From assembly GCA_963765495.1 (NCBI GenBank), contig CAVXWP010000007.1:64001-128000 (forward strand): a stretch of DNA of 64,000 nt, read 5' to 3'. The notes under the pieces were generated by a model. It did no database searches. It worked only from the letters and a program-made list of their open reading frames with translations, and was not told where the DNA came from. Shown here piece by piece: positions 1 through 64,000 of the stretch. This stretch comes from Blastocatellia bacterium (GTDB lineage Bacteria > Acidobacteriota > Blastocatellia > UBA7656). The first letter of the stretch is position 1, and each line of letters begins with the position of its first letter. A program made the position numbers and the translations under genes.

Positions 1-1
1 G

Positions 2-1087
2 AAAGGCGTGGGCGAAGGAAAAGACTCTGAGGGGTCAGACTGGATCATCAAAGTCCTGGAGCAGAATGATAAGCGTCCACTCTGGGTATCGGTATGGGGC
101 GGGTCAAACGCGTTGGCTCAGGCGCTCCACAAAATCAGGGATACCCGAAGCGAAGAGGATGCGAAACGATTGTTCGCGAAGCTTAGGGTCTATACTATTT
201 CAGACCAGGACGACAGCGGTATTTGGATCAGGAAAAACTTTCCTGATTTGTTCTATATAGTAAGTCCCGGCGGCTATGGTGCGGCAACCTGGACAGGCAT
301 CAACCAGGTGGTGACAGGAATTGACAATTCGACCATCAGCAACAAATGGATTGCTGACAACATCCAGCAGGGGCATGGCCCCTTGGGTTCCCTGTATCCA
401 GACGTAGCCTATGGCCTTGAAGGCGACACGCCATCTTGGCTGTCGTTGATCCCGAACGGCCTGAATGCCCCGGAACATCCAGACTGGGGTGGCTGGGGCG
501 GACGCTATGAGCTATATCGCCCCGAGTTGTCGGCGATGGATCCGCAAGGTTTCACCGGCGGCGTGCCGGTCGAGCCGGAGCCGCGTGCGATTTGGACCAA
601 TGCGATAGATGAATACGCTCCACCTGTGTCCGGCGAATATGGCCGCGCTACTCACAACGGCCAGAAATCCTTTAAGGACTATCGGGTGACGCTCTGGCGC
701 TGGAGGGATGATTTTCAGAACGATTTCGCCGCGCGAATGGACTGGACCATCAAGCCCTATGAGGAGGCCAATCATCCGCCAATCGTGGTCCTCAACCATT
801 CTGAAACCATCACGGTGAGGGCCGGTGAATATCTTCAACTGGATGCTCGTGATACAACGGATCCAGACGGCGATAGTCTCAGCTTCTACTGGTTCCAGTA
901 TCCCGAGGCCGGGACCTATAGAGGACCGATCTCGTTTTTCGGAGCCGAGAACCTGGCTCGAATCGGTTTGGTCTTTCCTAAGGCTGAGAAAAAGGAAACA
1001 GCGCACATCATCCTAAGAGTCACAGACAAAGGAAGTCCGGCACTTTCGAGGTACAGACGGGTGATCGTTACGATACTTCCCGAATGA
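2..1087 (+). CDS. DUF1593 / nucleoside-hydrolase-like domain protein with C-terminal Ig/PKD-like domain (5' truncated by window edge)
   Basis: Frame is open from the window start. Motifs RPLWVSVWGG, ISDQDD, EGDTPS, GGWGGRY, DFAARMDW, ANHPP and DPDGD. Confidence 0.85.
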   Translation, partial: KGVGEGKDSEGSDWIIKVLEQNDKRPLWVSVWGGSNALAQALHKIRDTRSEEDAKRLFAKLRVYTISDQDDSGIWIRKNFPDLFYIVSPGGYGAATWTGINQVVTGIDNSTISNKWIADNIQQGHGPLGSLYPDVAYGLEGDTPSWLSLIPNGLNAPEHPDWGGWGGRYELYRPELSAMDPQGFTGGVPVEPEPRAIWTNAIDEYAPPVSGEYGRATHNGQKSFKDYRVTLWRWRDDFQNDFAARMDWTIKPYEEANHPPIVVLNHSETITVRAGEYLQLDARDTTDPDGDSLSFYWFQYPEAGTYRGPISFFGAENLARIGLVFPKAEKKETAHIILRVTDKGSPALSRYRRVIVTILPE

Positions 1088-1099
1088 TGAGTTAGTACC

Positions 1100-1164
1100 G
1101 TCAAACAATCTCGTGAACCGGAGCGCGCGAAGCGAGTTTCTTCTCATTTCACAAGTGCCGTTCG
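1100..1164 (+). other. Possible truncated attC-like site (left half only)
   Basis: GTCAAAC (one mismatch to RYYYAAC) lies 13 nt after the stop codon, followed by ACCGGAGCGCGCGAAGCGAG. No right arm or GTTRRRY found. Confidence 0.3.
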
Positions 1165-1353
1165 AGCATTGTAAAGATGAGAAAACAAATAGCCGGGCCG
1201 AACATGCCTCAACACATCAGGCCCGGCTCAAGTGTGCTACCACGGCACAATGTAAATTCCAGCCACGGACGCAGACCCTTGCGTGATATACATTTAGGCT
1301 CGCTCACTCTCCCAGCAATTCCTGTTATGGATAAATCCTGGGCTCACTCAATT

Positions 1354-1369
1354 TGGCAAGTGGTTTGCT
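1354..1369 (+). promoter_or_regulatory. Putative sigma54 (-24/-12) promoter
   Basis: TGGCAA-GTGGT-TTGCT has the exact GG-N10-GC spacing and lies ~115 nt upstream of the second DUF1593 gene. Confidence 0.5.
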
Positions 1370-1483
1370 ACTGTCAATTGCTTATCAAACCGATTGTACT
1401 TAAAATCAGAACTCCTGGGGGAAGCTAATTCTGGCTCAGGTGGCTTCAGTTACCCAGACAAAAGCCTTTAGGAGAACGTAAAC

Positions 1484-2629
1484 TTGAAACCGTACCTTGC
1501 GATAATCATATTTTACCTGCTTGTCACATCTGCGTTTGCGCAGGAAGGAACTCCGCGTTTCGAGGCGGGCGTGCATTCTACGCCTGTCACATTTGATCAT
1601 TCGGACGTATCGAGTAGCTCCACAGCACCGCGCGTGATCATCTCGTCGGACTTTCCACCTCTGGACGTTATCCCTGTAAAAGCATGCAAGAAAGGCGATC
1701 CGCCCGAGAAATGCAGCGACCCGGATGATGTGCAGTCGATGGTGCGATTTCTGCTTTACACAAATGAGTTCGACGTCGAGGGTCTGCTGGCTTCGTCAGG
1801 CACCTTTGCCAACGTGGCAAATAAAAAGAACATTCTGGACATGCTGGACCTCTACGACAAGGTGGATGAGAACCTGAGGCGGCATGATGGTCGCTACCCA
1901 ACCGCTGACAGTTTGCGTTCCGTCACCTGGGAGGGGCGCTCAGGCACGTGGGGCACGCCCAGCTTTGGCGTACCCGCTAAGACGCTCGACCAGCTTCTCG
2001 GCGACGGCAAGGATAGCGAGGCTTCAAACGCGATTATCGGCATCGTGGACCGGCCAGACCCACGGCCGGTTTGGATTTGCGTCTGGGGCGGTTCGCGCGA
2101 GGTGGCGCAAGCCATCTGGAAAGTGAGAACAACGCGCAGCCCTGCCGAACTGGAACGCTTTCTTGGCAAGCTGCGCATCTACTTAATCGCAAAACAGGAC
2201 ACTACGACGCAGTGGCTACTGGATTCCTTCCCGAAACTTTTCATCATCCTCTCGGAGAAGAATTACATGGGAATGTTTTGGAGCATGCCCGGCGGCGATA
2301 CGAAGGTCGCTGACCTGGCGTGGGTCAACGTCAACATTCGCAAGGGACACGGACCTTTAGGCCAGGCTTACCCGCAAAGCGGCTGGGATCCAAAGGTTCC
2401 GGGCGTGTGGGAAGGAGACACGCCGTCGTTCTTGCACCTGGTCAGCGCGATTCGCGGGCTGAACGATCCTGAAAAGCCCGACCAGGGGGGATGGGGCGGA
2501 AAATTCGTGCGCCCCGACTCTTCCAGGAATCATTGGTTTGATGATCCGGCTGGCACGCAAACCGTTTCCCGCTTTCGCCCTCAAGTCCAAGCGGAATTCG
2601 CCCTTCGGGCGGACTGGATGCTGCCGTGA
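1484..2629 (+). CDS. Secreted DUF1593 domain protein
   Basis: AGGAGA RBS with TTG start; signal peptide ending AFA-Q. Motifs DPDDVQSMVRFLLY, VWGG, EGDTPSF and GGWGG. Confidence 0.85.
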   Translation: MKPYLAIIIFYLLVTSAFAQEGTPRFEAGVHSTPVTFDHSDVSSSSTAPRVIISSDFPPLDVIPVKACKKGDPPEKCSDPDDVQSMVRFLLYTNEFDVEGLLASSGTFANVANKKNILDMLDLYDKVDENLRRHDGRYPTADSLRSVTWEGRSGTWGTPSFGVPAKTLDQLLGDGKDSEASNAIIGIVDRPDPRPVWICVWGGSREVAQAIWKVRTTRSPAELERFLGKLRIYLIAKQDTTTQWLLDSFPKLFIILSEKNYMGMFWSMPGGDTKVADLAWVNVNIRKGHGPLGQAYPQSGWDPKVPGVWEGDTPSFLHLVSAIRGLNDPEKPDQGGWGGKFVRPDSSRNHWFDDPAGTQTVSRFRPQVQAEFALRADWMLP

Positions 2630-2917
2630 GGAGTACCCTGGTACGAGCGGAAAATCCAATAATTACGATCATAGACACAGCCTGGCTGCTCATTCCAGCG
2701 GACGCGCATTCAAGCTATTCGTTATTCCCAATGTGAAGCGGGGCGCTCGCATCGCCCCGGCTGATTCACCTGCTTGCTTTCCCTTATGTATCCTCTGTGG
2801 CAGTCTGCTCTTCACTGCCAGTCAAATGTTTCTCCATTACCTCACGCTACACGCACCCGACCGATGAGAGCAAACGGCGGGCAATCGCGGCGTTGAGCGG
2901 CCAGGCGAGGAAATCTG

Positions 2918-2935
2918 GTCACAAAAACGTCACAA
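2918..2935 (+). promoter_or_regulatory. Direct repeat GTCACAA-N4-GTCACAA (OmpR/PhoB-type box-like)
   Basis: 11-bp-period direct repeat in the long intergenic region upstream of the LytTR gene. Confidence 0.25.
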
Positions 2936-3227
2936 TCGATATTTCGCCCCGCACGAGCAAAGTGGGGTAATAGTGTGATTTGAACAAATAAAGGTTGGTG
3001 GGACCGAGTAGGATACATCTTTTTACATGATTTAACATTCCTGTGAGGACTCTTTACACCTAAACGATTATCATAGCCCCAGATGCACTAACTGAAGAGG
3101 AATGGAAAGAAGCTCCCGTTCTTCTAGAGTGATTCGATACTGATCGTCGCATCAGCGAGCGGTCAACCGACGCGACGATCAGTAATTTGTAAAATCCGTG
3201 CGCATCTCTCGCAAAGGAGCAGTGAAA

Positions 3228-4007
3228 ATGTTGGCAGAGACGAGTATACGGACATTGATTGTGGATCAGGAAAGCACCGCGCGCGCGCAGATTCGAAACC
3301 TTCTGAGGGGCGACCCTGAGATGGAGATCATCGGAGACTGCACGAGCGGAAACGACGCGGTAAAAGCTGTGCGCGAACATTCGCCCGATCTGGTCTTTCT
3401 GGATGTGATGATGCCGGAAAGAGATGGTTTTGAAGTGATGGAAGCCTTCGATGATGAGACAAGGCCCGCCTTCATTTTCGTGACGGCTTGCGATCAATAC
3501 GCGGTGCGGGCGTTTGAATTGAGCGCCCTCGATTATCTATTGAAACCCTTCGAGCGCCCACGCTTCGACAGGGCCGTCGAAAGGGCAAAGACACAGATAC
3601 TTTACAGGCGAACGGCCGCGCTCAACCGGCAGATATTATCTGCTCTGGAAGGAATAAAAAGCGAAGGCTCGCATCTTGAACGCCTGGTCATAAAATCGAA
3701 CGGACGAATCTTTTTCATAAAGGTGGAAGAGATTGACTGGATCGAGGCCGAAGGCAATTATGTGCGACTGCACGCGGGCAAACAGAGCTACCTGCTGCGC
3801 GACACTCTGAGCTCGCTCGAAGCCCAGCTTGACCAGAACTGTTTCGCGCGCGTTCATCGTTCGGCGATTGTCAATATAGATCGCATACAGGAATTGCAGC
3901 CGTGGTTTCACGGAGAGTATCGCGTGCTCCTTCAAGACGGCGTCGAACTCACGCTTACGCGAACCTACAGAGACAGGCTGAATGAACACCTGGGATTGAA
4001 TATGTAG
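3228..4007 (+). CDS. LytTR family two-component response regulator
   Basis: REC domain (PDLVFLDVMMP, FVTA, DYLLKP) plus LytTR domain (IDWIEAEGNYV, FARVHRSAIVN). AAGGAG RBS precedes ATG 3228. Confidence 0.93.
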   Translation: MLAETSIRTLIVDQESTARAQIRNLLRGDPEMEIIGDCTSGNDAVKAVREHSPDLVFLDVMMPERDGFEVMEAFDDETRPAFIFVTACDQYAVRAFELSALDYLLKPFERPRFDRAVERAKTQILYRRTAALNRQILSALEGIKSEGSHLERLVIKSNGRIFFIKVEEIDWIEAEGNYVRLHAGKQSYLLRDTLSSLEAQLDQNCFARVHRSAIVNIDRIQELQPWFHGEYRVLLQDGVELTLTRTYRDRLNEHLGLNM

Positions 4008-4028
4008 CCCTTCCGAAAGGTGGACATT

Positions 4029-4211
4029 ATGAAGAACAAACTTATGAAGCGGGTTGCTGTTTATGCGCTTGTCGCGCTGATAATCGTAGTGCTTCAGACG
4101 GTTTCGATGATTGCTCAGTGGCGGGTGGAATCAATCTGGCACCCCTCGATTCGTCAAACGGTTTATTTTGAGAGCCTGGATCGAATTACAATATGGCAGG
4201 GCTACGAATAA
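4029..4211 (+). CDS. Small hypothetical membrane or secreted protein
   Basis: 60 aa with a basic N-terminus and hydrophobic stretch, directly after the LytTR gene. Confidence 0.35.
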   Translation: MKNKLMKRVAVYALVALIIVVLQTVSMIAQWRVESIWHPSIRQTVYFESLDRITIWQGYE

Positions 4212-4245
4212 ATGCCGATACACGGTGAGCTTGATTGATATAAGA

Positions 4246-4890
4246 CTAAAAGAAGCGGTAATGGCCTATGATCTGCCAGGAAAAAAGTTCGTCTTCCACC
4301 CTTGCGCCCGCGCCTATGTTATGAACTATTTTGTACCGCCCGTCGCCTGCGCCCGGCACGTTTGTGACGATGCCTATATGCAGGAGACCGTTTCCCAGAT
4401 TCCAGGCTACGACATCTCCGGGCCGATAATCCCGCGCTTCATCCGTGATCGCGAGCGCCTTTCCCTTTCGCTTGAAATAGGTCATGAGATTTGCAACACG
4501 GCGATGGTCTATATTCGGGTCGGGGTGGGAAAGCCCCCATCGGTTGGGATAAGAGGCGAAATCGCGCGCCATATCTTCGTGGACTTCCTTTTGTAAATCC
4601 ACGCCTGCTTTTCGAAAGGCCCGAATCACGACATCTGAGCATACGCCTCTGTCGAGCGGAACATCGCCGCCCGGATAATCGAGCTTTACATAAGAAGGGT
4701 CATAGCTGAAGGTATAGCCGGTCTGATCTATCGCGGCCTCAACCATCTTTCTGAGAACGGGCGATTCGATCCGGGTCCGCGCCTGAGCCGCTACCGATTC
4801 GGAATAGGCCCGACGCCCGCAGCCGGACGAAAGAGCGGTCAGGCTTGCGAGCAGAAGAGAGCCAATGATTGCCGCGCGTCTGGGATTCAT
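4246..4890 (-). CDS. DUF1287 (YijF-like, NlpC/P60-related) lipoprotein
   Basis: YDPSYVKLDYPGGDVP, GVCSDVVIRAFR, DPNIDHRRV and HIGIV motifs; lipobox-like SSGC. Confidence 0.88.
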   Translation of the reverse strand: MNPRRAAIIGSLLLASLTALSSGCGRRAYSESVAAQARTRIESPVLRKMVEAAIDQTGYTFSYDPSYVKLDYPGGDVPLDRGVCSDVVIRAFRKAGVDLQKEVHEDMARDFASYPNRWGLSHPDPNIDHRRVANLMTYFKRKGKALAITDEARDYRPGDVVAWNLGNGLLHIGIVTNVPGAGDGRYKIVHNIGAGARVEDELFSWQIIGHYRFF

Positions 4891-5348
4891 TCGAGTACTC
4901 TTACGGGCTGCCCGATTGACAGATGTCCTGTTTGAATTATCCTGGCCGACAGACGCGATTCGCCCGGGTGGAGCTTTTGCGAGATGCGGTCAAAATAGCC
5001 GTCTATGAATGACTCCGCGATGGTGCCGCAAGGCGCGGCGTACCCGCTGATTTCTATCACCACCTCTTTGCCCAGGGCGAGCCGGTTGCCCGGTTCGAGC
5101 CTGCTCCAATCCAATCCCCGGATGGTTACGTTCTCGCCGGTCGAGCCCGGATAGATGGGATGTCCCGCCTCTTGCAGCCGCATTATGCACTCAAGCGAGT
5201 AGAGGCACAGCGCCCTGTCCGGCCCGCCGTGAGTCTTGCGCAGTTGCCGGTCGTCGACCAGGCCGGTTGGAGTGAGAAGGGCTTCGCGGGATGCAATCTT
5301 TGGGACCCCGCCCGGCGAGCTGTTTAGTTGAAAAATATATCCGTTCAT
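4887..5348 (-). CDS. MOSC domain protein (YiiM-like)
   Basis: GGVPK, HGGPDRALCLY, GENVT and APC motifs; 4-bp overlap with the downstream gene. Confidence 0.88.
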   Translation of the reverse strand: MNGYIFQLNSSPGGVPKIASREALLTPTGLVDDRQLRKTHGGPDRALCLYSLECIMRLQEAGHPIYPGSTGENVTIRGLDWSRLEPGNRLALGKEVVIEISGYAAPCGTIAESFIDGYFDRISQKLHPGESRLSARIIQTGHLSIGQPVRVLE

Positions 5349-5407
5349 AACAAGATCGCTGGTTCAGCCGAAAGGCGAATTGTTTATACCTCGTCGGATT
5401 GGAGAGC

Positions 5408-5435
5408 AAAAAAGAGCGGGCCATTCCCCGCTCTT
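5408..5435 (-). terminator. Rho-independent terminator
   Basis: AAGAGCGGG/CCCGCTCTT stem followed by a T-run on the minus strand, just after the 5443 stop. Confidence 0.6.
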
Positions 5436-5442
5436 CTCCTTG

Positions 5443-6534
5443 TTATCTCAGGGCAATAAGCTGGTTTATGCGGTTTCGCATGGCCGAAACATAGATAGTT
5501 GTTTCCGAGGCTGAAAATCCGCCCGCGCGAAACGCATCGCTCAGTTGCTTATCCGACAGTCGCCCAAGAAGCTGACCCATCCATCGAGCGTTTTCAACCG
5601 TGATGCCTTCGAGCACTTCCGGGCTTTTGCCCTTATAGTGAAAATGGACTACGCCGTTGCTCACCCCGTCTATGAATGCCTGATCGGCATACCCTTCGGG
5701 GTCTCCCTTTGTCCCGGCCGGAGCGCTGCCAAAGAACGGGAGCTTGTTGAAAAAAGACCCGGTAGAGCCGAGTGTCCCGCCAAGGTCTGCCACATAATAG
5801 ACGCGCTTCATACGGTCGCCGCCGCTCTCTTTGTTGGGGCGCACGATCTTGTTATTCGGCTCTTTGAGGTCCCAGTTGTTGAGCAGAACCATCAAGACCT
5901 TCAGACCCTGAAGCTCGCGTGTTTGCGTGAAGGGATTTGCCTCCCATTTCCAGAGACCGATCTCTTTGTATCCGTCATCACGCGACTCGAACCTCACGTC
6001 CCAAACGTCAAAGCCGCCACGGCCTTCGATGTGAGTCTTGCTCACAAAGTAATCCTGATCTACGTGATAGCCCACGGCCCAGGCGATGCGGGTAGCGGCG
6101 GTCTCAGGTTTTGTTTCCGGGCCGAACTTCACGGTCCAGCTTCGCCCCTTATCATCATCCACGATTATTTTTTCGGATGTGCCAGAGGTTGAGCGGCGTT
6201 TGAAAGTGAATTTGCCCGAAGGGTCGGGCGCGCCTTCGCTGCCGCCCAGCCCGTAAAAAAGATCCCGGCTTTCAAGGTCTGCAGGCTCGGTCCACAAGAC
6301 CGGGGTCCCTATATTTGGATTGTCTACATCCTTATTTTCGTCCTTGTCTTTTTTATCTTTTTTATCTTTCTTGTCTTTCTTGTCTTTCTTATCTTTCTTG
6401 TCCTTGTCTTTCTTTTTTTCGTTCTTGTCCGTATCCTGAGCGCGAGCGATTACACTCACATAGCCGAGCGATGACGGACCGGCCAGCAAGCCTAACATCA
6501 GTAACGCGCAGATAACTTTTATTCTAAATGACAT
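5443..6534 (-). CDS. Secreted hypothetical protein with (KKD)n tract and protein-kinase-like motifs
   Basis: Signal peptide ending ARA-Q, KKD repeats, then WTVKFG..E, NNWDLKEPNN and YVADLG. Confidence 0.75.
   Translation of the reverse strand: MSFRIKVICALLMLGLLAGPSSLGYVSVIARAQDTDKNEKKKDKDKKDKKDKKDKKDKKDKKDKDENKDVDNPNIGTPVLWTEPADLESRDLFYGLGGSEGAPDPSGKFTFKRRSTSGTSEKIIVDDDKGRSWTVKFGPETKPETAATRIAWAVGYHVDQDYFVSKTHIEGRGGFDVWDVRFESRDDGYKEIGLWKWEANPFTQTRELQGLKVLMVLLNNWDLKEPNNKIVRPNKESGGDRMKRVYYVADLGGTLGSTGSFFNKLPFFGSAPAGTKGDPEGYADQAFIDGVSNGVVHFHYKGKSPEVLEGITVENARWMGQLLGRLSDKQLSDAFRAGGFSASETTIYVSAMRNRINQLIALR
6340..6420 (-). repeat. 9-bp coding tandem repeat encoding (KKD)n
   Basis: TCTTTCTTG / TCTTTTTTA units on the plus strand. 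Confidence 0.85.
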
Positions 6535-6730
6535 GGTTTTCCACCCTCCTACCTTATCTGAGCCAGCCTGCTCATTATACGCATTGTGCCGCGCGCTAGA
6601 AAAGAGCTATATCGCCGCCTTCGGCTCCGCAGGCGTATTTTTTCCGGCCAGAGAGTTCGGGTGAGGTTTTGCGTTTTTTCTTTCGAAGGAAAAGAAAAAG
6701 GACAGGCCCTGCGCCTGTCCTTTGAAAAGG

Positions 6731-6766
6731 CAGTCGAAGCGATTCTCACAGTCGAAGCGATTCTCA
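6731..6766. repeat. Perfect 18-bp tandem duplication CAGTCGAAGCGATTCTCA x2
   Basis: Read directly; overlaps the stop codon of the 6764-7687 gene. Confidence 0.9.
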
Positions 6767-7687
6767 GTTCGCGCGTTCTATGTAATCGCCTATGTTGACC
6801 TCGGCAGTCGTTCTGGTTATGAGCGCGACCGAAGTGTTCTTTTCGACTTTCAGTATAATAAGCTCGCCCATGACTTTGCGCGGCAGCTTCGGGCGCGTGC
6901 GCAGCACTTCGTTTTGATGTACGCGGGATGCCTCAATAGACAGGTCTCCACCCCGATAATGCCCGCTGCCGTAATCCTTGCTGCGTTTCTTGACTATGTT
7001 ATCGGTAGGCATGGTGGCTATTCTCTCGCTGCCGCCGATCTCGCGAAAGATCGTGAAGTAATCGCCTGTGTGCACATCCTGTCTCGATCCGAGGTCGATG
7101 TAGACTACACGGTTGGCCGAAAGATATTCGCTGTAATTAGGCGACATTACGATCTGGCCTTTGACGCCTCCCGATCCTTCCCCGTATCTGGGCAGAGGCT
7201 GGGCGTCGCGCGGGTCGGGTGATTCCATCTCTTCGTATGGTTTGAGCAGATCGCCAAAAGTTACCATGTCGCACGATATTATTATCTCTGCCGTCGAGGT
7301 CTCTTCCTGCACCTCTATAACGCGGAGCATGCCCATCTCGCGCACGAGGCAACCGAGCCGTTTCTTTGTGAACGGGTGGGTTACGTCTCCGAGCGGGCGG
7401 ATTATGTAATAGACTGCGCCGGGCTGGACCCCGCCTTTTCGCCCCTTGTTCAGATAGACGACCTCGCCCTGCCAGAAGGAACTCTTAAAGTTTTCTCTTT
7501 CGCCTCCGATGATCTGCAAATCGGCGCTCGGAGCTACGTCTGCGATATATCCTGTGCAATATAAGTCGGCCCGTCTGGCTACGGGATCATTCTGGTCGGA
7601 CGATTCTTTTTGAGCTACGACCGCTTTTGTAAACGGCAACACGAACAGGGCTGCCAGCACGATGATGACGCGGGCTGATATTTTCAT
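6764..7687 (-). CDS. Secreted hypothetical protein (two beta-rich repeats, FlgT-C / LysM-associated-like)
   Basis: GAGGAG RBS and signal peptide. Duplicated VVYLNKG..GVQPG / VVYIDLG..DVHTG motif. Confidence 0.7.
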   Translation of the reverse strand: MKISARVIIVLAALFVLPFTKAVVAQKESSDQNDPVARRADLYCTGYIADVAPSADLQIIGGERENFKSSFWQGEVVYLNKGRKGGVQPGAVYYIIRPLGDVTHPFTKKRLGCLVREMGMLRVIEVQEETSTAEIIISCDMVTFGDLLKPYEEMESPDPRDAQPLPRYGEGSGGVKGQIVMSPNYSEYLSANRVVYIDLGSRQDVHTGDYFTIFREIGGSERIATMPTDNIVKKRSKDYGSGHYRGGDLSIEASRVHQNEVLRTRPKLPRKVMGELIILKVEKNTSVALITRTTAEVNIGDYIERAN

Positions 7688-7763
7688 TGCTACTCCTCAC
7701 TTGATCATTGGAAGCTGATTGAAAGAAACCTACAGGGGCAGGATTAAAAAATTACCTGCCCGC

Positions 7764-7792
7764 AAAGTACCAAACTCCCATACCCAAGTCAA
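7764..7792 (-). promoter_or_regulatory. sigma70-type promoter
   Basis: TTGACT-17 bp-TACTTT on the minus strand upstream of 7687. Confidence 0.5.
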
Positions 7793-7841
7793 CACTTAAA
7801 TCAGGAGCCCGGTGGGCGCACTCCGGGCCATCAGGGCCATA

Positions 7842-7982
7842 CCAGGACCATTCAGTTTTGACCTGCGCGCAGAAATCGAAGGGTGACTTGAAGCAAGGTC
7901 GGCTAAAAACAGGCCGCATCCGCGTCCGTCCCGGTCTGTTTCACTTTTCATCATCCAAATTTTGAAAACTGAATGACTCTGG
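7842..7982. mobile_element. MITE-like element with ~18-bp imperfect TIRs (copy 1)
   Basis: CCAGGACCATTCAGTTTT ... AAAACTGAATGACTCTGG; the same TIR recurs at 60125-60228. Confidence 0.5.
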
Positions 7983-8020
7983 GATACTAAAGGAGCAGAG
8001 CGGATTTTTCCTCAATTGGC

Positions 8021-8048
8021 TTGACAGCAAATCAAATAAGACGATAAT
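8021..8048 (+). promoter_or_regulatory. sigma70-type promoter
   Basis: TTGACA-16 bp-GATAAT, ~230 nt upstream of the zinc-ribbon gene. Confidence 0.55.
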
Positions 8049-8276
8049 GGCAGCAGTTATATCAGGTTGGAATTTTATTGCGAGCTGGATTTTTATTGTA
8101 AGGCACCGGGTGATGAGCAAGGGTTCAGAGAACGAAAAGCAGGTGGGTAGGTTCTTCGGGACGTTAAAAGATTGTCCTTAACACAACTCGCCACCAATAA
8201 AAGCTTGTAAGGTCAGGTTTGTCATCTCCGAATACTGCTGCTGCCGGCCCGGAAGAACAAGGTAAGGAGGCCCACA

Positions 8277-8618
8277 GTGTACGAATATTCTGACAAGGTT
8301 CTTATTTGCGTAGATTGCAGTGAGGAATTTATCTTCACCGCCGGTGAACAACTCTTTTTTGCAGACAAAGGATTAAAGAACGACCCCAAACGTTGCAAAC
8401 CCTGCAAGGTGAAAAAGAATGAAAGGATAGCGGCCAACATGCAGGCTTACGGGCAGCCCTATACCCGCGAGCGGGTCGAGGTAACGGTCAAATGCGCGCT
8501 TTGCGGCATTGAAACCACCGTTCCTTTCAAGCCTACGCAGGGGAGGCCCGTCTATTGCCGCGATTGCTTTTTGAGAATGCGCGCCTCGACGGCGCACGCT
8601 CACGCGCCGCTCCCTTAA
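8277..8618 (+). CDS. Zinc-ribbon (zf-trcl) plus CxxC-x17-CxxC domain protein
   Basis: AAGGAGG RBS with GTG start. DKVLICVDC..FIFTAGEQLFF..PKRCKPC and CALCG..VPFKP..RPVYCRDC. Confidence 0.9.
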   Translation: MYEYSDKVLICVDCSEEFIFTAGEQLFFADKGLKNDPKRCKPCKVKKNERIAANMQAYGQPYTRERVEVTVKCALCGIETTVPFKPTQGRPVYCRDCFLRMRASTAHAHAPLP

Positions 8619-8673
8619 CCGGAACGGGTCGAATCCGTCAGTACAAAGGCAATGAGGCTTTAAAGAATAGCGA

Positions 8674-9576
8674 TCAATCACTCAGGGAATTGAGGAAATC
8701 ACGCACCTTTTTCATATCCTCCCAGGCTTCGCGCTTTTTTTCAGGGACACGCAACAGATAGGCCGGGTGGAAAGTCGGCATTACCCTGATGCCGTTCCAC
8801 TCGCGCCATTCGCCTCGCGATCTGCTTATGGGCTCCTTCGTTTTGAGCAGACACTGAAAGGCGGGTGAGCCGAGCGTTACAATCAGCGCAGGCTTTATGA
8901 CGGCAAGCTGGCGAAAAAGAAACTGCTCGCAGGTTGCCACTTCGTCTCGCTCCGGTGTGCGGTTGCCCGGGGGCCTACACTTTACGATATTGGTAATATA
9001 AACCTCTTCGCGGCGCAGCCCTATGGCGTGGATGATCTTGTCGAGCAACTGTCCGGCCCTACCTACAAAGGGCCGCCCCGTCGCATCTTCATCCGCTCCG
9101 GGCCCTTCGCCCACAAAGACAATCTTTGCTTTCGGGTTTCCTTCTCCAAAGACTATATTGTTGCGATGTTCGTGAAGCTTGCACCGGATGCACTCGCCCA
9201 GATCTTCGCGTATAGCCTCAAGCGAGATGTCCTCGGCCTCGATCACACCTGCCCGAGCGGTTGTTTCAGGCCCAGCCATCAAATCCTCGAAGAGGCTGAC
9301 CTGTTCTTCGGCTTCTTTTTTACGGGGCATAATATTTTCGTCTCGTGGCGCGTCCTTTGATAACAGCGGACTGGTTTCGACCATCTGTCTATCGCTCTCG
9401 CTCACCGATTTAGTTGCGGCAATCGCCGTCTGTTCTATGGAATCGGCGCGAGCCGCCGGTTTCAGGGTAAGAGCCGAGCCGCCTATGTCGGTGACTCCAA
9501 TCTCGCGGTAAAACTTTAACTGCTCTTCTATCTGCCGGGCCAGATAGAAAAATTCTTCTGAAATCTCTTTCGACAT
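8674..9576 (-). CDS. udg: Uracil-DNA glycosylase family 4 with N-terminal extension
   Basis: CIRCKL, VGEGPGADED, PFVGRAG, NIVKCRPPGNR and TFHPAYLLR. Confidence 0.92.
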   Translation of the reverse strand: MSKEISEEFFYLARQIEEQLKFYREIGVTDIGGSALTLKPAARADSIEQTAIAATKSVSESDRQMVETSPLLSKDAPRDENIMPRKKEAEEQVSLFEDLMAGPETTARAGVIEAEDISLEAIREDLGECIRCKLHEHRNNIVFGEGNPKAKIVFVGEGPGADEDATGRPFVGRAGQLLDKIIHAIGLRREEVYITNIVKCRPPGNRTPERDEVATCEQFLFRQLAVIKPALIVTLGSPAFQCLLKTKEPISRSRGEWREWNGIRVMPTFHPAYLLRVPEKKREAWEDMKKVRDFLNSLSD

Positions 9577-9717
9577 TCCCAAGGATTTTCCACTACGACT
9601 CTGTGAGGGTCAAGTCGAGTGCCGAACTTGAGTGTACGGTTCGGGCAAAGTAGAATTCTGACTTACTTGCCGGGTCCGTATTTCGCACGGACATCGAAGC
9701 AGGGGTTAAGGAGATAC

Positions 9718-11022
9718 GTGGCAGAGAGGAAAGTCAGAGCCGAACGCTTACGGGAAATCAGCCGGGCGCTTCGCCACCGCAATTACCGCATATATTTCCT
9801 TGGGATGCTGGTGTCATATTCAGGCACCTGGATGCAGAATGTCGCGCAAAGCTGGCTGGTCTATCGTCTGACGGAGTCGGCGTGGCTTTTGGGACTTGTG
9901 GGATTTGCGGGACAGGTCCCGGTCTTTCTGCTTGCCCCGCTCGGCGGAGTCCTCGCAGACCGCCACAGCCGCCATCGCATAGTCGTGCTCACACAGACGA
10001 TAGCAATGATTCAGGCATTATTGCTTGCGGCGCTCACGCTCTCGCATATGGTGACGGTGAACTGGGTGCTGGGGCTTGCGCTGATGCTGGGCACGGTCAA
10101 TGCCTTCGATATGCCTACGCGGCAATCTTTCGTGCCGGAGCTTGTTCCAAAAGAAGATTTGATGAATGCAATCGCGCTCAACTCTTCAATGATAAACGGC
10201 GCGAGGATTGTCGGCCCGGCGCTTGCCGGAATACTTGTCGCTTCGATAGGCGAGGGGCTCTGCTTTCTGCTAAACGGCGTGAGCTACATCGTCGTCATCA
10301 TCGGATTACTCTCTATCCGCACGGGGAATTCCAAGGTAGAGCGGCCCCGTGGTTCGGCCCTTTCAAACCTCAAAGAAGGGTTCGATTATGTTCGCCGCAC
10401 GCGGCCCGTTCGCGCCCTGCTCCTGCTTATTGCGCTTGTCAGCATATGCGGATTGCCCTACATCGTGTTGATGCCGATCTTTGCCGCTCAGGTGCTCGGG
10501 GCCGGGGCGCGAGGGCTCGGAATATTGATGGGCGCAGCAGGCGTGGGCGCGCTTTCCGGGGCGCTCACACTCGCGGCCCGTCGCAAAGTCGAAGGGCTTG
10601 GCCGCGTGGTTGCTCTCAGCGTAATGGTATTTGGTTCGCTCGTTTTTCTATTTTCGCTTTCGCGCAATCTTATATTGTCGGCTTTGATGCTCGTGCCAAT
10701 TGGGTTTTCAGTGATGTTGCAGATGTCGGCATCAAACACGCTTTTGCAGACCATGGTGTCGGATAGAATGCGCGGGCGAGTGATGAGCTTTTTTTCCATG
10801 AGCCTGATGGGTATGGCTCCGTTCGGGAGTCTCTTTGCGGGCGCGGTCGCCGACCGCATCGGCGCGCCTGAAACCGTGGCGGCTGGCGGAATAATTTGCC
10901 TTGTCGGCGGGCTACTGTTCGGTCAGCGATTGCCGAGCCTGAGACGCGAGGCTCGCCCCCTCCTTGTAGCGCAGGGGATTGTGGCAGGCGAATCGCCCGA
11001 AACCGATACGAAAGGGATTTGA
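9718..11022 (+). CDS. MFS transporter (MFS_3/EntS-like)
   Basis: AAGGAG RBS with GTG 9718; GTWMQ, GGVLADR, AFDMPTRQ and MRGRVMS motifs; about 12 TM segments. Confidence 0.9.
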   Translation: MAERKVRAERLREISRALRHRNYRIYFLGMLVSYSGTWMQNVAQSWLVYRLTESAWLLGLVGFAGQVPVFLLAPLGGVLADRHSRHRIVVLTQTIAMIQALLLAALTLSHMVTVNWVLGLALMLGTVNAFDMPTRQSFVPELVPKEDLMNAIALNSSMINGARIVGPALAGILVASIGEGLCFLLNGVSYIVVIIGLLSIRTGNSKVERPRGSALSNLKEGFDYVRRTRPVRALLLLIALVSICGLPYIVLMPIFAAQVLGAGARGLGILMGAAGVGALSGALTLAARRKVEGLGRVVALSVMVFGSLVFLFSLSRNLILSALMLVPIGFSVMLQMSASNTLLQTMVSDRMRGRVMSFFSMSLMGMAPFGSLFAGAVADRIGAPETVAAGGIICLVGGLLFGQRLPSLRREARPLLVAQGIVAGESPETDTKGI

Positions 11023-11036
11023 GATTTGAGATTTGA
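11016..11036. repeat. Heptamer array (GATTTGA)3; inverted partner degenerate
   Basis: Read directly; contains the MFS stop codon. Confidence 0.7.
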
Positions 11037-11087
11037 AAGTCAGATACTACAGAGCAAAGAGTTCACTCAAACACACCTCTTTAATCT

Positions 11088-11849
11088 CTAGCGGCGCGGA
11101 CTGATTTCGACTCGCGCTATGGTCAGGACGTTCACGCTGTCAGCGCCCGCATCCATCAGCGCGCTTGCTGCCTCAGCAATCGTGCTGCCCGTGGTATAGA
11201 CATCATCTATCAGCAACACCTTGCGGCCTGCGACGCGTGCGGGACGTGTGACCGCAAAAGCCCGCCTGACTGATCTTGCCCGATCTATCGAATCCATCCC
11301 TGCGCGGTGACGCTCGGTGCGTTTTACGCGAACAAACGAGCGATCATCAAACGGCAAGCCGGATGAAACGGCTCTGGCAATGAGCGCGGCCTGATTGAAC
11401 CCGCGCTCGCGTTTGCGCGAAGCGTGCAGCGGCACAGGGATTACGACATCGCTTTCAAGAAACGCGATGTTTTCAGAAAAGGCCCGAATCAAAACCCGGC
11501 GCAATCGGCGACAGATATGCGGCTGCTCTTTTAAGGAGAGTATGCTTGCTTCGAGCGCGCCTGAGTATGCGCCGCAGGCTCGCGCATAGGCGTAAGGGTG
11601 CAAGGCGCAGGCTCCGCAAAGTCGGGTGGAAGGGGTAGCCGCGCTGGCTATGCGGCGCTCAGGCATCCCGCATTTTACGCATACGGTTTGATCGAAAAAG
11701 AGCCGGGTGCTTGTCGAATCCTCCCAGCACGCCTTGCAGGCTACGCCCTCGTCCCAGGATTCAACGGAGTTGCCGCAGATGCGGCATTGTTGGGGATAAA
11801 CAAGCGAGAGCAGCCCGTCTCTCAGGTTTGCGAGCGCGCGTCCGATCAC
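11088..11849 (-). CDS. comF: ComF family double-zinc-ribbon phosphoribosyltransferase-like protein
   Basis: CxxC pairs, PVPLH..RERGFNQA and LLIDDVYTTGST; GGAGG RBS before GTG 11849. Confidence 0.9.
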   Translation of the reverse strand: MIGRALANLRDGLLSLVYPQQCRICGNSVESWDEGVACKACWEDSTSTRLFFDQTVCVKCGMPERRIASAATPSTRLCGACALHPYAYARACGAYSGALEASILSLKEQPHICRRLRRVLIRAFSENIAFLESDVVIPVPLHASRKRERGFNQAALIARAVSSGLPFDDRSFVRVKRTERHRAGMDSIDRARSVRRAFAVTRPARVAGRKVLLIDDVYTTGSTIAEAASALMDAGADSVNVLTIARVEISPRR

Positions 11850-11955
11850 AATCGTTCCTCCGCGCGGTTGATTGATTACCGGCAAACAAGTCCGGCCCGA
11901 CCGGTCGCAGGCGGCCTTTTACGAAAGGGGAGTGTTGTATTTTGGTATGGCAAGT

Positions 11956-12324
11956 CTAAATCTCTTTTTCCACCAGTAATCCTTGTTCCTGAAGCTCCTG
12001 ACATTTTATACAATGAGGCGTCCAGGGTATGGCATCGAGCCGCTTCTGTAATATCTCTTCTCCGCAGTTGATGCACTCGCCAAAAGTCCCTTCCTCGATT
12101 CGGTCCAGAGCTTCTTCGATCAGCTTGAGCGTGTTGCGTTCGTTTGTGCTTTGCGAGAAAAGAAGCTCTTTCGTATAGGAGTTCGACGCCTTATCGGCCG
12201 GGTCCTGGCTGACATCCAGATCGGCTTCGCGTCCATAATCTTCGGTGCGCTCGACCATGCCGAGCATCATATTTCTCAATTCTCGAAGCCTGGCTTCGTA
12301 TTGTTTGAGTCTGCGTTTATCCAT
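11956..12324 (-). CDS. TraR/DksA family C4 zinc-finger protein
   Basis: DPADKA coiled-coil tip, [27 protein letters not shown]. Confidence 0.92.
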
Positions 12325-12399
12325 TAAAGGCTCCTGGTCCCGTATTCGACCTTATAATTGCCAATAACTCCGGGCATAACCGAACAGCGTCGGCCCGGC

Positions 12400-12867
12400 T
12401 CACTTTTGATAAGGCAGGTCATGCAAAATAGCGTATGCGCGATAGACCTGCTCAGCCAACAAAGCTCGCGCGAATTCATGAGTCAAAGTCATTCGTGACA
12501 GCGCAAGTGTGAAATCGGCTCGCCTCCTCACCGCATCGGAAAGCCCAGCATAACCGCCTATGACAAAGGTCATCTGTCTTGTCCCGGCTATCTGGTGCTT
12601 TTCGATGAACCGAGCGAGTTCGACCGAACTCATCTCACATCCACGCTCATCGAGCGCCACGACGAAGGGGTCGGATTCTATGCGTGACAGAATCTCTTCA
12701 CCTTCCTTTTCAATGATCGTCTCGGTCTGCTTCCCAACATCATTGCGGTCGCGAAGTTCGACCACTTCGGTTCGAGTAAATCTTTTCAGGCGACCCAGAT
12801 AATCTTCGATCAAATCCCTGATCGCGCTTGTCTTCGTCTTGCCTACCCATACGATCCGCAACTTCAT
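12400..12867 (-). CDS. rlmH: 23S rRNA (pseudouridine1915-N3)-methyltransferase
   Basis: LDERG, FVIGG..GL, LSRMTLTHE..R..LAEQVYRA and PYQK. Confidence 0.95.
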   Translation of the reverse strand: MKLRIVWVGKTKTSAIRDLIEDYLGRLKRFTRTEVVELRDRNDVGKQTETIIEKEGEEILSRIESDPFVVALDERGCEMSSVELARFIEKHQIAGTRQMTFVIGGYAGLSDAVRRRADFTLALSRMTLTHEFARALLAEQVYRAYAILHDLPYQK

Positions 12868-12872
12868 AGCGA

Positions 12873-12982
12873 TGATTCGTGATTCGTGATTCGTGATTCG
12901 TGATTCGTGATTTACCAGACCTGCAAGTTGTCTTGAACCTGCGGCCTGCCTGTAAGATCACGTATCACTCTTCACGCATCAC
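12873..12982 (+). repeat. Inverted GTGATNC heptamer arrays with conserved 44-bp core (copy A)
   Basis: (TGATTCG)5, then core, then ATCACG-type arm. Confidence 0.85.
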
Positions 12983-12985
12983 TGC

Positions 12986-13939
12986 TCAATTCAGCCCGGC
13001 GGTCTGCACCTTCATCGGGCCTATTTTGTATCGCCGCATCTTCTCGTAGAGGTTCTTGCGGCTTATTCCCAGAATCTCGGCCGCGCGAGTCTTATTCCCT
13101 CGCGTGTATTCGAGTATTTCGCGAATATAGACGGCCTCAAGCTCTGCAAGCGAAGGTTTGTGCTTGCGCGATTGCATCAAACGCGCCGCCGACCGCAGAT
13201 AATCGGGCAACTGCTCCGGCTCGATCACATCCTGGCTTGTTGCGAGCACCGCACGTTCTATGATGTTTCTTAGCTCGCGAATATTGCCCGGAAAATCATA
13301 ATTCATCAGCAGGGCCAGAGCCTCGTTCGAAAGGTGTACGCCGGCTCGCCCGCTGCGGGATGCAAACTGCCGGACAAATTGCTCGGCCAGCATACGTATG
13401 TCTTCGGCTCTGTCAATCAGGCGGGGCAATTGAATAGTGACTACCGCAAGCCGGTAATAGAGATCATCTCGAAATGCGTGAGTTCGCACGGCCTCTTTCA
13501 TATCGACATTGGCCAGCGCTATTATGCGAACATTGATTCTTATCAACTGCTTTCCGCCGAGCCGTTCAAAGCTTCGCTCTTCGATTACGCGCAGCAGTTT
13601 CGCCTGTGCCGCAGGCGAGAGGCTAGCTATCTCGTCCAGGACAAGCGTGCCGCCTTCGGCCGCCTCGAACCGCCCGGGTTTGGATTCGCCTGCGCCTGTG
13701 AAGGCTCCCTTTTCATAGCCGAACAACTCGGATTCCAGCAGGTCTTCCGGCAGCCCCGCGCAATCTATTTTGACAAAAGGCTTTGAAGACCTGGGGCTGC
13801 GGTCGTGAATCAGGCGAGCGAAAACATCCTTGCCCGTGCCCGATTCGCCCAGGACAAGCACATTTGCATCCGTAGCCGCGACCCTCTCAATTAGCTCCGC
13901 GACTCGCTGCATCTCTGGAGCGTTAGCTATTATCTCCAT
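12986..13939 (-). CDS. Sigma54-dependent enhancer-binding protein (AAA+ and Fis HTH) lacking an N-terminal sensor domain
   Basis: GESGTGKD at residue ~30, [32 protein letters not shown] and [14 protein letters not shown]. Confidence 0.93.
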
Positions 13940-13948
13940 ACCATTCTC

Positions 13949-14080
13949 GAGGGATGAGGGATGAGGGATGAGGGATGAAAAAGAATCTAGCGCAACAGCC
14001 TGATAAAAGACTGCTCACTATTTCATCAGCATAATTCCCTACAGTCCTTTTCATCCCTCATCCCTCATCCCTCATCCCTT
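13949..14080. repeat. Inverted heptamer arrays (GAGGGAT)4 ... (TCATCCC)4
   Basis: Read directly; the right arm supplies the last codons and stop of rsfS. Confidence 0.9.
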
Positions 14081-14454
14081 ATCTCGACTCTTCCCGCATC
14101 GCGCCATAATCTCTCAAGATCATAAAATGCCCGTGCCGTGCTGCTGAATACGTGCACTATGAAATCTCCGTAGTCTAGCAGAATCCACTCCGCACTGCTA
14201 TAGCCTTCTATGTGCAGAGGGCGCTTGCCCGTTTTTCGCAACTCCTCTTCGACCGCGTTAGAGATGGCCTGCACCTGACGGGTGCTCGTCCCTGTGCAGA
14301 TCAGGAAATATTCGGTGAAAGACGCGATCTTGCGTAAGTCGAGCAGGACTATATCGGTCGCCTTCTTTTCGCTCGCAATCCGGGCGGCGATCATAACCAG
14401 TTCATCCGGCTCTATCGCGTCGGGTTGCTGATGTTTGTTTGCTGTGCTACCCAT
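14065..14454 (-). CDS. rsfS: Ribosome silencing factor
   Basis: EKKATDI, YFLICTG..RQVQAI, WILLDYGDFIVHVF and FYDLERLW. Confidence 0.95.
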   Translation of the reverse strand: MGSTANKHQQPDAIEPDELVMIAARIASEKKATDIVLLDLRKIASFTEYFLICTGTSTRQVQAISNAVEEELRKTGKRPLHIEGYSSAEWILLDYGDFIVHVFSSTARAFYDLERLWRDAGRVEIRDEG

Positions 14455-14458
14455 CTAT

Positions 14459-16173
<1,715 letters not shown>

Positions 16174-16177
16174 TTAT

Positions 16178-16265
16178 TTGTCCGTTGTCCGTAGTCCTGG
16201 TCCGTTGTTAATCAATTGTCTCGATTGCAGCTAACAACGGACGACTGACGACTGACGACGGACAA

Positions 16266-16267
<2 letters not shown>
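16178..16267. repeat. Inverted heptamer arrays TTGTCCG-type ... CGGACAA/CTGACGA-type
   Basis: Fills the rpmA-obgE spacer. Confidence 0.8.
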
Positions 16268-16520
<253 letters not shown>

Positions 16521-16635
16521 AACTCCTCTATATGCGATTCAAAAGATGCTCATCGCCCGACGGGCGTCCTTTATAAAGCCATATATAAGGACTTCACAAT
16601 CGAGCTTTAGAATTTGCGGCGCGCAAGAAAATCTG

Positions 16636-17268
16636 TTACTGCTCGTCTTCGGAAGCCGATTCGGTTTCAGAAGACGCTGCGGCCTCACCCGTTGAAGCCT
16701 CGGCAGTTGAAGCCTCGGCGGTTGAAGCCTCGGCAGTTGAAGCCTCGGCGGTTGAAGCCTCGACGGTTGAAGCCTCTGCCAGTTCGGCGCTCGCTTCTGC
16801 TGCCTCGGTGCTTGCTTCTGCCGCTTCGGGTTCTGTCTCTGCTGTTTCAGTAGCGGTATTCGCCGTCGCGGCTTCTGCTACCGGAGCCTCGATCTCCTCT
16901 GCCGGTGCGACAGGTGCGGCTTCGACTTCGGATTCCGGGGCTTCGGGCTTTTCAGCCGTCGCGCCAATCGCCTCTATGAGAACGGCGGTAAAGTTCTGCC
17001 TGTGCCCGTGCTTTTTCTTGTACTGCTTGCGCCGTTTCTTCTTGAATACGATTACCTTAGTCCCGCGACCGTGTTCCACGACGGTAGCCGTAACGCGCGT
17101 GCCGTCAACGATAGGCGCTCCGATGCTAATGTTGTCGCCGTCGCCCGAAGCGAGCACGTCGAACTCGACGGATGCTCCCACTTCCTGAGTGATGGACGGT
17201 ATGCGAACGATCTCGCCTTCGGCAACTCGGAACTGTTTGCCACCGGCCTGAATGATAGCGTATGCCAC
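16636..17268 (-). CDS. rplU: 50S ribosomal protein L21 with ~108-aa acidic Ala/Glu C-terminal extension
   Basis: [24 protein letters not shown] and a tail with (EASTA)n. Confidence 0.95.
16691..16780. repeat. 15-bp coding tandem repeat x6 (GTTGAAGCCTCGGCR)
   Basis: Units start at 16691, 16706, 16721, 16736, 16751 and 16766. Confidence 0.92.
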
Positions 17269-17310
17269 GGTTAACTCCCTCCAAAAATTTGCTATTGACG
17301 AAAGTCCAAA

Positions 17311-17340
17311 ATTATAGCTGTCTAAGGCTCAGACTGTCAA
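17311..17340 (-). promoter_or_regulatory. Consensus sigma70 promoter of the rplU operon
   Basis: TTGACA-18 bp-TATAAT on the minus strand. Confidence 0.8.
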
Positions 17341-17438
17341 CGGCGTCCGCTTTCGATTCGCGCGCCTGTGGTTCAAGGGCAAAGGAAACGCAGATTACCA
17401 ACTTGTAATCAGGAAAATGGGAATAGACCGAGACGGGT

Positions 17439-17513
17439 GCGGATTTGGCGGATTTTCGCGGATTCAGGTTTATATGATCCAATCTGAAAATTCGTCGATA
17501 ATTCTGTAAATCC
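17439..17513. repeat. GCGGATT 9-10-bp-period array with degenerate inverted arm
   Basis: GCGGATTTG GCGGATTTTC GCGGATT, then AATCT/AATTC/AATCC remnants. Confidence 0.45.
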
Positions 17514-17520
17514 TATCTGA

Positions 17521-18459
17521 TTATTCCGATGCCGCAGGTGCGCGCCGGGGGGCGGCTATGGATTCGGCCTCGATAAAGATGTGTCTCACATCCGGGTGCT
17601 TCTGCCGGATAGACCGTTCCAGGCGGTCTACGGCTGATTCCACTTCGCCCGCCGAAAGCTCGTTGTGAAACTTTATGTCGAGATTTACAAGCAGATCGTG
17701 CGGCCCGAAATACATGGTCAGAGGCCGCTTGACGCGCTCGACTGCCGGGTCGGCTTCCGCTACTTCGCAGATGCTTTTTACCGTCCGTTCGTCCGCGCCT
17801 TCGCCTACAAGCAAGCCTTTGCTTTCGTATGCCAGCAGTATCGCTACGACTCCGAGTATCAGCCCGATTATTACCGAAGCTACGCCGTCAAGATAAGGGT
17901 TGCCGAGCAACTGCCCCAGAAATATTCCGAAAAAGGCTACGACGAGGCCGAGCAGCGCCGCCGAGTCTTCAAAAAGAACCGTGAAGTTGGTAGGGTCTTT
18001 GCTCACGTGAATCGCCCGCCAGATGGTCCCTTTTGAATGGGTGGATCGAAACTCCCTGTAGGCGACAACAAGCGCGAATCCTTCAAAAAATGCGGCGAAG
18101 GCGAGTACGATGTAATTCCAGAATGGATTCTCAAGCCGGGACGGATGAATCAAATGCATTATGCCTTCGTAAAATGACATGCCCCCGCCCAGGGCAAAAA
18201 TCAGTATCGCTACGATGAGCGTCCAGAAATAAAGCTCCTTGCCGTAGCCGAACGGGTGGCTCGGGTCGGCAGGCTTGCGGCTCTTGTAAACACCGTACAA
18301 AATCAAGAGGCCGTTGCCTGTGTCTACGACCGAGTGGATGCCTTCGGAAAGCATCGCCGAGCTTCCGCTGAAGTGTGAGGCTACGAATTTCGTCAGGGCG
18401 ATGGCGAGGTTTCCGGCAATCGCGGCATAGACGGCTTTGTGGGAAGAGTTGACCCCCAT
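17521..18459 (-). CDS. Cation diffusion facilitator family transporter
   Basis: SAMLSEGIHSVVD, HPFGYGKE and FEDSAAL motifs. Confidence 0.92.
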   Translation of the reverse strand: MGVNSSHKAVYAAIAGNLAIALTKFVASHFSGSSAMLSEGIHSVVDTGNGLLILYGVYKSRKPADPSHPFGYGKELYFWTLIVAILIFALGGGMSFYEGIMHLIHPSRLENPFWNYIVLAFAAFFEGFALVVAYREFRSTHSKGTIWRAIHVSKDPTNFTVLFEDSAALLGLVVAFFGIFLGQLLGNPYLDGVASVIIGLILGVVAILLAYESKGLLVGEGADERTVKSICEVAEADPAVERVKRPLTMYFGPHDLLVNLDIKFHNELSAGEVESAVDRLERSIRQKHPDVRHIFIEAESIAAPRRAPAASE

Positions 18460-18694
18460 CGAGGCTCCTTATCATTAAAGAATCTGATCTCACAAGAAGC
18501 TCACTGTGATCCGGCATGAGCCTTACGGCGGCACGTTCTAAGATTAGCAAACGAAGCATAGCTCTCCAAATGGCCGGTCTCCTTGACGACCTGCTCAGGG
18601 TTTGTTAGTTTCACTCTTCTTCGCGAGCACGTGTATTCTCGCCTGCGCTCGCGCTCGATGCTCTATATCAAAGCGAGACGGAGGAAAGTTTTTC

Positions 18695-19087
18695 ATGACT
18701 ATGGAAGCGCTCGGTATGATCGAGACCAAGGGATTTGTCGGAGCCGTCGAAGCGGCAGACGCTATGGTCAAAGCGGCTAACGTCGTGCTCGTGGGCCGCG
18801 AATACATAGGCGCAGGTTACGTGACGGTCTTTGTTCGCGGGGATGTGGGCGCGGTCAAGGCTGCTACGGACGCGGGAGCGGCGGCGGCCCGTCGCGTAGG
18901 CGAACTCGTAAGCGTGCACGTCATTCCTCGCCCGCACGTAGAGCTTGAGCGAGTGCTGGAATCGAGCGGCCTGATCGATTCCAGCTATCAATTAGGCGCG
19001 GGCGAAGGTCGCGGCCAGTTGACCGCAGGTTCGCAGGAAGACGGCAAGCGCATCTCTCAGCCTTCAAACAAGGAAAAGTCGAAATAG
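18695..19087 (+). CDS. Bacterial microcompartment hexameric shell protein (BMC-H, EutM/PduA-like) with C-terminal tail
   Basis: [39 protein letters not shown] and VHVIPRPH. Confidence 0.95.
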
Positions 19088-19152
19088 CCGTATAGATACC
19101 CGCTCCGGCCTTCGATGTCGATTTGCACGGCACACTGCTGCGGAGAGCAGTT

Positions 19153-20895
19153 ATGAGCAGCGATAAGAATCAACAATCCATCGAGCAGGCGCGCGAACTG
19201 GTCGAGCGCGCAGCCGAAGCGCAGAAAACGCTCGCCACATTCTCTCAGGAAAAGGTTGACGAGATAGTCGGCCGGATGGCGCGCGCGGCCCTCGAAGAGA
19301 GCTACCGCCTCGGCGAGATGGCCCACCTCGAAACCGGCTACGGTTCGGCGGCAGACAAGGCCACGAAGAATCGTTTTTCAGCCGAACAGATTTACAACTT
19401 TATAAAACCTATGCGGACGGTGGGCGTACTCCGCCAGACCGAAAGCATTATCGAAGTCGCCTCGCCTCGCGGAGTTGTTGCGGCCATCATACCTTCTACC
19501 AATCCGACCTCGACCGCCATCTTCAAAATACTGATTTCGATAAAGGCTCGCGACTCCGTAGTCCTGAGTCCTCATCCATCGGCTGCCAACTCTATAAACG
19601 AGACGGCGCAAGTGATGCGCGCGGCGGGCGAGGCCGCGGGGCTTCCGGCGACAGCCATCGGTTGCATGACGATTGCCACCATCGAAGGGACTCAAGAGTT
19701 GATGAAGCACAGGCGCACGGCTTTGATTCTGGCTACGGGCGGAATCGGGCTTGTGCGCGCCGCTTACTCTTCTGGAAAGCCCGCCTTTGGTGTGGGGCCA
19801 GGCAATGTGCCTGCTATGATCGAGCGCACTGCAAATATCACAAAAGCGGTGCGCGACATCCTGACGGGCAAATGTTTCGACAACGGAACCATATGCTCTT
19901 CCGAACAGGCCGTCGTGGTCGAGCGGCCCGTGGACGTAAATGTCCGCGAACGATTTGCCGCCGAAGGCGCTTACTTTCTGGATAAGGAAAAACAGGAGGC
20001 GCTCGCAAAGGTGGTGGCGACCGCGACCAATACGCTCAACCCGAAGATCGTAGGCAAGAGCGCACGCGCCATAGCCGAGATGGCGGGTTTCTCTATCCCC
20101 GAAGGCACCCGCGCTATGCTTTGCGAATTGAGCGGCGTGGGACGCGATTTCCCGCTCTCGATGGAGAAGCTCTCTCCGATTCTGGCCTATTACGTGGTCG
20201 ATAGTCTGGAAGAAGGCTGCGAGCGATGCGCTCAGATTCTCCGCTACGGCGGGATGGGTCACACGGCTTCGATCCACACCGGCAGCCGCGATGCCGCGCG
20301 CGAGTATGGAGTGCGGATGCCTGTTTCACGCGTAGTCGTCAACAGCCCTTCCACTCACGGCGCGATAGGATTCACAACCGATCTCGAACCTTCGATGACC
20401 CTGGGGTGCGGGTCGTGGGGCGGCAATGTGACCTCCGATAACATCTCTCCGCGCCATCTTGTAGACATCAAGCGCATAGCATTCGAGACTCGCCCGATCA
20501 ATCAGGCTACGGAACGCCCGTCCGTTCGCGCCGGGTCCGGCAAAGAGCCGGTGGACCGTGCCGCCATAGCCGCTATGGTCGATCGTTTCCTGGCCGAACG
20601 CCACGTGCAGACGGCCCCTGAATCGAAACCCCTGCCGGTCGTGTCGGCACCTGCCAGACCGGCAGAGCCTGTAACGCCGCCGCCGCCCGTAACTCCCCTT
20701 AAGCCCGCGCCTCAAGTGCCGCCGCAACCTGCGGCTGCCGCCGAGACGAATGGACACGTCTATGATTTCGTTTGTGAAGAGGATGTGAAACGCGCTATTC
20801 GCAATCGAGAGAAGATACTAGTCAACAGCAAGACCATCATCACGCCCGCCGCCCGCGACCTGGGCGAAGAGAAAGAAATATTCGCACGCGTTTAA
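19153..20895 (+). CDS. CoA-acylating aldehyde dehydrogenase (EutE/PduP/AdhE-N-like), BMC-associated
   Basis: [37 protein letters not shown] and TLGCGSWG; long C-terminal extension. Confidence 0.92.
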
Positions 20896-20925
20896 CCTGG
20901 ATCGGGATTTCGGGTTCCACACACG

Positions 20926-20960
20926 TCTGAGATTTGAAATGTGAAATCTCAAATCTCAGA
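20926..20960. repeat. Inverted heptamer arrays TGAGATT/TGAAAT ... AATCTCA
   Basis: TCTGAGATTTGAAAT-GTGA-AATCTCAAATCTCAGA between convergent genes. Confidence 0.75.
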
Positions 20961-20994
20961 TGTGCGCGGTTATATTGATTTCTTATTGATTCGC

Positions 20995-22077
20995 CTATTT
21001 GTTGTTGCTTTGTGCGCCGCCCTCGGCCGTGTATCCGCTGCGGGTGCGCGCCACGACCCTCCGGTCGCCGGCATTGACCGACACCTTCACGGAGCGGAAT
21101 GTGCCGTCGCGTTTGGCGTTCGTAGGATAGTAACCTATAGAATACTGTGTGCGGAGATCGGTCGAAATCTGCTGCGCGATGGTGTGGACTTCCGAAAGCT
21201 CTTTTGGGAAGAAGGCTCGTCCGCCCGTCTCGTCCGCCAGCTTGTTTAGCAGGCTTTCGGCCTTGTCTTTATCGCTCTTCTTGAATATCCATCCGCCGTC
21301 TTTCGACAGATCATTTGTGAACCCGATAAGGTAAACCTGTACATCGGTCTCGCGGAGGTGGTCTACGACTTCATCGAACTTATAGTAACTGTCCTTATCC
21401 AATCCGTCCGTCACAAGCATCACAGCCTTGCGGCGGTTCTTGCCTTCTTTGCTGGCATAATCGGCGGCCAGATAGAGCGCATCGAGCATGGCCGTCTGGC
21501 GCGAGGCTATAAGCCCCTGAAGAGTGTCTATAACGTCATTGATATCGTTTGTGAATTCTTCGAGAAGTTCGGGCTGGTCCTTGAATTCGATTACGGCAAG
21601 CTCATCGTCCGGCTTGCTGTCTTTTACCAGATTGGTCGATGCCTTGATAACCGTGTCGAGTTTAGGGCGCATCGACCCCGACGTATCGATGGCGAAGACT
21701 ACGGAGACGGGAACCTCTTCGCGGCTGAAGAATGTCACCTCCTGCGGCACTTTGTCTTCGTAGACCTGAAACTGATTTTTCTTCAGATCCATCACGGGGC
21801 TGTTGCTTGTATCGACCACCGTGACATCGAGAAGAACGAGATCTGTGCCTAACTTGATTACGCCACCCTGTTCATCTGTCTGTTCCGTTTGTTCGGACGG
21901 GACAGCATGCCCCGGCTTTTGCAGCGAGGGTTTCTCTTTTTGCTGGTCTTTTTGACCCTGGTCGGCGCGCACAAGCCCGGAGCCGGTAATGGGATTTATC
22001 GACAGGCTGCTGGCGGAAAGGCTAAAGGCCGCCACCAGAGCCAGAACGGCTACCATTCTATTAAATCTGAATCTCAT
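20995..22077 (-). CDS. Secreted VWA domain protein (acidobacterial VWFA-related type)
   Basis: MIDAS DTSGSM, TAMLDA, VTDGLD, LADETGGRAFF and QYSIGY. Confidence 0.9.
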   Translation of the reverse strand: MRFRFNRMVAVLALVAAFSLSASSLSINPITGSGLVRADQGQKDQQKEKPSLQKPGHAVPSEQTEQTDEQGGVIKLGTDLVLLDVTVVDTSNSPVMDLKKNQFQVYEDKVPQEVTFFSREEVPVSVVFAIDTSGSMRPKLDTVIKASTNLVKDSKPDDELAVIEFKDQPELLEEFTNDINDVIDTLQGLIASRQTAMLDALYLAADYASKEGKNRRKAVMLVTDGLDKDSYYKFDEVVDHLRETDVQVYLIGFTNDLSKDGGWIFKKSDKDKAESLLNKLADETGGRAFFPKELSEVHTIAQQISTDLRTQYSIGYYPTNAKRDGTFRSVKVSVNAGDRRVVARTRSGYTAEGGAQSNNK

Positions 22078-22285
22078 ATTGAAATTTTACCCCGCAATGC
22101 TGGATTTGAAAACCTGCCCGCTCATTGCGAGCGGGCGTGGCGGGCAATTGACGCCGGTTCCCATTCTGGGATGCCGATTGATAGTTTGCCCGTTGCCGAA
22201 AGAACGATTGAGGGGATGTGATTTGCAGTCGTACGGCGAAGTCGGCGGCTGAGGCGGAAGTAGAAACGGCTCCTCGGAGTCGTTT

Positions 22286-23344
22286 CTACTTCTTGAAAGA
22301 TTGGTAGCCGTCTCTGTAGGTCAGCGACAATCGGCCAAGCCCTTTGGGGGGATTCACCTTGACCTGTAACTTGTGCCATCTGGCTTCGCTCGTCGTGTCC
22401 GTAGGATAAAAGGCTATGGAATATTGATGGCGAAGCTCAAGCGCGATGCGGGTGCAAATCTCGACCAGTTCAGGTTCGTTGTAGCCGCCGGGGAAGAAGG
22501 CTCGCCCGCCCGTCATGCGCGTAAGCTCTTCGAGGACCGAACGACCATAACCGGCCAGCGAGTCTGCGATGTCGGTTATTCCTATAGCGTAAATCTGAAC
22601 ATCGGCTTCCTTGATCCGGTTCCGAAGCTCTTTGTAAGTGTAGCGGCTGTTGTTGTCCTGACCGTCTGAAATTATCAGCAACGCTTTCTTGGTATGCCGT
22701 CCCTGCTGAACCTTTTCAACCGCCAGATAAGCGGCATCGTAAAGCGCGGTGGACCCTTTCGGCTGAACGAACATCAGATGCGAGACCACCTGATCGCCCG
22801 AAGTCGTGAAGTCCTGAACGAGTTTGGCTCGATCATTAAAGCCTATCAGGAAGAAGTCATCGTCATTATGCGAGGTCTCGATAAAACGGCTGAGAGCGCG
22901 AATCGACCGCGCGATTCTCTCTTTCATCGAGCCCGATACGTCATAGATGATGCCGAGCGAAACCGGCGCATCATCATCTGAGAAGTGAGCTATCTGCTGC
23001 TTCACCTTGTCGTCGAAGACATCGAAGTGGTCTTTGCCGAGACCGGTCACAAACCTGCCGTAAGGGTCGGTAACGGATATGGTCACGTTGACGATGCCTG
23101 TATCGAGGACTATCGGATTTTGATCCGAAACAGAACCAGGAGTCTTAAACCTCTCCGACCTTGTTACGCTCTTTTGCTCATCGGCGACGGTCGAGCCGGG
23201 TGTTGACGGTCCTGATCGCGCTTTGGCCGATCCACCATCAGGAGTCGTAGTCTTGTTATTCTCTTGAGAAAACGCGTTGCTTACAGGGGAGAGAGTTATA
23301 GCCAAAAGCATGGCCAGGAAGGCGTGAGCGAATTTCTGCCTCAT
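22286..23344 (-). CDS. Secreted VWA domain protein (paralog)
   Basis: DVSGSM, TALYDA, ISDGQDNNS, TGGRAFF and QYSIAF. Confidence 0.9.
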   Translation of the reverse strand: MRQKFAHAFLAMLLAITLSPVSNAFSQENNKTTTPDGGSAKARSGPSTPGSTVADEQKSVTRSERFKTPGSVSDQNPIVLDTGIVNVTISVTDPYGRFVTGLGKDHFDVFDDKVKQQIAHFSDDDAPVSLGIIYDVSGSMKERIARSIRALSRFIETSHNDDDFFLIGFNDRAKLVQDFTTSGDQVVSHLMFVQPKGSTALYDAAYLAVEKVQQGRHTKKALLIISDGQDNNSRYTYKELRNRIKEADVQIYAIGITDIADSLAGYGRSVLEELTRMTGGRAFFPGGYNEPELVEICTRIALELRHQYSIAFYPTDTTSEARWHKLQVKVNPPKGLGRLSLTYRDGYQSFKK

Positions 23345-23642
23345 AATGATGCCCTCGAAATTCCGGACATTCTTCTTAAGAAAGAGACCGGTGCGCCCGG
23401 CCTGAGTTTCTTCGATTTTGCAGGTTATTGGACGACAGACGTTGAAGTGCTTCTCTGTTCAAAACTGACTTTCAGATTATTTTCCGGTTGAAACGACCTG
23501 ATATTCCTGCGCGACTCCAAATCTCCTGCGCGCCCAACGCCCTCATAATAACACAAAATTGATGGTAGGCAATAGCTTTGGATCACAAGCGAGCTATATG
23601 CTATAGTCTGGCTTTGCGGCGCTGGCTGCATCGGGCTCGTGT

Positions 23643-24446
23643 ATGTCACAACTCATATCTATAATCATCCCCGCTTACAACGAAGAGAATCGTATCGGAC
23701 GGTCTCTGGACGAGATATTGCGCTTTCTTACCAACCGGCCTTTCAGGGCAGAAGTGATTGTCGTTGACGACGGATCGCGTGATTCCACCCCGCAGGTAAT
23801 CGCCGAACGAGCGGATGATTACGCGAAAGCCGGATACGATCTGCGCGTGCTTACAAACCGGCCAAATCGCGGCAAAGGCTATAGCGTGAGGCGCGGTGTG
23901 AGCGAAGCGCGCGGAGAGGTCATCCTGTTTACTGACGCCGACCTGTCATCGCCTATTACGGAAGCGCCCCGTCTCCTTGACCCGATAATCGAAAACCGCG
24001 CCGACGTGACCTTCGGATCGCGGGCGCTCGACCGCTCTTTGATAGGCGTCAAACAACCATTCATGAGAGACTTTGGCGGGCGCGTCTTTAACTTCTTTAT
24101 GAAGACGATCACGGGTCTGCCCTTCAAGGATACTCAGTGCGGGTTCAAAGCGTTTCGGCGCGAGGCGGCGCTCGCGGTCTTCTCCCGCCAGAGTATCGAG
24201 CGATTCGGTTTTGACCCGGAGGTGCTTTATATAGCGCAAAAGCTCGGCAATCGCCTGCTTGAGATTCCCGTCAAATGGAACCACGTTGAGGGGGGCGAGT
24301 TGCAAAATAAACTCAATTATCTCCGCGACTCGCTAAACATGTTCGCCGATCTGATTCGCATAAGAGCCAATGACATCAGTGGACGTTACGACAATCCGGC
24401 AAGCGACATCGCATCGGAGGAGTGCCGGACCCTTGAACGGCAATGA
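23643..24446 (+). CDS. GT2 glycosyltransferase (dolichyl-phosphate beta-glucosyltransferase-like)
   Basis: [34 protein letters not shown] and FGFDPE. Confidence 0.92.
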
Positions 24447-24462
24447 TTTTGAAGAACTCAAA

Positions 24463-25206
24463 ATGATCAGGTTGAATGTCAACATCGATCACATCGCCAC
24501 CATAAGACAGGCGCGAAAAACCTTTGAGCCGGATGTCGTGGCGGCGGCTGTGCTGGCCGATCTTGCGGGCGCAAGCGGCATCACTATTCATCTTCGCGGA
24601 GACCGTCGCCACATTCAGGATGATGATGCGCGGCTGCTGCGAAACGTAGTCAAGACACATCTCAACCTGGAGATGGCTGTGACCGCAGAGATGCTTGAGA
24701 TCGCGCGCCAGATCAGGCCCAGTACGGCTACGCTCGTGCCTGAACGCGCTGACGAAATCACGACCGAAGGCGGGTTGAATGTAGCGGTCGCCGAAGAAGA
24801 GATAAATCGCGCCGTCCGGGGATTGTCGCAGGCAGGCATTCCGGTCAGCATTTTTCTCGATCCTGCCGCCGATCAGATAGAGGCCGCCCATCGTGTGGGC
24901 GCGCGGCAGATAGAAATTTGCACGGCTCGCTATGCAGAGATGACCGACCCGACCCGACTGGCCGAAGCCCGCCAGGTGAATGAAGAACTCGCACGCATCG
25001 CCGAATCGGCTCGCCTCGCAGGAGACCTGGGGTTGCAGGTGGCTGCCGGGCACGGTCTCACTTACAGGAACGTGCGCGCAATCGCCTGCATTGAGCAGGT
25101 CGAAGAACTCAACATAGGTCACAACATCGTTGCGCGGGCCGTTCTGGTAGGAATGGAGCGCGCCGTGCGCGAGATGATAACGGCAATCAATGGTCAACAG
25201 ATGTAA
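24463..25206 (+). CDS. pdxJ: Pyridoxine 5'-phosphate synthase
   Basis: [35 protein letters not shown] and ELNIGH. Confidence 0.96.
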
Positions 25207-25236
25207 AAAAAAGCCGCGCTAAATATCAGCGCGGCA
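25205..25236 (-). terminator. Rho-independent terminator (minus orientation)
   Basis: GCCGCGCT-loop-AGCGCGGC followed by T8 on the minus strand. Confidence 0.75.
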
Positions 25237-25375
25237 TAAACGATAAGGAGAAACCGATAACGAGAATCGTCAAACCAGACTCGCTGGATGGCATAGATAG
25301 ATGAACTCTTCAAAAAATTGATTCGGTCCAAGACCTCCTCTTCTTCTCTAACTCGACATAGCTAACTGGGACGCT
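25205..25375 (-). ncRNA. Candidate sigma54-dependent sRNA (~170 nt)
   Basis: Bounded by a -24/-12 motif and a strong terminator; carries UUUCUCCUU. Confidence 0.35.
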
Positions 25376-25384
25376 TTTAGATAT

Positions 25385-25423
25385 AGCAATCCCCGGACCA
25401 CTGCTAAACTCATGCTAAACTCA
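25385..25423 (-). promoter_or_regulatory. Putative sigma54 promoter with adjacent perfect 11-bp direct repeat
   Basis: Minus strand TGGTCC-GGGGA-TTGCT (25400-25385); (TGCTAAACTCA)2 at 25402-25423. Confidence 0.45.
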
Positions 25424-25616
25424 GGTAAAATCACACCAGTTCTATATGGTCTGGGGAAGTATGCAGCAATTGACGAACAACTCGTTGTGACTTGTTGCCA
25501 CGCAAGCAAATTGCAGCAGAGTTCAGCCACGAATTCTCACGAATTCTTTGTGGCTGCCTGCGAGAATTTGTCAGACACGTCTTTGAAGCTCAAACGATCA
25601 GTTATATCTGCCGGCA

Positions 25617-26528
25617 TCACAGGATTTTTTTGCCCAGCGCCGACAGGATCAATTCGACCGCAAGCCGCGCCGTCTGGTTGGCTTTGTCGTAAAGCGGGTT
25701 GACTTCGGTTATCTCGACCGAGAGCACGCGGCTTGAGGCGGCGAGTTTTTCCATAGCCAGATGGCTTTCGCGATACGTGGCCCCACCCGGTTCGGGCGTG
25801 CCCACCCCGGGCGCGTAAGACGGGTCTATAAAATCCATGTCCATAGTGACATGAAACCCGGCTGTGTTGCGCGAGGCGATGCTTATGGCTTCTTCGATTA
25901 TATCGGCAAGCCCTCGTTCGTCGAGTTCGGTCATCGTGAAGACGCGAATGCCCAGCGAGGCTATAAGATCGCGCTCGCCGGGGTCCACGCTGCGAGCGCC
26001 TATTATGACCGTATGCTCAGGCAGTACCTTTGGTCGGAACCCGGCTACATCCGTCAACTCTCTGGCCCCGTACCCGAGCAGCGCCGCGAGCGGCATTCCG
26101 TGGATGTTGCCCGAAGGCGAAGTTTCGGGTGTGTTTGCGTCGGTGTGGGCATCAAGCCAGATGATGCCTATCTTTTGATTGCGTTTGCGGTAGAAGGAGG
26201 CGACTCCGGCCGCGCTGCCTATGGCGATGGAATGATCGCCGCCGAGGATGACCGGGATCGCGTCGTCTTCGAGCGTGGCCTCAACCATCGAAGCGAGTTC
26301 TTCGCTTGCTTCGGCGATCTGCGGCAGATATCGCGCGTTGGTGCTCAACTGTGTGACGGCCTCCGGAGGATGGACATTAACATTGCCCGCGTCTACGACA
26401 TCGAATCCCAATCTGGCGATGGCCTGATTTACGCCCGCGATTCTTATGGCTGACGGACCCATGTCTACGCCGCGCCGCCCGGCCCCAAGGTCCATAGGTA
26501 CGCCGATGATCTTGATTTTCTTCTTCAT
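25617..26528 (-). CDS. rocF: Arginase
   Basis: [28 protein letters not shown] and DMDFIDP..APGVGTP. Confidence 0.95.
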
Positions 26529-26602
26529 AAAATAGCCTCCTGTTTATTCTCCCATCCCGCCTCACCTACCGCAAGACTCGCGGCCCGGCTATAAAACCCG
26601 GC

Positions 26603-26634
26603 CAAAAAAAGAGAGGCTGCAACCGGGGCAGCCT
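26603..26634 (-). terminator. Rho-independent terminator after the lytic transglycosylase gene
   Basis: GAGGCTGC/GCAGCCTC stem plus T-run on the minus strand. Confidence 0.7.
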
Positions 26635-26677
26635 CATAACTTCACAAGGAGGAAGGTCAATTTGGAAATATATGTCT

Positions 26678-27931
26678 TTATCGACCGGCGGCTTCCATCT
26701 CTACATCAGAGGTGGGCACGAAACCATAGCGGTCGGCGTTGCCTGCGACCTCAATTGCGGCCAGAATTTTTGGAACGTAATTGCAGGTCTCTTTCGGCAA
26801 AAGCTGTTTTTCGCTCAACTCCCAAAAATTCGCCCGTCCGTTCTTGACTATAGCCTCCATAACTCGCGGCTCTCCGCAATTATAAGCGGCCATCGCGAGC
26901 GCCCAGTCTCCGAAGATCGTGTATAGATCGTGCAGGTAATAAGCCGCCACACGAGTCTGTTTTTCCGGGTCGAGTCGCTCGTCGTTTCCCTGGCTCACGG
27001 TCAGACCGTAATCGGTCGCGGTTCTCGGGATGAATTGCCAGATGCCGCCCGCCGCCGCAGGAGAGACGGCCTTGTAGTGCCATACGCTTTCAACGTGCGC
27101 GAGCCAGATAAGGTCTTCGGGCAATCCGAGGGCGCGAAACTCGGAGCGCGCCATATCAAGGTATTCGCCGCTGCGGTCTATGCCTATCTGCATGGTCTGG
27201 CGTCCGGTCTTTGTCGCGGTGTAATAATTCACCCAGTGCTGGATCGCAGCATTATCTTCAAAAGCAATATCTCCGACGGTCAGGCGGGGCAGGGGTGCAA
27301 TTCTGGTCTCAACCGAATCCGCCGCAGAATTCTGAGCCGTCCCCCTGGCGTCAGGGCTTGCGACGGGCGGGTTTTCTGTGGCCGCCATCATCGGATCACC
27401 CGCGAATCCTTTCAGCGCAGGCATAGCGGGTTTTGACTCCTCTGCCTGAACGTTTTCTGCCTGAATATATTCTGCCTGAACGGGCGCGATTGTTTCAGAC
27501 GAGGAAAGATGGTTGACTTTCAATACGCCGCCGGATTTCTTTACTGCCTTGACCGCGCGCACGCCGGATCCGTCATCCATAGGAGCCTGCTCGCCTTTTA
27601 CGCGCTTTTCCACGCGGAGAAAATAATCGGCTATGCCGGTGTTTTCGGTTGCGGCGCTCGCGAGGATATCGAGCGCCTTGTCGAAGTCCTTTCGCTGACG
27701 AGAGAGGCCGCGTGGCGCGTCTATTGCGGGCTGCTCTAGGCTCAATTGATCCTCAATCGCTGTCGGTATTGAGAGCGGCAGCAGGCTATAACCGTGAAAG
27801 GATGAAAAGGTCAGAAAGCTCAAGCTTAGAGCAAGGCTCGTTAATACTTTTTTCTTTGAAATACCTTTGAAAAGGCCGGATGAAGTGAGTATGAGACTCG
27901 TAAAGGCACGTATTAGTTTCCCCATTGACAC
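26678..27931 (-). CDS. Lytic transglycosylase (MltD-like SLT domain, no LysM)
   Basis: LAHVES, AGGIWQFIP, DERLDP, AAYNCG and LPKETCNYVPK. Confidence 0.9.
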   Translation of the reverse strand: MSMGKLIRAFTSLILTSSGLFKGISKKKVLTSLALSLSFLTFSSFHGYSLLPLSIPTAIEDQLSLEQPAIDAPRGLSRQRKDFDKALDILASAATENTGIADYFLRVEKRVKGEQAPMDDGSGVRAVKAVKKSGGVLKVNHLSSSETIAPVQAEYIQAENVQAEESKPAMPALKGFAGDPMMAATENPPVASPDARGTAQNSAADSVETRIAPLPRLTVGDIAFEDNAAIQHWVNYYTATKTGRQTMQIGIDRSGEYLDMARSEFRALGLPEDLIWLAHVESVWHYKAVSPAAAGGIWQFIPRTATDYGLTVSQGNDERLDPEKQTRVAAYYLHDLYTIFGDWALAMAAYNCGEPRVMEAIVKNGRANFWELSEKQLLPKETCNYVPKILAAIEVAGNADRYGFVPTSDVEMEAAGR

Positions 27932-28155
27932 CCCTCTTGTTCGATCCCCAAACAGGTTCGTTCTTTATATCGTTAATCTTTTATGTTCTATGCCCTGGGA
28001 CTCAAGCGGTAAGCTCTTTTATGAAGCCACGATGCTTTCCCAAAACCCCGTTGCTTGCTCTTTAGTCTTCACTCGTAAGCTACGATTATCATGTTACCAA
28101 CGGGCGTTGCTCGAGTCTATAGGTGATGCCTGTTTGCAATGGAAATGCAAGAAAA

Positions 28156-28270
28156 GTGAATCGTGATGCGTGAATCGTGATGCGTGACCTTTGAACAGGC
28201 CGCCTGTCAAAGACATCTCGCAAACCTGCTAAATCACGCATCACGATTCACTTTTACTCTCACGATTCAC
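28156..28270 (-). repeat. Inverted GTGATNC heptamer arrays with conserved 44-bp core (copy B, reverse orientation)
   Basis: The reverse-complemented core aligns without gaps to copies A and C. Confidence 0.85.
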
Positions 28271-28277
28271 GTCTCAC

Positions 28278-28544
28278 TCATTTCTTCTTGGGTTTGATGG
28301 CGGGTTGGCCGCGATGTTTGTCGAGGTATTTGCCCAGCAAAGATTTCTTGTAATTCTGTCGGATGTCGGCCGAGGCCGGAGCCTGTGTTTTTGACTGTGA
28401 CCGAGGTGTTGCGGGCGCGGTCTTGATCGCGGGAGATGATTCGGTTTTTGGTTTGGCGGTTGGCCTGGGCTGTGTGGCTTTGGCCGCCTTTGCGACCGCC
28501 CTTCCTTTGGTTATCTCTTTTTTCGTCTGGTTGGTTTTTGCCAT
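28278..28544 (-). CDS. Small Lys/Ala/Pro-rich basic hypothetical protein
   Basis: AAGGAG RBS; 88 aa, strongly basic. Confidence 0.65.
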   Translation of the reverse strand: MAKTNQTKKEITKGRAVAKAAKATQPRPTAKPKTESSPAIKTAPATPRSQSKTQAPASADIRQNYKKSLLGKYLDKHRGQPAIKPKKK

Positions 28545-28575
28545 AATCTCCTTCTCAAATTGTATTTCTAAAAGT

Positions 28576-29127
28576 TCAAATCACCTGCCTGCCGAGTAAC
28601 ACTATAGCCTCTTCGGCGGTTTCTGCGAATGACAGATAGCTCATATCCGTATCTGAAATTACCAGATGCTCGCGCAGGCACGAAATCGCGCGGGGCCAGG
28701 CGTTGCCAAGCAGGATTAACGGTCTTTGCGGCAACACACCTGTAACGAGCTTGTTCCACACCAGAGAGATTTCCGTCACCGTACCCATCCCGCCTCGCAA
28801 GGCCACATACCCCGCCGACTGGCCGATGAGCGATTGAAGCCGCTCGTAAAAATCTCTGCTAGGAACGATCTTTTTCAGAAAAGCGTTTGGCGCGGATTTG
28901 AACTGATCCATAGTCACGCCCACGACGTGGCCGCCCGCTTCGTGCGCGCCACGGCTGATCGCTTCCATCACCCCGCCGTAGCCGCCCGAGCATACGCCGA
29001 ACCCGGCTTCCACAAGCAATCGGCCCAGTTTTAGTGCCTCCCTGTATTCCGCGGCATCGGCTGCGCAGCGCGAGCCGCCGAATACGGTGATCATCCTCTC
29101 TTCTTCGATCAATTGCTCTCCTCGCAT
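28576..29127 (-). CDS. LOG family nucleotide-binding protein
   Basis: ITVFGGS, SGGYGGVMEA and GGMGTVTE; exact start uncertain. Confidence 0.88.
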   Translation of the reverse strand: MRGEQLIEEERMITVFGGSRCAADAAEYREALKLGRLLVEAGFGVCSGGYGGVMEAISRGAHEAGGHVVGVTMDQFKSAPNAFLKKIVPSRDFYERLQSLIGQSAGYVALRGGMGTVTEISLVWNKLVTGVLPQRPLILLGNAWPRAISCLREHLVISDTDMSYLSFAETAEEAIVLLGRQVI

Positions 29128-29142
29128 TTGAACGGGTGGGAA

Positions 29143-29835
29143 TTACCTTTCACCTGTAATCAAAAGCGATCCGGCTTCAAGCGCTTTCTTTATGTGTTCG
29201 AGCGTATCAAACGATGTCGGTATCATCAGTTCTTCGTGCGGGCGCGTGTCATAGACGCGACTGACAGCTACACGCTGAAACCCGGCCTTTTCAAACAGGT
29301 CGCGATAGTCGGCTTCGCCCAGGACGTGAACCGGCACGGCGAGCTTTTCCGCCCAGTGAATGCTGCCTTCGTTTTCGCGAAAGAGATTCAGCATGAAAAA
29401 TACTCGCCCGCCTGTTCGCATCACGCGGTAGACTTCCCGGAGCGCGGCGGGTATGTCGGGGTAATAGTAAAGCGACTCTACGGACAACGCCTTGTCGAAA
29501 TACTCTTCATCGAAAGGCAGTCGAGTGGCCGAGGCATTATGAAAAGAGATGTTTCTGATTCCCTCGGAATGAGCGCGAGCGCGAGCAATCATCTCGTCGG
29601 CAACATCCACGCCCGTGGCTTCGCCCTCGGGGAGGCGAGCGGCCATCAAGCGGGTCGCCCAGCCTACGCCGCAGCCGAGATCGAGCACGCGGTCGGCGGG
29701 GCCGAGGTCCATCATCTCGATTATCTGTTCGGTCACATTGCGATGACCGTCTTCCATGCCCTCGCCGCGCCCGGTTTCGGCCCAGCGGTTGAACTCTTCG
29801 CGCAACTGCGTTTCCTTTGCCTGTGTTTCAGCCAT
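29143..29835 (-). CDS. Class I SAM-dependent methyltransferase
   Basis: VLDLGCGVGW, LPF..FD and ESLYYY; AAGGAG RBS before ATG 29835. Confidence 0.9.
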   Translation of the reverse strand: MAETQAKETQLREEFNRWAETGRGEGMEDGHRNVTEQIIEMMDLGPADRVLDLGCGVGWATRLMAARLPEGEATGVDVADEMIARARAHSEGIRNISFHNASATRLPFDEEYFDKALSVESLYYYPDIPAALREVYRVMRTGGRVFFMLNLFRENEGSIHWAEKLAVPVHVLGEADYRDLFEKAGFQRVAVSRVYDTRPHEELMIPTSFDTLEHIKKALEAGSLLITGER

Positions 29836-29852
29836 ATGAATTTCGTCTCTCC

Positions 29853-31166
29853 TTAAGGTTTCAAACGGTAGAGCATTCGCGGAAAGGGAATCGCCTCGCG
29901 AATGTGCTCGATCCCGCAAAGCCAGCCAGTGCATCGCTCGATTCCCATCCCGAATCCTCCGTGAGGGAACGTGCCGTACTTGCGCAAATCCAGATACCAG
30001 TCGAATGCCTCTTCGGGCAGGTTGTGCTCGTGTATCTGTTTGAGCAGATAATCGAGGTCTTCGGCGCGCTGGCCTCCGCCTATGACTTCGCCGTAGCCTT
30101 CGGGCGCAAGCACGTCTACGCACATGGCGAGTTCCGCCCTCTCAGGGTCGGGCTTCATATAAAACGCCTTGACCGCCGCCGGGTAGCGATGCACTATCAC
30201 GGGCCGGTCGTACTGGCTAGATATATAAGTCTCATCCGGCGCGCCGAAATCTCCGCCCCATTCAAATCGGGTCTCCAACTCGCCTTTCTCGAATCCTTCG
30301 TGAAGCAGTTTTACAGCGTCATCGTATTGAAGACGGGGGAACGGTTTTTGAATCTTTTCCAGCTTGGATATGTCCCGCTCAAGTTCATCAAGTTCCTTGC
30401 GCCGGTTCTCAAGCACGCGATGAGCGATAAAGGTGAGAAAATCTTCGGCCAGTTCCATTATGTCGTTCAGGTCGGCGTAAGCCACCTCGGGCTCGACCAT
30501 CCAGAACTCGGTCAGGTGGCGACGGGTCTTCGACTTTTCGGCGCGAAAGGTCGGGCCGAAACAGTAGACTTTGCCAAAGGCGGCGGCGGTCGCTTCGTTA
30601 TAAAGCTGACCCGACTGCGTGAGATAAGCCATGCTATCTTCGAAATAGGGAACGCCGAAAAGCGTGGTTGTGCCTTCGCAGGCAGCGGGCGTAAATATCG
30701 GCGTGTCCATCAGCAGAAACCCGTGCGAGTCGAAATAATCACGGACGGCGCGGATGACTTCGGCCCGCACCGAAAGAATGGCGTGCTGGCGGCGGCTTCG
30801 CAACCACAGGTGGCGGTGATCCATCAAAAACTCTACGCCGTGGTCTTTCAGAGTGATGGGATAGGCATCTGCCGTCTGTATGACCTCAACTCCTGTTACG
30901 TCGAGTTCGTAACCGCCCGGCGCTCTCTCGTCTGCGCGGACACTGCCTCGTACGATGAGGGAAGACTCCTGAGTCAGTTTTTCAAAATCGTCCCAGACCT
31001 GCTCGGAAACATTTTTCTTGAAGACGACTCCCTGAATTATCCCCGAGCCGTCGCGTATCTGTGGAAAGATCAGCTTGCCGCTCGACCGTTTGTTGTAGAG
31101 CCAGCCCTTTATTGTGACTTCCTGCCCGACGTGCTCCGATACGTCCTTGATGTAGGTTTGATCCAT
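29853..31166 (-). CDS. asnS: Asparagine--tRNA ligase
   Basis: [30 protein letters not shown] and [11 protein letters not shown]. Confidence 0.96.
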
Positions 31167-31257
31167 GTTCGCTCCTGGTATTCGAATTCAACTGATTATC
31201 CTACTACAGCGGTCGAGACAAAAAAAAGCAGCGAGCGTGATGCGTGAAAAAAACTTT

Positions 31258-31327
31258 GACAGGACTAACAGGATTAACTGGATTTTTCCAGGCTATATTC
31301 AAGAAACTTGTGAACCCTGTTGATCCC
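31258..31327. repeat. 9-10-bp-period arrays ACAGGAYTA ... degenerate inverted arm
   Basis: GACAGGACTAACAGGATTAACTGGATT ... AACTTGTGAACCCTGTTGATCCC. Confidence 0.55.
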
Positions 31328-31454
31328 TACAAAAAAAATCGATTTCCCCGGCATCACTCGGCCGGTGTAACAAGGCCGTACAATCCAACCGCTTTTTGTG
31401 TATGCGATTCGCCGTATCGGGCCAAAATCTCGGCAATTAGAGCCAAAATCCGCC

Positions 31455-31470
31455 TGGCACCCGGGTTGCT
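31455..31470 (+). promoter_or_regulatory. Consensus sigma54 promoter
   Basis: TGGCAC-CCGGG-TTGCT, 45 nt upstream of the small membrane protein. Confidence 0.7.
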
Positions 31471-31515
31471 CTCTAGTAGCGCAGGTATTGTAAATATTTT
31501 GTTGGAGGAACAGAC

Positions 31516-31722
31516 ATGGCAGATAGAATTATAGAAGAGCATGTAGTGCACAGCGATGGCGGGTCGGGAGGCGCGCTTACGGCGCTTGCAGTGATGTTGT
31601 TTATTCTGGTCCTGGTCGCGGTGCTTTATTTTACGGGTACCTTTGGACGCATGTTCGGCTCCAAGGACACAAAGATTGACGTTAATATCAACAAGCCGGG
31701 CGTTGTTCTTCAACTCAGGTAA
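31516..31722 (+). CDS. Small single-pass membrane protein
   Basis: GGAGG RBS; Gly linker, one TM helix, C-terminal KIDVNINKP. Confidence 0.75.
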   Translation: MADRIIEEHVVHSDGGSGGALTALAVMLFILVLVAVLYFTGTFGRMFGSKDTKIDVNINKPGVVLQLR

Positions 31723-31829
31723 ACGGAAAACCAGACAGAGCAGAAGGGGTAGCCGTGAGATGTGCGCGAGGGGGTCGTTCCCGTATGACCATTTCCTGCG
31801 GGAACGTTTCTCTCGCTTTAGGCTTCAGC

Positions 31830-32954
31830 TTAAAGCTTCAGTCGGCTCAAAAACTCCTGGTTGTTGCGCGTTTCAGCCAGCCCCTTGAGCAGTGTCTCCA
31901 TAGCGTCTACGGAATTCTTGCCCGCAAGCGCGCGGCGCAGCAGGTAAATGCCCGGCAAATCGTCCGAGTTAAATAATTTTTCTTCTTTTCGAGTGCCCGA
32001 TTTTGAAATATCAATGGCAGGAAAGATGCGGCGTTCGGCCAGGCGACGGTCTAACACGATTTCCAGATTTCCCGTGCCTTTGAACTCCTGAAAGATCACT
32101 TCATCCATCTGGCTGCCCGTGTCTATAAGCGCGGTGCCCATGATGGTGAGCGAGCCGCCGCCTTCGGCATTGCGGGCCGCGCCAAAAAACTTTCGCGGAA
32201 ATTCGAGCGCGCGCGAATCGACGCCGCCGCTCATGGTGCGGCCCCGGCGGCTCGTCTCTCTGTTTGATGCCCGCGCAAGCCGTGTGATCGAATCGAGCAG
32301 GAGCACGACATCGCGCCCGCATTCGACCATGCGTTTTACTCGTTCGAGCACGAGTCGCGCAATCTGTAAATGCAGATCGGAACCCTGATCGGCCGATGAA
32401 GCTGTGACCTCGCCGCGCACTCTGCGTTTCAGATGAGTGACCTCTTCCGGGCGCTCATCTATCAGCAGCACGGCCAGATGGATGTCGGGATGATTGTTTG
32501 CGACCGCTTCGGCGATCTCTTCTATGATCGTGGTCTTTCCTGTCTTTGGCGGCGCTACGATCAGGCCGCGCTGCCCTTTGCCTATCGGCGCTATCAGATC
32601 AAGCACGCGCATCGACATATTATCGTTGCCTGCCGAAAGCTCAAGCCTCTCGGTAGGGTCAATGCTTACGAGCTGACTGAAATCAGCAATCCTTGCGTAC
32701 TCATCGGGGCTTACTCCGTTGATCTCTTCTACGGCGGTCATCTGATCCGATTGCTTCGCGCCACGCCCGTTTTGCGAAGGGCTGGCCTCGCCAATTACCT
32801 GCACGCCCTCGCGCAGGGAAAATTTCTGAATCAGATTGCGTGAAACGAATATATCATTCTGGCCGGGAAGGTAGTTGTTTTCCGATTGTCTTAAAAATCC
32901 AAATCCTTTTTCATTGATTTCGAGAACGCCCGAAGCGCGTTGTTCAGATTCCAT
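31830..32954 (-). CDS. rho: Transcription termination factor Rho (short form)
   Basis: GFGFLR, PIGKGQRGLIVAPPKTGKT, LIDERPEEVT, EFKGTGN and SGTRKEE. Confidence 0.93.
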   Translation of the reverse strand: MESEQRASGVLEINEKGFGFLRQSENNYLPGQNDIFVSRNLIQKFSLREGVQVIGEASPSQNGRGAKQSDQMTAVEEINGVSPDEYARIADFSQLVSIDPTERLELSAGNDNMSMRVLDLIAPIGKGQRGLIVAPPKTGKTTIIEEIAEAVANNHPDIHLAVLLIDERPEEVTHLKRRVRGEVTASSADQGSDLHLQIARLVLERVKRMVECGRDVVLLLDSITRLARASNRETSRRGRTMSGGVDSRALEFPRKFFGAARNAEGGGSLTIMGTALIDTGSQMDEVIFQEFKGTGNLEIVLDRRLAERRIFPAIDISKSGTRKEEKLFNSDDLPGIYLLRRALAGKNSVDAMETLLKGLAETRNNQEFLSRLKL

Positions 32955-32973
32955 ATTATCTCCGTGTGTTAAT

Positions 32974-33066
32974 TGGTGGTCGGGGGTCGGGGGTCAGTCA
33001 TCCGGCGATACCTGGTATTGAGATTCCCAATTACCAGTAATCACCGACCACTGACCACCGACCACT
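32974..33066. repeat. Inverted heptamer arrays GGTCGGG/GGTCAGT ... ACCGACC/ACTGACC
   Basis: Fills the recQ-rho spacer. Confidence 0.8.
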
Positions 33067-33071
33067 GTTTA

Positions 33072-35372
33072 TCAATGGGGCAGCTCGAGCATAACCTCCT
33101 GGCGGCTCATCATAACCTCGCGACCGAAATCCGTGAGGTCCACTGTAGGATAAGCGCCGTGCTCAACCTTGATGCAGTCTGCGCCGATCAGCGCCTTGAT
33201 AAACGAGGTGATCTCGTCCTGTGTCATGTTTTTGAGCAGACCGTAAGTAGACAGCTTGTTCAAATCGTTTTGAAGCACCTGTTTCGATGTAGAGCCGCGC
33301 AGCACCGCCGCGACCGTCCCTTTCCCAAACCGATTCTTCAACCGGGCGACGCAACTGAGTATCTTCTTGACTACGACAAGCTCGGCTTCGTTCAGATGCC
33401 GCGCTCCTTCCTGCCTGTCGTCCGAGCCCAGAGCCGTTTTTGCTGATCCTGTTTTTGCTGATCCCGGTTTAACTCCCTCGGCTTTGGCTGAACGCTCGGC
33501 CCGCCTGCGGAGATCGGCCCGTAGCTCTGCTCCCGTGGGCGCGTGATCAATTATGAAATTATCGAGCGCGGTCGCATCACCTATCTTCCGCGACTCTGAC
33601 GACCGGCCAAGGGTCAGAGTGCCCGCGGGCAGTCTGGTCCCCGTGCTCGTCTCTGATGCATCCAGATAGGAACCGGCATCGGGCGCGCAGCCGGAGCAGG
33701 TGCCGCAGTTTCCAAGATGCTTACGGTCTCCGAAGTAATTCAGGATGAAACGGCGCAGGCAGCCCTTATGGTAACAGAAATCAATCATCCTGCGTAGCTT
33801 CCACTGTTCGGCGGCGGCGCGCGCGGCCAGTTCCTTCTTATCTATCCTGAGCGCGCGGGCCGGTTGCTCATCGAGCAGCCGTATTCCGCGTCCCTGATAG
33901 ACGTTGCGGTAAGTGATAAGCCCTCGCGCCGAAAGACGCGAGAGCGCGCCTCGCGTCTGGGCCTCGCTCAGCCCCAGCACAGCCGAGATGGTATTGAGAT
34001 CAAGCTCGGTCGCTTCGCGTTCGTTGATGTTGCGATTAAAGATCAGGTCGCGAATGACGCCGCCTTCGTTCGTATCATCGGGCACGGCTTCGAGCGCCTT
34101 ATCGACGGGCACGGCCATCCAGGCGAGAAGCGTGGCGTCAGACGAGCGCCCGCGCTCTATGTGACCCGACTTCTCTAAAACCACGAGCGCCGAATATATC
34201 GACATGTCGTTTTTGATGCCGACTCGCTGGGCTATCTCGCGCGCTGACAACTCGATGCTTTGAGTGCCGAGCGAGGCGATTTCCTGATAGATGCGGCCTA
34301 TCAGTTCGGGCGGCGGGTGGCTGCCTTCTATGAAAAACTGCTGGGTTCGCGTGTCGGCATAATTGAAGAGCAGCGCGCAATCGGCTGGCAGCCCGTCGCG
34401 TCCTGCGCGGCCTACCTCCTGATAGTAAGCCTCTATCGAACCGGGCAGGTGGAAATGGACCACGAAACGTATGTCCGATTTATCAATCCCCATCCCGAAG
34501 GCATTCGTCGCCACTATGGCCTGCGACTGCCCGGTCATGAATCGATCCTGCGCGGCAGTGCGCTCGGCCTCTTCCATGCCGGCGTGGTATGCCTCTATGC
34601 TGAGGTCCATCATCTTGAGCTTCGCCGATATTTGCTCGACGCTCTTGCGCGTGGCGGCATAGATGATGCCCGAGCCCGAAGAGGCGGTGATGATGTTTTT
34701 GAGCGTAGCGAGTTTCTCTTTTTCGGTCGAGGTGTGGACGACTCTGAGCGCCAGATTGGGACGGTCGAAACCGGCTACGAAGACGCGCGGGTCGGTCAGG
34801 CCGAGTTGCTCGCTGATGTCGGCGCGGACCTGCTGGGTCGCGGTTGCGGTGAGCGCGATCACCTGCGGGCGGCCCAGTTGCTCTACGGCCTCTTTGAGCT
34901 TGAGGTAATCGGGTCTGAAATCGTGTCCCCAGTGCGATATGCAATGGGCTTCGTCAACGGCGAAAAGCTTTACCTTGACCTCCGAAATCGTCTGGGTGAA
35001 GGCCTCGCTTCGGAAACGTTCGGGCGCGATATAGATCAGTTTATACAGCCCCCGGCGTATCTCGCTCAGCCGCCGGTTTGCCTCCGCGTAGGTGAGAGAA
35101 CTGTTTATAAAAGTGGTGGGAATTCTTCGCGATGCGAGTTGATCGACCTGATCCTTCATGAGCGCGATGAGCGGAGAGACCACAAGCGTCACGCCCTCAA
35201 TCATCATCGCGGGCAACTGGAAACAGAGCGATTTGCCGCCGCCCGTAGGCATGACGACTACCGCATCCTGACCACCGAGAACGGCCTCGATGACCTCGGC
35301 TTGCCCTTCGCGAAAATCTGTAAATCCGAAGTGTTCGAGTAGAGCCTCGCGTGCTCTGCCAACTTCGCTCAA
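33072..35372 (-). CDS. recQ: RecQ family ATP-dependent DNA helicase
   Basis: MPTGGGKS, DEAHCISHWGHDFRP, ATNAFGMGID, QEVGRAGRDG, Zn Cys cluster and RQC-like C-terminus. Confidence 0.93.
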   Translation of the reverse strand: MSEVGRAREALLEHFGFTDFREGQAEVIEAVLGGQDAVVVMPTGGGKSLCFQLPAMMIEGVTLVVSPLIALMKDQVDQLASRRIPTTFINSSLTYAEANRRLSEIRRGLYKLIYIAPERFRSEAFTQTISEVKVKLFAVDEAHCISHWGHDFRPDYLKLKEAVEQLGRPQVIALTATATQQVRADISEQLGLTDPRVFVAGFDRPNLALRVVHTSTEKEKLATLKNIITASSGSGIIYAATRKSVEQISAKLKMMDLSIEAYHAGMEEAERTAAQDRFMTGQSQAIVATNAFGMGIDKSDIRFVVHFHLPGSIEAYYQEVGRAGRDGLPADCALLFNYADTRTQQFFIEGSHPPPELIGRIYQEIASLGTQSIELSAREIAQRVGIKNDMSIYSALVVLEKSGHIERGRSSDATLLAWMAVPVDKALEAVPDDTNEGGVIRDLIFNRNINEREATELDLNTISAVLGLSEAQTRGALSRLSARGLITYRNVYQGRGIRLLDEQPARALRIDKKELAARAAAEQWKLRRMIDFCYHKGCLRRFILNYFGDRKHLGNCGTCSGCAPDAGSYLDASETSTGTRLPAGTLTLGRSSESRKIGDATALDNFIIDHAPTGAELRADLRRRAERSAKAEGVKPGSAKTGSAKTALGSDDRQEGARHLNEAELVVVKKILSCVARLKNRFGKGTVAAVLRGSTSKQVLQNDLNKLSTYGLLKNMTQDEITSFIKALIGADCIKVEHGAYPTVDLTDFGREVMMSRQEVMLELPH

Positions 35373-35854
35373 GTGGAAACCCTCACATCTGTTCTAATTC
35401 AAGCGGGGTAAACTGTTCAGCAGTCTCTTTGCTAAGCTAGAAAGATAGCATACGGGCGGCTCGTTTCTCAAATTCAGCGGAAGTACACGACGCTGCGCCC
35501 ACTTCCATTCGATCTGGTTAGAACGGTACTTTAACAATCACGACCGTGTGATCCTTGCGGCTCGGCTCTATACGAACCCTGCCACCGAGCGATACGGCTC
35601 GCTCCGAGATCGAACGCGGGGTAAATCGCGCGGACGTGGCCGGGGCTGCGCCGTCTGCCTATCATATCATTGCGAAAATGGAGCGGAACGGTGACAAACG
35701 AAATTGCCTCAAACAGATTCGCGCGAAGACGCAAAGCCGCAAAGTACGCAAAGGTTCTTCATCGGGCGATCAGTAATTTCCTGCGATCTCGGCAGGTCAA
35801 TCTGAGAATTATTTAGCCCCGGGGCCTGACCCTATCAGGCATAGTAAAAGAATG

Positions 35855-36262
35855 CTACTGCTTTGCAATCAAGAGTGTAGCAATGTAATAACCTTTACTT
35901 GTAATGGTTTCGGCTTTTGGTCGAGGGTCCAGCTTGACCAGTGTAATCCTGTATTGCTTGTAGTCAACCTCTTTTGGTTCCGTAGTCGTGTTTAGTTGAG
36001 CAGAAACCGTCTCGCTATCGCTTTTCGTGGCTTTGACAGTTATCTTTGCGTTGCCGGCCCAGATGCAATCGACGCCTTCGGGACAACGCGAATCTTCATC
36101 TACAGAATTGAATCCGATCACAAGCCCCTCGCCCTTAATCAAGGCATTCTGGCCTATTTTCAGTTCGAACTCCTTGTTCAGAGAGATCGTCTTCACATCG
36201 CAATTCTGCTGCGCGAACCCTATAAGGAGCGCAAATAGCATCAGGGTTATAGTCATCGCCAT
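35855..36262 (-). CDS. Secreted hypothetical protein (DSRCP..CIWAG motif)
   Basis: Hydrophobic N-terminus and EDSRCPEGVDCIWAGNA. Confidence 0.7.
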   Translation of the reverse strand: MAMTITLMLFALLIGFAQQNCDVKTISLNKEFELKIGQNALIKGEGLVIGFNSVDEDSRCPEGVDCIWAGNAKITVKATKSDSETVSAQLNTTTEPKEVDYKQYRITLVKLDPRPKAETITSKGYYIATLLIAKQ

Positions 36263-36370
36263 GGTTGCCGCCTTCCGGGCTGTCCGGGCTGATAGAATCA
36301 ATCGCCTGTTGAGCAGACGCTTCTCTAAAAGAATAGGCTCACCCGGGCGCAGGGGCAAGCGAGGCGGCGG

Positions 36371-36402
36371 AAAAAAGGGCGAAGCCCATACAGGGTTCGC
36401 CC
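36371..36402 (-). terminator. Rho-independent terminator
   Basis: GGGCGAA..TTCGCCC stem plus T6 on the minus strand after the GT2 gene. Confidence 0.6.
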
Positions 36403-36461
36403 GCAATAGACATATCCCGATTCCTGACAATTCGCGTGATTGGTAACCGGCTTCCCCGGCA

Positions 36462-37208
36462 TCAGCGCTTCAAGCGGAGGGCCAGAAACAGCGCGGGGCG
36501 GAAAATTTTCCACCAGTCAACAAGCGCCCGCATCTTTGTATAAGCCATCCCGTCGGCCTTCGGCGGATACTGTATCGTCACAGGCACTTCGATGACCTTA
36601 TATCCAAGCTTTAATGTCTTGAACAACAGATACGGCTCCAATTCATAACGATCCAACCAGTCCTGCCATAAATCTATTCGCCGGTCTTTAAACAGCGAGA
36701 CTCTCATGGCGCGAAATCCGCTTGATGCGTCGGTGACTTTTCGACCTGCCAGAAGCGAAAAAAGCGTGGTGTAAGCCCGGGTTCCCAGTCGTCGGCGAAA
36801 AGGCATGCGCAGGAACTCGCCGCCCTCTTTGTAACGCGAACCCTGAGCCAGATCGGCTTCGCCTCTGATTACCGGGTCCACGAGTCGCGGTATCTGTTCG
36901 GGCGGGGTCTTGCCGCCTCCCGATACCACTACCACGATTTCATAGCCGTGCTCTATCGCGTAATCGATTCCGCTGCGTATCGCCGCGCCCACTCCTCGAT
37001 TGCCGTGACTGCGGATGACAACGGCCCCGGCCGATTCGGCCAGATCAGCGGTGTCGTCGGTCGAGCCGTCATCGACGACGACGGTCGTTTCAACAGCCTC
37101 GGCGGGCACTGCGGCCACGACTCGTTTTATGCGCTCGCCTTCGTTCCAGGCAGGCGCTACGCACAGCACGCGGGGATGCTCTAATACGTGCGCTTTGACC
37201 GCGTTCAC
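36462..37208 (-). CDS. GT2 glycosyltransferase (polyprenol-phosphate glycosyltransferase-like)
   Basis: APAWNE, VDDGSTD, NRGVG and DASSGFRA. GTG 37208 overlaps the epimerase stop (GTGA); ATG 37241 is an alternative start. Confidence 0.88.
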   Translation of the reverse strand: MNAVKAHVLEHPRVLCVAPAWNEGERIKRVVAAVPAEAVETTVVVDDGSTDDTADLAESAGAVVIRSHGNRGVGAAIRSGIDYAIEHGYEIVVVVSGGGKTPPEQIPRLVDPVIRGEADLAQGSRYKEGGEFLRMPFRRRLGTRAYTTLFSLLAGRKVTDASSGFRAMRVSLFKDRRIDLWQDWLDRYELEPYLLFKTLKLGYKVIEVPVTIQYPPKADGMAYTKMRALVDWWKIFRPALFLALRLKR

Positions 37209-38182
37209 GCGGATGTCTGGTTCATGTGCTCGTTTAGCCATTCGTATGTTCGCCTCAAACCCTGCTCTACGGTTATGCTGGGAACCCATCGCAGTTCGCG
37301 TCTTATTTTTTCGATGTTCACAACGCGACGCCGGATGTTATCAATATCACGGCGGTCAACATAAACGGGTTGCACCCCGGCTCCGGCGATTTCGATTATC
37401 ATTCGCGCCAGTTGATTTATAGTCGTTTCGCGCCCGGTTCCCACATTATAAACCTGGCCGTCGGCCTTGGCCGCAAAGGCCGCAAGCAGGGTAGCTTCTA
37501 CCACATCGTCGATGTATGTGAAATCGCGGGTCTGCTCGCCGTCTCCGTGTATGCGGGGAGCGGTGCCCGCCATCGCGGATTCAAAGAATTTCGACACAAC
37601 TCCGCAATAAGGATTATCGGGTCGCTGCCGCACGCCAAAGACGTTGGAGTACCTGACGACGGCGGTCGAAAGACCGTAGCTTTCATAAAAAGCCTTACAA
37701 TAATTTTCGCCCGCAAATTTCGAGACCGCGTAAGGGCTGAGCATATTCGTGGCGTCGTCTTCATTGATTGGCAGGTATCGGGGATTGCCGTAAACCGAGG
37801 CCGATGAGGAATAGACTACGCGGCGGATGCCAAGCTCGCGCGCGGCGAGCAAAACATTCAGAGTGCCGCCGATGTTGACCTCGTAATCTTCGCGAGGGTT
37901 GCGAGTAGAGACTATGATATTGCGCGCGGCCTCGTGAATTATTATGTCAGCGTCCTTGACTGTCCGGCGAACAAGTTCGAAATCCGTAACCGAGCCGCGA
38001 ATGATCTGAAGCGACGGATGAGATGAAGGCAGATTGTCTTCCATGCCGGTGTAAAAATCGTCCAGCACTATTACCGAGGCTCCATCCGCAAGCAGACGGC
38101 CTACGATGTTTGAGCCTACGAAACCGGCCCCTCCCGTAACGACTATGCGCTGGCCTTCTACATTATCAGAGTATTTCATCAC
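37205..38182 (-). CDS. NAD-dependent epimerase/dehydratase
   Basis: VTGGAGFVGS, SSSASVYG, YAVSK and GDGEQTRDFTY. Confidence 0.93.
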   Translation of the reverse strand: MMKYSDNVEGQRIVVTGGAGFVGSNIVGRLLADGASVIVLDDFYTGMEDNLPSSHPSLQIIRGSVTDFELVRRTVKDADIIIHEAARNIIVSTRNPREDYEVNIGGTLNVLLAARELGIRRVVYSSSASVYGNPRYLPINEDDATNMLSPYAVSKFAGENYCKAFYESYGLSTAVVRYSNVFGVRQRPDNPYCGVVSKFFESAMAGTAPRIHGDGEQTRDFTYIDDVVEATLLAAFAAKADGQVYNVGTGRETTINQLARMIIEIAGAGVQPVYVDRRDIDNIRRRVVNIEKIRRELRWVPSITVEQGLRRTYEWLNEHMNQTSA

Positions 38183-38277
38183 TAATCCTTTAATATCTTA
38201 GAAAAACAGCTTCGTATAGGGGCTCGAAAAAAACTGACTCGGAAGGATACCTTATTTTGCTTCTACATTCCAATGGT

Positions 38278-38407
38278 GGGGGCCAGGGGCCGGGGGTCGG
38301 GGGCCGGTTATTGATGAATGTAATCGTTAACCCGGAAAACCAATCACGGCTAACATAGGTCTGCGAAAAGATGAAAACCGGCCCCCGACCCCCGGCCCCT
38401 GGCCCCC
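38278..38407. repeat. Perfect 32-bp inverted repeat made of GGGGCCR heptamers
   Basis: 38278-38309 is the exact reverse complement of 38376-38407. Confidence 0.92.
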
Positions 38408-38412
38408 GCCGA

Positions 38413-38421
38413 TGCTATAAT
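38413..38421 (+). promoter_or_regulatory. Extended -10 promoter (leaderless hemW mRNA)
   Basis: TGCTATAAT ends 6 nt before GTG 38428; no SD sequence. Confidence 0.6.
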
Positions 38422-38427
38422 CTCAGA

Positions 38428-39609
38428 GTGAGAAAACAGGCAGGCATCTATGTTCATATCCCTTTTTGTGAGCGGAAGTGCACCTATTGCAATTTCAACA
38501 CCACTGATTTTTTTGAAGGGCTGGCTGCGCGCTACGTCGAGGCCGTCTCGCGCGAAATCGCTTACTGGGGCCGCCGCCTTGCCGAGCGTGACGCGTGCGG
38601 ACGCGTTATCATTGATACGATTTTTTTCGGAGGCGGCACGCCTTCCATAATCGAGGCCGGTCAACTGGGCACACTCATCCAGGCTTGCCGCGAAGCATTC
38701 GAAGTCACGCCTGACGCCGAAATCACCATTGAAATAAACCCGGGCACTTTTTCGCCCGAAAAGTTTGCCCGATGGCGCAAGGAGGGCATCAATCGCGCAA
38801 GCATAGGCGTTCAGTCTTTTATCGATCGTGAGCTTGTCGCGCTCAGCCGCACCCACACGAGCCGGGACGCCCGTCGAACGATTCTCAAATTGCGCGAGGC
38901 GGGTTTCGAGAACATCAGCCTCGATCTGATAGCCGGGCTTCCCGATCAAACTCTGACCGACTGGGAATTCAATCTGAGTGAGGCGCTCAAACTCGACCCC
39001 GAACACCTGTCGCTTTATCTGCTCGAAGTAAAGGAAGGGACTCAATTATTCGCGCAGATAAAGCGAGGACAGCGCCCGCGCCCTGATGACGACCTGGCGG
39101 CGGAGATGTATCGTATGATCTCGGCTGCGACGCGAGCTTCGGGGTACGAGCATTATGAAATCTCGAATTTTGCCGTCATTGCCGGTAATCGAAAATCATC
39201 GCTTGCTTCATACCGGTCTAAACATAATATGAAGTACTGGACCGGAGCGCCGTATTATGGCGTTGGATGCGGCGCGCATTCTTACGATGCGCGCTCGCGC
39301 CGGGTGAACGTATTGAAGACCGAAACCTATATCGACCGCATAGCCGCGCACAATCACGCGATTGGCGAAGAGCATCATCTGTCGAAAGAAGACCGGGCGG
39401 CAGAGGCGCTGTTTATGGGATTGCGCCTGACCGAGGGGATAAGCCTGATCGGGTTTCTCAGCGAGTACGGTATAAACATACGGGAGCGCTACGCGGATGA
39501 GTTATTGCGACTGGAAGAGGCTGGATTGATAGAATTCAGCGACGACCATATGAGATTAACCGGGCGGGGGCTGTTGTTGTCGAACGAGGTTTTTCAGGTG
39601 TTTGTCTGA
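38428..39609 (+). CDS. hemW: Radical SAM heme chaperone (HemN-like)
   Basis: YVHIPFCERKCTYCNF, FGGGTPS, HYEISNF and HNMKYW. Confidence 0.92.
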   Translation: MRKQAGIYVHIPFCERKCTYCNFNTTDFFEGLAARYVEAVSREIAYWGRRLAERDACGRVIIDTIFFGGGTPSIIEAGQLGTLIQACREAFEVTPDAEITIEINPGTFSPEKFARWRKEGINRASIGVQSFIDRELVALSRTHTSRDARRTILKLREAGFENISLDLIAGLPDQTLTDWEFNLSEALKLDPEHLSLYLLEVKEGTQLFAQIKRGQRPRPDDDLAAEMYRMISAATRASGYEHYEISNFAVIAGNRKSSLASYRSKHNMKYWTGAPYYGVGCGAHSYDARSRRVNVLKTETYIDRIAAHNHAIGEEHHLSKEDRAAEALFMGLRLTEGISLIGFLSEYGINIRERYADELLRLEEAGLIEFSDDHMRLTGRGLLLSNEVFQVFV

Positions 39610-39647
39610 ATAATATTTTTAACATCCATTCAGAAAGGGAGAAATTT

Positions 39648-39715
39648 GCCACAGAGACACAAAGGCACAGAGATTTTTTTGTAATCTTTTCTCTGTGTCT
39701 TTGTGCCTCTGTGGC
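39648..39715. repeat. Inverted octamer arrays CACAGAGR ... YCTCTGTG
   Basis: GCCACAGAGACACAAAGGCACAGAG ... CTCTGTGTCTTTGTGCCTCTGTGGC. Confidence 0.85.
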
Positions 39716-39803
39716 TGTTGCGAACTCTTCCAATCTTTGGGTTAGATAGACAGGCGAAAGAGAATCCTGTATATCCTTAACTCTCTTTTTTATTGGAGAA
39801 GCG

Positions 39804-40856
39804 ATGAACTTCATAGATTTGCGTAGCGACACCGTGACAAAGCCTACCGACGAGATGCGCGAGGCGATGGCTCGCGCCGAAGTCGGCGATGATGTTTATC
39901 TGGAAGATCCGACGGTGAATCGGCTGCAAGATATGGCCGCCGCAATGCTCGGCAAAGAGGCCGCGCTTTTCGTCCCCTCAGGTACGATGGGCAATCAGAT
40001 ATGCGTACGCCTGCACACCGAGCCCGGCCAGGAAGTTATCACCGAAGAACGCAGTCACATATTCAATTATGAGATGGCCGCGATGTCTGCCTTGAGCGGG
40101 ACTCTTGCACGCCCGGTTCGCGGGGCTGACGGGTTGCTTGATTGGCCCTCTATCGAAGCGTCAATTCGCCCGACGAGCGCATATTACATTGCGCAGACGG
40201 GTCTGGTTACGCTCGAAAACACTCACAACATGGCGGGCGGTTCCATTATGCCGCTTGAGCGCGTGGAAGAGATATGCGAGCGGGCGCACGAAGCGGGTCT
40301 CCCGGTGCATCTTGACGGCGCGCGGATATTCAACGCAAGCGCAAGCCTGGGGCGCGATGTCTCGGAGCTTGTTCGTCCCGTCGATTCCGTGATGTTTTGT
40401 TTGTCGAAAGGGCTCGGCGCGCCCGTAGGCTCTCTCATCGCGGGTTCACGCTCGTTCATCACACGCGCCATCGTAGTGCGGAAGATGTTTGGCGGAGGGA
40501 TGCGTCAGGCGGGCGTGCTTGCTGCCGCTGGCATTGTCGCGCTTGAACAGATGACCACCCGCCTCGCCGAAGACCACGCCAACGCGCAACTTCTCGCTCG
40601 CGGCGCGGCCGAAATTCCCGGCGTAACGATTGATCCCGAAAAGGCGCAGACCAACATAGTGATATTCGACATCGGCGGTACGAGCATAACGACTGCGGAA
40701 TTATCGGAAAGGCTCAAACAGCAAGGCATCCTTGCAAACGGGATCAGCCCGCGAGAGATGCGAATGGTCACTCACAAGGACGTGAGCCGTCAAGATTGCC
40801 AGGTGGCGCTCGATGTTATGAAGGAGATAATGAGTGATGCGCACAGTGATGCGTGA
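39804..40856 (+). CDS. ltaE: Low-specificity L-threonine aldolase
   Basis: [31 protein letters not shown] and [12 protein letters not shown]. Confidence 0.95.
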
Positions 40857-40941
40857 TCCGTGATTCGTGATTTAGCAGACTTGCAAGTTGTTATTGACAG
40901 GCAAGCTTCCTGAAAATCACGGATCACGCATCACGCATCAC
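40846..40941 (+). repeat. Inverted GTGATNC heptamer arrays with conserved core (copy C)
   Basis: The left arm contains the ltaE stop; core TAGCAGACTTGCAAGTTGTTATTGACAGGCAAGCTTCCTGAAA. Confidence 0.88.
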
Positions 40942-40950
40942 TCTACACTT

Positions 40951-41619
40951 ATGAACAGACTTGTAATCGCTATTGACGGACCATCGGGCGCGGGCAAAAG
41001 CACCGTAGGCAAGGCGCTGGCTCGGCGGTTCGGGTACCTCTATATTGATTCGGGAGCTATCTATCGCGCGGTAGGCCGCAAGGCGCTTGACCGGGGCGTC
41101 TCTCTTGATGACGAGGCGGCGCTCGCTCGTCTTGCGCGCGAATCGGATATAAGACTCGAAGGCGACCCCGACCACCTGCGTGTCTTTCTGGACGGGCGCG
41201 ATGTCACAGCAGAAATCCGCCTGCCGGAGGCAAGCCGCGCTGCTTCCGTGGTTGCGACCCTCGCCGAAGTGCGCGAGGCCGTGGTCGAAAAGCTCCGAGA
41301 GATGAGCCGCGCAGGCGGCGTAGTGATGGACGGGCGCGATATCGGCACAAAGGTTTTTCCCCACGCGCAGGTGAAGGTCTTCCTCGATGCTTCGTTAGAG
41401 GTGCGTGCGCGCAGGCGATGGGATGAAGAGACGGCTCGCGGGCGCGCGGTCGAGGTCCGGCAGGTGAGCGCCGAGCTTGAAGACCGCGACCGCCGAGACC
41501 GTGAGCGTCAGGCGACCCCACTTGCAAAGGCCGAGGATGCTATCTTTTTAGATACTTCCGACCTCTCTTTGGACCGCGTAATTGACCGCGTGCTTGAAAT
41601 TGTCCAATCGCGCAGCTAA
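40951..41619 (+). CDS. cmk: Cytidylate kinase
   Basis: IAIDGPSGAGKST, DSGAIYR and VMDGRDIGT. Confidence 0.95.
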   Translation: MNRLVIAIDGPSGAGKSTVGKALARRFGYLYIDSGAIYRAVGRKALDRGVSLDDEAALARLARESDIRLEGDPDHLRVFLDGRDVTAEIRLPEASRAASVVATLAEVREAVVEKLREMSRAGGVVMDGRDIGTKVFPHAQVKVFLDASLEVRARRRWDEETARGRAVEVRQVSAELEDRDRRDRERQATPLAKAEDAIFLDTSDLSLDRVIDRVLEIVQSRS

Positions 41620-41788
41620 ACTTCTTATCGCTTTTGTCGGTACGCTTGGAAAATCTACCACTTCTCACTCGGTAACGAACTGAGATTGAAAAGAGAGTTT
41701 GTCACTGTATCTGCGCTAAAGAACGCGCTCGACCCGCAAGCAGTCCGGAGGGAATATTCACGGGCGCTCCTCGCATCATGAAAATTAT

Positions 41789-42442
41789 ATGGGTATATTC
41801 ACAGGTCTAATCATGGAGATTGGCCGCGTGCGGCGCATCGACCGACGCAGCGCGGGGGCATATCTCATCATCGAAGCCCGTCGAGTGCTCGAAGGGACTC
41901 GCCTTGGCGATTCGATTTCGATCAACGGCGTAGACCTGACCGTGGTAGAGATGAGCGCAGATCATTTCAGCGCGGACGCTTCGCTTGAGACTCTCAGACG
42001 GACCACGCTCGGAGAGCTTCGCGCGGGCGGTCGCGTCAATCTCGAACGCGCTCTCGGGGTAGGCGAGCGTTTAGGCGGCCACATGGTGCAGGGTCATGTA
42101 GACGCCACTGCCACGCTCGTATCAGTAAGGCCCGAAGGCAACGCCTACCGCGTGAGGTTTCGCTTCCCGGTCGAGCTTGGGCGCTATATCGCTCAGAAGG
42201 GTTCTATTACGGTTGACGGGATCAGTTTGACCGTCGCATTGCTTGGCGGCGATTGGTTTGAAGTGGCCGTCATCCCGCACACCTGGCGCGAAACCACTTT
42301 GCCGGATTTGCAGCCGGGCGACCGCGTAAACATCGAAGTGGACGTGCTGGCCAAGTACGTCGAGCGATTGATGCAACACGACAAACAGGCCGTCGGGGCT
42401 GGCAATCTGACGGTCGAGTATTTAATGGAGCACGGATATTAG
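41789..42442 (+). CDS. ribE: Riboflavin synthase (alpha chain)
   Basis: FTGLI, VNLERAL..RLGGHMVQGHVD, KGSITVDGISLTV and VNIEVD. Confidence 0.94.
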   Translation: MGIFTGLIMEIGRVRRIDRRSAGAYLIIEARRVLEGTRLGDSISINGVDLTVVEMSADHFSADASLETLRRTTLGELRAGGRVNLERALGVGERLGGHMVQGHVDATATLVSVRPEGNAYRVRFRFPVELGRYIAQKGSITVDGISLTVALLGGDWFEVAVIPHTWRETTLPDLQPGDRVNIEVDVLAKYVERLMQHDKQAVGAGNLTVEYLMEHGY

Positions 42443-42444
42443 AA

Positions 42445-42566
42445 GGGGGCCGGGGCCGATTGGCGCAAGATGCGTTATCGCGCGGCGCGGGGCCGGGGAA
42501 GAATTAGAGAGAGAGCTGATTTCCTTTCCTTTTTCCCTGGCCCCTGACCCCCGGCCCCCGGCCCCT
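42445..42566. repeat. GGGGCCG heptamer arrays with inverted arm
   Basis: GGGGCCGGGG pieces ... CCCTGGCCCCTGACCCCCGGCCCCCGGCCCCT. Confidence 0.7.
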
Positions 42567-42579
42567 ATCGAGGACGATT

Positions 42580-43797
42580 ATGGCATTCGCAACAGTTCAA
42601 GAAGCAGTAGAAGATTTTAAGGCGGGCCGGATGGTCATCATTGTGGATGATGAGGACCGCGAAAATGAAGGAGACCTGGCCTGCGCGGCTGAAAAGGTCA
42701 CACCCGACATCATCAATTTCATGGCGCGCTACGGGCGCGGGCTGATCTGTCTTTCGATGACCGGAGAGCGGCTCGATGAATTACAGATACCTTTGCAGGT
42801 GTCCGAGGCCGACAACACGGCGAGCCGGGGGACCGCTTTTTGCGTCTCCATAGAAGCGCGCCGGGGCGTGACCACAGGAATTTCGGCAGCCGACCGCGCC
42901 ACTACTATTCAGGTGGCGGTTGATTTGCGCACGCGACCTTCGGACCTTGCGCGGCCCGGCCATATCTTTCCGCTCAGGGCGCGGCGCGGTGGAGTTCTGG
43001 TCCGTCCCGGGCAGACCGAAGCCGTGGTCGATCTGGCAAGGATGGCGGGGCTGATGTCTGCGGGCGTTATTTGCGAAGTCATGAATGATGACGGCACGAT
43101 GGCGAGATTGCCCGAGTTGCGCGAGTTCGCCGATCTTCATGGGATAAAGATCATCTCGGTGGCCGATCTTGTGAGCTATCGCATGGCGCACGAACTCCTG
43201 GTGCACCGCGTTGGCGAGGCCAGAGTGCCTACCGTATACGGCGAATGGCGGGCAGTCGCTTTTACAAACGACATCAATTCGGATGTTCATCTGGCGCTTG
43301 TGAAAGGCGAAGTCTCTCCCGAAGAGAGCCTGCTCGTGCGTGTGCATTCGCAATGCGTGCTTGGCGATGTGTTTGGCTCGCTGCGCGATGATACGGGCTG
43401 GCAACTTCATCGGTCGCTTGAAATGATCGCCACCGAAGGCCGGGGCGTATTGCTCTACCTCAAACAGGAAGGCCGGGGCATAGGCTTGATCAATCAGCTT
43501 CGCGCTTACCGCCTGTCGGACGAGCAGGACAAAGACGCGGTGGAGGCGGACGCCGAGATAGTGGGACTTCACAACATGGACCCGCGCGATTACGGCATCG
43601 GCGCTCAAATACTTCACGAAATCGGAGTGCGTAAGATGCGGCTGATCACAAATCATCCGGTGAAGCGAGCAGCCATCGAAGGTTTCGGGCTCGAGATAAC
43701 CGACCGCGTGCCCATAGAGATTGAGCCGAACGAGACAAACGAGAAAGTGCTGCGCGCAAGAAAAGAAAAACTGGGTCATCTGCTTACGAAAGTCTAG
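42580..43797 (+). CDS. ribBA: Bifunctional DHBP synthase / GTP cyclohydrolase II
   Basis: [34 protein letters not shown] and [10 protein letters not shown]. Confidence 0.93.
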
Positions 43798-43798
43798 T

Positions 43799-43858
43799 GA
43801 TTTTAGATTTTGGATTTTGGATTTTGGATTTCAAATCTAAAATCCAAAATCCAAAATC
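43799..43858. repeat. Inverted heptamer arrays (GATTTTG)4 ... (AAAATCC)3
   Basis: Nearly spacer-less hairpin after ribBA. Confidence 0.9.
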
Positions 43859-43927
43859 GCGCTGCGCGAAGCGCATAATGCGCCAAGAAAATCCAATAAT
43901 TCATCGGGCCAGGGGATTGAATTACCT

Positions 43928-46900
43928 ATGAGGAGAAAAATACTGATCGGCGTCATCGCCCTGCTGAGCGTAATACTTTTAATCGTCATAGGGCTCTTCT
44001 GGTACATCCGCAGCGGTCGGCTCGATCTATTCGTTCAAAACCAGATCATCGTCGCCTTGAAGGATTTCGGTATCCGCACCGAAATAGGCAAGACTCATCT
44101 GGACCTTGGCGGCTATACGGTCACGCTCGATGACATAAAACTTTACGCGGGCGACGGGCAGAAGCCTTTCGGCTCGGTCCAGAACCTCAAGGTTCAATTC
44201 TCAATCGTGGATTACCTGAAACAGAAGATCAACATCACTCAGGTAGTCGTCACTCACCCTTCCATCTGGCTTGAGATAAACGAACAGGGCCAGACAAATC
44301 TCGACCAATTGCACGCGCCGCCCAAGAGCGATAAGGAATCAACGATCAGATTTCTAACGGCCTTTATAGAAGTCAATAACGGCGTGTTGAATTTCGTAGA
44401 CAATAAAAATAAAGTCGAAGCCACGCTGCCGGATTTCTACGCCAAGTTTGACCCGCGCGAGCCTGAGGCAATCGAAGACAAGATCAACCATACATTGAGC
44501 TTGAATTTCGATGACGCGAGCGCGAAATATCAAGGCCGCCCCATCGAGAAGATCAAGGCCGATATCGAAGCCATAGTCACGGGCGAGTCTGCCGAGATAA
44601 ACAAGTTCCAGATCGCTTCGGATGTCGGAGACATCGAGGTAACCGATACGCCCGCCCGCGTCACAAGCTATGACCCTCTGAAGTACAACTTCGCGATAAA
44701 GGCCGATGCCCGGCTTGCCGAAATCTCTCGCGTGTTCCTGCCCGAACAGCAGATGAGCGGCGCGGCCACCATCGTAGCCCGCGTCGAGGGCACGGGTGCC
44801 GATTATCGAATCAACAATGCCTCGGTCAACGCCGATTCGCTTACCGTCGAAGGCTTTCGCATAGCAGAGGTTCGCGTGACATCGGACGCAAACGGTGAAG
44901 GCGAAAAATATGACGCGACTCTCGATTTGAAGGCGGGGCCGATCAACGGAAAGGATATCGACATCGCTTCGATTCGTCTGAGCGATGCTCGGGTGAGCGG
45001 CGTGGCCGAAAACTTCGACATAACCGGAGGGCTTACGCTCGATTCGCTCAAGAGCGGAAAGATCACCGTGAAGAATCTGCGCGGACGTCTGGACGCGGAC
45101 CCAGATAAAGTCAGCCTGTCAAACCTCTCTGCCTCGGCGCTGGGCGGCAACATCTCCGGCTCGGCCACGGTCGCCTACGGCGGAGGTCAGTCTCGCGTGG
45201 ATGTTCAATTCAGTTCGATAGACCTGAATCAAGTGGCTACGCTTGCGGCGAAAAGCGATGTCGATGTTCGCGGGACGGCAAACGGCACGGCGCGTCTCAC
45301 ATTTCCAGGCGTGAATTTCGAAGCGGCCACAGGCCCCATCAACGCCACCTTCGAAGCCGCCGTTTCGCCCACGCAGCCGGGCGCAGAGACATTGCCCGCT
45401 CAGGGGCGCATCAGTGTCGTGGCAAGCGGCGGCGGGTTCAATATCAACGAAGCATATGTCAAATCCAACCAGAGCGAGCTTACCGTGTCGGGCCGGGTGA
45501 GTTCGAACCTCACGGCTTCGCTCGATGTGAATCTGAAGTCTGATGACATGGCCGAAGTTCAGCGCGCAGTCGAAGGCTTTGGCCTGATACCCGCAGATAT
45601 TCAAGAGAAATATCAGGTCGCACTCACAGGCCCCGGCCAGTTTAACGGACGCGTGGAGGGGCGCGTAACTCAGCCGCGAGTGACCGGCCATGTCAGGCTT
45701 GAAAACGTGCAGGCGCAAAATGAACTGATAGGTTCTTTTGAATCCGATGTGAGCTTTACACCTGCCGAGTTCAATCTGGAAAATGCCGAACTCGTTCGCC
45801 CCGATCAATCCCGCGTCAGTTTCAATGTGAACGGTCCCATCGGCACCGCAGAAGGCGCGGGCGGCATATCTTTGCACGCCAATGTAGATAGCTTCGATCT
45901 TTCCACGCTTGCGCGGCTGGCTGCGCCCGAACTCGGCGACATAGTGGGCGGCGGCAAGGTGAGCGGGCGCATCGACCTTTCAGGGTTGCCCGGCCCTCGC
46001 GGCATAAGCGGGACCGCAGACGTCACGGTGACAAGCGCTGCCTTCAACCTCCCATCCGCAGAGGAAGGGAAGGAATCCGAAAAGCTGGAGGTTCCTCTGT
46101 TCAAAGGCCAGGTGAGTATAGAAAACAGCGTGTTGACGGCCAGAGACTTGCAGGTCGAAGTGGGCGGCAGCCAGATAACCGGAGAGTTGACCTTCAATCT
46201 CGATACCTATGCTTATTCGGTAGACGCGCAGGGCAAAGGTATCGATCTCTCTCAGGTGGCCGGAGCTTTTTCTGACAGCGTCAACCTGACTGGCACAGCC
46301 GATGTCAATATCACAGGCCGGGGCGACTGGGATGATCTGTCAACCGCTAATTTGAACGCGACGATTCAGGGACAGAACGTAGCCTTAAACGGGCGCGACC
46401 TCGGCGATGCGAAGATCGTAGCCTTTACCGAAGGCGGACAGTTGAAGGTCGAGGCTACGGGGAATGTGCTGAATGAGCAACGCACCCTGCGGGCGTCAAT
46501 AGATTTGACCGACCGCAAGAACTATCCCATCACCTCTACGATTGAATTGAATAACGAAGAACTCGGTCCGTATCTGGAATTGATTTCGCCGGGTCTTTCG
46601 ACTGTTACGGGCCGCGCAACAGGGACGATTAGCCTGAGCGGACCTCTGCAAAACCCCGATCAGTTGCAGGCTACGATCAACCTGAGCCAGCTTGTAATCG
46701 GCGGCAAGGTGTCTGAGGCCCAGACATACACTCTGACAAATCAGGGCGATGTCGTAATCACCGCCTCACCGAAAGAGGTCACGCTCAAATCGGTCACCTT
46801 TACGGGCGAAGGAACCAGCATCTCGCTTGGAGGCACCATCTCGCGCGAAGAGACGGTCAAGTCGAATTTGACGATAGACGGCGAGATCAATCTGCGGCTG

Positions 46901-48199
46901 ATCTCTTCATTCACGCAGGATATTTTTGTGACCGGCATCGCCAAAGTAGATGCCTCCATCACGGGGGCGCTCACCAGTCCGCGACTGCTCGGCACGGTGG
47001 ATTTGAGAGATGTCGGTGCGCGAGTGGTCGGTGTGCCTGTCTCAATAAATCAGGGGCAGGGCTTGATCAGATTCACGGCCAGTCAGGTGGTAATAGATAA
47101 CTTCAACGCTTCGACTCCGGGCGGCGGAACCCTATCGCTAAACGGAGGGGCGGCTGCGCCTTCTGACTCCCTTGTGCCCAATCGCTGGCGAATTGAGGCC
47201 CGAGCCGATCAGGTGGGTATGGAATACCCGCGCGATACGTTGACCGTATTTGACGCCGATCTCGTATTGCAGGGCAATCCCCGATTCCAGTTGCTTTCAG
47301 GCAACGTGGATGTGCGGCGCGCTGCTTACACAAAAGACATAACGCTTCAGGACCTGGTTTCGGGCGGCGGCCCGTTCGGCTCGGATTTCCTCGATGTAGG
47401 ACCGGGCGGCGGCAGCGGCGGCGGTGTAGGCGGCGGCGTAGGCGGGGGGCCTGCCTTATCGCTCGATATTCGCGTAAACGCAAACGAGACGCTGATAATC
47501 CGCAACAATCTGGCCGATGCGGTTGGGAGCGCATTTATCAACATACGTGGAACGGTTAATGAGCCGCAGCCGTCGGGTCGCATTCAACTGTCGCGCGGGA
47601 CACTCGAATTTCGCAACGACCGTTATGAGATAACGCGAGGATTGATCACGCTGCCGCCGGGGCGCAATGCCGACCCGATCTTTGACGTAAAGGCGGAAGC
47701 GGAAGTGAGCGGCTATCAGATAAGAATAGGTTTTTCGGGGCCGCTCGCAAAACTGAAGACCACCCTGGAATCGGACCCGAACCTGCCCGAGGGCGATATA
47801 GTCTCTCTGGTTTTGACGGGCAATCTGTCGAGCAACTCTTCGACGAGCGCCGCCGCCACTCAGACCGGGCTTGGACTTGCGCAGTCGCTTTTGTCGGCTT
47901 CGCTTTCAGCAAAGCTTGAAGAGGGAGCGCAACGATTGTTCGGACTGAGCCGATTCTCGGTTGATCCGCTCATCGTAGGCCGGGGCAGCGACCCGACCGC
48001 GAGAATCACCATAGGGCAGCGTATCGCCAAAAACCTGACCGTCACCTATTCGCAAAACCTGACATCGGGTTCGGGTCAGTCGGGCGTCGACCGCATAATC
48101 CTGGTCGAGTATCGAATCAGCAATCGTTTTTCGGTAGTCGGTTTCCGCAACGAGCGCGGCGAACTCGGATTCGATGTGCGCGTGCGAAAGAGATTCTGA
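43928..48199 (+). CDS. tamB: TamB / AsmA-like translocation and assembly module protein
   Basis: N-terminal TM anchor, long beta-rich repeats and a DUF490-like C-terminus; adjacent to an Omp85 gene. Confidence 0.82.
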   Translation: MRRKILIGVIALLSVILLIVIGLFWYIRSGRLDLFVQNQIIVALKDFGIRTEIGKTHLDLGGYTVTLDDIKLYAGDGQKPFGSVQNLKVQFSIVDYLKQKINITQVVVTHPSIWLEINEQGQTNLDQLHAPPKSDKESTIRFLTAFIEVNNGVLNFVDNKNKVEATLPDFYAKFDPREPEAIEDKINHTLSLNFDDASAKYQGRPIEKIKADIEAIVTGESAEINKFQIASDVGDIEVTDTPARVTSYDPLKYNFAIKADARLAEISRVFLPEQQMSGAATIVARVEGTGADYRINNASVNADSLTVEGFRIAEVRVTSDANGEGEKYDATLDLKAGPINGKDIDIASIRLSDARVSGVAENFDITGGLTLDSLKSGKITVKNLRGRLDADPDKVSLSNLSASALGGNISGSATVAYGGGQSRVDVQFSSIDLNQVATLAAKSDVDVRGTANGTARLTFPGVNFEAATGPINATFEAAVSPTQPGAETLPAQGRISVVASGGGFNINEAYVKSNQSELTVSGRVSSNLTASLDVNLKSDDMAEVQRAVEGFGLIPADIQEKYQVALTGPGQFNGRVEGRVTQPRVTGHVRLENVQAQNELIGSFESDVSFTPAEFNLENAELVRPDQSRVSFNVNGPIGTAEGAGGISLHANVDSFDLSTLARLAAPELGDIVGGGKVSGRIDLSGLPGPRGISGTADVTVTSAAFNLPSAEEGKESEKLEVPLFKGQVSIENSVLTARDLQVEVGGSQITGELTFNLDTYAYSVDAQGKGIDLSQVAGAFSDSVNLTGTADVNITGRGDWDDLSTANLNATIQGQNVALNGRDLGDAKIVAFTEGGQLKVEATGNVLNEQRTLRASIDLTDRKNYPITSTIELNNEELGPYLELISPGLSTVTGRATGTISLSGPLQNPDQLQATINLSQLVIGGKVSEAQTYTLTNQGDVVITASPKEVTLKSVTFTGEGTSISLGGTISREETVKSNLTIDGEINLRLISSFTQDIFVTGIAKVDASITGALTSPRLLGTVDLRDVGARVVGVPVSINQGQGLIRFTASQVVIDNFNASTPGGGTLSLNGGAAAPSDSLVPNRWRIEARADQVGMEYPRDTLTVFDADLVLQGNPRFQLLSGNVDVRRAAYTKDITLQDLVSGGGPFGSDFLDVGPGGGSGGGVGGGVGGGPALSLDIRVNANETLIIRNNLADAVGSAFINIRGTVNEPQPSGRIQLSRGTLEFRNDRYEITRGLITLPPGRNADPIFDVKAEAEVSGYQIRIGFSGPLAKLKTTLESDPNLPEGDIVSLVLTGNLSSNSSTSAAATQTGLGLAQSLLSASLSAKLEEGAQRLFGLSRFSVDPLIVGRGSDPTARITIGQRIAKNLTVTYSQNLTSGSGQSGVDRIILVEYRISNRFSVVGFRNERGELGFDVRVRKRF

Positions 48200-48202
48200 A
48201 AT

Positions 48203-51345
<3,143 letters not shown>

Positions 51346-51347
51346 AT

Positions 51348-52058
51348 ATGCTGAACAGATCGTCAAACTCATCTTCGCCCAAAGCCCTCTGCGCACGGTT
51401 CACGCATTGCCTCATCCTGTTGTTTTTGGTCGCGGCTGGTTTAGGCATTCATGCTACGGCTCGGGCTCAACAGGTAGTCGATCAGATTCTTGCGCTTGTA
51501 AACGACGAAGTTGTGACGAAAAGCGATCTGTTGTGGAGCATAGCCCTCGACCCGGACGCGCCCAACCCGGCAGGCCCAATTGGCTCTGATATGCTGCGCC
51601 GCAAACTGGAAACGATGATTGATGAGCGGCTGGTTTTGCAGGAAGCGCGCAAAGTGCCGGGGCCGGAGACTTCTCAGGATGACCTCGACAAAAAGCGAAA
51701 CGAACTGATAGCCCGCTTCCCGTCGGAAACCGCCTTTCGCGAGCGCATTCAATCGGTAGGGCTTACGCCTGAAAGGCTCGACGATCTATTGCGGCAGAGG
51801 ATTCGCATAGATCAATTCGTAGACTTCCGTTTTCGCTCATTCGTCTTTGTGACCGATCAGCAGATAAAGCAGTACTACGAAAAAGAGTTAGCGCCAAAGA
51901 TACGCGAACAGGGGCAGGTTCCGCCCGGGCTTGAGGAAGGCGACATCCGCGACCGCATAGAGCAGATATTGCGCCAGCAAAAAATAAACGAAGAGATAGA
52001 CACTTTTCTGAGAGATGCCCGCCAGCGCGCCGACGTAGTCATTCTGGCCGAGCCCTGA
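51348..52058 (+). CDS. SurA N-terminal domain chaperone-like protein
   Basis: Signal peptide; VDQILALVNDEVVTKSDL and LETMIDERLVLQEA. Confidence 0.8.
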   Translation: MLNRSSNSSSPKALCARFTHCLILLFLVAAGLGIHATARAQQVVDQILALVNDEVVTKSDLLWSIALDPDAPNPAGPIGSDMLRRKLETMIDERLVLQEARKVPGPETSQDDLDKKRNELIARFPSETAFRERIQSVGLTPERLDDLLRQRIRIDQFVDFRFRSFVFVTDQQIKQYYEKELAPKIREQGQVPPGLEEGDIRDRIEQILRQQKINEEIDTFLRDARQRADVVILAEP

Positions 52059-52081
52059 AATCAAGAAGTGATGGGGTGAAA

Positions 52082-52612
52082 ATGGAAGACCTTCGCTATC
52101 CAATCGGGCCGTTCAAGTTTGAAGAGAGCGTGAGCGCAGGCGCTCGCCCGCACCTGATTGACCAGATCGCCGAGACCCCGGCAAAGCTTCGCCTCGCGGT
52201 CGAAGATTTGTCGCCCGAACAGCTTGATACGCCTTACCGCCCCGGCGGCTGGACCGTCCGACAGGTAGTCCATCATCTGCCGGATAGCCATCTGAACAGC
52301 TATGTCCGGTTCCGCCTCGCCGTGACCGAAGACGAGCCCACGATACGCCCGTATCACGAAGACCTCTGGGCGGAACTCGAAGACGCGCGAACCGCGCCCG
52401 TCGATGTCTCGCTTGCGCTGCTTGAGGCTCTGCATCACAGGTGGGTGTTGTTTTTGAGGTCGCTCACAGATGCGGATTACCATCGCTCTTTCAAGCACCC
52501 TGAACTCGGACTCGTCCCGCTTGATAAGAATCTGGCGCTTTATGCGTGGCACGGTCGCCACCACGTCGCCCAGATCACATCGCTTTGCGAGCGCATGGGA
52601 TGGAAGCAGTGA
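52082..52612 (+). CDS. bstA: YfiT/BstA family DinB-superfamily (bacillithiol) S-transferase
   Basis: DLRYPIG, LDTPYRPGGWTVRQVVHHLPDSH and YAWHGRHHVAQI. Confidence 0.9.
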   Translation: MEDLRYPIGPFKFEESVSAGARPHLIDQIAETPAKLRLAVEDLSPEQLDTPYRPGGWTVRQVVHHLPDSHLNSYVRFRLAVTEDEPTIRPYHEDLWAELEDARTAPVDVSLALLEALHHRWVLFLRSLTDADYHRSFKHPELGLVPLDKNLALYAWHGRHHVAQITSLCERMGWKQ

Positions 52613-52620
52613 ACTTTTTG

Positions 52621-52692
52621 AACCACGAAATACACGAAACACAAGAAACAAACATATAAATCTATTTCGTGTGTTTCGCGTGTTTCGTGGTT
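52621..52692. repeat. Inverted nonamer arrays CACGAAAYA ... TGTTTCGTG
   Basis: AACCACGAAATACACGAAACAC ... TTTCGTGTGTTTCGCGTGTTTCGTGGTT between convergent genes. Confidence 0.88.
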
Positions 52693-55600
52693 TTATAACC
52701 CCGTATTTAGCGGCGACAGCCCGGCTTTTCGGAGTTGTTCGTTGAGCGCATTCACATCCTTGCTCTTGATTTCGTTCCATTGCTCAAGCAGACGGGTCAT
52801 AGCCTTTTGCAACTCGTCGGATGCGGTGACGGCCGAGGCGGTCGGTCGGGCATCCGCGCCCTGCAATACATCCAGCAGTTGAATCATCTCTCTGTTCAGT
52901 CTGGAAAGACTTTCCTCCCCTCCTGCGCCCGCGCCTGCCGGGCCGCGCCCCCTGCCGCTTTCGCCTTCAACCGCTGCCGCTTTTTTGTCGAGCGCGGCAA
53001 CCTGATCGGCCAACGCCTTCCGACCTTTGAGATCGCCGAGCGTCTTGATCTGTGCCCTCAACTTCTGCACCTGCTCAAGCGTCGCTCGCGTTTTTCCCGC
53101 CCCTTCGTAAGCTTGCATGGAAAGCGCGTACTGCTGCTCCAACACCTGCCCGCCCGTATCTACGCGAGGGTCCATCTTTACCGTGAGCGTCTCGGTGTAG
53201 CTCTCTCCCCCGGCGCTCAGTTTGATCGTGTACTCTCCGGGCATCACCCACGGGCCGGGCGGAACGGGCGGCGTGTCGCGGTAAATGGCCGAGATTGGAT
53301 AGGATGTTCGGTCCGTCTCAGGCTGCGGATAATGCAAATCCCAGACGAAGCGTTGCATCCCGGCTCCGGTCGAAAGTATTTGCGGAGGGCGTATCCAAAA
53401 AGTAGGAAGGGCCAGTTCCGTCTCAACCACAGGATCGGGTTTATCTTCGCTTGAAAAGCGCCGCACAAGTCTGTTCGATTTGTCGAAAATTTCAAGCGTC
53501 ACCGGCCCCGACACGGCCTGCTTCAGATAGTAATTTATGATGGCCCCGTCGGGCGGATTCTTTCCCGCCGGCTCATCGGGCGGCAGGGGCGTATCGGTAT
53601 TCAGGTTCCATCTGACGCGATAAGCCACCTGCGGTTTGAAGAGATGAACGCTTGACTCGGCCACCTGATCGGTTATCTGACGGAGCGGCGTGATGTCGTC
53701 AAGTATCCAGAATGATCGCCCGTGTGTCCCTACGACTACGTCGTCGTCGTGAATAACCAAATCGCGTATCGAGGTCGCGGGCATGTTCAGCCGCAGAGGT
53801 TGCCACTGATCGCCGTCGTTGAACGAGACATAGACCGCGCGTTCGGTTCCGGCAAACAGGAGCCCCCGGCGAACGGGGTCTTCGCGCACGGTGTTGACGG
53901 GGCCGTTATCGGGCAAGCCTCTGGTAATCTCTTTCCACGTCTTGCCGCCGTCGTGTGTGCGATAGACGTGCGGGCGCTGATCGTCCAGGCGAATCCTGTT
54001 GATTGCCGCGTAGGCCGTTTCGGTATCGAAATGGCCCGCGTCCATCATTGATACTTTGCTCCAGGCAGTGAGGTCGGCGGGGGTGACATCTGTCCAGTTT
54101 TTGCCGCCGTCTCGAGTCAGGTGAATCAACCCGTCGTCGGTTCCGGCCCAGATCAGGTTCACATCTTTGTGCGAAGGGGCTACGGCATAGATGACTCCCC
54201 GGCGCGGCATGCGCGCCATCTCAGGCGTTCGATAGACGCCGATGCTTGCGGGCACTTCCGGGGACGGGCGCGAAAGATCGGGGCTGATTACGTCCCAGCT
54301 ATGGCCGCCGTTTGTTGTCTTAAAAAGCACGTTGCCCGCCAGGTAAAGGATGTGCGGGTCTACGGGTGAAAAAAGGAGTGGCATCGTTCGAATAAAGCGG
54401 TACTTGCCCGAGCGCAGGGCTTCGGGCGCGATTGATTGCGTCTGTCCGGTGCGGCGGTCGTAACGGCTTGCCTTGCCTCCATAAATGATGTCGGGATTGA
54501 GCGGATCGGGCGCGACAAAGCCGTACTCTTCAACGCCTACGGGATGCCATTCGCGGAATGTGATCTGCCCGTCATTACCCCGGCTTGCGATTCCAACCGA
54601 GCCGCTCTCCTGCTGGCCGCCGTACACATAGTAAGGGAACTGGTTGTCGGTAGAGACGTGATAAAACTGGGCGGTCGGCTGGTTGTACCAAGAACTCCAG
54701 GTCGCGCCGCCGTTGACGGTTATGACCGCGCCCTGATCGCTTGCAATCAAAATGATGTCAGTGTCGTCGGGGTTGATCCAAACGGTGTGATAATCGTCGC
54801 CGCCCGGCGCTCCTTTGAATGCAGTGAAACTCTTTCCGCCGTCGGTCGAGCGATACGAAGCGATATTGGCTATATAGACTATATCTCTGTTTTTGGGATC
54901 GACCTTTACTTCGGCAAAATCACTTCCACGGCTCCACACCCTGGCTTCATTTGTGATGCGCTGCCAGCTTTCACCCGCGTCATCCGAGCGATACAGCCCG
55001 CCGAGGTCGGGCGCATCGACCACCGCGTAGATGCGATTTGGATCGCTCGGAGCTACGCCTATGCCTATGCGTCCAAGTCCCTGTTCGACCGTAGGCAATC
55101 CCTTTGTCAGTTGTCGCCACGAAGTGCCTCCATCTGTAGATTTGTACAACCCGCTGCCCGGTCCCTGCCACGCGCCGTTCTCCCACGGTCCCTGACGAGC
55201 GGCCCACAGATCGGTGTAGATGATTTGCGGGTTTACGGGGTCAAAGGCCAGCGCAATCGCTCCCGTGTTTTCATCTTTATAGAGGACCTTCTCCCAGTTC
55301 TTTCCGCCGTCCGTAGATCGAAACACGCCTCGCTCCTGGTTTGCGCCGTAAGGGTGTCCGAGCACGGCGACAAATACCCGGTCAGGGTTGCGCGGGTCAA
55401 CTATGATCGCGCCGATCTGCTCTCCGTCGCGAAGCCCAAGATGTTGCCAAGTCTTTCCTGCGTCGATGGATTTATACATCCCGTCGCCGGTTGAAAGATC
55501 GGGCCGTTGCAAGCCTTCGCCGCTGCCTACATAGATTATATTGGGGTTGGAAGGGGCGACTGCGAGCGCGCCTATTGACCCCGTTGGCTGGTCATCGAAA

Positions 55601-55851
55601 ATAGGAGTCCAGACGCGCCCGTAATCATCGCTCTTCCACACACCGCCGTTGTTGACGCCTATGTAAAACAGATTAGGCTGGCCGGGCACGCCGGTTGCGC
55701 CGACGGTGCGGCCTCCACGATGAGGGCCGATCATTCGCCAGCGCATATTTTGATAGAGAGCCGGGTCGTATTGTTGCGCCGATGCAGGCTGAGGCAACCA
55801 GCCCGCGATGAGTAATCCAAATAAGGCCAGCAGAGAGCCGCGTCCTTTCAC
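52693..55851 (-). CDS. Secreted VPS10/BNR (Asp-box) repeat glycosyl-hydrolase-like protein
   Basis: WRMIGPHRGGR, many S-x-D-x-G-x-x-W boxes and GTHGRSFWILDD. Confidence 0.88.
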   Translation of the reverse strand: MKGRGSLLALFGLLIAGWLPQPASAQQYDPALYQNMRWRMIGPHRGGRTVGATGVPGQPNLFYIGVNNGGVWKSDDYGRVWTPIFDDQPTGSIGALAVAPSNPNIIYVGSGEGLQRPDLSTGDGMYKSIDAGKTWQHLGLRDGEQIGAIIVDPRNPDRVFVAVLGHPYGANQERGVFRSTDGGKNWEKVLYKDENTGAIALAFDPVNPQIIYTDLWAARQGPWENGAWQGPGSGLYKSTDGGTSWRQLTKGLPTVEQGLGRIGIGVAPSDPNRIYAVVDAPDLGGLYRSDDAGESWQRITNEARVWSRGSDFAEVKVDPKNRDIVYIANIASYRSTDGGKSFTAFKGAPGGDDYHTVWINPDDTDIILIASDQGAVITVNGGATWSSWYNQPTAQFYHVSTDNQFPYYVYGGQQESGSVGIASRGNDGQITFREWHPVGVEEYGFVAPDPLNPDIIYGGKASRYDRRTGQTQSIAPEALRSGKYRFIRTMPLLFSPVDPHILYLAGNVLFKTTNGGHSWDVISPDLSRPSPEVPASIGVYRTPEMARMPRRGVIYAVAPSHKDVNLIWAGTDDGLIHLTRDGGKNWTDVTPADLTAWSKVSMMDAGHFDTETAYAAINRIRLDDQRPHVYRTHDGGKTWKEITRGLPDNGPVNTVREDPVRRGLLFAGTERAVYVSFNDGDQWQPLRLNMPATSIRDLVIHDDDVVVGTHGRSFWILDDITPLRQITDQVAESSVHLFKPQVAYRVRWNLNTDTPLPPDEPAGKNPPDGAIINYYLKQAVSGPVTLEIFDKSNRLVRRFSSEDKPDPVVETELALPTFWIRPPQILSTGAGMQRFVWDLHYPQPETDRTSYPISAIYRDTPPVPPGPWVMPGEYTIKLSAGGESYTETLTVKMDPRVDTGGQVLEQQYALSMQAYEGAGKTRATLEQVQKLRAQIKTLGDLKGRKALADQVAALDKKAAAVEGESGRGRGPAGAGAGGEESLSRLNREMIQLLDVLQGADARPTASAVTASDELQKAMTRLLEQWNEIKSKDVNALNEQLRKAGLSPLNTGL

Positions 55852-55990
55852 GTTTCACCTCCGAAGAAAAATATGAGAATTGAAGCCAGTTGATTCTATT
55901 CGAGAGAAACCAAAATCGCCAACGTCACGGCGCAGATGCGACTGGACTACAACCGTCTCTGCGGCCTATGATGGGCACTCGAAACAGGTT

Positions 55991-56091
55991 TGATACGTGA
56001 TGTGTGATGCGTGATGCATGACTTTCAGGCGAGTACTTGTTGATAAGTTCACAGCTAACTTAATCAATCACGCATCACGCATCACGTATCA
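55991..56091 (-). repeat. Inverted GTGATGC heptamer arrays with 44-bp diverged core (copy D)
   Basis: Same arms and core length as copies A-C; the core ends CCTGAAA. Confidence 0.75.
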
Positions 56092-56115
56092 TCCCCCTCA
56101 TAACAGGAGATCTTC

Positions 56116-58176
56116 ATGAAGCGACAGGCAAAAATAACCCTCCTATTTCTGCTCGTTATTTCCACAATCTCTCTGCCCGTGCTCAAGGCGCAGAAGAAGT
56201 CTATCAATGATACGACGCTTCGCAACGCCGACCAACGCAAAGGCGAGTGGTTGACTCACGGGCGGAATTACGCTGAAACACGCTTCAGCCCGCTCAAGCA
56301 AATCAACGCCGCGAATGTCGCGAGGCTCGGCCTTGCCTGGTCATTTGATACCGAGACCACTCGCGGGCTTGAGGCCACGCCAATCGTTGCCGACGGAACG
56401 CTCTACGCCACGGGAAGCTGGAGTGTGGTCTTTGCTTTAGATGCGCGAACCGGCAGGGAGATTTGGAAATGGGACCCGGAAGTGCCCCGCACCTACGGTC
56501 AGAAGGGCTGCTGCGATGTGGTCAACCGGGGCGTAGCGCTCTATGAAGACAAGGTCTACGTAGGCACATTCGACGGTCGACTTGCCGCGCTTGACCGAAA
56601 GACGGGCAAGGTGATCTGGCAGGCGCAGACGGTTGATCGGGATCAGCCGTACACGATCACGGGCGCGCCGCGCATCGTCAAAGGGAAGGTGATAATAGGC
56701 AACGGCGGGGCCGAGTTCGGCGTGCGCGGGTATGTTTCGGCTTACGATGCGCGGACGGGCAAGCTGGCGTGGCGGTTCTATACCGTGCCGGGAGACCCTT
56801 CGAAGCCCTTCGAATCACCCGAGATGGAGAGCGCGGCAAAGACGTGGAAGGGAGAATGGTGGAAGTACGGCGGAGGCGGGACGGCCTGGGACTCTTTTGC
56901 CTATGATGCGGAGCTTGATCTGCTTTACGTGGGAACAGGAAACGGCTCTCCGTGGAATCAGGAGATTCGCTCACCGGGCGGCGGAGACAATCTCTACCTC
57001 TCATCTATTCTCGCTTTGCGCCCGGACACGGGCAAGCTCGTATGGTATTACCAGACCACGCCAGGCGAGTCGTGGGATTTCACCGCTACGCAACACATGA
57101 TACTGGCCGATTTGAAGATCGGCGGACGCGTGCGCAAGGTGTTAATGCAGGCTCCAAAAAACGGCTTCTTTTATGTGCTTGATAGAAAGACCGGAGAGTT
57201 GATCTCTGCCGAAGCCTATGTGCCTATGACGTGGGCAAAGGGGATTGATAAGAAGACCGGGCGACCCATCGAAGACCCGGCGGCGCGGTATAAAGACGCG
57301 CTTGCGATAATGAAGCCGGGGCCCTTTGGCGGGCATAACTGGCAGCCTATGTCTTACAACCCTGAAACGGGTCTGGTTTACATACCGGCTCAGGACCCGT
57401 TTTTCGCCTACACTCAGGACGCGAAATTTCAATACAGGCCCGGCAGTTGGAACACGGGGGTGGATTTCGGGGTCCTCAAAGACCCGCTACCCTCTATCCC
57501 CACGGGCCATCTGTTAGCCTGGGATCCAGTCGCTCAAAAGGAACGGTGGAGAGTTCAGTACACGAGCATCTGGAACGGCGGCACGCTCACGACGGCGGGC
57601 AATCTGGTTTTTCAGGGGACGGCTGACGGGCGCTTTGTAGCCTACAGCGCCGACAAAGGAGAAAAGCTCTGGGAAGTCGCGGTTGGAACCGGGGTAATCG
57701 CACCGCCCGTCACTTATGAAGTGGACGGCGCGCAGTACGTCTCGGTACTGGCCGGCTGGGGTGGATCGTTTGCGATGGCGGGAGGTACGGCGACGGGAGG
57801 CATCCCTGCGCCCGGCAGGCTTCTGACTTTCCGGCTCGATGGAAAGCAGAAGCTTCCATTTACGATGGCGCAAAAACTCCCCGATGTGAAGACAATCGAA
57901 TTTGAGGCTTCGCCTGAGACTATCACGGCGGGCGCGGTTCTGTTCGCCCAACAATGCGCGACCTGTCACGGGCTGGCCGCGATGAGCGGAGGCGCGACGC
58001 CGGACCTGCGCTACTCTCAAACGGGAATATTCGACAGGTACAAACAGATTGTGCTCGAAGGCTTGTTTGCCGATGCGGGGATGCCTTCTTTCAAAGGGCG
58101 ACTCAGCGCCGAAGAGGTAGATGCGATTCGCGCTTATGTGCTCAAGCGCCGGTCTGAAATCGCTTCCAAAGAGTGA
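56116..58176 (+). CDS. PQQ-dependent quinohemoprotein alcohol dehydrogenase (type II, C-terminal cytochrome c)
   Basis: [35 protein letters not shown] and heme motif CATCH. Confidence 0.93.
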
Positions 58177-58194
58177 TAAAAGCACCCTTGATAT

Positions 58195-58275
58195 TGAGTT
58201 ATGAGTTATGAATTTTGAGTTTTGAATTTAAGCAAGTCATCTGAATTCAAAACTCAAAACTCAAAACTCATAACT
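58195..58275. repeat. Inverted heptamer arrays TGAGTTW ... AAACTCA
   Basis: Between convergent genes. Confidence 0.9.
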
Positions 58276-58284
58276 TAGTCAGCG

Positions 58285-59175
58285 TCATCGGAGGATGGTT
58301 GACTGGAAGCCCAGGCGCGCCCGGCAGTTTTCGCTGTCGAGTTCGTAAGGAAATCCATCGGGGTCAACGGGTGTCATCCGTTCATCGAGTGAAAGCCCGG
58401 CAGCACTAAACACCCGCGCCAGGGGTCCAAAACTCTGAGGGCAAGAGCCGGTCTGCTCGCGGTATCGCGCAAGAGTTGAATCTATAAAATCCCTTTCATC
58501 GAGTGAGCGTAGTTGTTTCAATCGCTCAATCGCCTGATTGCGGATAAGTTCGTCTTCGCTGTTGAGATAACTCTTATAGACGGCGCGGGCCGCCTCCCGG
58601 CTTCCACCCTGTATCTTCATAAACCCGGCCAGATCGCGCATCCACCACTCGGCACCCGGTATCTGGCTTCCTCGCTCATACCATATTGCCGCATTCTGGT
58701 AATCGCCCGACTGCCAGTAAATGTAGGCAAGGTCTTGATAGAGCCGCCAGTTGTCGGGGTTTGCGCTGATGCCGCGTTCGAGCAGGGCGATGGCGGCGGG
58801 CAGATCGCGTTCGGGCAGAAATATTGCGCCGAAACGATAGGCCGGAAGATGATGCGGATCAAGCGTAACGATTATGTTGAGCATAGGCGCAAGCAGATCC
58901 ATGCGGATATCGGCTGTCGTTCGGGCCGTCTGCTGGTTTTCGATTACCTTGTTGCCGAAGTATTGCACCGCCCTGATCCAGTAAATATCGGCGACCATCG
59001 GATCGAGCCCCAGACTCATCTTTTTGACCGTTTCGCCGGAAGCGAAATAGAGAGTCTCTTCGCCTATCACCTCAGCGGGCGAGGTCGCGTCAATCCACCT
59101 CTGCAAAGGGTAAAGCAATGCCAGAGCGAGAATCAAAACAATTGCCGGTACGACTCTTCTCATGGGCAAAGACAT
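58285..59175 (-). CDS. Membrane-anchored TPR-containing protein
   Basis: ADIYWIRAVQYFG, LDPH and ALLERGI..NPDNWRLY; co-oriented with the ABC permease. Confidence 0.75.
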   Translation of the reverse strand: MSLPMRRVVPAIVLILALALLYPLQRWIDATSPAEVIGEETLYFASGETVKKMSLGLDPMVADIYWIRAVQYFGNKVIENQQTARTTADIRMDLLAPMLNIIVTLDPHHLPAYRFGAIFLPERDLPAAIALLERGISANPDNWRLYQDLAYIYWQSGDYQNAAIWYERGSQIPGAEWWMRDLAGFMKIQGGSREAARAVYKSYLNSEDELIRNQAIERLKQLRSLDERDFIDSTLARYREQTGSCPQSFGPLARVFSAAGLSLDERMTPVDPDGFPYELDSENCRARLGFQSTILR

Positions 59176-59205
59176 AACCAGTTATGTGTAACGCGCTAAT
59201 CGCGC

Positions 59206-60051
59206 TTACTTGAAATTCCTCTTCTGAAATATCAACACCGCAGCCGAAAGCAACAAACCGACATATACCACCGCGTAAATCGTGGATGTCCAGATCATAT
59301 GCAGAGGAACCACCTGCCCGCGTGATGCTCCGGCGAAGCTGAAATTCGACAGGTTCGGAAACAGATAATAAAGCGACCTGAGCACCGCGCGCACGACCAT
59401 CGAATCAGACAACGCGGCAGCCAGCCGCAGGTCGCCGCTGAAATGGCCTATTACATAGACCGCCAGCGAAAACAGCGCGGCCAGCAACGGCGTTGTGAAG
59501 CTTGAAAACATCAAGGCCACGGCGACCACAATCGCAAGCTCCAGATAAATGAGATAAGCGGCCGGAAGCAATGTGAGTTGCAGATTCACAAACCCGCCGT
59601 TCACATAGATGAGGGCAAGCTCTGTGCCTAAGACCATGACGGCCGAATTCACAAGCAACGTCAGACACAAGCCCAGATACTTGCCGATGATAAATTCGTG
59701 GCGATGGACGGGTTTTGACAGCAGGTTGTAGATTGTGCGCCGGTCTATTTCCTTGTAGACCAGCGCCACGCCTATAAAGATGGCGATCAAAGCGCCGAAG
59801 ACCAGCATGGAACTGAGCCCGAGATCGGCGATGAATTTGCTCTCTTCATTGATTGAAAGCTCGCTGACGAAAATCGACGCGCCGACCAGAATGAGAACGA
59901 ATAATATGAGGTTATAGAGTACGCGGTCGCGCACCGATTCTCGAAAAGTATTGCGCGCGATGGTCCGTATCTTCGCAATCGCGCCTGGTCTGTTGCCGGG
60001 GTTTACTTGAGCAATCCCCACATTGCTCATGCCAGTGCTTGCCATATTCAT
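59206..60051 (-). CDS. ABC-2 type permease (myxobacterial PilI-like)
   Basis: IARNTFRESVRDRVLY, KEIDRRTIY.LLSKPV.R.EFIIGKYLG and FQKRNFK. Confidence 0.85.
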   Translation of the reverse strand: MNMASTGMSNVGIAQVNPGNRPGAIAKIRTIARNTFRESVRDRVLYNLILFVLILVGASIFVSELSINEESKFIADLGLSSMLVFGALIAIFIGVALVYKEIDRRTIYNLLSKPVHRHEFIIGKYLGLCLTLLVNSAVMVLGTELALIYVNGGFVNLQLTLLPAAYLIYLELAIVVAVALMFSSFTTPLLAALFSLAVYVIGHFSGDLRLAAALSDSMVVRAVLRSLYYLFPNLSNFSFAGASRGQVVPLHMIWTSTIYAVVYVGLLLSAAVLIFQKRNFK

Positions 60052-60124
60052 CTCTCAGAATAATCCATTATCGCTCAAATTTCCAAAGTTGAAAGAATAA
60101 ACCTCGTCAGGCACTCAATAATCT

Positions 60125-60228
60125 CAGGGCCATTCAGTTTTCCGCATTGTCGCGGCCTATTTCAACTGACCTTTCCTTCAACTCAACATTTATACTATTG
60201 CACGCGGGTCCAGAACTGAATGGCCTGG
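60125..60228. mobile_element. MITE-like element with TIRs (copy 2)
   Basis: CAGGGCCATTCAGTTTT ... AGAACTGAATGGCCTGG. Confidence 0.5.
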
Positions 60229-60289
60229 TGCGTAGGCCTCCCTGATTGGTGTAGAATGAATTTGGAGTTTTGGCTGTAGCGCCGAATCA

Positions 60290-62065
60290 GTGGAGGGAAA
60301 AGATATCAGCAACATAGAAGGAAACATCCAGGGACTAAAGGCCAATCAAGTTCACCGCCTCGAAAAGCTCTATCAGAGGCGCATCCCGCCGCGAGAGATC
60401 GTAACTCAGGAATTCGCGCGCCAGATGTCGGAATTGTCGCACGAGATCAACCGTCAGATAGGTGTGCTCGTAAATCGGAAGGGCTACGTTGAGTATGTCA
60501 TCGTGGGCAACGCTCGCGGAATCGTCCTGCCTGATCTGAAGCGCGTTCGCGTAAGCGCAGAGCGTTTTCGCGGGTTGCGATGTCTGCACACGCATCTTGC
60601 GGGCGAAGAGTTGACGCAAGATGATCTGACCGACCTTGCCTTGCTCAGGCTCGATTTGATGGCGGCAATCAATGTTCGAAGCGACGGGTTGCCCGGCCTT
60701 GTCCGAGCCGCGCATCTGCTGCCGGCTCACACGGACGGACAAAGCGGCGAAGACGGAAACCTACCCTACCTTGAAACGGATTCTGATTCGGATTCGCCCG
60801 AGGTATGGGGATTTCTCGAGCCGCGTGTGCCAAGCCAGCTTGATGTGGATTTTCTTGATTTGATCGCTTCGCTCGAAGAGGAGCTTGCGCGAGTCCGCCA
60901 CGTCCGCTCTCCTCGCGACAATCGCGACCGGGCCATCCTTGTCGGCGTGACTACCGAAAGCGTAGCCGCCGCGCAGGAATCGCTTGAAGAGTTGAGAGAG
61001 CTTGCGCGCTCGGCCGGTGTAGTCGTGCTTGACCGCTTTGTGCAGAGGCGACCGAAACTCGATCCGCGCTCGCTCGTGGGAAAGGGCAAGCTCGAAGAGT
61101 TGATCATCCGCAGCCTGCAACTTGGCGCTGACGTTATCATATTCGATCAGAACCTTTCGCCCGCGCAGGTGCGCGCAATAAATCAGGCTACGGATTTGAA
61201 GATCGTAGACCGCACGCAGCTTATACTCGACATCTTTGCCCAGCGCGCCCAGAGCCGCGAGGGAAAGATTCAGGTCGAGCTTGCGCAGTTGAAATATATG
61301 TTGCCTCGCCTCACGGGATCGGGCACGGAGATGTCACGGCTGATGGGCGGAATCGGCGGGCGCGGACCCGGCGAGACAAAGCTCGAAGTTGATCGCCGCC
61401 GCGTGCGTGACCGTATCAACCTGCTGGAAAAACAGATCGAGCAAATACGCACAAGCCGCCGCGTGCAGCGCGCCCGCCGCGAACGGCGTGATGTGCCTAT
61501 TATCTCGATAGTCGGTTACACAAACGCGGGCAAATCGACTCTGCTGAACGCGCTCACCGAGTCTTCTGTCACGGCAGAAGACCGCATGTTTGCCACGCTC
61601 GATCCGACGAGCCGCCGTCTCAGGCTGCCGCGCGACCAGGAAGTGATAATCAACGACACGGTCGGATTTATAAGAGACTTGCCGCCCGATTTGATAACGG
61701 CCTTTCGCGCCACGCTCGAAGAGATGGAAGGCTCGGACCTGCTCCTGCATCTGGTAGACGCGAGTAGCTCTCAGCTTGACTCTCACATAGCCTCCGTCAG
61801 GCAATTGCTTGAAGAGTTGAATTTGTCAGAGATACCGAGGCTTCTCGTCTTCAACAAGGCCGATTTACTCGATGAGGGCGAGCTTGAAAATCTTGAACGC
61901 GCTTATGAAGCGGTGATGGTTTCGGCGCTTGATCGCCGGACGCTACCGCCTATGCTTGAGCGCATAGGCGGCATGCTCGACAGCAGCGATACTGCGCGGG
62001 CTTCGCTTTACACGCGAAAAGAACAGGACGCGGATAAAAAGGTGCCATTGCCCGCCATCGAGTAG
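60290..62065 (+). CDS. hflX: GTPase HflX (long form with N-terminal extension)
   Basis: LILDIFAQRA, GGRGPGETKLEVDRR, GYTNAGKST, FATLDPT, DTVGFI and NKAD. Confidence 0.95.
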   Translation: MEGKDISNIEGNIQGLKANQVHRLEKLYQRRIPPREIVTQEFARQMSELSHEINRQIGVLVNRKGYVEYVIVGNARGIVLPDLKRVRVSAERFRGLRCLHTHLAGEELTQDDLTDLALLRLDLMAAINVRSDGLPGLVRAAHLLPAHTDGQSGEDGNLPYLETDSDSDSPEVWGFLEPRVPSQLDVDFLDLIASLEEELARVRHVRSPRDNRDRAILVGVTTESVAAAQESLEELRELARSAGVVVLDRFVQRRPKLDPRSLVGKGKLEELIIRSLQLGADVIIFDQNLSPAQVRAINQATDLKIVDRTQLILDIFAQRAQSREGKIQVELAQLKYMLPRLTGSGTEMSRLMGGIGGRGPGETKLEVDRRRVRDRINLLEKQIEQIRTSRRVQRARRERRDVPIISIVGYTNAGKSTLLNALTESSVTAEDRMFATLDPTSRRLRLPRDQEVIINDTVGFIRDLPPDLITAFRATLEEMEGSDLLLHLVDASSSQLDSHIASVRQLLEELNLSEIPRLLVFNKADLLDEGELENLERAYEAVMVSALDRRTLPPMLERIGGMLDSSDTARASLYTRKEQDADKKVPLPAIE

Positions 62066-62140
62066 GTCGCTCGATTTCAAAATTGATGGATGGCAGGCGC
62101 TAGGATGATATTGATTTATTTCGACACGGGGGAGGAAAGG

Positions 62141-62809
62141 ATGAACGATTTTTACGATAAGCAGGGAACCGACCTGCGCGACCAATTTCAACAGGAATAT
62201 GTATCTCAGCAAGCCGCGATGGAGCACAAACGCAAATCGCGCTCTATGATCTGGATAGGGGTCGCGGCGGCCTTGGTACTGCTGATGTTGATAATCGGCG
62301 GGACGGCTGTAGGCACATATAATTCGCTGACGACCAAACACGAAAAAATAGCGCAGGATCGATCCGACATCGAAACATTGCTGCAACGCCGTGCCGACCT
62401 GATTCCGAATCTGGTGAATACGGTTAAAGGATACGCGGCGCACGAAGATAAGATTTTTGGCGAGATAGCCGAGGCGCGCGCGAGGCTTGTCGGCGCTGGT
62501 ACGCTCGACGAAAAACTGGCCGCCAATCAACAATTGTCAAATGCCATCAGAGGGCTGACCGTGGTCGTAGAGAATTATCCTAATCTGAAAGCCAACGAAC
62601 AGTTTCTTGAGCTTCAGAAACAGCTTGAAGGAACCGAGAATCGCATCAGCGTCGCCCGGCAGGATTACAATGAGACTGTGACAGTTTATAACACTTCGCG
62701 GCAGCAGTTCCCAACCGTCATAATGGCGAATCTGTTCGGATTTCAGCGAGAAGAGCCTTTCAAGGCGCAGCCGGGTTCAGAGAAAGCATCAGATGTTGAT
62801 TTTAAATAA
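62141..62809 (+). CDS. lemA: LemA family protein
   Basis: QRRADLIPNLVNTVKGYAAHE, ENYPNLKA and GTENRISVAR; GGAGG RBS. Confidence 0.93.
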   Translation: MNDFYDKQGTDLRDQFQQEYVSQQAAMEHKRKSRSMIWIGVAAALVLLMLIIGGTAVGTYNSLTTKHEKIAQDRSDIETLLQRRADLIPNLVNTVKGYAAHEDKIFGEIAEARARLVGAGTLDEKLAANQQLSNAIRGLTVVVENYPNLKANEQFLELQKQLEGTENRISVARQDYNETVTVYNTSRQQFPTVIMANLFGFQREEPFKAQPGSEKASDVDFK

Positions 62810-62937
62810 TGTCTGCGCGTGACGAGATGATTTCAATCGCGTTTAATCCTTACGGGTTTAACTGACACAACCGGAGCGGCGGCCTCAACGGGTCGCCGCT
62901 TTGTTATAACCGGCCAACATCCACAGAAAGGAAGACT

Positions 62938-63708
62938 ATGACTGTCAGAGTCGAAAAGAACGGCCCCGTAACGACCGTCATCCTGAGCCGCCCCGAAGTG
63001 CGAAACGCCGTTGACCGCCAGACGGCCGAAGCTCTGGTCGATGCCTTCCGCGCATTCGACGCCGATGATGAATCCTCGGTCGGAGTCTTTTATGGCGACA
63101 ACGGTACGTTTTGCGCCGGAGCTGATTTGAAGGCAATTGCCGAAGGCCGGGGCAATCGAACCGCAATCACAGGCGATGGCCCGATGGGGCCTACGAGGTT
63201 GATGCTTCAAAAGCCGGTCATAGCCGCGATTTCCGGTTATGCCGTCGCCGGGGGGCTGGAACTGGCGCTCTGGTGCGACCTGCGAGTGGTGGAAGAGAGC
63301 GCCGTCCTGGGGGTGTTTTGTCGCAGGTGGGGAGTGCCCCTGATAGATGGAGGCACGATTCGATTGCCGCGTTTGATCGGCCTCAGCCGGGCGCTCGATA
63401 TTATCCTCACAGGCCGCCCGGTTGATGCAAAAGAAGCCTTGAGCATGGGGCTTGCGAATCGCGTAGTGGAGGATGGAACAGCGCGTCAGGCTGCCGAAAG
63501 GCTCGCCCTTGAAATCGCCCGGTTCCCACAGGTGTGCATGCAAAATGATCGAATGTCTGCTTACGAACAATTTGATCTGAGTTTTGATCAAGCGATTGCA
63601 AACGAGTTCACTCATGGTCTTGCCTCGCTCGAAGCCGAAGGCCGAACCGGAGCAGGCCGTTTTGCGGGAGGAGCAGGCCGCCACGGCGCTTTTGAGAAAG
63701 GCGAATAA
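62938..63708 (+). CDS. Enoyl-CoA hydratase/isomerase family protein
   Basis: FCAGADLK, KPVIAAISGYAVAGGLELA and RRWGVPLIDGG. Confidence 0.92.
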   Translation: MTVRVEKNGPVTTVILSRPEVRNAVDRQTAEALVDAFRAFDADDESSVGVFYGDNGTFCAGADLKAIAEGRGNRTAITGDGPMGPTRLMLQKPVIAAISGYAVAGGLELALWCDLRVVEESAVLGVFCRRWGVPLIDGGTIRLPRLIGLSRALDIILTGRPVDAKEALSMGLANRVVEDGTARQAAERLALEIARFPQVCMQNDRMSAYEQFDLSFDQAIANEFTHGLASLEAEGRTGAGRFAGGAGRHGAFEKGE

Positions 63709-63786
63709 ACGAGCAAGGGGAAAATATATTTACACCGGCAACTTTATCTTGACTTCCTTTATGCGAAGGCGTATTAGTGAAGCATT

Positions 63787-64000
63787 ATGGATGACGAAGA
63801 CATAGTAACGAAACCGACTATCGAAACCGTGCTTGATCGCATAAGCGCATTAGGCCAGAGTCTACAGGATTTTCGAGACCACTTCGAACAAAGAATGGAC
63901 GGTCTTGAAAAGAGGATGGAGAGTTTTGAAAAGAGGGGGATAGATGTTGAATATCGCCTTGATCGCATCGAGTCACGGGTAGATCGTACTGTGAGTATGA
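63787..64000 (+). CDS. Coiled-coil hypothetical protein (3' truncated by window edge)
   Basis: MDDEDIVTKPTIETVLDRI...RMDGLEKRMESFEK; frame is open to the window end. Confidence 0.55.
   Translation, partial: MDDEDIVTKPTIETVLDRISALGQSLQDFRDHFEQRMDGLEKRMESFEKRGIDVEYRLDRIESRVDRTVSM

Follow-up and report, generated by a model that had tools for sequence, protein, structure and literature searches.

Intergenic array hairpins of a Blastocatellia bacterium look home-grown rather than like gene-less mobile elements

Many gene spacers in a soil acidobacterium of the Blastocatellia hold hairpins made of short tandem arrays, and these array hairpins look home-grown rather than like mobile elements without genes. 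We lean towards reading them as palindromes that grow in place, by slippage in 7-base steps and by copying from arm to arm, and that probably fold as REP-like RNA hairpins.

Array hairpins in the window and in related loci

Within the 64,000-nucleotide stretch of DNA analyzed here (the window), TRF placed short-period arrays at or adjoining 19/19 of the coordinates listed in a preliminary description, with a reverse-complement array following most of them at a distance of a few tens of bases. A purpose-made array detector counted 33 arrays (with periods of 7 in 22 arrays, 9 in five, 6 in three, 5 in two, and 8 in one) versus 0 to 5 in each of 30 dinucleotide-preserving shuffles of the window; a strict reverse-complement partner was present for 9 arrays and for 0 in 30/30 shuffles. 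When folded gap by gap, 16/19 of the listed gaps reached z ≤ −3.6, whereas 0/23 of the unlisted gaps of at least 30 nt fell below z = −2.6. Unusually good folding is thus limited to gaps with an element and, together with array counts above those of the shuffles, establishes that the intergenic arrays and hairpins are real and non-random. The habit is lineage-wide in syntenic Blastocatellia loci: 45 of these (790,579 nt), taken from MAGs, in which repeats may break or collapse, yielded 202 arrays and 53 paired arrays, with period 7 in 117 and 44 of them, respectively. Array density was 10.3 per 10 kb in intergenic and 1.5 per 10 kb in intragenic DNA.

The paired layout described earlier holds for 16 of the 19 sites, which are array hairpins starting at 12873, 13949, 16178, 20926, 28156, 31258, 32974, 38278, 39648, 40846, 42445, 43799, 48203, 52621, 55991, and 58195. 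Two arrays are partnerless: 3 x GATTTGA, which overlaps the stop codon of an MFS transporter ORF (11016..11036; z −0.65 alone), and 2.7 x GCGGATTTT of period 9-10, identified by TRF between rplU and a CDF transporter gene (17439..17464), for which no convincing hairpin was found (z −0.74 folded alone). One site is marginal, with 2 x CACGAATTCT of period 10 between the convergent pdxJ and arginase genes (25525..25580; z −2.0 alone, matched by 8/200 shuffles); it was rejected as an inverted array, its fold being the unit's own GAATTC palindrome. The earlier figure of 3-6 copies per array needs lowering to 2-3 at 20926, 25525, 28156 (as a 14-mer), 31258, and 32974. Location is mostly intergenic, as had been described, except that the 11016 array and the left arm at 40846 enter the end of the upstream ORF (ltaE for the latter) and the right arm at 48203 falls within bamA.

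Between rlmH and a sigma-54 activator gene (12872..12983; gap z −3.9), 5.7 x TGATTCG and a degenerate partner form a stem of 21 Watson-Crick pairs and 5 mismatches. The element separating the sigma-54 activator gene from rsfS (13949..14083; gap z −5.1) consists of 4.3 x GAGGGAT and 4.7 x TCATCCC, with 23-nt arms that are 100% complementary around an interior of 72 nt; degenerate TTGTCCG arrays make up the one between obg and rpmA (16177..16268; gap z −6.9). Convergent aldehyde dehydrogenase and VWA genes enclose a hairpin of about two AAATCTC units (20917..20969; z −6.3 alone), its 24-nt arms being 83% complementary. TRF and arm pairing identified 2.3 x (GTGAATC GTGATGC) with a perfect 22-nt partner at 28152..28284. 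Downstream of the asnS start (31258..31332; z −4.1 alone), 2.9 x ACAGGATTA of period 9 is accompanied by a degenerate partner, and the units between rho and recQ (32974..33066; gap z −3.8) are GGTCGGG and CACCGAC.

The divergent gap between an epimerase gene and hemW (38275..38410; gap z −10.8) carries GGGGCCR units in 35-nt arms that are 97% complementary (34/35 match, interior 66 nt), and three variant positions are mirrored in the opposite arm. Period 8 is seen between hemW and ltaE (39648..39715; gap z −7.0), where 3 x CACAGAGR forms 26-nt arms that are 92% complementary. TRF, arm pairing, and the array detector all recovered the GTGATKC element between ltaE and cmk (40836..40942), and likewise the GTGATGC-type element that sits between the divergent glycosylhydrolase and PQQ dehydrogenase genes (55991..56091). 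GGGGCCR recurs between ribE and ribBA (42445..42566; z −6.0), in an element whose left arm is split by a 30-nt insert folding as its own small hairpin; directly 3' of the ribBA stop codon, 4.7 x GATTTTG closes on a loop of 1 nt (43799..43858; z −7.3). The element between tamB and bamA is wide (48199..48551; gap z −8.7): its 5' arm of CAGTATG abuts the tamB stop codon, the 289 nt between the arms include a nested hairpin (48340-48443) as well as the start codon of bamA (about 48451), and its 3' arm, 4.4 x CTGCCTA (48517-48547), codes for part of the BamA signal peptide. Two further elements lie between convergent genes: CACGAAAYA of period 9 between the yfiT and glycosylhydrolase genes (52621..52692; gap z −9.0), and TGAGTTW between the PQQ dehydrogenase and TPR protein genes (58195..58275; gap z −8.4), with 32-nt arms that are 94% complementary.

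Across the window and relatives, the same architecture is built from different units, as first described: 65 paired elements have 50 distinct units, and the 4-mer most often common to these occurs 8 times, which is chance level (shuffle mean 7.0, max 12). The two arms are mirror copies, being in register in 49/65 elements (at least 3 more Watson-Crick pairs than after a one-unit shift). The G-rich arm comes first in 60/64 elements, whichever strand is read, the element at 52621 being one of the 4 exceptions. The noted preference in periodicity is borne out, with period 7 in 106/126 intergenic arrays (84%); generic slippage leaves this exact period unexplained, as it does the order of the arms. 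Elements fill the stretch between the preceding gene's stop codon and the following ribosome site: the median distance from that stop codon to the start of the 5' arm is 4 nt, and the median from the end of the 3' arm to the next start codon is 12 nt (n = 25). They occupy 12/30 co-directional and 5/6 convergent gaps in the window, the two contexts already recognized, and also 2/6 divergent gaps (38278 and 55991), where a 3'-end protector makes no sense. Stem mismatches on the sense strand were G.U in 41 cases and A.C in 29 (binomial p = 0.19). Canonical hairpin-plus-T-run terminators were not enriched (24 versus 22.4 +/- 5.2 expected), and a T-run followed only 7/56 co-directional elements.

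Orthologous spacers and copying between sites

Two or three orthologous spacers, all of one operon, were compared in depth. The ribE|ribBA spacer, occupied in the window by a 137-nt element, is shorter than 45 nt in 15/34 cases, the sister lineage L006 included, and is empty (14-18 nt) in L006, L027, L001, L010, and L021. Such clean spacers in the closest relatives of the window look like whole-element insertion or deletion rather than gradual growth, and the elements are not fixed at orthologous sites, in line with the presence/absence variation that had been anticipated. Spacers of at least 45 nt nearly all fold well (18/19 at z < −2). At matching sites, other lineages have long, perfect, non-periodic palindromes (41 bp in L024, 29 bp in L029) or arrays of units of variable length (L011, L008, and L013); heptamer arrays are a single variety of a broader habit of forming palindromes. 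Perfect stems of 29-41 bp exceed the needs of an RNA hairpin and suggest a recent or active process at the DNA level.

The ribBA|tamB spacer gives a different kind of record. The window element at 43799 is orthologous to GATTTTG-unit elements in L010, L026, L027, L034, and L036, and CGATT after the stop codon is common to the GATTTTG, GATTTCG, and GATTGCG lineages. L018 has a single GATTGCGG unit inside a 12-nt spacer, L012 a one-unit hairpin, and L024 four units per arm; a clade with GTGAWRC units ranges from 1 unit (L019) to about 9 (L011). GTGAWRC units are confined to that one clade (7 rows), and GATTTTG occurs in several deep lineages. At this spacer, then, units follow phylogeny and drift gradually, and this drift, with the continuum from one unit to about 9 per arm, argues that the element was not inserted.

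Some sequence has nevertheless been shared between sites. A core of about 45 nt (44-45 nt) is common to the elements at 12873, 28156 (in inverted orientation), and 40846, which share their arms as well; the similarity scores of the three pairs were reached by 0, 1, and 2 of 2000 shuffles, the pair 28156 and 40846 by 0/2000. As these sites are unrelated, some copying between sites happens, a suggestion of the preliminary description that is also favored by the concordant change of unit that distinguishes two spacers of L004 from those of L005. Within a genome, neighboring spacers can share a unit (L005, L043, and 38278 with 42445 in the window). The three-member core family was absent from the 790 kb of relatives, the core at 55991 is unlike it, and no target-site duplication or conserved terminus was seen on reading the sequences of its three copies.

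Alternative explanations

The arrays had been proposed to be empty, non-autonomous forms of elements that elsewhere carry TIGR02436 or TIGR04256 genes, and this proposal is not sustained. Neither family matched any of the 54 window ORFs (as had been stated) or any of 96 small ORFs lying no more than 250 nt from an array, in the window or in the 45 related loci; Pfam revealed neither a transposase nor a RAYT nor a reverse transcriptase in the 15 ORFs that were otherwise unnamed; the only arm pairs to enclose genes are neighboring spacer elements flanking cmk-ribE or ribBA; and we found nothing in the literature linking the two families to heptamer arms. The single-unit start of the ribBA|tamB continuum and its phylogeny-tracking units also count against it. 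A broader version, in which a dedicated enzyme with its gene at another place in the genome moves or writes non-autonomous MITE-like or REP-like elements in trans, with the arrays as its recognition arms and permissive spacers as its targets, seems unlikely to us. It would account for the clean empty ribE|ribBA sites, for arms and core shared by three unrelated window sites yet missing from relatives, for the concordant unit difference between L004 and L005, for the sharp period-7 preference and strict polarity, and for stems perfect over tens of base pairs. Units common to neighboring spacers would fit as well, although gene conversion between similar arms also explains sharing between sites. 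The diversity of units, without a common 4-mer beyond chance, means that there is no single recognition sequence; target-site duplications and conserved termini are not visible at the core-family copies, no transposase or RAYT was found in the window, and the ribBA|tamB element, with its gradual one-to-many series, persists at one site even though TamB is only about 50% identical across lineages.

Less probable still is that the arrays serve as binding platforms for a protein that reads single-stranded RNA or DNA in a register of 7 bases and directly controls translation or transcription of the flanking genes, with the hairpin being secondary; a cold-shock-domain protein, an S1-like one, or some unknown regulator would be examples. 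Such roles have been proposed for heptamers (PMC4679880 and bioRxiv 10.1101/2022.06.06.494920), and the arms do lie at sensitive places close to stop and start codons, in 2/6 divergent (promoter) gaps, and around the bamA start codon. Yet the unit diversity (50/65) excludes a single sequence-specific binder; mirrored arms (49/65) and strong fold z-scores show the conserved property to be pairing itself; non-periodic palindromes at matching sites show periodicity to be dispensable there; and solo arrays are a minority (2/19 window sites). Four-stranded folding by the G-rich arm of each strand, affecting transcription or replication as proposed for G-rich heptamers of Xanthomonas and Nostoc, is very improbable. 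G-quadruplexes would suit the G-first order on both strands, which matches the convergent orientation in Xanthomonas (PMC4692102), and a few units with G-runs: GGGGCCR (38278 and 42445), GAGGGAT (13949), and GGTCGGG (32974). Most units, however, have no run of three Gs (GATTTTG, GTGATKC, TGAGTTW, CAGTATG, CACAGAGR, AGCAAAG, and others), and the complementary arm is always there to compete for duplex formation.

Proposed origin and role, and known counterparts

The comparative pattern supports growth of the hairpins in place. An ordinary short spacer hairpin would gain and lose 7-base units by slipped-strand mispairing, and its arms would stay mirror copies through intrastrand template switching (quasi-palindrome correction) or selection for pairing. 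Units would drift slowly; they would be homogenized inside each element and at times also across elements of the same genome. Whole elements may occasionally be lost, gained, or copied to another spacer.

Array hairpins are little studied, and their kind has already been seen in cyanobacteria and Xanthomonas; the likeness to cyanobacterial STRR heptamers drawn in the preliminary description is upheld. Those described here are the Blastocatellia version of the heptameric STRR and the P6b stem of the trnL intron in the former, and of the paired convergent GGGAATC arrays in the latter. Published reports describe 70 and 75 cases of paired convergent heptamer arrays in Xanthomonas (PMC4692102). The P6b stem of Nostoc trnL is built of 7-nt motifs; both of its sides show insertions or deletions of units, and one motif class has taken the place of another (PMC4476775). 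Heptamers are the commonest long SSR, for which polymerase slippage was proposed (Mrazek 2007, as cited in PMC4679880); the same text proposes post-transcriptional regulation in Beggiatoaceae, with one CspB per heptamer. A heptamer-repeat deletion in Nostoc affects recO and recF reporter expression (bioRxiv 10.1101/2022.06.06.494920), and stem-loops without U-tracts occur at transcript 3' ends, Rho-dependent ones included (PMC13613805).

Once transcribed, an element of the Blastocatellia would fold as a very stable stem-loop that begins at the stop codon upstream and ends shortly before the following ribosome-binding site; this stop codon and the next start codon would then stay near each other in space. 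It would most likely act like a REP element or a 3' stem-loop without a U-tract, and may thereby shield transcript 3' ends that result from processing or from termination by Rho, and set how stable operon segments are relative to one another.

Short-period arrays in the window and its Blastocatellia relatives

Most genes of the window matched ordinary housekeeping families (NCBIfam), among them rplU-rpmA-obg-nadD-rsfS, rho, recQ, ltaE-cmk-ribE-ribBA, and tamB-bamA, and acidobacterial signatures were present among the matches. Short-period arrays were located by Tandem Repeats Finder, and also read by eye, at or adjoining all 19 sites for which a preliminary description of this DNA had proposed inverted arrays, and at most of them the same program reported a reverse-complement array tens of bases downstream. 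Our own detector, loosened so that degenerate arrays were also caught, scored the window at 33 arrays (22 with a period of 7) and each of 30 dinucleotide-preserving shuffles at 0 to 5; for period 7, the 22 window arrays compare with 9 summed over the 30 shuffles. Under a strict criterion for a reverse-complement partner, 9 window arrays were paired, versus 0 in every one of the shuffles.

Folding of all 42 window gaps of at least 30 nt between mapped genes, scored as z against shuffles, gave z of −3.6 or lower in 16 of the 19 gaps with proposed sites, and none of the 23 remaining gaps fell below −2.6. Sites 20926 and 31258 (named, like all sites here, by their window starts) were real hairpins when folded alone (z −6.3 and −4.1). 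The proposal of hairpin arrays thus held at 16 of the 19 sites: site 25525 was marginal (z −2.0 alone, in a fold built on the unit's own palindrome), and 11016 (z −0.65) and 17439 (z −0.74) were arrays without a partner. Within the window, these sites occupied 5 of 6 convergent, 12 of 30 codirectional, and 2 of 6 divergent gaps. The window's first 11 kb and its last 5.7 kb had no array hairpin, despite gaps of 94 to 986 nt there, and Rfam at gathering thresholds returned no family anywhere in the window. The beginning, free of array hairpins, holds two adjacent paralogous genes (8-1087 and 1484-2629) with an Sde182 nucleoside-hydrolase-like domain, and at 6343-6429 a period-9/27 array of about 9 copies of CTTATCTTT within an unnamed minus-strand open reading frame (ORF; 5443-6534), a repeat that is presumably coding and has no connection with the hairpin elements.

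The nearest relatives of the window's TamB protein (50 to 61% identity) came from Blastocatellia metagenome-assembled genomes (MAGs). A scan of representative genomes with the single TamB protein produced 218 pattern matches and no relatives; querying with 35 aligned TamB homologues recovered 45 syntenic loci (L001 to L045; 790,579 nt), the window's own genome not being among the representatives. The gene order ltaE-cmk-ribE-ribBA-tamB-bamA-surA-like was kept in these loci. Of their 202 arrays, 117 had a period of 7; paired arrays numbered 53, of which 44 had this period. In window and loci together, 126 arrays fell between genes or at gene ends (121,883 nt), of which 106 (84%) had a period of 7, 13 a period of 8, and 3 a period of 6; across 732,696 nt of gene interiors there were 109 arrays, their periods broadly spread. 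Array density was accordingly 10.3 per 10 kb between genes versus 1.5 inside genes. In the window, a 15-nt repeat (5.7 copies) and a 21-nt repeat lie at 16691-16829, inside the rplU ORF (16636-17268): since the L21 family model covers only residues 3 to 101 of its 210 amino acids, L21 is extended by repetitive sequence beyond its conserved domain. Among the relatives, the tamB match of L027 (10001-14384) had the highest best-segment identity (64%), with 40 stops in its joined tblastn span; these frame breaks, which may be an assembly-quality problem of that MAG, make its tree position unreliable, and that position was not used.

Anatomy and placement of the paired elements

Layout was compared among 65 paired elements of window and loci. 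The 5' arm was richer in G than in C in 60 cases and poorer in 4, with 1 tie (P of about 7 × 10^−14), a polarity that is valid for transcripts of either direction because an inverted repeat reads alike on both strands. Arms enclosed interiors of 7 to 290 nt, and pairing in register beat pairing shifted by one unit by at least 3 Watson-Crick pairs in 49 of the 65; at site 38278, the arms agree at 34 of 35 positions, three variant positions among them. In the 25 elements of three well-defined spacers, the 5' arm began a median of 4 nt past the upstream stop codon, sometimes including it, and the 3' arm ended a median of 12 nt ahead of the next start codon. As the preliminary description had recognized, this architecture recurs with differing units: 50 distinct units were counted across the 65 elements, most without a run of three Gs, and unit bases of the 5' arms totaled 135 G, 99 A, 71 T, and 59 C. 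A special GATT/GAGT vocabulary, which looked significant post hoc (14 of 50 units), was rejected, as the commonest 4-mer occurred in 8 units, within the range of shuffles (mean, 7.0; maximum, 12). The left arm of the window's ribE-ribBA element is broken by a 30-nt insert (42459-42488) that folds into its own small hairpin; it resembles the side stem-loops that, in the excerpted account of the Nostoc P6b stem, come from insertions at one set point of the stem (PMC4476775).

At gene ends, the arrays reach into coding sequence. The ltaE ORF (at 40836-40856) and that of an MFS transporter (at 11016-11022) run into the first array units before their stop codons, so that the native C termini have apparently been replaced or lengthened by a few residues; in relatives (L016, L032, and L040), the start of the array is often the stop codon itself. 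At the other end of a spacer, at the start of bamA (48451-48551), the C/T-rich 3' arm of the tamB-bamA element is coding and supplies the hydrophobic core of BamA's signal peptide, LLPTAYCLLPAVFCL in the window, LLPFAFCLLP in L027 and L040, and a long LRPLLFTL... run in L011. Such a coding arm at the bamA start also occurred in L010, L024, L017, L014, L022, L019, L039, L013, L015, and L006; it lies directly upstream of the conserved mature N terminus, ...SD(L/V)GDFLGRRVT, and array-free lineages (L028, L045, and L042) have short, ordinary BamA signal peptides. Because the 3' arm is coding, the paired arms here enclose the ribosome-binding site and start codon of bamA. The 289-nt interior of this element contains, adjoining the start codon on its upstream side, a nonperiodic hairpin (48340-48443) with 39-nt arms that are 85% complementary and a 26-nt loop.

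The elements are not canonical intrinsic (Rho-independent) terminators, which have a U-tract directly behind a G+C-rich stem: a run of at least four Ts within 12 nt followed only 7 of 56 codirectional elements and was absent from 5 of 6 convergent ones, and terminator-like consensus sites were not enriched (24 versus 22.4 ± 5.2 expected). Given the position of the elements, the stability of their folds, and this absence of canonical terminators, we infer a role in RNA, either REP-like or like the stem-loops without U-tracts described at many bacterial transcript 3' ends (PMC13613805, as excerpted). Selection at the RNA level would be expected to leave stem mismatches as G·U on the sense strand rather than A·C; the count was 41 G·U versus 29 A·C (P = 0.19). 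Hairpins without U-tracts make the form of the rho ORF (31830-32954; 374 amino acids) relevant: Rho models matched it only from about model position 49 on, and it also matched a "short form" Rho2 model, below that model's cutoff.

History at orthologous spacers

Paired arrays were called in 5 of 29 ltaE-cmk, 1 of 32 cmk-ribE, 9 of 34 ribE-ribBA, and 16 of 39 ribBA-tamB spacers, all detector counts at orthologous spacers being undercounts. For tamB-bamA (13 of 38 paired, with an array only in 8) and bamA-surA-like (6 of 33 paired, with an array only in 4), array calls were made on DNA, but the position of the bamA end is imprecise, so that the figures for spacer length and number of elements are approximations.

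Of the 34 ribE-ribBA spacers, 15 are shorter than 45 nt and hold just the stop codon, ribosome-binding site, and start codon, among them those of L006, the sister of the window, and of L027, L001, L010, and L021. Of the 19 spacers of 45 nt or longer, 18 folded with z below −2, and those without a detector call proved to carry either arrays of a variable-length CTTTGCG(N) unit (L011, L008, and L013) or long, perfect nonperiodic palindromes (41 bp in L024 and 29 bp in L029). Elements are thus present or absent as whole units, and long palindromes in spacers are a wider habit of which heptamer arrays are the most frequent form.

At ribBA-tamB, the spacer of L018 is 12 nt with a single GATTGCGG unit, that of L012 is a one-unit hairpin of GATTGCGG, and L024 has four units per arm; across the one clade to which the unit GTGAWRC was restricted, arms range from 1 to about 9 units. 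GATTTTG, the window's unit at this spacer, was found in several deep lineages, and a CGATT following the stop codon is common to the GATTTTG, GATTTCG, and GATTGCG lineages. At least 6 unit types occurred among lineages, and some lineages have plain hairpins instead. Read from these sequences, the history of the ribBA-tamB element is one of descent.

Some sequence is common to different sites. Sites 12873, 28156 (inverted), and 40846 align across both arms and a 45-nt core, the pairwise core similarities being matched by 0, 1, and 2 of 2,000 shuffles; site 55991 has the arms of this family with an unrelated core. The cores of the three are only about 70 to 75% alike, and no flanking duplication is visible at any copy. 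A profile of this core (nhmmer) found just these 3 copies, all in the window, across the window and all loci, and blastn-short of element cores against all loci returned no members outside the window, the other elements sharing no sequence. In L004, L005, and L043, neighboring spacers of the genome share their unit. The unit is AGTGCTG in L004 and AGTGATG in L005, and the difference is identical at both ltaE-cmk and ribE-ribBA; this concordant change argues that elements of one genome exchange sequence. In L043 (1-1625), ATTGATG arrays, several of them in tandem, flank ribBA on both sides.

Relation to known repeats and possible origin

Cyanobacterial STRR occur with several unit types per genome, in many copies and mainly as direct arrays, and reportedly were described by Mazel et al. 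in 1990 as intergenic tandem heptanucleotide arrays. The likeness to these repeats that had been suggested for the window is borne out: the arrays are likewise dispersed and mostly intergenic, with at least three head-to-tail 7-nt units, and have a period of 7 far above chance. The host here is an acidobacterium of the Blastocatellia instead of a cyanobacterium, and its units are diverse. Among long simple-sequence repeats generally, period 7 is overrepresented (Mrazek 2007, as cited in PMC4679880 and PMC4692102). The excerpted accounts allow three further comparisons. In Xanthomonas campestris and X. axonopodis, intergenic tandem GGGAATC heptamers, mostly of about 4 units, are often paired on opposite strands in convergent orientation, so that stem-loops or cruciforms are possible (Rehm et al. 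2015, PMC4692102). That orientation equals the G-rich-arm-first polarity of the Blastocatellia elements (60 of 64), yet the phylum differs, and one family, GGGANTN, dominates in Xanthomonas and has been studied as a G-quadruplex former, whereas the 50 units of our 65 elements are mostly not quadruplex capable; the excerpts of that paper give no comparison of orthologous sites of the kind made here. Of the GGGGAYT arrays of Nostoc, only a few are paired (PMC4692102), in contrast to 16 of 19 window sites. In Nostoc, the P6b stem of the tRNA-Leu(UAA) group I intron consists of 7-nt motifs on both sides, changes in length as 7-nt units are gained or lost, in some cases on both sides, and has had its motif class swapped at the same site between lineages, while within clades the number of copies is inherited (Kaasalainen et al. 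2015, PMC4476775). Like P6b, the ribBA-tamB elements have a heptamer stem in which, at a single orthologous site, units are inserted or deleted and motifs replaced; GATTTTG fits the P6b class I (TDNGATT) and TGAGTTW its class II (NNTGAGT), a likeness not beyond chance by the 4-mer test. P6b, however, is one site in a self-splicing intron, part of a folded ribozyme and with two motif classes only as described (PMC4476775), whereas the diverse Blastocatellia units occupy dozens of spacers between protein genes. The TAACTGA heptamers of Beggiatoaceae, cyanobacteria, and Bacteroidetes are intergenic, in 2 to 6 copies a few bases from start codons, and a posttranscriptional role has been suggested for them (MacGregor 2015, PMC4679880). 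In the excerpted account they have a single unit, in 169 direct sets and one inverted set, and are oriented to the downstream gene (PMC4679880), unlike the inverted pairs of many units described here.

The elements had been suggested to be empty, nonautonomous forms of a mobile element whose gene-carrying versions would enclose TIGR02436 (four-helix-bundle) or TIGR04256 (GxxExxY) genes. The absence of both genes from the window, as stated then, was confirmed (0 of 54 ORFs), and among small ORFs no more than 250 nt from an array, neither family matched any of 96 (of 99 candidates, the other 3 being the already named rsfS, rlmH, and rpmA); with no such gene flanked by arms in the window or near arrays of the loci, the carrier elements were rejected for this DNA and these loci. 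The only genes between like arms were cmk-ribE and ribBA, and the four pairs about 1.4 kb apart that might pass for long interiors with cargo are same-unit neighboring spacer elements around them. Pfam searches of 15 further window ORFs found no transposase, RAYT, or reverse transcriptase. In the literature searched, which covers few subscription journals, nothing linked TIGR02436 or TIGR04256 to heptamer arms, and no account of such elements in Acidobacteria was found. With no cargo, no enzyme in the window, and a history of descent at ribBA-tamB, the empty-element reading was abandoned. A MITE, expected to occur as near-identical dispersed copies with terminal inverted repeats and target-site duplications, was likewise rejected, because the core-family copies are far from identical, lack visible flanking duplications, and have no sequence in common with the other elements.

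REP/BIME are intergenic palindromes, in operons and between convergent genes, that are transcribed and can stabilize upstream mRNA; they are dense and variably present at orthologous sites, with one or a few conserved sequences per genome, a GTAG or CGTC tag, and a tie to a RAYT gene. In enterobacteria and pseudomonads, they are described together with RAYT transposases (PMC3733652, as excerpted). The Blastocatellia elements are like them in being dense palindromes inside operons and between convergent genes with presence and absence at orthologous sites, but their arms are tandem arrays with no common sequence or tag, and the 64-kb window has no RAYT (IS200/IS605-like TnpA) gene. REP/BIME in the sense of conserved, tagged palindromes were rejected on sequence: no 4-mer was common beyond chance, and just one three-member family has a shared core. 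Nearest in kind are the Xanthomonas GGGAATC pairs, the Nostoc P6b stem, and cyanobacterial STRR, and functionally the REP elements.

What the comparison shows is consistent with palindromes growing and shrinking at their own sites. Spacer palindromes would lengthen and shorten in 7-base steps through slippage, their arms being kept as mirror copies by template switching from arm to arm or by selection for pairing; units would be replaced slowly, elements now and then lost or gained, and some sequence copied or converted from site to site. Slippage in place leaves the sharp period of 7, the G-first polarity, and the elements in divergent gaps unexplained. As to polarity, one may speculate that a C-rich arm transcribed first would remain open to Rho loading until the partner arm was made. 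Alternatively, a dedicated activity common to cyanobacteria, xanthomonads, and Blastocatellia (candidates being a polymerase, primase, or repair enzyme, or a small mobile system) might add 7-base units and copy them from arm to arm with fixed polarity. We regard this as improbable, although it would explain what ordinary slippage would not: the exact period of 7 in 84% of intergenic arrays, the G-rich arm first in 60 of 64, perfect mirror arms of up to 41 bp, concerted unit change at separate spacers of one genome, and whole elements where spacers of sister lineages are empty.

Together, the elements are a real, dense, and lineage-wide feature and belong to a kind of repeat that is already known though poorly understood; what this analysis adds to its description is the G-first polarity, the mirroring of the arms, a position reaching from stop codon to ribosome-binding site, the record of change at orthologous spacers, and an arm that codes within BamA. 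No long simple-sequence repeats are commoner in bacteria than the heptameric ones, and to our knowledge next to nothing has been established about the reason for a seven-base step or the function of the arrays. Array hairpins will break short-read assemblies and mislead gene callers, as in the ltaE and bamA ORFs extended through arrays. They are also the sole conspicuous gene-end structures in a phylum for which there are hardly any studies of transcription termination. As a comparative system, the lineage is unusually clean: the same operon spacers can be traced over dozens of genomes through element birth, single-unit growth, unit change, and loss while the arms remain complementary, and the strict G-first polarity and the placement between stop codon and ribosome-binding site provide experimental handles.
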